20,000 bases of DNA, taken from the IMG/VR virus record IMGVR_UViG_3300045284_000309. One strand, written 5' to 3'. Position numbers and translations under genes: made by a program. Positions 1 through 20,000 of the stretch are shown here, one piece after another. Position 1 is the stretch's first letter, and the number at the start of each line of letters is the position of its first letter. Origin of the DNA: an uncultured virus (IMG/VR IMGVR_UViG_3300045284_000309). Lineage: Duplodnaviria; Heunggongvirae; Uroviricota; Caudoviricetes. The notes beneath the pieces are model-generated. The model had not been told where the DNA came from and ran no database searches. It saw only the letters and a program-made list of their open reading frames with translations.

Positions 1-87
1 AATCCCCCTACGGCCGGAACGATCCAGTTCCCCCGAATCCATCCGGATCCGGGTTTCCTAGATCCATCCGACAAAAAAGGTGGTTAC

Positions 88-1293
88 ATGAAAACGTACG
101 GCAGAAACACTCACCAGGGGTTCATCGCCGAACAATGCGAAAGTGGCAAGTCTCAATCGGAGGCTTTCGCCACACTTGAACCGCTGGTTCTGGCTCAGAT
201 TGAGCCGATGATTTTCACGCGAAACCCTGATCGTTCTATGGGGGAATCGCATCGCATGCCGAAGCCGATGGCGCAGCAATTGCTAGACCTTCGCAACGCT
301 ATCGGCCGGATCTATTCCGCGATTGAGCGGGATAGGGCCGGAACGGGTTCTACCCGCCAGACTCGGACGATTGTTGAAACCGTGGAAACGGCCGAAACTG
401 AAATCGTCGAATCACGGCCGGTAGCGTCAGGAAAGCGCCGGATCGAGACTGAACTGGAAAAGATGGAACGTCGTCTAGATGAAATCTCCAGGTTCTGTCA
501 GTCTCGCAACGAAACGGATCCGATCGATGAAATTGGAATGCGGCCGTATGAAGCGGCAGGCAGACTGATTCCCCGTGGTGTTCCGGCCGATGCGATCCTA
601 TCGGCTATCTCGATTCACTGGTCTAGAGATGCCCGGCAAGATGCGGGTATCGCAGACTTCGATTTCACTGCGTTGTCCAGGCGGTTCATGGATGAGCAAA
701 ACTGCGAATCCTACTGGCGCAATGAACGTGGCCAGACTGAACCGCTACACGAGATGTTCGGCTACGTGCTAACGCTTGCGCAAGCTCGCCAGCCGATCTA
801 TCTCTACGGAATCAAAGGTACGGGGAAATCCCATCTTGCGAGACAGCTTGCAACGTACCTAGACCTGCCGTACGGGGAAACCCCGCTATCGGCTGGCGCA
901 AGCCGTGGCGACCTGCTAGGCAGGCTTACGGCAAGCTCTGAACGGCCGTTCATCCCGGCGAAATTCACGCAATGCTACTCAGGTGGCGGCGTGTTCAATT
1001 TCGAGGAAATGGACGCGGCTCTAGCCGAAATGATTATCGTCCTGAATAACGCATTGGCCGGTGATTATTTCGAGAATTCCATGTCCGGGGAAGCGCTCAA
1101 TAAGAGCGAGAATTTCATCCCCGTGGCAACGGCCAATACCCTCGCAATGGGGGCGAATTCAAAGTACATCCGCGAGCGTTTGGACGCGGCAACTTTGGAC
1201 AGATGGAACCCCGGCCGTGTCGAAGTGAAATTCGACAAAAAACTCGCGAAGCACATGCTTTACAAGCATAGTGGCGGAGTGAAAAACAGCTAG
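88..1293 (+). CDS. CobS/MoxR-like AAA+ ATPase (phage type) with N-terminal extension
   Basis: Walker A GIKGTGKS, Walker B FNFEEMD, sensor ATANT, arginine-finger region RERLDAATLDRW; AAAGGTGG RBS upstream. Confidence 0.85.
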   Translation: MKTYGRNTHQGFIAEQCESGKSQSEAFATLEPLVLAQIEPMIFTRNPDRSMGESHRMPKPMAQQLLDLRNAIGRIYSAIERDRAGTGSTRQTRTIVETVETAETEIVESRPVASGKRRIETELEKMERRLDEISRFCQSRNETDPIDEIGMRPYEAAGRLIPRGVPADAILSAISIHWSRDARQDAGIADFDFTALSRRFMDEQNCESYWRNERGQTEPLHEMFGYVLTLAQARQPIYLYGIKGTGKSHLARQLATYLDLPYGETPLSAGASRGDLLGRLTASSERPFIPAKFTQCYSGGGVFNFEEMDAALAEMIIVLNNALAGDYFENSMSGEALNKSENFIPVATANTLAMGANSKYIRERLDAATLDRWNPGRVEVKFDKKLAKHMLYKHSGGVKNS

Positions 1294-1395
1294 ATCATTG
1301 CGGCTGTAGGGGGATTCAATAAAACGCTAGTAAGCGGGATTTCAGGCTGAATTACACTGGATTGGGAACCCCTTCCGACTAGAAGGGATTTTCCA

Positions 1396-2274
1396 ATGAC
1401 TAAGAGCAATGAGAGCTACTTTCAGATCGATTGGTTCGATTACAAAAAGATCTTGAAATCGACCGTCCTAGACGGTAAGGCTCCGACACTGAATAACGCA
1501 AACACGACGCGGAGTTTCGCAACTCATGTTGCGGATTCCGGTAGCTGGCGCGGCTATTCAGATGGGCAATTGAAGCGGTGGATTTCAGAGGGTTACACTC
1601 CCCCTGAAATGGTCGGTGGTTTGAGTAACCTCATCCCCCCGATGCGTGAAAAGAGTCGCACGATTTGGAACGAAGATGGCGATGAATTTCATGTTGACCG
1701 CGCGATGAGTGGAACGGACAATTTCATGTCCTCTCAGTCTCGCCGGGAGGTTATCCCCGGTCTAAAGATTGAGGCCGGAATCATGTTTAGTTCGGCCACG
1801 AATCACACTGTCGTCAACAATTACACTATCTGGCTTTGCAAGGTATTGTTCTCACTCGAACAAAGTGGAATTGATACTCAGCTTACGCTCGATTTCCCGT
1901 CATGGGAAAGTGTAAATGACTCGTCGCGGAAACGTGCCGGAACGTCAGGCGCGACCCTATATCACTCAGTAGTCAGAGTGAAAAAAGAGGGTGAGATTTC
2001 CGATTTCAAGTCATGGTCGGCGATGGTATCCCCGGCAGCGCTGCGCAACTTCGGTTTCGGGGCTATCTGCCTACATGCGAATGAAATAAATGGAACCCCT
2101 AGCGGTTCGATGGGTAGGGGGGTTCCGGAACGTCACGAATGGAAACTTGTATGGAATGAGGAGAGGCGAGTTTTGATCGTTGAAAACGCCTACACTTCTT
2201 CATCGTTTCCGGAATCCAAAATGACGGCCGACTTGAAAGCCGTCATGCAAAAGGTTAGCGGCAAGACTCAGTAA
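1396..2274 (+). CDS. Probable partner of the AAA ATPase (CobT/VWA-like, unknown function)
   Basis: 292-aa ORF with AGAAGGGA RBS directly after the MoxR-type ATPase; such ATPases usually pair with a VWA-like protein; no clear MIDAS motif seen. Confidence 0.55.
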   Translation: MTKSNESYFQIDWFDYKKILKSTVLDGKAPTLNNANTTRSFATHVADSGSWRGYSDGQLKRWISEGYTPPEMVGGLSNLIPPMREKSRTIWNEDGDEFHVDRAMSGTDNFMSSQSRREVIPGLKIEAGIMFSSATNHTVVNNYTIWLCKVLFSLEQSGIDTQLTLDFPSWESVNDSSRKRAGTSGATLYHSVVRVKKEGEISDFKSWSAMVSPAALRNFGFGAICLHANEINGTPSGSMGRGVPERHEWKLVWNEERRVLIVENAYTSSSFPESKMTADLKAVMQKVSGKTQ

Positions 2275-2324
2275 TTTCATCGGGGTTTCCATCCAGTGTA
2301 ATTCGGATCTATCTTCAAGATTTC

Positions 2325-2359
2325 AGGGCGGCTCTCGCGAGAGGGTCGCCCTTTTTTTT
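2325..2359 (+). terminator. Intrinsic terminator
   Basis: AGGGCGGCTCTC-GCGA-GAGGGTCGCCCT hairpin followed by a T run. Confidence 0.85.
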
Positions 2360-2382
2360 CACGATTTCACGAATTACCTTCC

Positions 2383-2407
2383 GCCCGGTGCCAGCCGGGT
2401 TTTTTTT
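2383..2407 (+). terminator. Second tandem intrinsic terminator
   Basis: GCCCGG-TGCCAG-CCGGGT hairpin followed by a T run. Confidence 0.65.
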
Positions 2408-2723
2408 GTGCTTTCATGTTGTCAGAACGGGCAATTACCAATTACAGGATCCTGTTGCCAAGCCTGGCGATTATCGATTTCAAGGATCGAATGGGAAACC
2501 GATTTCAGGGTGGAATCCGTTTTCAATCCAAAGTGAAATGTTCGCATGTCGGTGCTCGTGAAATTTCACAATCGATTCGTCGCGGGTTGTCTGGCAATGA
2601 AATCCTGGTTATTCTGGGCCGGTGGGCGGGAGTTGGTGGGCCTCGTGGGGAAGCCGTGAAATCGCTTCTACCGTGCTCAGGCTCGTGGCCAGGTGGGAAC
2701 CCTCACCAGACGGCCGGAAGCCG

Positions 2724-2880
2724 TTAGACGGGCTTAGAGAGGCTTGCAGCCATGCGGGTTTGCGAAGCACTTGCCCCTGTGAGGCTCTGTAAGCCGTTCT
2801 AAGAGGCTGGGTTGGCCGGATGACCTGGGAGTCGCATAAGGTGGTCAGAGGCGCTTAGAGAGGCTTACAGGGGCTTGAAA
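2724..2880. repeat. Three clusters of imperfect 10-bp tandem repeats (TTASAGRGGC-like), oriented +,-,+
   Basis: GCTTAGAGAGGCTTRCAG at 2732-2749 and 2853-2870; inverted cluster at 2773-2803. Confidence 0.65.
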
Positions 2881-2961
2881 AAGGTGGGCGGCATGAGCGC
2901 TGGCGTCCGGCGTGAAACTCGGCGTGGAAAGGTGCCGCACTCGTTTTGATAGTTGGGCGCG

Positions 2962-2995
2962 AAAAATAAAAACCCCCGGCGTGAGCCAGGGGTTT
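2962..2995 (-). terminator. Intrinsic terminator of the leftward genes
   Basis: AACCCCCGGC-GTGA-GCCAGGGGTT hairpin with an A run on its left. Confidence 0.8.
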
Positions 2996-3021
2996 CGATG
3001 AAGCCGGGATGCAGAACGGGC

Positions 3022-3543
3022 TTAGATCAGCCGCGCTCCGGACGGCCTTCTGAAAAAGCCGAAGTGCGGATTATCGGGAGAGGGCTTGAGCGTGGCGGTG
3101 AAAACGATGTTACGGCCGTGAAGCTCGGAGGGCATCTTGATTTCGGCCGACTCGTGAATGTTCGCCGGGACGGTTCCCCAAACCTTGTTACCGTCGATCA
3201 GGCGCACCGTCATTTTCAGCGAGTCGCCGTAATCGCTGCTGTGCCACTTGGTCGAAAGGATCTCGCCGCTGAATTCCCGCTTGCCTGCCACGAGATCCGG
3301 CGCACCCTGTGAAATCTCCTCGTCGGCCTTCTTCGTCTCCGCATGATGCTTCGCGGTGCGCATCCACTTTTCAGTTGCGGCCTTCTGCCCTTTAGTGAGC
3401 GAGCCGAACGTCTTGACCGCCGCCTGCATGTCGCGCAGAAAATCGTGGCAGTCGTCACCTTGTGAAAACAGCCAGGAGACAAGCTCGATATTTTCGAGCC
3501 GCCACTCATTCGTATCCTGCATCCTCTGTTCGTGCCGTGTCAT
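3022..3543 (-). CDS. Hypothetical phage protein, possible C-terminal OB-like beta domain
   Basis: 173-aa ORF with GAAAGGA RBS, own promoter and downstream terminator. Confidence 0.8.
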   Translation of the reverse strand: MTRHEQRMQDTNEWRLENIELVSWLFSQGDDCHDFLRDMQAAVKTFGSLTKGQKAATEKWMRTAKHHAETKKADEEISQGAPDLVAGKREFSGEILSTKWHSSDYGDSLKMTVRLIDGNKVWGTVPANIHESAEIKMPSELHGRNIVFTATLKPSPDNPHFGFFRRPSGARLI

Positions 3544-3580
3544 GAGTCAAATTTCCTTTCGCGTGTCGGAAGCTGCGACC

Positions 3581-3609
3581 ACCATACAGGCAATTTCCTT
3601 TCCTGTCAA
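3581..3609 (-). promoter_or_regulatory. sigma70-type promoter
   Basis: TTGACA-N17-TATGGT. Confidence 0.8.
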
Positions 3610-3637
3610 GAGCAATCTTGAAGGTTTCCTAAGAACG

Positions 3638-3662
3638 AAAAGAGCCGCCTTGCGGCGGCTCT
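3638..3662 (-). terminator. Intrinsic terminator
   Basis: AGAGCCGCC-GCAA-GGCGGCTCT-TTT on the minus strand. Confidence 0.8.
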
Positions 3663-3690
3663 CGTGGAGCGGTGGAGCGTGGGAGGGATT

Positions 3691-3927
3691 TCAGAAGCCG
3701 CCCTCCATGAGATGACCGCCGTAGGTTCCGATCTTTTCATCGCGAGCCGCGAAGTGATCGGACGTTCCCATGACGGCCTTGTAAAACTTGCCACGGTCGA
3801 AGCGGGGATTGTCCTGGGCGAACGTGTCAGCGAGTGAAAGCGTGAGGCACCACACGACGCCGGTTTTGTCCTGGGCGAACGCGGGAGCGAGAGTAGCGGC
3901 GATCTTGGCGTAATCCTTCATGGTCAT
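3691..3927 (-). CDS. Small hypothetical phage protein (FxxDNPRFDRxKF motif)
   Basis: ATG at 3927 after AAGGAG RBS; motif familiar from small early phage proteins. Confidence 0.8.
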   Translation of the reverse strand: MTMKDYAKIAATLAPAFAQDKTGVVWCLTLSLADTFAQDNPRFDRGKFYKAVMGTSDHFAARDEKIGTYGGHLMEGGF

Positions 3928-3962
3928 TGCAATTTCTCCTTGTTGTCGGAAGCGATGGAACC

Positions 3963-3992
3963 ACCATAGCACGAATTTCCTTCCGGTGTCAA
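3963..3992 (-). promoter_or_regulatory. sigma70-type promoter
   Basis: TTGACA-N18-TATGGT. Confidence 0.8.
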
Positions 3993-4171
3993 GGGCGATT
4001 GCAAATTACCGTTCCGGCGTCTGAGAGAGCCGCATCGGGATTGCTGCAAAGCTTCGGAGCGCTGCAAAGCCATTCGCGCCAGGTGCCGACGAAGTGCGAG
4101 CCGTACGGATGAATTTCAGACCAGCAATGCCAGCCGAGCTTCATCGCCTGGATGACGTGAAAAAGAGTCAT
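3989..4171 (-). CDS. Hypothetical protein (60 aa, MTLFHVIQ...)
   Basis: ATGA overlap with the stop of the upstream gene. Confidence 0.6.
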   Translation of the reverse strand: MTLFHVIQAMKLGWHCWSEIHPYGSHFVGTWREWLCSAPKLCSNPDAALSDAGTVICNRP

Positions 4172-4314
4172 AGCAGGCCCGCTACATACAAGCTCAGGAC
4201 TGCAATGATGAGCGAGAGCAATCCGAGTGCGAGCGATTGCGTTGTCTTGTTTCCCGGCCTCACGCAAACAAGGAAAAGAGCGGTGAGACAGGAAAGAACG
4301 ATGGCGATTTTCAT
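4168..4314 (-). CDS. Small two-helix membrane protein (48 aa; absent from the ORF track)
   Basis: MKIAIVLSCLTALFLVCVRPGNKTTQSLALGLLSLIIAVLSLYVAGLL; ATGA overlaps at both ends. Confidence 0.7.
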   Translation of the reverse strand: MKIAIVLSCLTALFLVCVRPGNKTTQSLALGLLSLIIAVLSLYVAGLL

Positions 4315-4505
4315 GACCGGCCCTTCATGTCAGAGAGTGAAATTACAGCCTCGCGCATTGCCTCATGCTCCGCTGCCGCGCTTGACGGCTCCAAGAGCAT
4401 CACCGGCTTTTTGCGCTGCCGGTAGCGCCAGTCGATTTCAGCCACGACGCCGACCATGACGACGGCTGCGACAACAACCAGGAGAGCGGCGAGGGAGGCG
4501 GTCAT
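4311..4505 (-). CDS. Small membrane protein (64 aa)
   Basis: N-terminal hydrophobic helix followed by RYRQRKK; ATGA overlaps. Confidence 0.7.
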   Translation of the reverse strand: MTASLAALLVVVAAVVMVGVVAEIDWRYRQRKKPVMLLEPSSAAAEHEAMREAVISLSDMKGRS

Positions 4506-4675
4506 GCCCGCCCCCCTGAAAACGCCTTTGGCGCTATCGCCGTGCTCGTGTCGATAACGAGCCAATCGCCCTTGATGTTGTAATTCGCAAAATCAAGCGC
4601 GGCATTCTCGCTTGAAAACGGGCCGACTAGCTCCGGAAGATCATACCCTCCGGTGAGTAGGATGAACCAGGTCAT
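4502..4675 (-). CDS. Hypothetical protein (57 aa; absent from the ORF track)
   Basis: MTWFILLTGGYDLPELVGPFSSENAALDFA...GGRA; ATGA overlaps at both ends. Confidence 0.7.
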   Translation of the reverse strand: MTWFILLTGGYDLPELVGPFSSENAALDFANYNIKGDWLVIDTSTAIAPKAFSGGRA

Positions 4676-5082
4676 GCCCGCCCCCCGTGCTTCTTTGAAA
4701 TTGTCGGCATCGACCGGCGAACCTGCTCGCTTGAAAACGAGTAGGTATGCATGAAATCGCGCTCGCGCCGTGTGAGCTTGGCAGTCGTCTTCCTGATCGC
4801 GGCTCGCGCAACGCGGGCGAGATCGGCCAGGTATTCCATGCGGATCTGAAAAGCCAGAGACGGCTTCGGAAGCTCGCCGTTTCCCTTGACCGGCTCGCGG
4901 TCGATGTGTGAAAACGTCTCGCGGTTCTCGATCACGCCGAGAAGGTCGAAGCGCACCGGCTGCTTAGCGGCCAGCTTGCGGGCCTTCTGAGCCGCCAGGT
5001 GAAGCTCGCAGGCGTAGACGAAACCGCCGCCGTACGTGAAGGTGCATCCGCACCGCTTGCCTTTGACCATTAGCTCTACCAC
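4672..5082 (-). CDS. Hypothetical protein with N-terminal CGC...CxxH motif
   Basis: GTG start after GGAAGGA RBS and CCGACA leader. Confidence 0.7.
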   Translation of the reverse strand: MVELMVKGKRCGCTFTYGGGFVYACELHLAAQKARKLAAKQPVRFDLLGVIENRETFSHIDREPVKGNGELPKPSLAFQIRMEYLADLARVARAAIRKTTAKLTRRERDFMHTYSFSSEQVRRSMPTISKKHGGRA

Positions 5083-5117
5083 TTGAATTTCCTTCCTGTC
5101 GGAGTGCTATCTCCAAC

Positions 5118-5147
5118 AGCGTATCAGACCCTGGGCCTATTGCGCAA
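5118..5147 (-). promoter_or_regulatory. sigma70-type promoter with CCCAGGG box
   Basis: TTGCGC-N18-TACGCT; spacer contains CCCAGGGTCTGA. Confidence 0.65.
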
Positions 5148-5164
5148 GGGCAGTTAGGAAATTC

Positions 5165-5592
5165 GTATCAGGGGAAGGGAAACGGCTCTCTCGCCCCGCT
5201 GTGGCAACCGGAAGCTTGAGAGCCGTACCCTCCCCCCTTTTCCCCCCAGCCCCTCCGGAACGGGTCGGTGAACCCGGAGGACGGAGGGAACCTAGCAGCT
5301 TTTCAGGGCAGATACAACTTCCCCTGGTTGGGCGGTGTTTGACTTCTGTCCTCTGAGTCCGGGGTTTGGAGAGAAAGCGCCCTGTTCGCATATGGAATTT
5401 CAGCCCCCAGCCGGTCATCGTGGCGTAAACCGCTCGATCTGCCACCGGCCACCGTCTTTTACGATTTTGCCCATACCTACGGTGCCTGCTTGAAATTCCT
5501 TATCTGTCGGCCCGACTCTCTCGGAGGTTGTCGGGCATCAATTGAAATTCATGGTGAGCCTCGCGTGTTGCGGGTTTATTCTTGTCGGAAGT
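5165..5592 (-). ncRNA. Candidate structured non-coding RNA
   Basis: Own promoter at 5599-5627, no convincing ORF, at least 7 consecutive hairpins. Confidence 0.4.
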
Positions 5593-5598
5593 GATGCG

Positions 5599-5627
5599 AC
5601 CCTACAGGATCGCTCAGAGCGTGTCAA
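5599..5627 (-). promoter_or_regulatory. sigma70-type promoter
   Basis: TTGACA-N17-TAGGGT. Confidence 0.75.
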
Positions 5628-5630
5628 GGC

Positions 5631-5674
5631 AAAAAGAAAGGGCCGGGGGAGTCTCACCTTGAACCCCGGCCCTT
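5631..5674 (-). terminator. Intrinsic terminator
   Basis: AAGGGCCGGGG/CCCCGGCCCTT stem followed by TCTTTTT on the minus strand. Confidence 0.8.
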
Positions 5675-5724
5675 CCGCCTAGCTCCTTCCGACAAGAAAG
5701 GATTTCGTTGACCACGGTAGCAGC

Positions 5725-6000
5725 TTACGGGGATTGTGTCAACCCCTGCTGCTCGATCACATGCAGAGCGGCCGTGAAACCGTCCAGCCACAGGGATGCA
5801 AGCGTAGCGGCGGCTCCGACTGTCGGCCGGATTTCAGGGGATGCCATCAGGATCATTCTGGCCCGCTGAGTCGCGCAGTATTGAGCCGATTCCATATCCA
5901 CACCCATCGCCTCGATCCCCTTGAAAAGATCCTGGGAGGCGTCGGCCAGGGCATCATTCATGCGGACGGCCGCAAAGATTTCCTCGCCGGTGATTTTCAT
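5725..6000 (-). CDS. Hypothetical protein
   Basis: 91-aa ORF with ATGA overlap and GAAAG upstream. Confidence 0.75.
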   Translation of the reverse strand: MKITGEEIFAAVRMNDALADASQDLFKGIEAMGVDMESAQYCATQRARMILMASPEIRPTVGAAATLASLWLDGFTAALHVIEQQGLTQSP

Positions 6001-6350
6001 GACTTGCGCTCCATGTTGAAGCTCTCGGCCAGGCCAGAAGTCAGCGCCTGAATTTCAACGAGCATACGCTCGTCATCCGTGAGCGTACGCCAGCCTACCG
6101 GCTCCGGTGAAAACATCGTTCGGTCAATGGCCACGACATCGCCAATTGAAATCGAGCGGCCTTCATAGCCCTTGGGCGGCGTCATGACTTCATCGACCCG
6201 CTGAAAACGACGCCAAACGTCGTCAACGGTGAAGCTCCGATCCGGGAAAGCGTCTTGGCTGTCCTCGACCCAGACAAGCTTGTAATTCGCGCTGTCCTTG
6301 AACCCCATGCAGGTCTGAACAAACGGGGCTTGATAGATTGCGATTTTCAT
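5997..6350 (-). CDS. YodL-like domain protein
   Basis: IYQ...NYKLVW...VWRRFQ...PPKGYEGRSISIGDVV matches the YodL pattern (Y..V...F..FN...P..Y.GHSLSVSDVV). Confidence 0.7.
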   Translation of the reverse strand: MKIAIYQAPFVQTCMGFKDSANYKLVWVEDSQDAFPDRSFTVDDVWRRFQRVDEVMTPPKGYEGRSISIGDVVAIDRTMFSPEPVGWRTLTDDERMLVEIQALTSGLAESFNMERKS

Positions 6351-6482
6351 TTAGGCTTCCTTTGCGCACGGCTCGCAAACGCAAGCCGTGGTGAGTAGGG
6401 GAGTCTTGAAAAAGAACCAGTTGCGCAGGGTGAAGGTGCCGCACCCATCGCATCGCGCTCTTTTGTTACAGAGTTTCCACAT
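6351..6482 (-). CDS. Small Cys-rich (Zn-ribbon) protein, 43 aa
   Basis: MWKLCNKRARCDGCG...CEPC; CCGACA leader and GAAAGGG RBS embedded in the 3' end of the HNH gene. Confidence 0.7.
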   Translation of the reverse strand: MWKLCNKRARCDGCGTFTLRNWFFFKTPLLTTACVCEPCAKEA

Positions 6483-6483
6483 T

Positions 6484-6891
6484 TCAACCCTTTCGCTGTC
6501 GGAGGTTCTTGCACTTGCGGCATTGCCTTGTGCCGGTGTCCGGACGAATGTAGACGTTTTCATCCGAAAGCAAATGGCCATTGACGCAATGCGTTTGTCG
6601 AGCCTTCATTGCCACGAAATTTTCACCACGTAGAAGGTTCTCCTGGTGCGTCACAGGCTCGCAGTGAAAAGGATTGGCGCAAGCTCGCTGTCTGCACAGA
6701 TGGTCAAGCTCCAAGTCTTCCAGGATCGGCCCGATAACAATTTCATACATGACTCGGTGAGTCAGACACGTTCGCCCTTCGACGCTTATCGTGCCGTAGC
6801 CCCTGTCAGACTTCGCGCCGCGCCATAGCCAGCAGTCCCATTCGCCACTGGCTACTGAAATTCCCTCCACTATACGAGCTTCCAGATTCAT
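6484..6891 (-). CDS. HNH homing endonuclease
   Basis: CWLWRG...GYG...HRVMYE...LDHLCRQRACANPFH...EN core and C-terminal THCVNGH...CRKC domain; ATG at 6891 overlaps a TGA. Confidence 0.9.
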   Translation of the reverse strand: MNLEARIVEGISVASGEWDCWLWRGAKSDRGYGTISVEGRTCLTHRVMYEIVIGPILEDLELDHLCRQRACANPFHCEPVTHQENLLRGENFVAMKARQTHCVNGHLLSDENVYIRPDTGTRQCRKCKNLRQRKG

Positions 6892-6929
6892 CAATGGCAC
6901 CTTGCCCGCTTCTCGCAGAGCTTCCACAT
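6891..6929 (-). pseudogene. Truncated duplicate N-terminus of the 6351-6482 gene (MWKLCEKRARCH*)
   Basis: 10 of the first 11 aa identical to the downstream copy. Confidence 0.75.
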
Positions 6930-6931
6930 TT

Positions 6932-7309
6932 TCAGTAGTCGCTCGGTCGGAGGATTGTGGTCGTTTCGCGCAGCCAGACCTTATCCGTCCAGGCCGCATC
7001 TGAAATTACCCAAAGCTCGATACCCTTGACCGTGAACGAGCTTACGATCCTTGCGCCGGATTTCACGGAAAGATCGTTCTGCCTTGCGTCGTGGGCATCG
7101 ACCTCGCCCCAATCGCCGTTGACGTGGCGAAGGAGAAGACCCTGCATCGCTGTCTGAAATTCTTGCGTGTCCGGGATTGCATCGACAATCTCGTTGTAGG
7201 CTCCGCTCGCCATCGTGACGCCAGACTTGAGGATCGAAAACCGCGAGCCTGAGACGACGCTGGAATTGCGGCGGATTGCCCTGGGATCGTTCGGCCCTAG
7301 AACAGTCAT
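6932..7309 (-). CDS. Conserved plasmid/phage protein of unknown function (RH..GDWG family)
   Basis: LLRHVNGDWGEVDAHDARQNDLSVKSGARIVSSF...LWVISDA; ATGA overlap at the start. Confidence 0.75.
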   Translation of the reverse strand: MTVLGPNDPRAIRRNSSVVSGSRFSILKSGVTMASGAYNEIVDAIPDTQEFQTAMQGLLLRHVNGDWGEVDAHDARQNDLSVKSGARIVSSFTVKGIELWVISDAAWTDKVWLRETTTILRPSDY

Positions 7310-7632
7310 GATGCGAACACCTTGCGGCACTCGCCCGCGATCTGAAATTCGTTGCAGCGCTCTTGCGAGCCAGCGGCACCGCAGACGTTGCAGACGACTT
7401 GACCGACCTCGGTCTGAAATGCTTCAAGCTCTCCGCGCTTCGTCGGAAACGCACCGTAGACGATGCCGGACGTGGAAACGAAATACTCGTCCGCTTCGTC
7501 TTCGGTGTTGTAGGCCCACCATCCGGAATCGTACTGATAGCACGACGGATCGACGGGCACCCATGCGTCCAAGGCTAGCTCGACGGTAGCACCGTCCTTG
7601 AGCGCCGCCTTGACCGTTGCGCCTGTATCCAT
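7306..7632 (-). CDS. Hypothetical protein with C-terminal CxxC...C...C
   Basis: ATG 7632 after GAGAGGA RBS; an in-frame, possibly leaderless ATG lies at 7662. Confidence 0.75.
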   Translation of the reverse strand: MDTGATVKAALKDGATVELALDAWVPVDPSCYQYDSGWWAYNTEDEADEYFVSTSGIVYGAFPTKRGELEAFQTEVGQVVCNVCGAAGSQERCNEFQIAGECRKVFAS

Positions 7633-7668
7633 GAGGATTTCCTCTCTGTCGGAAGTGTTCATGCCGAC

Positions 7669-7697
7669 AAGGTATCAGACCCTGGGATGATTGTCAA
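7669..7697 (-). promoter_or_regulatory. sigma70-type promoter with CCCAGGG box
   Basis: TTGACA-ATCATCCCAGGGTCTGA-TACCTT. Confidence 0.8.
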
Positions 7698-7714
7698 GAG
7701 GAAATTGTAAATGT

Positions 7715-8098
7715 TCACTCGCTCATGTCCCACTTGGCGAATTCGTCTTCCAGCTTCTGAAATTCACTCTGGGCTTCGGCAATCGTGCCGTAGATCCAGA
7801 TATCACGAAAACCGCGATCATCGGTCGTGACAATCCAGCGATCAACGCGGTAGAAGTGTCCGGTACTCGGGCAATCGACGTTCCCGGAGATTTCATCGGT
7901 AAAGCCGTGCCCGTAGAAGGCTTCCAGAGCGTCCATGATCGTTTTCACGGCCGGATCCAGCTTCTGGGCCTCGGCTACGATCTGGGCCTTCGTGGTGGCA
8001 GGAGTGCGGCTCTTGAAATCAGCCGCACTCTCTGCCTCGCTCGCCCACTGATGAGCGTCCTTTGAAAACTGTGCCCAAGGATCAGGCATCGTCGTCAC
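7715..8098 (-). CDS. Hypothetical protein
   Basis: 127-aa ORF in the gene string. Confidence 0.75.
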   Translation of the reverse strand: MTTMPDPWAQFSKDAHQWASEAESAADFKSRTPATTKAQIVAEAQKLDPAVKTIMDALEAFYGHGFTDEISGNVDCPSTGHFYRVDRWIVTTDDRGFRDIWIYGTIAEAQSEFQKLEDEFAKWDMSE

Positions 8099-8366
8099 TC
8101 ATCGCTGCGGCCATTTCCTTCCGCGCCCATTGCGCGAAGACGATGGCCACCGGAGCACCCTGCATCGGCCCTGGCGCGATCCGCGTCACCTGTGCGCAGT
8201 GAAAAGCGATCAACTGCGCGATCAGGGATTCGCGATCCTCAAGCGGAAATTCGGGGTTCTCGGCAATCATGCGGTCGATGTGCTCCGTCGCAGGCCCGTC
8301 GTTCAAGACTAGCTGGCGGACTTCCGTCCAAATCTGATCGAGCATCTTATCTCTGTCGTCGCTCAT
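8082..8366 (-). CDS. Hypothetical protein
   Basis: GAAGGAG RBS with CTTCCGACA leader. Confidence 0.75.
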   Translation of the reverse strand: MSDDRDKMLDQIWTEVRQLVLNDGPATEHIDRMIAENPEFPLEDRESLIAQLIAFHCAQVTRIAPGPMQGAPVAIVFAQWARKEMAAAMSDDDA

Positions 8367-8393
8367 GTCAATTCTCCTTCGTGTCGGAAGTTT

Positions 8394-8798
8394 TCAGAGT
8401 GAGTCGCAGGAACCGTAGATGATTGCATCGTAGTAGTAGGATGATGTGGAAAGGACGCGAAACTTGTCCGCATGGATGAAACCCATGTCCAGGACGCGGA
8501 GCTTGGTGCCCTTAGGAAGATTGAAAATCTGCCCGGTGTCATAAAGCTGCGCAAACCCCTCGCGGTCGTTCGCCGCTGCCGCACTCGTGGCTGCATCGAA
8601 ATCGTCACGGGTGACCGCAAATGTCACGTCCGGCTTTCCAACCCGCGTGACGTTGCCAGTTACACAACTGTCGCTGCTGGATCCGCTGGCGTTTGAATCG
8701 CCGCCGCCCGAAACGTGAGAGAAAACGATGATCATGAGAACGATGAAGCCGATGATGACAAGCGTTCCCTTGGTTGTATCGGAGTCCTTCTGAGTCAT
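8394..8798 (-). CDS. Membrane-anchored protein (TM helix, Ser/Gly linker, extracytoplasmic domain)
   Basis: LVIIGFIVLMIIVFS helix then SGGGDSNASGSSS; ATG 8798 after GGAAGG. Confidence 0.75.
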   Translation of the reverse strand: MTQKDSDTTKGTLVIIGFIVLMIIVFSHVSGGGDSNASGSSSDSCVTGNVTRVGKPDVTFAVTRDDFDAATSAAAANDREGFAQLYDTGQIFNLPKGTKLRVLDMGFIHADKFRVLSTSSYYYDAIIYGSCDSL

Positions 8799-8841
8799 TT
8801 GAATTACCTTCCTGTCGGATTGAATTTCCTTCGATGCAGCC

Positions 8842-8872
8842 AAGGTAGCATAATCGTCCTAGGGTCTGTCAA
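8842..8872 (-). promoter_or_regulatory. sigma70-type promoter with a variant box
   Basis: TTGACA-N19-TACCTT (extended -10 TGn); spacer begins GACCCTAGGACGAT. Confidence 0.65.
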
Positions 8873-8889
8873 GAGGAAATTGTAAAGGT

Positions 8890-9894
8890 TTACCTGTCCC
8901 ACTGCCAGACCCGCTTCTTGATGATGAGTGGAGCATCGTCCGGCCCCTTCACGTAGTCAGCGATGTACTTCTGCCGGTGCATGCCCAGAGAAGGGTACCA
9001 CTGGTTGCGCCAGAAGCCATGAACGATGAAACGATGGCTGAAATTCCGCTGTTCGCCCGAAGGCTCGCTCGCCTGCGTCTTGCGCCGTAGCTCGACTACC
9101 AGGATTTCACTGACCGGGAGATTGAGCCGCAGAGAATGCCTCCTGAGGCTCCGTGCGGCCTTGTAACGCGAGCGCGTGACCAGCTTCTCCCCCATGAGCC
9201 GGTTCATCACACGGATGAACAGGAGCGTCGAGGAATGCTTGCCGCCTGTCGTATCCTGCGTCCTTGAAATATCCTCCAGAGGAACCGTGAGCGCATGAGC
9301 CACAAGCCAACTCGTCTTGGCGATTGAGTCAATTTCATGGAAGGTGTGCGAGTAGTCGTCCTCGTCATCGATGCTCGACCACATGATAAAGCGGATACCC
9401 ATTTTTACTTCCACTGAAATTTCCTCACCGGCCAGTGCCCGCTTGTTTACCTCGCGGTACTCGGCGTCACCTTTGACCTCTGAAAACGTCATCTCCTCCA
9501 GGTGCCATGAAATCGCTCTCCAGGCGACCTTCTTGCCCATCTGATCGATCACAACAAACGGCTCCTCCAGGTAGGCGAAGCCTGAGCGCAGAAAGAAATC
9601 CGACTCGACCACTGTCTCGCGCTCGTTGAAAGAATCCATTGCGTTGTAAACCAGTTCCTGCATTTCACCCGTGACGTAGATCGGCTCTGCCGCCATCATG
9701 TCGGGAAGCGCGTTGACGAAGCAAGCTGCCGACGTGCTCGCTTGAGCCGTCCCATACTTGCCCATGCGATCATCGAGCCAGTATTTGAAATATTTTTTTC
9801 CCCACTCGGAGGAGACGAAGCCGATGATTTCATGCTGCGCGGAGAGAGCCTTCTCCCACGGCTGCGGAACGTGAGGTTGATTCATCGCGCTCAT
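8890..9894 (-). CDS. Conserved phage protein of unknown function
   Basis: 334 aa; C-terminal HRFIVHGFWRNQWYPS...HR.KYI..YVKGPDDAPL motif familiar from actinobacterial phages and elements. Confidence 0.8.
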   Translation of the reverse strand: MSAMNQPHVPQPWEKALSAQHEIIGFVSSEWGKKYFKYWLDDRMGKYGTAQASTSAACFVNALPDMMAAEPIYVTGEMQELVYNAMDSFNERETVVESDFFLRSGFAYLEEPFVVIDQMGKKVAWRAISWHLEEMTFSEVKGDAEYREVNKRALAGEEISVEVKMGIRFIMWSSIDDEDDYSHTFHEIDSIAKTSWLVAHALTVPLEDISRTQDTTGGKHSSTLLFIRVMNRLMGEKLVTRSRYKAARSLRRHSLRLNLPVSEILVVELRRKTQASEPSGEQRNFSHRFIVHGFWRNQWYPSLGMHRQKYIADYVKGPDDAPLIIKKRVWQWDR

Positions 9895-10370
9895 GCTGCG
9901 ATCCTCTCACTGATAATGAAATCTTCGAGATTGAGCCGGTTCTCGAAAATGATCGTGAGGAAGCTGCCCGACCATGAATCGTGATAGTGCTTCATGAGCG
10001 GTTGCCAGTCAATTTCAACACCGATGTAGCTCCACTCGGTTTCATCCATCTTGACGATGGAATTTCGCCATGTCGGATCGCAGACGATGCCATCGCGAAG
10101 CAACCAGGCGTGATGTACCGGCATGAAGCCTGAAAAGCCGTAGCCCTCGCAGTAGGTCACGTCATCTCTGAAAGCTGCGTAGGTGAGGCAGTTTGAAAAA
10201 CAGCGGCCCATCGGCATCTTGCGCAGGCCGGTGCCGCGAAAGCTCGTCCACTTCGATCCTGTCCACTCTTGCCCGTATTTCAGGATCGTCCGCTCGTGGA
10301 TCCCATGCTCTGGAAATCCGAGCTTGTCGTAAGCGTCTACGTGCTGCTGTAGGCAGTCTTTAGCTGTCAT
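9891..10370 (-). CDS. Hypothetical protein with putative Cys-His-Asp (transglutaminase/papain-like) triad
   Basis: GRCFSNC...YCEGY...HHAW...DPTW; start re-called to ATG 10370. Confidence 0.65.
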   Translation of the reverse strand: MTAKDCLQQHVDAYDKLGFPEHGIHERTILKYGQEWTGSKWTSFRGTGLRKMPMGRCFSNCLTYAAFRDDVTYCEGYGFSGFMPVHHAWLLRDGIVCDPTWRNSIVKMDETEWSYIGVEIDWQPLMKHYHDSWSGSFLTIIFENRLNLEDFIISERIAA

Positions 10371-10635
10371 GACCGAACATTTCATTGATCTCGCGAGAAA
10401 GGTCGGGGTTGCCGCTGTCGAACAGGGGAAGCTTCGGCTTGCGCTTGGCAAGATCGATCTGCTCGTAGTGAAATCTCCACTCGGGATGATCCTTGTAATA
10501 TTTGTCGATCTCCCAGTTGACCTGAGCCTCGGTAGCGAACAGGCCCAGAACCTCGATCCCACTGAAAACGCTGTCCGTGTCGATCACAGCCTCGGGCCGG
10601 TAGACCTGGAGAATGTATGTCTTGAGGATAGTCAC
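10360..10635 (-). CDS. Hypothetical protein
   Basis: GTG after CCGACAGAAAGGA leader. Confidence 0.75.
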   Translation of the reverse strand: MTILKTYILQVYRPEAVIDTDSVFSGIEVLGLFATEAQVNWEIDKYYKDHPEWRFHYEQIDLAKRKPKLPLFDSGNPDLSREINEMFGHDS

Positions 10636-10658
10636 AATTTCCTTTCTGTCGGTTTACT

Positions 10659-10751
10659 GCTACCCGCCCCGCTCTCAGGAATCGAACCTGAGCCTCCACC
10701 GTATGTTTCTGGCGGCGCTCTACCTAGCTGAGCTAGAGCGGAGCGGGTAGC
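10659..10751 (-). ncRNA. tRNA-like RNA (non-canonical; core 10668-10742)
   Basis: TA-GCTC-AGCTAGGTA-GAGC D arm, CCGCC/GGTGG stem with 10-nt loop, TCAGG-TTCGATT-CCTGA T arm, 16-bp acceptor stem, no CCA. Confidence 0.8.
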
Positions 10752-10757
10752 CAGACC

Positions 10758-10786
10758 ACTCTATCATCCCTGGGTCGATTCGTCAA
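10758..10786 (-). promoter_or_regulatory. sigma70-type promoter of the tRNA-like RNA, with CCCAGGG box
   Basis: TTGACG-AATCGACCCAGGGATGA-TAGAGT. Confidence 0.75.
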
Positions 10787-11000
10787 GGGCAATTTCCTCG
10801 ACCGTGACAATCGCTACCAGGCGAGCGTATGGAACCTCGTTCACCTTGCCGACGCGGTTGATGATTCCGTTGCGCGGGACAAAGCGAACAAACTTCTCGC
10901 CGTCGTGCTCCACGATTTCAGGCTTGTCTTGCGTGTAGTATGTAGCGGTGTCGTTCACGCTCACACCCTCGTTCACGATAACCTGAAATTCAGATGACAC
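10764..11000 (-). CDS. Hypothetical protein (78 aa)
   Basis: GTG 11000 after GAGGAG RBS. Confidence 0.7.
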   Translation of the reverse strand: MSSEFQVIVNEGVSVNDTATYYTQDKPEIVEHDGEKFVRFVPRNGIINRVGKVNEVPYARLVAIVTVEEIALDESTQG

Positions 11001-11277
11001 TATTCTCCTCTCCGACTTCCTCGGCATAGCGGGCTTCCTCGGCGGCTGCAAGCTCTTTGAATTTCCTTGCCCGCCGACGCCAATGCCCCGCCATGAGGTT
11101 TGTCTTGCGCTTGACTTGCCCTTTTTCATGCTTGGCCATCTGCTCGTAGATCCAGCATTGATCTTTCGCATTGTCCGAGAGCACGACTAGCTCATCGGGA
11201 ATCAGGCCCAGAAGATCGACGGCAATTTCAAGATCGTCGGCCTCCTTGCTCATGCCGTGCGTGTTCCACAAACCCAT
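10990..11277 (-). CDS. Hypothetical protein
   Basis: AAAGGAGG RBS, TAATG overlap. Confidence 0.75.
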   Translation of the reverse strand: MGLWNTHGMSKEADDLEIAVDLLGLIPDELVVLSDNAKDQCWIYEQMAKHEKGQVKRKTNLMAGHWRRRARKFKELAAAEEARYAEEVGEENSVI

Positions 11278-11609
11278 TACCGCTGTCCTCCTTTGAGCCG
11301 TACTGTAATTAGCCCTGCGAAATCTTCATCGGTCGGCCGGGTCGGATCGACGTTGTTCCAAGTGCCCTCGATATCGGGATGGCCCTGGATCGTCTCGCCC
11401 TTGTAAACCGTGAGGTTGACATTCTTCGGCTTGGCCGGATCGAAGAATTTCACGAAACCGATGGTCATGTCCTTGAGCGCGTAGTAGATGAAGCAGGTGA
11501 ATCCCCAGATCATCCAGCCGTAGAAGATACCGGATGGCCCGTCCTCGTGAAATCCCCACCAGGCGCATAGCGCCAGAAGCGAGAGTGGAATTATCCTGTG
11601 CATTATCAT
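11277..11609 (-). CDS. Membrane protein (two N-terminal hydrophobic segments)
   Basis: IIPLSLLALCAWWG and IFYGWMIWGFTCFIYYAL. Confidence 0.7.
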   Translation of the reverse strand: MIMHRIIPLSLLALCAWWGFHEDGPSGIFYGWMIWGFTCFIYYALKDMTIGFVKFFDPAKPKNVNLTVYKGETIQGHPDIEGTWNNVDPTRPTDEDFAGLITVRLKGGQR

Positions 11610-11631
11610 CCCTGGGTCGATAAAAGGACTG

Positions 11632-11671
11632 AAAAAAGAGGGACGGAACCATTTCTGATTCCGCCCCTCTC
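11632..11671 (-). terminator. Intrinsic terminator
   Basis: GAGGGGCGGAA/TTCCGTCCCTC stem followed by T6 on the minus strand. Confidence 0.75.
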
Positions 11672-11679
11672 TAGGAATT

Positions 11680-12519
11680 TCACCGGCGAGCCGTCGTCTT
11701 CTTCTTGACGGGCTTGCTGGCCGTGCTCCTGGCCGTCGTCGTCGTGGCCTTCGGCTTGTTCTTCGATCCAGGCGGACGACCGCGCCGCTTGGGTGCCGCT
11801 GCGGGCTTCTGTGCGGCCTTCTGCGGCTTTGCCTTCTGCGGGGTGGTCTTCCGGGTAGTCGAGCGCTTCGCCGTGCTCCTGGCGGCTCCTGTGGCTCCGG
11901 ACTTGCGGTACGTGCCCTGAGTGCCGTACTCGGCGCGGTTGGTGGACTTCTCGTGCTGGCCCGTCTTCATCGCGAAATCCCAGGCCGTCCGTGAAATCCG
12001 GTACTGGAGCATCGTCTCAGCAGACGCTTGAGTGCGCTTGCTGCCGTCCTGCATCTTCCGGCCGACGAAATCCCAGATCTTCGGAAGCAGTGCCGTGAAA
12101 ACCTTGGCCCGGTTCCCACGGTATTTCCGAAGGGACTTGACGATCAGGTCGGGCGGCGATCCGACGCGGGCGTTCCAACCGTCCGTGACGTTGAAATCCA
12201 CGTCCTTGAGCATCTCACGGCCGGACTCGTCAGCGGTCGAGCGCTTCGCCTTGCCCGTCGTCGCGGACTTTGCGGCAGGCTTCGACTTGACGGCCGTCTT
12301 CGTTGCGGCCTTCGGAGGGCGACCCCGGCGAGCAGGCGTCTTGGTTGCCGTGCGAGTCTTCGTCGCGGGCTTCCGAGTCGTCTTGGTCTTGGTCGATCCA
12401 CCGTTCATGAATTGCACGATGAGCGCCTGAAGCTCGTCAGCGCTTGTTGCGCTGCGAATGTCACTGGCCGGGATACCCAGCCCCTTCGCGCTCTGTCTCA
12501 GTTGTCCGAGAGTTGGCAT
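11680..12519 (-). CDS. Histone H1-like basic DNA-binding protein with two AT-hooks
   Basis: K/A/T/P-rich arms; PARRGRPPK and PKRRGRPPGSKNKPK AT-hooks flank a globular core; CAGGAG RBS, own promoter and terminator. Confidence 0.8.
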   Translation of the reverse strand: MPTLGQLRQSAKGLGIPASDIRSATSADELQALIVQFMNGGSTKTKTTRKPATKTRTATKTPARRGRPPKAATKTAVKSKPAAKSATTGKAKRSTADESGREMLKDVDFNVTDGWNARVGSPPDLIVKSLRKYRGNRAKVFTALLPKIWDFVGRKMQDGSKRTQASAETMLQYRISRTAWDFAMKTGQHEKSTNRAEYGTQGTYRKSGATGAARSTAKRSTTRKTTPQKAKPQKAAQKPAAAPKRRGRPPGSKNKPKATTTTARSTASKPVKKKTTARR

Positions 12520-12574
12520 CTTGTGTCTCCTGTTTTTGTTGCTTGCTTGGACTGGAAATCTGTGCTGCCCCTCC

Positions 12575-12602
12575 AGAGTAGCAGCCCAAAAGGAAATGTC
12601 AA
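12575..12602 (-). promoter_or_regulatory. sigma70-type promoter
   Basis: TTGACA-N16-TACTCT with TGn extension. Confidence 0.7.
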
Positions 12603-12973
12603 GGGGTGGAGGAAATATTTTTTCGGTAGGAAATAATCACTGTGCCAGAGCCATTTTTCTCGTCTATCTCGGTCACGGCCGCTGCCTCGATCCCGATTCG
12701 CCCGGAGTCAATGAGCCTGGCCAGTCGAGCAGCCACGTCGCGAGCGATGTAGCCGATGTGCATGTCCGGCCGTATCTCCGTGAGAACGACTTTCAACGCA
12801 TTCGGGTCGAACCGATTTTCAGGTTCACGCTCAAGCCGGATGGCCAGCGGGGTATGGTCAGCCAGTTCACCTTGAAGCTGAACCCCGACTCTGTAGTTCA
12901 TGCCGACCAGCGGAGCGTAGATATTTCTCTCTGGGTGAAATTTCTTATGCGGTGGTTTGACCATGCTATTCAT
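12599..12973 (-). CDS. Stand-alone HIRAN domain protein
   Basis: LVGMNYR...LEREPENRFDPNALKV...HIGYIARDVAARLA; start re-called. Confidence 0.85.
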   Translation of the reverse strand: MNSMVKPPHKKFHPERNIYAPLVGMNYRVGVQLQGELADHTPLAIRLEREPENRFDPNALKVVLTEIRPDMHIGYIARDVAARLARLIDSGRIGIEAAAVTEIDEKNGSGTVIISYRKNISSTP

Positions 12974-13292
12974 CCTTGGGTGGCCGTCCGACTCGGTGGT
13001 TTCGGATGATCTCCACAATTTCATCCCTTTGGGCAGGACTCCAAAGACGGATTGCCAGCGTTCCACGTTGGACTCTCTGGGCCTCTGGAATCCTGCCCGC
13101 TCTTTCAAGCTTGCGCAACCAAGACGGATCGCAGCCGACTTCACGCGACATTTCAGCAAGGGTCAGATAGTCCTTGTACCGCTTTGGCTTGAAATATGTG
13201 ATGTCTCTGGGCATTGTTCCACCTGGCTTGATGTGTGTGTTGGGAATGGCCGGTCTGCTTCGGCGTTTCTTTGTCGGCCTCCCCATTTTCAC
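12966..13292 (-). CDS. MerR/excisionase-like HTH DNA-binding protein
   Basis: YLTLAEMSREVGCDPSWLRKLERAGRIPEA..R.....RLWS; GRP motifs at both termini. Confidence 0.75.
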   Translation of the reverse strand: MKMGRPTKKRRSRPAIPNTHIKPGGTMPRDITYFKPKRYKDYLTLAEMSREVGCDPSWLRKLERAGRIPEAQRVQRGTLAIRLWSPAQRDEIVEIIRNHRVGRPPKDE

Positions 13293-13810
13293 TTCTTTCC
13301 ATAGACGATCAGGAATGGTGCTTTTTCCTTCTCGTAGAAGGCAGGCGCGATCTCCTCTGCCGTCAACAGTCCTTCTCTGACAACGCGATCAAGCGCGTCC
13401 TGGTCAACGGTACGCTTCGTGATCCGGTTCCAGATTTCAGAGCGTTCCGTCTTGTTCTTGAACTTCTGGCGCAGAATGAAAAGCAACGGAATCACACTGA
13501 CCGGCGTGTTTGCATCAATGTCGTCACTCGATGCGATCCACGTTCCGCCATACTTGTCACGCCGCAGAAGCGCGTACGGCTCGCCCTGCCTTCCGTTGCC
13601 AAGATCGATTCTCGGAGTGTCTGTGTTCGCAGCCCAGGCCGTTGCCGCCTTTTTCATTTCAGCCGCGTCCTCCATCATCTCCGTGATCCCGTGCTCCTGC
13701 ATCAGAGCCTGGACTTCCTCTTTCAGGTTTTCAGAACCGATGAGGGCTTCCCTGGCCTCCTCAACGTTCTTGACCTGAAATTGCCCGTTCTTCAGCCGCT
13801 TGAGTGCCAT
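13289..13810 (-). CDS. Hypothetical protein
   Basis: 173-aa ORF with GGAGG RBS. Confidence 0.8.
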   Translation of the reverse strand: MALKRLKNGQFQVKNVEEAREALIGSENLKEEVQALMQEHGITEMMEDAAEMKKAATAWAANTDTPRIDLGNGRQGEPYALLRRDKYGGTWIASSDDIDANTPVSVIPLLFILRQKFKNKTERSEIWNRITKRTVDQDALDRVVREGLLTAEEIAPAFYEKEKAPFLIVYGKK

Positions 13811-13811
13811 G

Positions 13812-14036
13812 CTAGCTCGCTACCTCCACGGGCGTCTCGGTGTCCGCGATCATGCGGTCGATCACGTCCGCGTCAATTACGATCTTGGCCACGATCAATT
13901 GCCGTAGCTCCTGGAGGGCACTGAGCCGACCCGTGCGGATCAGGTTTTCACGCGCCTGCACCTTGCGAAGCGTCTTGGCCGCGTTCTTCTCCAGCTTGTC
14001 GAGCTTCTTCGCAGCCTGCTTGGTATTCTTTTTCAT
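13812..14036 (-). CDS. Hypothetical basic protein
   Basis: GGAAGGA RBS. Confidence 0.75.
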   Translation of the reverse strand: MKKNTKQAAKKLDKLEKNAAKTLRKVQARENLIRTGRLSALQELRQLIVAKIVIDADVIDRMIADTETPVEVAS

Positions 14037-14086
14037 AGCGAGAGGATCCTTCCTTTGATTGGAATTCCATTTTGCTTGTACGTGCT
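14033..14086 (-). pseudogene. Orphan duplicate of the helicase C-terminus (STYKQNGIPIKGRILSL*)
   Basis: Matches the helicase end STYKRNGIKIKSRLGSLG*; its TGA overlaps the next ATG. Confidence 0.75.
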
Positions 14087-14453
14087 ACTTGGTCAATCGC
14101 TTGCGTCGAGCATAAAGCTTGTTTGACTCACGGTGGCATGTTTTACAGGCTCTGCCACCTGTCAAACGTTCGTAGACATTTTCACCTTCCAGAAGGTGAC
14201 CATTGACGCAGTGAGTTTTTTCTCTGTTGACCTTTGCCGTCAAAGGTTCCCTGTTGTCCAGCTTTGCATGGCACGATCTGCACAACTCAGCGTAATCCGA
14301 AATGTCCCAGGTGTATGTCTCGGGATGCCTGAGAAACGCATAGTCCGTCTCCCCTTCCGAATTGCACTGTTCACATGCCCCAGACTTGGGGTAATTTCTT
14401 TTCAGCCACATATGGACTGAATTCGGTTCCCGGCTAACACGCGGCCTACCCAA
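14085..14453 (-). CDS. HNH-type homing endonuclease
   Basis: HMWLKR...CEQC...LCRSCH Zn/HNH core plus THCVNGH...CKTC domain shared with 6484-6891; TTG start uncertain. Confidence 0.75.
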   Translation of the reverse strand: MGRPRVSREPNSVHMWLKRNYPKSGACEQCNSEGETDYAFLRHPETYTWDISDYAELCRSCHAKLDNREPLTAKVNREKTHCVNGHLLEGENVYERLTGGRACKTCHRESNKLYARRKRLTK

Positions 14454-15771
14454 GGCTACCCAACCTCGATTTTATTTTGATCCCATTTCGCTTGTAGGTC
14501 GAGCGGCGCTGGTTCCATTGGTGACGCAAGACGCCTACGTTGTCCACCAAATCGTAAATTTTCGCGTCCTTCTTTCCAGGATGCGCTCTCAGCGCCCGCC
14601 CGACTTGTTGGATAAGTCTTCCCTCATGCTTTCCGGGAAAAGCAAGCACAACTCGATTGAGTCGTGGAATATCGAGAGCCTCGTCTGCAAGCTGTGTAGA
14701 TAGGAGACATCGTAGCTCTCCAGACCGGAAGCGGTCGAGGATTTCAACTCGATCATGTCGGCTACGTTTGCCTGTAAGGATCTCACCCGACTCTTGCATG
14801 TGTCCAGCGATGTTTCCAAGGTGAGCAATCCGTCGGCTAAGGACAAGAACAGAATTTCCATCTTGGATTTCTCTGTCAACAATTTCAGCGATCCTCCTGT
14901 TTCGCCCTTCGTCTTCCACGAGTCGATTGAGCAGAGGCATCCAGTCGAACGGGCCTCGGTACATCGAGCGGAAGCCAGTTTTTACCGGCTCCACTTGTAC
15001 CTTCACCGTTGACGTGAATTTCATTCGATGGATGATCGGGCCAATGATGAACTGCATCGTCGGGTGCATGCCGTCTGCCCGCGTAGGAGACGCCGTAAAG
15101 CCGAAGCGGTATCGAGCAGGACACTGATTGAGAACAGCTTCCCAGGACGGCGCAGAGACGTGATGACCCTCGTCAGCGATTACAACGCCGAACTGCTTCC
15201 AGAAACTCTTGTCGGTTCCGTAGCCGACGAATTTCTGAAGCGTCTGCACGGTTGCAATCGTGATGTGACCGATGTGAAATTCCTTCCCACGGACGACTCC
15301 GACATCAGCATCGGGTAGCGCAACCTTCGCAGCTTCGATCCACTGCTGGAGAATGTCCTCCGTGTGGACGATTACAAGCGTCCTCGTCTTGGCCAGGGAA
15401 GCGAAGGCGAGAGCGATCTGAGTCTTGCCCGTGCCAGGCGGACGGATGATCAACCCTTGCTCGTGCTCAAACATGGATTTCACTGCATCAAGCTGGCCCT
15501 TGAAGCGAGCATCCTTCTCCACGTCATCGAGCTTCACCGTGAAATCGAGCTTTGGCATCGGCGGGCACGTCCGCTTGTCGTGGTACGTGATCGAATCCGG
15601 CATGAGGTTCCAAGCGCCGCGAGGGAGCTTGTAGACACCCTTGGTAATCACTCGCCGGTAGCACATGACGACATCGCCATCGATTTCAAACGTGAGTTGA
15701 CGCTCAAGCTTCTTCCACTGTTCCGGAGTCAACTCTGAAATTCCAACAGTGAGTTGGGCGGTGACGATCAT
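14446..15771 (-). CDS. Superfamily 2 DNA helicase (UvsW/XPB-like)
   Basis: PPGTGKT, DEGHH, TASP, QQVGRALR; ATG 15771 after GAAGGAG. Confidence 0.9.
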   Translation of the reverse strand: MIVTAQLTVGISELTPEQWKKLERQLTFEIDGDVVMCYRRVITKGVYKLPRGAWNLMPDSITYHDKRTCPPMPKLDFTVKLDDVEKDARFKGQLDAVKSMFEHEQGLIIRPPGTGKTQIALAFASLAKTRTLVIVHTEDILQQWIEAAKVALPDADVGVVRGKEFHIGHITIATVQTLQKFVGYGTDKSFWKQFGVVIADEGHHVSAPSWEAVLNQCPARYRFGFTASPTRADGMHPTMQFIIGPIIHRMKFTSTVKVQVEPVKTGFRSMYRGPFDWMPLLNRLVEDEGRNRRIAEIVDREIQDGNSVLVLSRRIAHLGNIAGHMQESGEILTGKRSRHDRVEILDRFRSGELRCLLSTQLADEALDIPRLNRVVLAFPGKHEGRLIQQVGRALRAHPGKKDAKIYDLVDNVGVLRHQWNQRRSTYKRNGIKIKSRLGSLG

Positions 15772-16226
15772 AGCTCCTTCACTCCCTTCTGAGCGCCACC
15801 GACGCGAACCTGGAAGAAAATCTCGTGCATCATCATCGCCTGCTTGCGAACCCACTCTCTCGGGACTTCAGCCATTTCGGGATGGGCCACGTAGAAGTTT
15901 TTCACTGAGCGCTCGCACAGACCCTTCTTGTCGTTCGCTTCGATGAAATCGTGGCATGGCTCGCAAGCAGCCCAGCCTCCTCGTGATCCCCAGCCCACGG
16001 CAGGCTCGACCACGCCGAAATCTCGTGCGTCGTAGCTCCAGCCGACTTCAGGCGCAGAGCAGAAGTCACAGATGGCCTCGTCTGGGCCTACACGGACTTC
16101 AACGTCAAGCCCCTCCTCGGCAAATGGGGTGCCGAATTGATGCGCTTCGATAGGCGTGTCGAACGGCCCGTGGATTTTCTGCTTTGCGCCTTCCTCGAAG
16201 GCGACATGAACGAAATACTTTGGCAT
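15768..16226 (-). CDS. Hypothetical Zn-finger protein
   Basis: CDFC...WAACEPCH. Confidence 0.75.
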   Translation of the reverse strand: MPKYFVHVAFEEGAKQKIHGPFDTPIEAHQFGTPFAEEGLDVEVRVGPDEAICDFCSAPEVGWSYDARDFGVVEPAVGWGSRGGWAACEPCHDFIEANDKKGLCERSVKNFYVAHPEMAEVPREWVRKQAMMMHEIFFQVRVGGAQKGVKEL

Positions 16227-16232
16227 GGCTCC

Positions 16233-16262
16233 AGTGTATCAGACCCTGGGACAGTTACGCAA
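16233..16262 (-). promoter_or_regulatory. sigma70-type promoter with CCCAGGG box
   Basis: TTGCGT-N18-TACACT; ATG follows after 6 nt. Confidence 0.7.
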
Positions 16263-17043
16263 GCCCACCTGAAATAGCCCCGGTTTGGCTCAGTTCAAGG
16301 AAAAACGTCCAGGCGACCGCGAGCGCGTCATACTCGTCGGCAGGCTGTACGGCCTTTGCCTTCGATCCTTCCGGCCTTGGAGTCTTGCCGCCCTTGCGCT
16401 CGATGATGTCCGGGAAGTCTGGAATTTCATTCGGGAATGCACCCATGAAGGCGTAGCCCGGATTCATGGCCCACTGCTTTGAGCGAAACTTCCCAGAGTC
16501 GGCCGGACGACAGTTGTATTTCAGCGCAAGCTCAGGCGACTTCCATTTGGTGTGATGGATTGTAATTTCAAGATCCTCTGCAACCATCATCCGCCAGCGC
16601 GTCGTGTTGATCTGTGCAACGTTCGTGTAGCCCCAGCGGATTAGTCCTCCAAGGAACGCGCCTGAAATTTCCGCCTGCTGCTTCAGGAAGCCGGATGTCT
16701 TGCCCAGAGACATCCCCATCGGCCACGGCTCCTCCTGGGCTATGAAAATCTCCTCCAGTTCCAGCATCGGCATGATCAAATGGCCCTGAAGCGTCCAGAT
16801 GATTTGATGGCTCATCGAAGCCGCCTTGATCCGGTCGAAATACTCGTGCTCAGGAGAATTCCAGCGAACCGTGCTGAAGACTGGCCCCTTCAGCTTCTGC
16901 GTGATTGCGTCATACCCGAAGGCCGCACCTGAAATTGACGACATGCTGGTGTCAAAGCCGCAGATCATCCAGCCGTGTTTCTTGCGCGTGTCCTTCGCGC
17001 CGTATTTCTTATGCTTCGCTAGAGCTTTCACTGAGACTTTCAT
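16255..17043 (-). CDS. RuvC-like Holliday junction resolvase
   Basis: ICGFDTS (RNase H-fold catalytic Asp), IAQEEP, DEYDALAVA. Confidence 0.7.
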   Translation of the reverse strand: MKVSVKALAKHKKYGAKDTRKKHGWMICGFDTSMSSISGAAFGYDAITQKLKGPVFSTVRWNSPEHEYFDRIKAASMSHQIIWTLQGHLIMPMLELEEIFIAQEEPWPMGMSLGKTSGFLKQQAEISGAFLGGLIRWGYTNVAQINTTRWRMMVAEDLEITIHHTKWKSPELALKYNCRPADSGKFRSKQWAMNPGYAFMGAFPNEIPDFPDIIERKGGKTPRPEGSKAKAVQPADEYDALAVAWTFFLELSQTGAISGGLA

Positions 17044-17242
17044 CGAACCTGAGGAACAGCTTGCACAGGCTTTTGAATTCCTCGACGCTAAACGGAATTA
17101 CGATCTCATCACCCTCGTCCAGCGAATACGCCAACTCTACGTATTCGTACCCGGACAGAAACACAGGATATTTCAGCGAAAACTCTGCTTCAGCGCCTGG
17201 CGGATCATCACTGGCGGCGAAATGAATGCGCTCCTCCATCAT
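17009..17242 (-). CDS. Hypothetical acidic protein
   Basis: ATG 17242 after AAAGGAG. Confidence 0.65.
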   Translation of the reverse strand: MMEERIHFAASDDPPGAEAEFSLKYPVFLSGYEYVELAYSLDEGDEIVIPFSVEEFKSLCKLFLRFDESLSESSSEA

Positions 17243-17457
17243 GCTCCTTTTCGCCTTCGATGTAGTCGTCTTTGAATTGCAGATTGCCAGACGCTCGGCG
17301 GAGTGATACACGACGCCCTCACAGCGTAAAGGGTGAGCTTGAAAAACGTGGCAATCTCCTGCGCTGTCCAGCCCTCTCGTGCGAGCGTGTCGATATGTTG
17401 CGCACCAATTTCACAAAGCCAAGTCTTGCGGTACGGTTCAGCAACAACATGAGTCAT
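17239..17457 (-). CDS. Small HTH-like protein
   Basis: LAREGWTAQEIATFFKLTLYAVR resembles an HTH; GAGGAG RBS. Confidence 0.6.
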   Translation of the reverse strand: MTHVVAEPYRKTWLCEIGAQHIDTLAREGWTAQEIATFFKLTLYAVRASCITPPSVWQSAIQRRLHRRRKGA

Positions 17458-17774
17458 GAGTGCTCCTCGCAGAGTGTGTGAGGGACTTCCTGATCCTTGG
17501 CGCGAACACCTTTGGCTGAAATATCCCGCCAGAGTGTCAGCGCCTTATCATGGGCATTGACATCATCGAGCCGCGATCCCATGATCTCGTAGACCACCTG
17601 AATTTCATCGGCCATGATGTTCACGACCTGGCGTGTCGGTATTTCATGGCGCGACTTCTTCTCGGCCTGACTGCGGACGACTGGAATCCTCGCCTCGTAT
17701 TCCGCAAGGGCTTCCTCGTCCGCAGTCACGGCCTCCTGCCGCCGCTTAGCCTTAGCGACAGGGCGCTTCATCAC
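17454..17774 (-). CDS. Hypothetical protein
   Basis: Coupled ORF in the gene string. Confidence 0.7.
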   Translation of the reverse strand: MMKRPVAKAKRRQEAVTADEEALAEYEARIPVVRSQAEKKSRHEIPTRQVVNIMADEIQVVYEIMGSRLDDVNAHDKALTLWRDISAKGVRAKDQEVPHTLCEEHS

Positions 17775-17965
17775 GCGGACTCGATGGTGACGGTGATGCT
17801 CTCGGGAACTTCAACCTTACCATCGAAACCGGACTTGCGAACGTACAGCGTCGGCACCGGAGCGGTGTCCTCCTTCGCGCTGAAAACGTGAGTACCCTTG
17901 GTGGAACGCTCGAAATTCATCTCCACCGTAATCGCCTTCGCTGCCTTCTTTGCTACGGCCATCAT
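17771..17965 (-). CDS. Hypothetical small beta-rich protein
   Basis: AAAGGAG RBS. Confidence 0.7.
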   Translation of the reverse strand: MMAVAKKAAKAITVEMNFERSTKGTHVFSAKEDTAPVPTLYVRKSGFDGKVEVPESITVTIESA

Positions 17966-18393
17966 TTACTCCTTTTTGTTGGCTTGAGACATCGAGCGCA
18001 CTTGCCCGATGGCAATTTGAAATTGGCGATCTGGATATCGAATTCTGCGCAGGCTATGAAGATCCGAATGGCGAACCAGTTCAAGCTATGCCCTTGAACC
18101 ACTTGCAGCCGGGATTCATCCGCCGTGATCGCCTTGCCCCGGAATTTGAAAACCGGCTTGCCCGCCATCCGTGTCATCGTCTCCACCATCGTATCGATGG
18201 CCTTCCTCGTGTTGGCATCCTGGAGGAGATAGATTTCACGAGCGTAATCGTAGCGCTCCTTGGCCGTGTCCTCCAGGTCGATCAACTCATTCTGCCAGTC
18301 ACGTTCCCACTTCCGCGCAGCCTTGGGATCGAAAAGCTCCTCGATCTCATGGACACGCGCAGATTTCACCTTTGACTTTTTGACCGGCCTCAT
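17962..18393 (-). CDS. Hypothetical protein
   Basis: ATGA overlap at 18390-18393. Confidence 0.75.
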   Translation of the reverse strand: MRPVKKSKVKSARVHEIEELFDPKAARKWERDWQNELIDLEDTAKERYDYAREIYLLQDANTRKAIDTMVETMTRMAGKPVFKFRGKAITADESRLQVVQGHSLNWFAIRIFIACAEFDIQIANFKLPSGKCARCLKPTKRSK

Positions 18394-18680
18394 CGGTTCC
18401 TGTTCTTTCGCTTCAACAGCCTGCAAATTTCACAGCTATCGACAATGTAGTCAGGGGCTACGCTCAACTCAATCCACGAGTGTTCGCAGTCATATTCCTG
18501 AAATTGCCGGATAAGCTCGATTGGATCCAGGTCATCCGCCATGTTCTCCTCGACGTAGCGAGCGAGCGGAGACAGCCCCGATGGTAGAAGGATCTCATCG
18601 GCCCAGTGTTGTTTCGGGTGCTTCTTCCTGGGCCGACGATGTACCTTCTGATATCGAGTAGTGACCTTGTTTCGTGCCAT
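18390..18680 (-). CDS. Hypothetical protein with CxH...CxxC motif
   Basis: ATG 18680 downstream of a promoter; the track's TTG start is the -35 box. Confidence 0.7.
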   Translation of the reverse strand: MARNKVTTRYQKVHRRPRKKHPKQHWADEILLPSGLSPLARYVEENMADDLDPIELIRQFQEYDCEHSWIELSVAPDYIVDSCEICRLLKRKNRNR

Positions 18681-18687
18681 CTCCTGG

Positions 18688-18716
18688 AAGATATCAGTCC
18701 CAGGGATGGTTGTCAA
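18688..18716 (-). promoter_or_regulatory. sigma70-type promoter with CCCTGGG box
   Basis: TTGACA-ACCATCCCTGGGACTGA-TATCTT. Confidence 0.8.
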
Positions 18717-18719
18717 GGG

Positions 18720-19208
18720 CTAATCGATTGGAGCGCGTTCGGATGTTTGCCGTGAAATCTCGCGAGACGCAGCGTTCCTGATGCCCTCGTACGTGCGGAC
18801 GACAGCCTCCATGAGCGTGAGCTTGATCTCGATAGCAGAAATTTCATCGAGGAACCCGGCGATCTCCTCGTCGTCCTCCATCATCGCGTCCACGATGTTC
18901 TTCGGTTTCCCCGGATTCCGAATTCTGAATTTCGCTTGTGCGATTCGCAGTTCGCGCTTCAGCCTGAGTATGTCGGACTCCAGCAGAGCGGCGTTGAAAA
19001 CCGCATGCGAATGACGGACGGCGTAACGGGACTGAAGCTCGCCTATGCCCCTGGAGGAGAGCCGAGTGAAATCGAGCGGCACTCTTTCATCGTCTGGCGG
19101 AATATCTTCAGGGACGACGATTCCTGCCGTGGCCATCCAATGCAGCGCCCGAGATTTCGGGGTAGAGATTTTCAATTCCTTCGGCGCGTTCTTCTTGCGG
19201 ACTGTCAT
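18720..19208 (-). CDS. Coiled-coil protein, possibly a UvsY-like recombination mediator
   Basis: All-helical pattern ending ASREISR, next to the exonuclease; family call tentative. Confidence 0.5.
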   Translation of the reverse strand: MTVRKKNAPKELKISTPKSRALHWMATAGIVVPEDIPPDDERVPLDFTRLSSRGIGELQSRYAVRHSHAVFNAALLESDILRLKRELRIAQAKFRIRNPGKPKNIVDAMMEDDEEIAGFLDEISAIEIKLTLMEAVVRTYEGIRNAASREISRQTSERAPID

Positions 19209-20000
19209 CTTCCCTTCCTTAGTATTTTCGTGACTCTCTCTGCCGTCGTCGGTTCCCGTACCGCGAGCTTTTCACGCAGCCTCTGTGTGTGTGCCTTCCC
19301 TGAAGCCTCCACTTCGTCATGGCAGATGTTCCGGAACTGACATGACGTGAAATTCCTGTCCTTCAGGGACTTGCAGAGCGGCGGGGGCATCTCGCCCTTC
19401 TCCTCGAAATCGCGCAGTAGCTCCAGCCTGGAGCGGACACGCCTTCCGTTCTTCTCCAGTGTAATTACAGCCTCCTGAAGAATGTCCTTGGCTCCGCTCT
19501 TGTCCTCGACCACGAGCAAGCCGCGCTCGATTGCAAACGGCTTTGCCCTGGCCGCATTCCAGAGCACGAGATAATTTCCGACCTGGCTCTTGTAGCCGAC
19601 CGGAATCTTCCCGTAGCCGACTCGCGTTGCCGACCACGTATTCAGCCCCTTGAAATCGATCACGAGTGGCTCTCCGTGAACGAACGCGACGACATCGATG
19701 GTGCCCATGTTGTCGCCCCGCTTTGATTTCACAGGCCGCTCGTAATCGTAGACACTAAAAATCTCGGAGTTGTTGATCGCCTTCTCCATCTTGTAAAGCG
19801 CGAACTGCCATTTGATGTGAAGGAAATTCCCGGTCATAAAAAAGTAATGCGAGCGGAAATCGTACGGAGACGGTGCTCCTTCCGGCCGTACGGCATGCCG
19901 AGTCAGGTACGACTTGCGGACGCATGGATCGCCCAGAGACGACGGTGAAAAGACCCCCAGACCTTCAGTGCGCCGTTCCTCCTCACGACGCATCATCTTT
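19205..20000 (-). CDS. Cas4-like PD-(D/E)XK exonuclease (start may lie outside the window)
   Basis: SPSSLGDPCVRK, GTIDVV...IDFKG, QVGNY, C-terminal C...CQFRNIC Fe-S ligands. Confidence 0.85.
   Translation of the reverse strand, partial: KMMRREEERRTEGLGVFSPSSLGDPCVRKSYLTRHAVRPEGAPSPYDFRSHYFFMTGNFLHIKWQFALYKMEKAINNSEIFSVYDYERPVKSKRGDNMGTIDVVAFVHGEPLVIDFKGLNTWSATRVGYGKIPVGYKSQVGNYLVLWNAARAKPFAIERGLLVVEDKSGAKDILQEAVITLEKNGRRVRSRLELLRDFEEKGEMPPPLCKSLKDRNFTSCQFRNICHDEVEASGKAHTQRLREKLAVREPTTAERVTKILRKGR

Follow-up and report, generated by a model that had tools for sequence, protein, structure and literature searches.

A selected, evenly spaced hexamer in a family of soil phages looks like a landing lattice for a DNA-coating protein

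Introduction

The DNA uptake sequences of competent bacteria (the DUS of Neisseriaceae and the USS of Pasteurellaceae) resemble the pattern described here in being short words that occur genome-wide, on both strands and inside genes, and that come in dialects. They belong to bacterial chromosomes, however, are 9–12 bp long, occur about once per kilobase and act outside the cell in uptake, whereas the phage lattice has a 6-bp word once per 90–180 bp and a phage has no uptake step. The spacing of the DUS and USS is called significantly even in a finding by Karlin quoted in PMC1939737 and is described as "relatively even" in PMC7811141; the DUS dialects are described as matching the cognate receptor by lineage (PMC3630211, PMC3868556). 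We analyzed 20,000 nucleotides of an uncultured Caudoviricetes virus (IMG/VR IMGVR_UViG_3300045284_000309), hereafter the window. The inverted pair TGAAATTTCA is found once in it, and the carrier is not a competent bacterium but a phage with terminase, capsid and baseplate genes.

Phage genomes that pile up a short word read by a DNA-processing machine are described in the Chi-rich phages (the lambdoid LLS class and P1), with 23 Chi sites listed for LLS and 32 for MD8 (PMC12315714, PMC3784561). In the description of PMC12315714, these sites show a strong orientation (20 vs. 3 and 32 vs. 0), gather toward one end and number about one per 1.9 kb. Chi is the host's word, whereas the word of the lattice is not enriched in the candidate host contigs examined.

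In phi29, p6 is described as a small and abundant phage protein forming a nucleoprotein complex along the viral DNA (PMC10899789). The protein that we consider below as a candidate coater is unrelated to p6 in sequence and fold. p6 is said to recognize DNA shape and not a defined word, and we know of no evenly spaced hexamer lattice reported for phi29. Other phage-encoded binders with many dispersed sites on their own genome are those of the stoperators in cluster A mycobacteriophages and TF1 of SPO1. Stoperators are 13 bp long, number a few dozen per genome, are mostly intergenic and are oriented with transcription; TF1, an HU-type protein, prefers hydroxymethyluracil DNA. The lattice differs from both in its hundreds of 6-bp sites inside genes and in both orientations, and in that no HU was found in one family member (G002). 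With sites of the phi29 p6 and SPO1 TF1 type it shares the double-strand, orientation-free character and a footprint-like exclusion. We found no published description of such an evenly spaced hexamer lattice in phages.

Results

A hexamer in excess of codon and Markov expectations

The window has a GC content of 55.4% and carries phage replication genes. A preliminary description, based on hand counts, had claimed an over-representation of TGAAA/TTTCA on both strands and within genes, and the full count bears this out more strongly than first claimed. TGAAA occurs 98 times and TTTCA 91 times, giving 189 sites or one per 106 bp, while the zero-order expectation at this base composition is 27.3 (a 6.9-fold excess). 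The approximately 38 sites originally counted in positions 1–3000 were recovered exactly (20 + 18); for positions 16201–17410, the recount gave 11 sites (5 + 6) instead of 12. TGAAA is the top-ranked pentamer and TGAAAT the top-ranked hexamer of the window. The base 3' of TGAAA is T at 57% and A at 33% of the sites, and 171 of the 189 pentamers extend to the full hexamer TGAAA[A/T]. The actual word is the hexamer TGAAA[T/A] and not the pentamer.

The same description had proposed a synonymous-codon shuffle and a third-order Markov model as nulls; both were run and the excess survived both. The shuffle was applied to 33 hand-picked open reading frames (ORFs; 17,277 nt summed, some overlapping), in which TGAAA occurs 82 times in comparison with 28.1 ± 4.4 copies in 500 shuffles (maximum 41) and TTTCA 77 times in comparison with 26.8 ± 3.8 (maximum 39), the z-scores being 12–13. 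Among 100 simulations under the third-order Markov model, the pentamers numbered 118.8 ± 10.9 (maximum 143) against the 189 observed (z 6.5), and TGAAAW 71.0 ± 9.0 against 171. Single-mismatch variants showed no enrichment in the window (e.g., CGAAA 29 vs. 34.6 expected and TGAAG 31 vs. 35.9 expected). As neither the codon-preserving nor the Markov null accounts for the excess and the mismatch variants are unenriched, we conclude that selection acts on the DNA word. Coding sequence carries 9.2 sites per kb and noncoding sequence 10.6. The coordinates of the features are collected in Table 1.

Table 1. Positions of the site lattice, the densest site cluster and the candidate protein gene in the window
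Feature	Coordinates	Strand	Description
Site lattice	1..20000	both	189 TGAAA/TTTCA, 171 hexamers, genic and intergenic
Site cluster	2275..2700		noncoding, after CobT-like gene, densest in window
Candidate reader/coater	11680..12519	-	279 aa, net charge +49, pI 11.6

Site use depends on distance and not on strand

The mean spacing of the hexamers in the window is 117 bp with a CV of the gaps of 0.81, and gaps shorter than 20 bp make up 2.9% in comparison with 15.7% expected. The hexamer is used at 140 of the 234 synonymous opportunities in the window (60%) and at 51–66% of the opportunities in the six complete genomes. This use depends on the distance to the nearest other site: pentamers are used at 4/46 opportunities with a site at 1–10 bp and at 9/58 with one at 11–20 bp, against 43/67 at 51–80 bp and 31/48 at 81–120 bp. 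Put differently, the use is about 64% without another site within 50 bp and 9–15% with one within 20 bp. In the complete genome G005, 2/71 opportunities are used at 10 bp or less from a neighbor, compared with 193/215 at more than 80 bp. For control words, the rate of use is about 0.2 beyond 30 bp, and there is no shortfall near a neighboring copy. When equal numbers of sites were picked randomly among the opportunities, 1,000 draws never produced so few gaps of at most 30 bp in six of the seven genomes. The exclusion zone spans approximately 30–50 bp and is footprint-like, with the sites behaving as double-strand and orientation-free. The top periods of the sites were 380, 3, 95 and 4, and the periodicity analysis gave no 10–11 bp phasing. 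A/T runs are generally not evenly spaced (CV ~1 in four genomes); what recurs regularly in G004 is AATT (CV 0.53) rather than TGAAAT.

On the coding strand, TGAAA is found in frames 1 and 2 (33 and 49 sites), frame 0 being one that would create a stop, whereas TTTCA occupies every frame (17, 26 and 34 sites); use is 33–82% across all allowed frames and both senses of the hexamer. Opposite-strand sites within 30 bp are depleted as much as same-strand ones, with pair correlations at 1–10, 11–20 and 21–30 bp of 0.19, 0.26 and 0.57 for opposite strands and of 0.25, 0.37 and 0.60 for the same strand. Words of different dialects repel each other as well (TGACAA and TGAAAA, 0.15–0.17 at 7–20 bp), in comparison with 0.6–1.1 for a word and a control over the same distances. 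There is no strong orientation bias, with plus- and minus-strand counts of 89 and 82 in the window, 215 and 220 in G002, 244 and 243 in G003, and 234 and 244 in G004; the strand biases seen in G001c84, G005 and G006 are constant along the genome and show no switch. Sites on opposite strands are interchangeable, which argues against Chi-like and primase-like signals.

Dialects and conservation among relatives

The same lattice is present in every family member examined, i.e., with other dialects in six complete relatives (64–71 kb) and 16 partial loci. The family consists of soil phages with terminase, capsid and contractile-tail-type baseplate genes, and encodes RecA, DnaB-like and SF2 helicases and a DnaE polymerase. 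Its dialects, TGAAAT, TGAAAA, TGACAA and TGCCAA, follow the clades of the helicase tree; the word landscapes are graded and affinity-like. The hexamer shared by the family is TG[A/C/G][A/C]A[A/T], with TGAAA[T/A] as its local dialect, and selection holds this hexamer at about one copy per 90–180 bp, on either strand, across the whole 64–71 kb genome.

Conservation could be followed between G005 and G001c84, whose proteins share about 65% amino-acid identity. Where both contexts permit a site, 174 of 200 are kept (87%), in comparison with 27 of 108 (25%) where the first genome has none. Sites that fall where the partner cannot encode one number 121 of 321, and 111 of the 147 sites lacking an exact counterpart have a partner site within 60 nt. 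In this sequence comparison, the sites are under purifying selection with turnover. The preliminary description had proposed that a code under selection at the DNA level is superimposed on the coding sequence; this is supported by the nulls, the spacing-dependent use, the retention between genomes and the family-wide lattice.

Many restriction palindromes are almost wholly missing in all seven genomes. The window has 0 of the 52 expected copies of GGWCC and 0 of the 49 of TTAA, and no copies of GCCGGC, CTCGAG, CAGCTG, GGGCCC, CCCGGG or GGCGCC. TpA-containing words are strongly depleted, as in the case of TTAA, with TA odds of 0.38–0.50.

Binning places the phage contig in an Acidobacteria MAG. 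In eight other contigs of MAG G001, the only candidate host and one linked to the phage solely by binning, TGAAA is found at 1.0–2.8 times and TGTCA at 0.5–1.5 times expectation, in comparison with about 5–6 times throughout the phage contig.

A candidate DNA-coating protein

A single gene stands out as the best candidate for the reader or coater, a host protein being the main alternative. The gene is present in 7/7 genomes and is the most basic of the 12 core genes, the net charge of the protein family ranging from +49 to +58. An N-terminal SAP/Rho-N-like three-helix motif is followed by a Lys/Thr/Ala-rich linker, a conserved three-helix core (approximately residues 105–190) and a basic tail; the core is predicted to be helical with a pLDDT of about 90. 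We consider the protein as putatively DNA-binding because of its charge, the SAP-like motif and weak helix-turn-helix-like hits. Its profile matches 205 cluster representatives, the best 150 of the 205 mostly having the core mid-protein, and its relatives have SAP, Rho_N or HC2-like matches. A Foldseek search with the core gave nothing at E ≤ 0.001 in the PDB and a viral library, and the best VIA score for it (Z 5.4) is inside the tool's stated noise range. The preliminary description had linked the word to an AT-hook gene: the gene is indeed kept throughout the family, but RGRP hooks, of which the copy in the window has two, occur in just 2/7 genomes. Dialect-related differences in the protein track phylogeny and, with seven genomes, co-variation is inseparable from descent. 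Phage HU was removed as a reader since it was not found in the complete genome G002, the lattice of which is nevertheless strong; the candidate list is thin.

Discussion

The hexamer pattern resembles a lattice of landing sites, built into the genome, for a protein that coats DNA, and has no described counterpart in phages. We tentatively propose that the sites may be landing or nucleation points for a protein coating double-stranded DNA, a reading that we hold to be quite possible. At each copy, an abundant DNA-binding protein would find a site on the double strand, and one bound unit of it would cover roughly 50–80 bp; a single site per covered stretch would be enough and a second one close by would bring no gain. 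With such a lattice, the phage chromosome could be coated, compacted or marked specifically by the protein, and the protein and the genome would drift together, giving rise to dialects. In G004, with its regular AATT, the reader would need a looser specificity. The data show selection on the word, independence of orientation, use that varies with spacing, dialects and specificity to the family; we infer that some protein reads the word, as we infer which protein this may be and what the coating would achieve. A more specific version, which we consider doubtful, is a sequence-encoded phage chromatin: a linker-histone-like viral protein with a SAP motif, a specific three-helix core and two long basic tails would load on the hexamer lattice (one per 50–100 bp), and the phage chromosome alone would be coated, compacted or self-marked inside the host. 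The co-evolution of protein and genome would then yield dialects, as DUS dialects follow ComP.

Among the mechanisms listed in the preliminary description, genome coating or self-marking fits best, while the Chi-like, primase-like and protective-modification readings are argued against. It is unlikely, in our estimate, that the reader is a host protein recruited or soaked up by the phage, such as an IHF-, HU- or Fis-type nucleoid-associated protein, with dialects tracking host switches and not a phage gene. A host reader would be expected to leave the same double-strand, orientation-free and footprint-like signature, phage HU is not universal, and the dialect clades may also be host clades; however, other contigs of the sole candidate host MAG are unenriched, although a host could read the word without enriching it in its own DNA, and a phage-encoded, family-specific and strongly basic core protein exists. 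We consider it quite unlikely that a DNA-modifying enzyme of the phage targets the word and that a dense and even layer of modified bases shields the genome. The coverage logic suits a shield and nonpalindromic hexamers are typical enzyme targets, but avoiding restriction palindromes is a strategy of cuttable DNA and argues against a protective modification target, and a mark 40 bp off gives a restriction site no protection. Moreover, the 33 ORFs of the window and 62 ORFs of G003, some of them without any family, yielded neither a methyltransferase nor a base-modification family. Improbable, too, is a primase start site, by which the template 5'-WTKTCA-3' would yield primers pppG-A-(A/C)-A-(A/U), the 3' A being cryptic, and both strands would need sites, replication being recombination-dependent. 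The invariant TG (CA on the other strand) is placed like the core trinucleotide of primases, the position of which is known from T7 and DnaG, and the family has the RecA, helicases and polymerase listed above. The priming sites of opposite strands belong to different forks and should be independent, however, whereas opposite-strand sites here substitute for each other, and at one per 100 bp the sites are packed far more densely than the Okazaki spacing of phages. Pfam and PHROGs scans of the 33 window ORFs and of 62 plus 12 G003 ORFs, many without a family, gave no primase family.

The chances are poorer still for a Chi-like signal taming a helicase-nuclease, be it the host RecBCD/AddAB or a phage SF2 helicase with a Cas4-like exonuclease, with the words protecting or recombining phage DNA. 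Chi-rich phages exist (LLS and MD8) and the window encodes both a Cas4-like PD-(D/E)XK exonuclease and an SF2 helicase, but the density is 10–20 times higher here, the sites are even and orientation-free with redundant strands, and the contigs examined of the candidate host MAG, itself assigned by binning, are unenriched. We give very little credence to the idea that no protein reads the word and that a flexible TG step beside a rigid A-tract provides built-in kinks easing capsid packing. TGAAAA, TGAAAT and GAAATT are A-tracts that lack a TpA step, and TpA words are depleted; against this, two of the dialects, TGACAA and TGCCAA, form no A-tract, CGAAA, GGAAA and AGAAA are unenriched, and neither evenly spaced A/T runs nor a 10–11 bp phasing was seen. 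We consider a neutral by-product, either a context-specific bias of mutation or repair or an uptake-sequence-like molecular drive, to be equally implausible. Drive alone is described as building uptake sequences and spreading them fairly evenly in competent bacteria (PMC7811141). Site use varies with how far away the next site lies, whichever strand that site is on, which mutation bias cannot give, and the retention contrast between G005 and G001c84 is found at saturated divergence. To our knowledge, a phage has no fragment-wise transmission step.

If the lattice is what it seems, 50–66% of the synonymous chances for one hexamer are taken across a 70-kb virus, and up to 90% of those without a near neighbor, placing it among the strongest cases, in any genome, of a second code overlapping protein-coding DNA. 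A phage could then label its whole chromosome by sequence and not by base modification, and one word with one candidate protein would form a testable system for the discrimination of viral and host DNA, compaction and shielding. Such words distort host prediction and binning based on codon usage and k-mers, a case in point being the phage contig in the Acidobacteria bin, and the test of the use of opportunities versus distance is applicable to all viral genomes for finding hidden codes.

The sole place in the window that breaks the spacing rule is the noncoding site cluster (Table 1). It has nine hexamers in the 250 bp from position 2356, in comparison with a window mean of 2.1, and several of its sites take the longer form CGATTTCA and lie between hairpins resembling terminators. 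Noncoding clusters of 7–8 sites per 250 bp are found in G002, and the clusters of G003 are largely noncoding, while the densest 250 bp of G004 are approximately half coding.

Excess of the Word in the Window

We found TGAAA/TTTCA to be the commonest pentamer pair of the 20,000-bp window (55.4% GC), with 98 and 91 copies, respectively, and TGAAAT/ATTTCA (n = 108) to be its commonest hexamer. Base composition predicts 27 pentamer sites, giving a 6.9-fold excess. The hand count in the preliminary description was right for positions 1-3000 (38 sites); for positions 16201-17410 the exact figure is 11 and not 12.

We permuted codons synonymously within each of 33 hand-picked ORFs (17,277 nt summed and, because of partial overlaps, 16,403 nt unique) in 500 shuffles. 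The ORFs contained 82 copies of TGAAA and 77 of TTTCA, compared with 28.1 ± 4.4 and 26.8 ± 3.8 after shuffling and a maximum of 41 over all shuffles. Third-order Markov chains produced 118.8 ± 10.9 pentamers against the 189 observed and 71.0 ± 9.0 copies of TGAAA[A/T] against 171. The excess thus withstood both null models under which the preliminary description had allowed that it might disappear.

Single-base variants of the word were not enriched in the window, TTACA (weak, z = 3.0) being the exception. In 57% of the sites TGAAA was followed by T and in 33% by A, and its flanks carried no further information. Following a codon ending in TG, lysine was encoded 33 times by AAA and 17 times by AAG, while AAA made up 94 of the 368 lysine codons overall. 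Both orientations occurred on the coding strand in all frames in which the word does not create a stop. A role as hidden stop codons in other frames was rejected: TGA alone was barely elevated in the window (349 versus 311), TGAGA, TGATA, and TGACA were not elevated, and the redundancy across frames counts against it. Separately, the leucine codon TTA was unused across the 33 ORFs (0 of 389 leucine codons), and the odds ratio of the TA dinucleotide in the window was 0.45.

A Phage Family with Dialects

Single-protein searches of IMG/VR found no close relatives of the window, and the cultured phages included no near relative (helicase identity at most 27%). Helicase homologues numbered in the hundreds in metagenomes, many on contigs of 60-76 kb, and we gathered the loci of relatives through a helicase alignment. 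This brought in nine IMG/VR loci, eight of them in the family, about twenty soil-metagenome loci, and one 70.8-kb contig binned in an Acidobacteria MAG. In the first two collections, TGAAA reached 3.8-7.0 times expectation in nine of nine family loci, compared with 0-2.4 times in 79 unrelated genome loci and 1.3 times in a distant IMG/VR locus (29% identity).

In the six whole genomes, one or two hexamers per genome lay far above all others. TGAAAT dominated in G003 (343 copies) and G004 (316), TGAAAA in G006 (322 copies, 21 times the zero-order expectation, with 33 predicted from trinucleotides), and both in G002 (264 TGAAAA and 171 TGAAAT). TGACAA and TGAAAA were combined in G005 (426, again 21 times the zero-order expectation, and 162) and in G001c84, the phage contig of MAG G001 (369 and 224). 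Two shorter loci, L139 and L159, used TGCCAA. A dialect word was within the top four enriched hexamers in all 15 family loci of at least 2.4 kb analyzed in the metagenome set, while it was not among the top hexamers of distant helicase relatives (at most 38% identity, 67-70% GC). In the helicase tree, the family was recovered as a single clade (support 100/100) whose subclades the dialects tracked; the family word is therefore TG[A/C/G][A/C]A[A/T]. Enrichment is graded around the optimum of each lineage, as in an affinity landscape, and it was even along the whole genome, structural genes included. The preliminary observation was thus confirmed and extended from the window to a whole phage family.

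Eight other contigs of the MAG (about 72 kb in total) were ordinary, with TGAAA at 1.0-2.8 times and TGTCA at 0.5-1.5 times expectation, contradicting a host-wide signature in this one candidate. If the MAG is the host, as binning alone indicates, the code is a property of the phage rather than of its host. A resemblance to the -35 promoter box was rejected as well, TTGACA (TGTCAA) being only mildly elevated in G001c84 (85 versus 20 expected) next to the TGACAA count there. In G004, the most evenly spaced feature was the palindrome AATT (620 copies, gap CV 0.53), mostly within GNAATT or AATTNC and not within TGAAAT; it is a looser or second dialect.

Even Spacing and Distance-Dependent Use

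With strands pooled, the gaps between sites were more regular than Poisson (CV 0.62-0.96 across genomes and 0.81 in the window), and gaps below 20 bp made up 2-7% where 10-20% were expected. The pair correlation of sites rose from 0.22 (1-10 bp) through 0.31 (11-20 bp) and 0.58 (21-30 bp) to about 0.75 (31-50 bp) and reached 1 at greater distance, equally for same-strand and opposite-strand pairs. Other frequent words, those related to the motif excepted, gave 0.75-2.2 at 6-30 bp and gap CVs of 0.84-1.35. A general clustering of A/T runs was rejected, as runs of at least four A/T were not evenly spaced in four genomes (CV 0.93-1.05). Within one genome, TGACAA and TGAAAA repelled each other (0.15-0.17 at 7-20 bp, compared with 0.6-1.1 for pairs of word and control); the dialect words therefore form a single class and can stand in for one another.

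We then considered all positions at which the amino acids permit the word by synonymous codons. The window used 154 of 398 such positions for the pentamer and 140 of 234 for the hexamer, and the six complete genomes used 51-66%. Use varied with how close the nearest other site lay, whichever strand it was on, and in the window dropped again at 121-200 bp.

Use of permitted positions in the window by distance to the nearest other site
Distance (bp)	Used/permitted
1-10	4/46
11-20	9/58
21-30	14/51
31-50	37/84
51-80	43/67
81-120	31/48
121-200	11/35
>200	4/8

Use likewise depended on distance in G005 (2 of 71 positions at up to 10 bp versus 193 of 215 beyond 80 bp) and G006 (3 of 50 within 30 bp versus 54 of 61 beyond 200 bp). 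For control words, use was about 0.2 at distances above 30 bp, without a shortfall near another copy. Codon usage alone, as given by the shuffle, predicts about 55 of 398, and the observed use beside an existing site was comparable; redundant sites thus appear to be under no selection, rather than to do harm. When an equal number of sites was drawn 1000 times from the real opportunities, no draw contained as few gaps of at most 30 bp as observed in six of the seven genomes, the exception being G004. In the window, such gaps made up 7.2%, compared with 18.3 ± 2.4% among the draws (minimum 11.5%).

Retention and Turnover of Sites

Between G005 and G001c84, we compared 46 orthologue pairs with a mean amino-acid identity of 65%, at which silent sites should be saturated. 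Where both proteins permit the word, 174 of 200 sites were matched in the other genome; where the first genome lacked a site, the partner had one in 27 of 108 cases. The partner's amino acids were unable to encode the word at 121 of 321 sites, and 111 of the 147 sites without an exact counterpart had a partner site at most 60 nt away. The window and G002 gave the same picture, with 16 of 20 where the first had a site and 4 of 17 where it had none. Sites are therefore retained where possible and otherwise substituted nearby.

Interpretation of the Lattice

Given the codon-preserving and Markov nulls, the distance-dependent use, and the family-wide lattice, the word in the window is almost certainly a selected DNA-level code laid over the coding sequence, as had been proposed. 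The function calls for a minimum of one copy per approximately 50-100 bp of duplex, irrespective of orientation, and each copy serves approximately 25-40 bp on either side. A duplex-binding protein with a footprint or zone of approximately 50-80 bp would be the best fit, and it is plausible, if somewhat short of an even chance, that the words are landing sites for a protein coating the duplex.

Mutation bias cannot yield distance-dependent use. A pure effect of DNA shape fails on several counts: the TGACAA and TGCCAA dialects do not fit it, the leading TG is required, and helical phasing with a 10-11-bp period is absent. Chi-like or primase signals are read on one strand, so the lattices of the two strands should be independent, which they are not, as the equality of same-strand and opposite-strand pairs shows. 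In Chi-rich phages, the sites number about one per 1.9 kb, cluster at one end, and have a strong orientation (20 versus 3 and 32 versus 0; PMC12315714).

Protective modification of DNA at the word is argued against by the near absence of restriction palindromes from the family. In the window, the observed and expected counts were 0/49 for TTAA, 0/52 for GGWCC, 0/9 each for GCCGGC, GGGCCC, CCCGGG, and GGCGCC, 0/6 each for CTCGAG and CAGCTG, 1/6 for CGATCG, and 0/10 for GAAGAG/CTCTTC. The six relatives showed similar avoidance of a slightly different set, with G006 keeping GCCGGC (78/43). Moreover, no modification enzyme was detected among the scanned ORFs of the window and G003.

Among known systems, the lattice comes closest to the uptake sequences found in competent bacteria, which are likewise over-represented on both strands and inside genes, fairly evenly spaced (PMC1939737, PMC7811141), and divided into dialects matched to the receptor (PMC3630211, PMC3868556). 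They differ from the phage word in being longer and about tenfold sparser, and in their link to the uptake of DNA by a cell. Phage proteins that coat the genome, such as p6 of phi29 (PMC10899789), are known, but none is known in combination with a defined, selected word lattice. Full-text searches, which reached few subscription journals, gave no account of a word that is over-represented or evenly spaced across the genome of a phage.

A Candidate Reader

The preliminary description had linked the word to a gene with AT-hooks. The gene itself is conserved in seven of seven genomes and is one of 12 common to the six complete ones (by crude ORF calls), its product being by far the most basic of the 12 (net charge +49 for the window copy and +58 for that of G003). 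The AT-hooks did not hold up as the reader, RGRP being present in just two of the seven orthologues; it is the architecture that is conserved. At the N-terminus, a three-helix motif weakly resembles SAP or Rho-N (VIA Z 4.2-5.4); among 25 relatives, SAP exceeded the Pfam cut-off in 2, and Rho_N stayed below it in 3. The linker and tail are rich in Lys, Ala, Thr, and Pro, a composition resembling the histone H1-like HC2, which was found in 6 of the 25 relatives, all below the cut-off (precomputed HC2, 5 of 55). Between them, the central core, some 90 residues long, is predicted to form three helices (pLDDT ~90); its profile retrieved 205 cluster representatives, and the best 150 of the 205 mostly carry the core in the middle of the protein.

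Searches for relatives of the core by structure or by sequence yielded nothing significant: Foldseek searches of PDB and BFVD with the protein gave no match at E ≤ 0.001, the wide VIA search stayed at Z ≤ 5.4, inside the tool's stated noise range, a PDB profile search with the core returned nothing below E 0.7, and Atlas gave just unnamed clusters with scores of at most 0.82. A specific core between two long basic arms would fit one site per 50-80 bp. We regard this SAP/H1-like protein as a candidate reader, with a low probability of being the right one. HU, encoded by G003 and by four of the other five genomes searched, was rejected as the reader since a search of the complete genome G002 did not find it.

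Noncoding Clusters of Sites

The densest cluster of the window, nine sites in 250 bp, is noncoding and lies 3' of a CobT-like gene; within it, the word is often written as CGATTTCA. Noncoding clusters were also found in G002 (7-8 sites per 250 bp), and the clusters of G003 were largely noncoding, while the densest stretch of G004 was about half coding. The noncoding clusters might represent a nucleation, origin, or packaging region. Adjoining the cluster of the window, a noncoding stretch at 2720-2880 contains direct and inverted copies of GGCTTAGAGAGGCTT(A/G)CAG, without an Rfam match.

Gene Content

The window represents a phage module for replication and recombination. Its sole plus-strand genes are the CobS-like and DUF7192 pair, which is kept in G003; the others include two HNH endonucleases, a HIRAN protein, an SF2 helicase, and a Cas4-like PD-(D/E)XK exonuclease, while most ORFs had no family assignment.

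Features of the window and of the complete relative G003
Feature	Position	Strand	Basis
CobS-like AAA_5 ATPase (PHROG 'porphyrin biosynthesis')	88-1293	+	Pfam/PHROG
DUF7192 protein	1396-2274	+	Pfam/PHROG
HNH endonuclease ORF	6484-6999		
tRNA-like gene, four-base anticodon (aaca), between two small ORFs	10666-10742	-	ARAGORN
Candidate reader, basic protein	11680-12519	-	
HNH endonuclease ORF	14085-14453		
Family core gene, without Pfam or PHROG match	16255-17043	-	
NADAR-domain gene (G003)	L113:12493-13008		

The family core gene contains the motifs GFDTS and DEYDALAVAW, which by eye we take to resemble those of a RuvC-type resolvase. The tRNA-like gene may be a false call, and no Rfam family matched in the window. 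The relative G003, complete with terminal repeats, encodes baseplate proteins, a gpA-type terminase, a DnaE-type polymerase, RecA, a DnaB-like helicase, HU, and NADAR in addition to the genes found in the window. NADAR enzymes are said to undo the ADP-ribosylation of DNA bases by DarT-type defence toxins, and the gene of G003 may be a counter-defence gene. The helicase homologue P0073 (737 aa; locus L008) bears the intein-splicing Pfam domain PF14890, and some family members therefore have a helicase intein.

DNA near-identical to the window was present in soil metagenome runs of several studies. Contigs from other soil runs cleanly lacked the HNH regions 14085-14507 (skip of 421; X3-X5) and 6444-6895 (skip of 450; X4 and X5), and both HNH ORFs behave like mobile homing-endonuclease insertions. 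The soil contigs further differed by the presence or absence of 4499-4670, 5281-5627, 10361-10634, and 11010-11317.

Follow-up and report, generated by a model that had tools for sequence, protein, structure and literature searches.

Here we report that a leader module repeated in the early region of an uncultivated soil phage has one reversed copy, and that this copy plausibly forms the seed of a minus-strand small RNA (sRNA) antisense to the leaders of multiple genes of the phage, a reading to which we assign a probability of roughly 45%. The main competing explanations are that the reversed copy is a neutral relic, or that it is a site recognized by a protein at the DNA level. All positions refer to the window, which is the whole stretch of 20,000 nucleotides that was analysed, and the features discussed below are collected in Table 1.

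The leader module and its reversed copy

The leader module is composed, in this order, of a YTCCGACA box, a Shine-Dalgarno (SD) site and a start codon, and occurs in 12 copies in the window. The box is placed 0-4 nt 5' of the SD site and 11-20 nt before the start codon in all ten gene-associated copies, the distance being 14 nt in six. Where a promoter is present, the box lies 7-13 nt downstream of the -10 hexamer, and several copies of the module have no promoter. Exact matches to the core CTTCCGACA were found six times (five on the minus strand and one on the plus strand, at 5686-5694), compared to 0.21 expected, a count that none of 200 shuffles reached. With one mismatch allowed, the ten matches obtained did not differ significantly from the 5.97 expected, and 14 of 200 shuffles reached ten. 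We also considered an SD-sequestering hairpin as a hallmark of the leaders and rejected it: pairing of a pyrimidine tract with the SD site is recurrent but weak, with z < -2 in only one of 12 folded leaders. The leader of gene 1396 forms an SD-sequestering hairpin of its own (-9.1 kcal/mol, z = -2.30).

Eleven of the 12 copies are oriented like the gene or transcript that they head. The remaining copy, at 5683-5708 on the plus strand, is reversed. On the minus strand it is preceded by the stop codon of a gene for 91 aa and followed by a strong intrinsic terminator. With a weight matrix for which only the 11 co-oriented copies served as training set, it reached 21.3 bits, compared to 12.8-27.8 bits for the copies used in training and 11.8 bits for the best other match on either strand. 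This upholds the claim, made in an earlier note on this DNA, that it is the sole full leader copy opposing the local gene direction. Its nearest kin are two plus-strand leaders, those of gene 88 (21/24 positions, 57-80) and gene 1396 (19/21), and in ungapped comparisons it is 21/28 identical to each. Judged by these matches, the reversed copy is a genuine homologous copy of the module rather than a chance match.

Read along the minus strand, positions 5705-5685 give AAATCCTTTCTTGTCGGAAGG, located 3' of the TAA stop codon of ORF 5725-6000, as the earlier note had described. The match of 5685-5705 (+) to 1371-1391 in the gene 1396 leader that it reported was also confirmed, the two differences amounting, for an antisense RNA, to one G:U pair and one U:U mismatch. 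The same was true of the inverted repeat between 5579-5591 and 5686-5698, which spans 13 nt, is 100% complementary and has its arms 94 nt apart.

Table 1. Positions of leader modules, transcription signals and neighbouring features in the window. Net pairing refers to the predicted 79-nt RNA.
Feature	Position	Strand	Details
Leader module, gene 88-1293 (AAA ATPase, CobS-like)	57..87	+	among best predicted targets; net pairing -13.8 kcal/mol
Leader module, gene 1396-2274 (weak DUF7192 match)	1369..1395	+	net pairing -9.4 kcal/mol
Leader module, gene 3022-3543	3550..3575	-	just 3' of promoter 3609-3581; net pairing -13.8 kcal/mol
Accessory cassette, ~320 nt (promoter, copy D, non-coding RNA)	5306..5626	-	in the window; missing from common strain variant
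Leader copy D	5579..5591	-	at ~+1 of cassette transcript; 13 nt perfectly complementary to seed
Promoter TTGACA-17-TAGGGT	5599..5627	-	directly 3' of terminator; first cassette part
Intrinsic terminator	5631..5677	-	GC-rich ~13-bp stem, then U-rich tail UUUCUUUUU
Reversed leader-module copy	5683..5708	+	core CTTCCGACA 5686-5694; SD-like GAAAGGA 5696-5702; TTG 5708-5710
Predicted RNA 5' end and seed	5684..5708	-	leader-module antisense 5705-5685
Candidate sRNA promoter, sigma-70-type	5714..5742	-	-35 TTGACA 5742-5737; 17-nt spacer; -10 TACCGT 5719-5714
Conserved hypothetical protein gene, 91 aa	5725..6000	-	stop TAA 5727-5725; last codons contain -35 hexamer of candidate sRNA promoter
Leader module (CCTCCGACA variant), small Cys-rich gene 6351-6482	6483..6508	-	net pairing -14.2 kcal/mol
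Leader module, gene 7306-7632	7633..7658	-	net pairing -10.4 kcal/mol

Anatomy and predicted pairing of the candidate RNA

On the minus strand, a candidate promoter precedes the antisense stretch, with its -35 hexamer in codons 87-88 of the 91-aa gene and its -10 hexamer after the stop codon; the spacer contains the stop codon itself plus a TG at -15/-14. The pattern TTGACA-N16-18-TANNNT matches the window eight times, always on the minus strand, compared to 0.17 expected, and none of 200 shuffles reached eight. The antisense stretch starts 8 nt after the -10 hexamer of promoter 5742-5714, and at promoters 3609-3581, 3992-3963 and 5627-5599 the -10 hexamers lie 7-10 nt 5' of their leader boxes. 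Based on the usual spacing of ~7 nt after the -10 hexamer, transcription would be expected to start near 5708-5705. Since this promoter would thus initiate 0-3 nt ahead of the antisense stretch, we consider it probable that the element is both a separate transcription unit of ~75 nt and a portion of the upstream gene's 3' UTR.

The overlapped gene provides a weak comparative hint for the promoter. Gene 5725-6000 has a coding score of +0.157, while the plus-strand ORFs that overlap it score -0.080 and -0.027. Its product has five homologues with 74-88% identity, every one exactly 91 aa in length and encoded on contigs of 4-68 kb. The residues L87 and T88, whose codons read TTGACA, are invariant in all six sequences, while positions 86, 89 and 91 are variable. 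A search of JGI metagenomes and GTDB genomes yielded no relatives of this protein.

Assembled contigs were also compared with the predicted starts. In the RNA library X12, three contigs have ends that fall 18-27 nt inside the starts predicted for promoters 3609-3581, 5627-5599 and 7697-7669, which is at most a weak hint that these promoters are active because DNA carry-over is not excluded. The X12 contigs cover 5069-5236 and 5327-5572; positions 5573-5791 are uncovered, which is uninformative either way. Two contigs of the DNA run X3 both stop at 5705, and strains may differ just upstream, in the promoter region.

Consistent with the earlier note, the antisense stretch is followed by a strong terminator: the 106-nt 3' UTR folds with -43.2 kcal/mol (z = -2.21; six of 200 shuffles as good), and a simple terminator scan missed it because the loop exceeds 8 nt. 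It is predicted to close both the candidate sRNA and the mRNA of the upstream operon, which starts at promoter 7697-7669 with gene 7306-7632 and has one leader module at its start (7647-7655) and another inside (6497-6505). Between promoter 5742-5714 and the terminator lie ~75 nt that contain no ORF and have neither a coding signal nor a family match on either strand. Promoter, short ORF-free stretch and terminator together have the layout of an sRNA gene. The predicted 79-nt RNA folds into a seed hairpin followed by the terminator (-36.5 kcal/mol, z = -2.35; three of 200 shuffles as good), with residues 5702-5684 forming a 7-bp hairpin (UCCUUUC/GGAAGGA) with the loop UUGUC.

To rank possible partners we used net pairing, defined as the cofold energy after unfolding costs. 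Unrestricted duplex energies were dropped, since long loop-rich duplexes arise everywhere and make them uninformative. Copy D had the best net pairing of the leader copies (-14.4 kcal/mol), followed by the leaders of genes 6351, 88 and 3022 (Table 1); the leader of gene 8394 (-10.5 kcal/mol) ranked with those of genes 7306 and 1396. The background of 1324 windows of 60 nt had a mean of -4.0 kcal/mol (sd 2.5, 5th percentile -8.6), and across the whole window leader sites account for nine of the 15 best scores. These energies are not exclusive to leader sites, as some non-leader windows scored as well (for example 4741 on the minus strand, -15.5 kcal/mol; 12061 on the minus strand, -14.1 kcal/mol). 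Furthermore, the complementarity of the RNA to the leaders (19/21 for gene 1396, 21/24 for gene 88 and 13/13 for copy D) exists partly by construction, the seed being a reversed copy of the module. The seed is also partly self-paired, which raises the cost of pairing, and the gene 1396 leader attains its modest net energy despite the 19/21 match.

Were the sRNA reading correct, a discrete ~75-nt RNA would be made from promoter 5742-5714 to terminator 5677-5631, its 5' part folding as the 7-bp hairpin and presenting the UUGUC loop. This loop would contact GACA(A/G) in the leader modules of phage mRNAs, and pairing would extend across the YTCCGACA box and the SD site, so that ribosome binding would be blocked or RNase cleavage invited. 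In this way one RNA could reduce expression across a class of some ten phage genes, with genes 88, 1396, 3022 and 6351 as the best predicted partners. In cassette-bearing strains, the non-coding transcript next to it would be an additional partner through its 5' end, acting as a further target or a decoy. A more ambitious version, which we regard as doubtful, is that this is a master anti-leader sRNA whose seed mirrors the start-associated module of about ten genes on both strands and which gates the entire class, the perfect 13-nt target in the cassette transcript possibly being a decoy that sets a threshold.

Strain variants and relatives

Directly 3' of the terminator, the window contains an accessory cassette in which copy D is followed by neither an SD site nor a real ORF. 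In the cassette-less variant, 5281 is joined to 5627 with 24 letters between, which by eye are a diverged copy of ~5282-5305. This variant was present in all three DNA runs compared (X3 at a depth of 11.4, X8 and X10), and the cassette form was found in X3 (depth 4.16) and in the RNA-library contigs of X12. In favour of the sRNA reading, the reversed copy and the terminator are kept in the cassette-less variant, in which 5 nt of the terminator loop (at 5656) are deleted; this deletion was seen in X3 and X8. Because the 5579-5591 arm belongs to the cassette, the 13-bp inverted repeat is not a fixed feature. For the same reason cis action on the downstream RNA, which the earlier note had offered as an alternative, cannot be a general function. 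Its proposal of a seed-plus-terminator sRNA is partly supported: the anatomy is real and is strengthened by promoter 5742-5714, which the note did not mention.

Other strain-level skips span 170 nt (4499 to 4670, with 17-nt direct repeats on either side), 450 nt (6444 to 6895, within the HNH gene) and 89 nt, in addition to the 345 nt (5281 to 5627) at the cassette. The inverted 13-bp arms flank promoter 5627-5599, and we asked whether this segment could be an inverton. This reading was unsupported: there was no strand-changing joint among the joints listed for four runs, in which contigs drop rare forms, none of the 31 ORFs scanned was identified as a recombinase, and one of the arms (5579-5591) is absent from the common variants.

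Among relatives, the 2.2-kb sequence of a distant relative, L026, has the leader module and a terminator-promoter-leader junction, encodes a 41%-identical homologue of the Cys-rich gene 6351-6482, and has no reversed leader copy within these 2.2 kb. Comparison of the window with a phage collection, by DNA and by protein, gave no match, and searches of IMG/VR by exact 25-mer, with four proteins and with the promoter-leader pattern gave nothing usable. The one IMG/VR match, L001, was rejected as a usable relative (30% identical, E = 4e-4), its best leader weight-matrix match reaching only 11.6 bits.

The promoter-plus-box pattern was also found at 33 metagenome loci, 16 of which have one conserved promoter element in common; a tRNA-Sec gene lies just downstream in all seven of these 16 that were scanned with Rfam. 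The three genome matches to this tRNA-Sec promoter element are Acidobacteriota MAGs, one of them Pyrinomonadaceae. A host-wide element was rejected, since the 9-mer was not enriched in one 5.7-Mb Acidobacteriota MAG (76 occurrences vs 55 for the reversed control). We take the Acidobacteriota matches as coincidence and not as a host assignment.

Competing explanations, known systems and implications

The best of the competing explanations, which we consider unlikely, is that the reversed copy is a neutral relic, i.e. a plus-oriented gene-start module stranded at a terminator-promoter junction by cassette shuffling, with a promoter that is fortuitous or adds to downstream transcription. Cassette gain and loss are frequent here, as seen from the four skips, and the kinship of the copy with two plus-strand leaders looks as if a plus-strand gene start had moved without inversion. 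Module debris is present in this genome, as shown by a copy of promoter 3992-3963 at ~2360-2400 that is both reversed and degenerate, and Cluster K mycobacteriophages each carry one unexplained reversed start-associated sequence, as described in PMC3203893 and confirmed by us for phage Anaya. In contrast to the degenerate debris at 2360-2400, however, the reversed copy is intact (9/9 core positions, 21.3 bits) and is placed exactly between a well-supported promoter and a terminator. By a rough estimate, a chance promoter on the right strand within ~40 nt upstream would arise in about 2 of 10,000 cases (0.17 expected per 40,000 positions), and neutrality is hard to reconcile with transcription of an RNA that is complementary over 13-21 nt to some ten ribosome-binding sites.

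There is also a small chance that the module acts as DNA. In this explanation YTCCGACA would be an asymmetric operator for a phage or host protein, similar to the stoperators of mycobacteriophage L5, and the reversed copy one more operator, which in cassette-bearing strains could pair with copy D and loop out promoter 5627-5599. Copies of the box lie at ~+1 to +15 of five promoters, a usual operator position; the inverted arms around promoter 5627-5599 have their centres 107 bp apart, or ~ten helical turns; and promoters 3609-3581 and 3992-3963 contain the related string GAAAGGAAATT in their spacers as well. Against this, the box is tied to translation starts in all ten gene-associated copies rather than to promoters, the D arm is missing from the common variants, and no candidate for a DNA-binding regulator or repressor was present among the 31 ORFs scanned in this 20-kb window of a contig of at least 70 kb. 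In addition, the same 9-mer is kept in L026 at 28-41% protein identity, a distance at which repressor specificities usually drift.

Slimmer still are the odds of a cis-acting leader or attenuator, either with promoter 5742-5714 serving downstream genes under control of the hairpin and terminator, or with the 3' UTR folding back on leaders of its own operon (7306 and 6351). A promoter with a terminator no more than ~75 nt downstream is attenuator anatomy too, the UCCUUUC tract could by eye pair with either of two GGAAGG tracts (the 3' arm of the seed hairpin or the 5' arm of the terminator), and the operon mRNA that ends here has two leader modules on which the 3' UTR could fold back. However, the genes downstream have promoters of their own (5627-5599 in cassette strains and a AGGGTCTGATAC-type promoter ~40 nt before gene 4672-5082), so read-through is unneeded. 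Neither the minimum-energy nor the centroid structure contained an alternative antiterminator fold, and the common variants do not have the arm needed for 13-bp pairing with the downstream RNA. Finally, a real plus-strand leader driving the 53-aa ORF 5708-5869 antisense to gene 5725-6000, the case that the earlier note had named as fatal to its own proposal, is very improbable: the copy has the full anatomy, with a TTG 13 nt past the box and thus within the genuine 11-20 nt range, and clusters with plus-strand leaders, but the ORF has a coding score of -0.080 (+0.157 for gene 5725-6000) and, at E up to 0.1, matches nothing in Pfam or PHROG, no plus-strand promoter above 7/12 was found in 5200-5700, all eight strong promoter matches are on the minus strand, a suitably spaced start codon would be present by chance in an estimated ~1 in 4 cases, and the overlapping minus-strand protein is conserved at full length.

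The preferred reading, a multi-target anti-leader sRNA, has partial precedents. The c4 antisense RNA of phages P1 and P7 (immI) is non-coding and pairs with a ribosome-binding region of phage mRNA through complementary bases in loops, according to the review PMC12197685. The candidate described here would likewise be a phage-encoded non-coding RNA predicted to pair with ribosome-binding regions. c4 is excised from the very operon transcript under its control and has two targets, both in a single mRNA. Unlike c4, the candidate is apparently transcribed from a promoter of its own, and its seed mirrors a module that precedes about ten genes on the two strands. A comparison of the window with Rfam at E up to 1 gave no match to c4 or to any other family.

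In enterobacteria, 3' UTR-derived sRNAs of the DapZ/MicL type have their own promoter inside the upstream gene. Similarly, the candidate follows directly on a stop codon, shares the mRNA terminator and has a promoter that overlaps the end of the coding sequence, with the seed near the 5' end and a terminator hairpin plus U tail at the 3' end. In contrast to these chromosomal sRNAs, it is a phage element whose putative targets are the phage's own repeated leaders.

A further parallel is provided by the start-associated sequences (SAS) of Cluster K, which PMC3203893 describes as a short asymmetric motif that precedes start codons in non-structural genes and nearly always shares their orientation. 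Its function has been unexplained since 2011, and the authors left RNA as a possible binding partner. In 2025 the function of SAS was still untested (PMC12699233). Both elements are repeated, asymmetric and co-oriented with a lone reversed copy, in 16 forward and one reversed of 17 SAS matches in phage Anaya and in 11 plus one copies here. The likeness is in behaviour only: the 13-bp SAS consensus GGGATAGGAGCCC contains the SD site and lies 3-7 bp before the start codon, whereas the box described here has a different sequence, lies 11-20 nt before the start and is 5' of the SD site. In Anaya the reversed SAS is situated in a 385-bp gap, ~155 nt downstream of a terminator, and a simple scan around it detected no promoter. 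It therefore does not have the promoter-seed-terminator anatomy found here.

PeSL cassettes of T4-type phages consist of a terminator-like hairpin, an early promoter and a leader between early genes, and have been linked to modular shuffling. The terminator-promoter-leader junctions of this phage (3663-3564 and 5673-5583) and of L026 resemble them, and cassettes here also vary between strains. To our knowledge, PeSLs have not been reported with an antisense leader copy or as a separate non-coding unit.

Phage regulatory RNAs are known mostly from temperate coliphages, with one or few targets each. In the open-access literature, surveyed mostly through titles and abstract openings, we found no phage sRNA described as antisense to a leader that recurs before genes of the same phage. 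This case comes from sequence analysis of one uncultivated soil phage, in whose genome a repeated leader and a compact promoter-seed-terminator unit with its exact complement coexist. Together they offer a testable model in which the repeated leader would be the common handle for one sRNA controlling a gene class. If this is true, start-associated repeats elsewhere, for example those of Cluster K with their one reversed copy, may be handles for control by RNA.

Anatomy and predicted partners of the candidate antisense RNA

The copy of the leader module (YTCCGACA box, Shine-Dalgarno (SD) site and start codon) at 5683-5708 lies on the plus strand amid minus-strand genes, flanked by the TAA stop codon of ORF 5725-6000 (5727-5725) and by a strong terminator, and the facts stated about it in the earlier note were all correct on re-check. 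It is the lone reversed copy, with a score of 21.3 bits when the matrix is trained on the 11 others, while other reversed matches reach at most 8.9 bits. The minus-strand ORF 5725-6000 is a real gene, since its coding score is +0.157 and its five homologues (74-88% identity) are each exactly 91 amino acids long.

The earlier note had proposed a seed-plus-terminator small RNA (sRNA) here. To this we add a candidate promoter absent from that note, and the predicted unit thus comprises a promoter, about 75 nt without an ORF and a terminator in line, which would be the anatomy of a small-RNA gene with the seed at its 5' end. Because of this promoter-seed-terminator anatomy, and because the copy is intact and retained without its inverted partner, we favour a functional antisense RNA, with a probability of about 0.45.

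The putative promoter resembles in type the other promoters of this phage. The pattern TTGACA-N16-18-TANNNT has eight matches in the window, on the minus strand only, against 0.17 expected, a number reached by none of 200 shuffles, and any single match is therefore unlikely to be due to chance. The antisense stretch (5705-5685) starts 8 nt after the end of the -10 element; at promoters 3609-3581, 3992-3963 and 5627-5599, a leader box follows 7-10 nt after the -10 end. The residues from the -35 hexamer codons, L87 and T88, are invariant in six of six sequences while positions 86, 89 and 91 vary, a weak hint that the promoter has been kept. Separately, one spacer and extended -10 string, AGGGTCTGATAC, recurs without change in three minus-strand promoters (5121-5132, 7672-7683 and 16236-16247) and has five matches at up to two mismatches against 0.88 expected, with looser copies at 18716-18688 and 10786-10758; this string may be a regulator site or mark a second promoter class.

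In the fold of the predicted 79-nt RNA, at -36.5 kcal/mol (z = -2.35; equalled by 3 of 200 shuffles), a 7-bp hairpin (UCCUUUC/GGAAGGA, loop UUGUC) precedes the terminator. The predicted loop has complementarity to GACA, which is invariant in the leader box. According to a review, antisense RNAs that begin pairing through a loop, as c4 of P1 and P7 does, present their complementary bases there, and the arrangement here would be c4-like. The unit would also work like the sRNAs that arise from 3' UTRs with their own promoters, and the RNA is not a member of any Rfam family.

We calculated net pairing energies, as the cofold minus both single folds, for the 79-nt RNA paired with 60-nt windows spanning each of 31 gene starts and with the 5' end of the transcript from the accessory cassette 5306-5626. 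The background of 1324 windows on both strands had a mean of -4.0 (s.d. 2.5, 5th percentile -8.6), and leader sites made up nine of its 15 best windows. The ranking was the same for a longer form of the 3' UTR, for which g3022, g88 and g1396 came first. Pairing between the candidate sRNA and the leaders thus modelled appears thermodynamically reasonable and leader-specific, much of which the reversal of the copy would account for by itself. Gene 3691-3927 likewise has a pyrimidine-rich 3' UTR (3664-3690, minus strand), whose CCCTCC and GCTCC tracts immediately precede the terminator; this UTR resembles an anti-SD and has no complement to the leader box.

Candidate promoter and leading predicted pairing partners of the candidate RNA (genes are named by one coordinate)
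Feature	Coordinates	Strand	Net pairing energy (kcal/mol)	Details
Candidate promoter	-35 TTGACA 5742-5737; -10 TACCGT 5719-5714	minus		17-nt spacer; TG at -15/-14; promoter scan
Copy D, leader box at cassette transcript 5' end	5579-5591	minus	-14.4	
g6351	6351-6482	minus	-14.2	
g88	88-1293	plus	-13.8	
g3022	3022-3543	minus	-13.8	
g8394		minus	-10.5	
g7306	7306-7632	minus	-10.4	
g1396	1396-2274	plus	-9.4	

Strain variation and alternative readings

Strain variants were read from contigs of four public runs (X3, X8 and X10, DNA; X12, an RNA library). In one variant, found in X3 (depth 11.4), X8 and X10, position 5281 is connected to 5627 through 24 other letters. By eye, these correspond to about 5282-5305 in diverged form, so that about 320 nt (5306-5626) are missing, holding promoter 5627-5599, leader copy D and a stretch without coding signal. 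The cassette-bearing form is represented in X3 (depth 4.16) and in X12 contigs. Within the cassette we observed a leader box without SD, a 4-codon mini-ORF and a 19-codon ORF behind its own promoter, and RNA-library contigs cover 5327-5572.

Further indels, of 170 nt flanked by direct repeats of 17 nt, 450 nt within an HNH gene and 89 nt, demonstrate that the early region is reshuffled between strains. The 170-nt segment (4499-4670), with a 57-aa ORF (4502-4675), is absent from X3 and X8 contigs, and its flanking direct repeats (4500-4516 and 4670-4686) are perfect, so its removal looks like repeat-mediated cassette loss. An X10 contig skips 450 nt (6444-6895) inside the HNH endonuclease gene (6484-6999), with three other letters between, which suggests that this homing-type endonuclease is a mobile insertion. 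A JGI contig (L015, 1-1063) is 100% identical to 3075-3663 over 589 nt; the rest of it, beyond terminator 3663-3640, matches nothing in the window at an E-value of up to 1e-5, and this may be another cassette boundary at a terminator.

The strongest competitor, a neutral relic of module shuffling, is in our view unlikely but deserves to be taken seriously. Among the leaders, the two on the plus strand, of g88 and g1396, come closest to the reversed copy (21/28 each) while matching each other at only 16/28, and this likeness is compatible with selection for pairing with these two as well as with an origin as a plus-strand gene start. The reversed copy and its terminator are present with and without the cassette, the cassette-less variant having a 5-nt deletion within the terminator loop. 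Two X3 contigs end at 5705, which may reflect strain variation just upstream, in the promoter region. A protein site at the DNA level is clearly less probable than a relic. Slightly less probable again is a cis attenuator or fold-back element. The 13-bp inverted repeat described in the earlier note exists, but, since the cassette with copy D is absent from the variant, it is a by-product of that accessory cassette and no fixed structure. Finally, the case raised in that note of a leader for a plus-strand gene is highly improbable: as ORF 5725-6000 is a real minus-strand gene, the plus-strand ORFs overlapping it have non-coding scores (-0.080 and -0.027) and no family match, and no plus-strand promoter above 7/12 lies upstream, the reversed copy is on present evidence no such leader.

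The leader module in its genomic setting

The phage is uncultivated and comes from soil metagenomes; we found no similar DNA or close protein relatives in phage, IMG/VR, JGI-metagenome and GTDB collections. The window encodes a superfamily-2 helicase, two HNH endonucleases, a PD-(D/E)XK nuclease, a HIRAN-domain protein and a CobS-like AAA ATPase. Only two genes (88-1293 and 1396-2274) are on the plus strand, and from about 3000 to 20000 all are on the minus strand. Between these converging blocks, about 750 nt (2275-3021) lack coding signal and contain two tandem plus-strand terminators (2325-2352 and 2383-2400) and direct and inverted repeats of a GCTTAGAGAGGCTTACAG-like unit (2723-2880); this gap may serve as an origin or packaging site, or encode a structured RNA. 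Part of the second terminator is made up by a degenerate reversed copy (2360-2400; repeat D10) of the promoter 3992-3963 region, identical at 20/24 positions.

The 9-mer CTTCCGACA occurs six times in the window against 0.21 expected (six reached by 0 of 200 shuffles), and inclusion of the looser forms YTCCGACA and CCGACA gives a leader family of 12 strong copies. Ten of these precede a gene start, among 32 counted (31 listed plus gene 10360-10635). In each of the ten a purine-rich SD follows 0-4 nt after the box, often GAAAGGAAATT (seven matches at up to one mismatch, 0.49 expected), and the start codon lies 11-20 nt from the box (14 nt in six). Five leader copies follow closely on sigma-70-type promoters, near where the transcript is predicted to begin, and others are operon-internal. 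Pairing of the SD with the box's pyrimidine tract is possible, but the resulting hairpins are weak (z below -2 in only 1 of 12). GAAAGGAAATT also occurs within the spacers of promoters 3609-3581 and 3992-3963 (3592-3602 and 3974-3984, minus strand). A leader module and gene 10360-10635 directly follow a tRNA-like gene with a four-base anticodon (aaca) called by ARAGORN (10666-10742, minus strand), for which Rfam gave no tRNA match at E up to 1.

In its behaviour the module is like the start-associated sequences known from Cluster K mycobacteriophages, for which the literature gives no established function (PMC3203893, PMC12699233); in the first of these, K1 genomes are described as having one reversed start-associated sequence each. 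In Mycobacterium phage Anaya a 385-bp non-coding gap separates gp96 from gp97 and holds the single reversed sequence (L035 39871-39883; record 59870-59882). This sequence stands about 155 nt after a strong terminator, with no promoter nearby by simple scan, and the parallel is therefore suggestive only. In the literature covered, mostly titles and abstract openings, we found no phage sRNA antisense to a repeated leader of the phage's own genes.

tRNA-Sec genes at seven loci scanned with Rfam (L002, L003, L006, L011, L016, L031, L034) carry a promoter, TTGACA-N17-TAGGGT, with CTTCCGACA 7 nt later, the same spacing as at phage promoter 5627-5599, and nine similar loci share this element. Genome matches to this element (L036-L038) are three Acidobacteriota MAGs, one of them a Pyrinomonadaceae; the shared string is probably a coincidence, but could hint at the host. 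A distant relative (L026, 2.2 kb), with proteins at 28-41% identity to two from the window, has the phage's leader box with its SD behind a terminator-promoter junction. The leader box is not enriched in one Acidobacteriota MAG (5.7 Mb) that shares the string at its tRNA-Sec promoter (76 matches against 55 for the control), and we therefore regard the module as belonging to this phage lineage.
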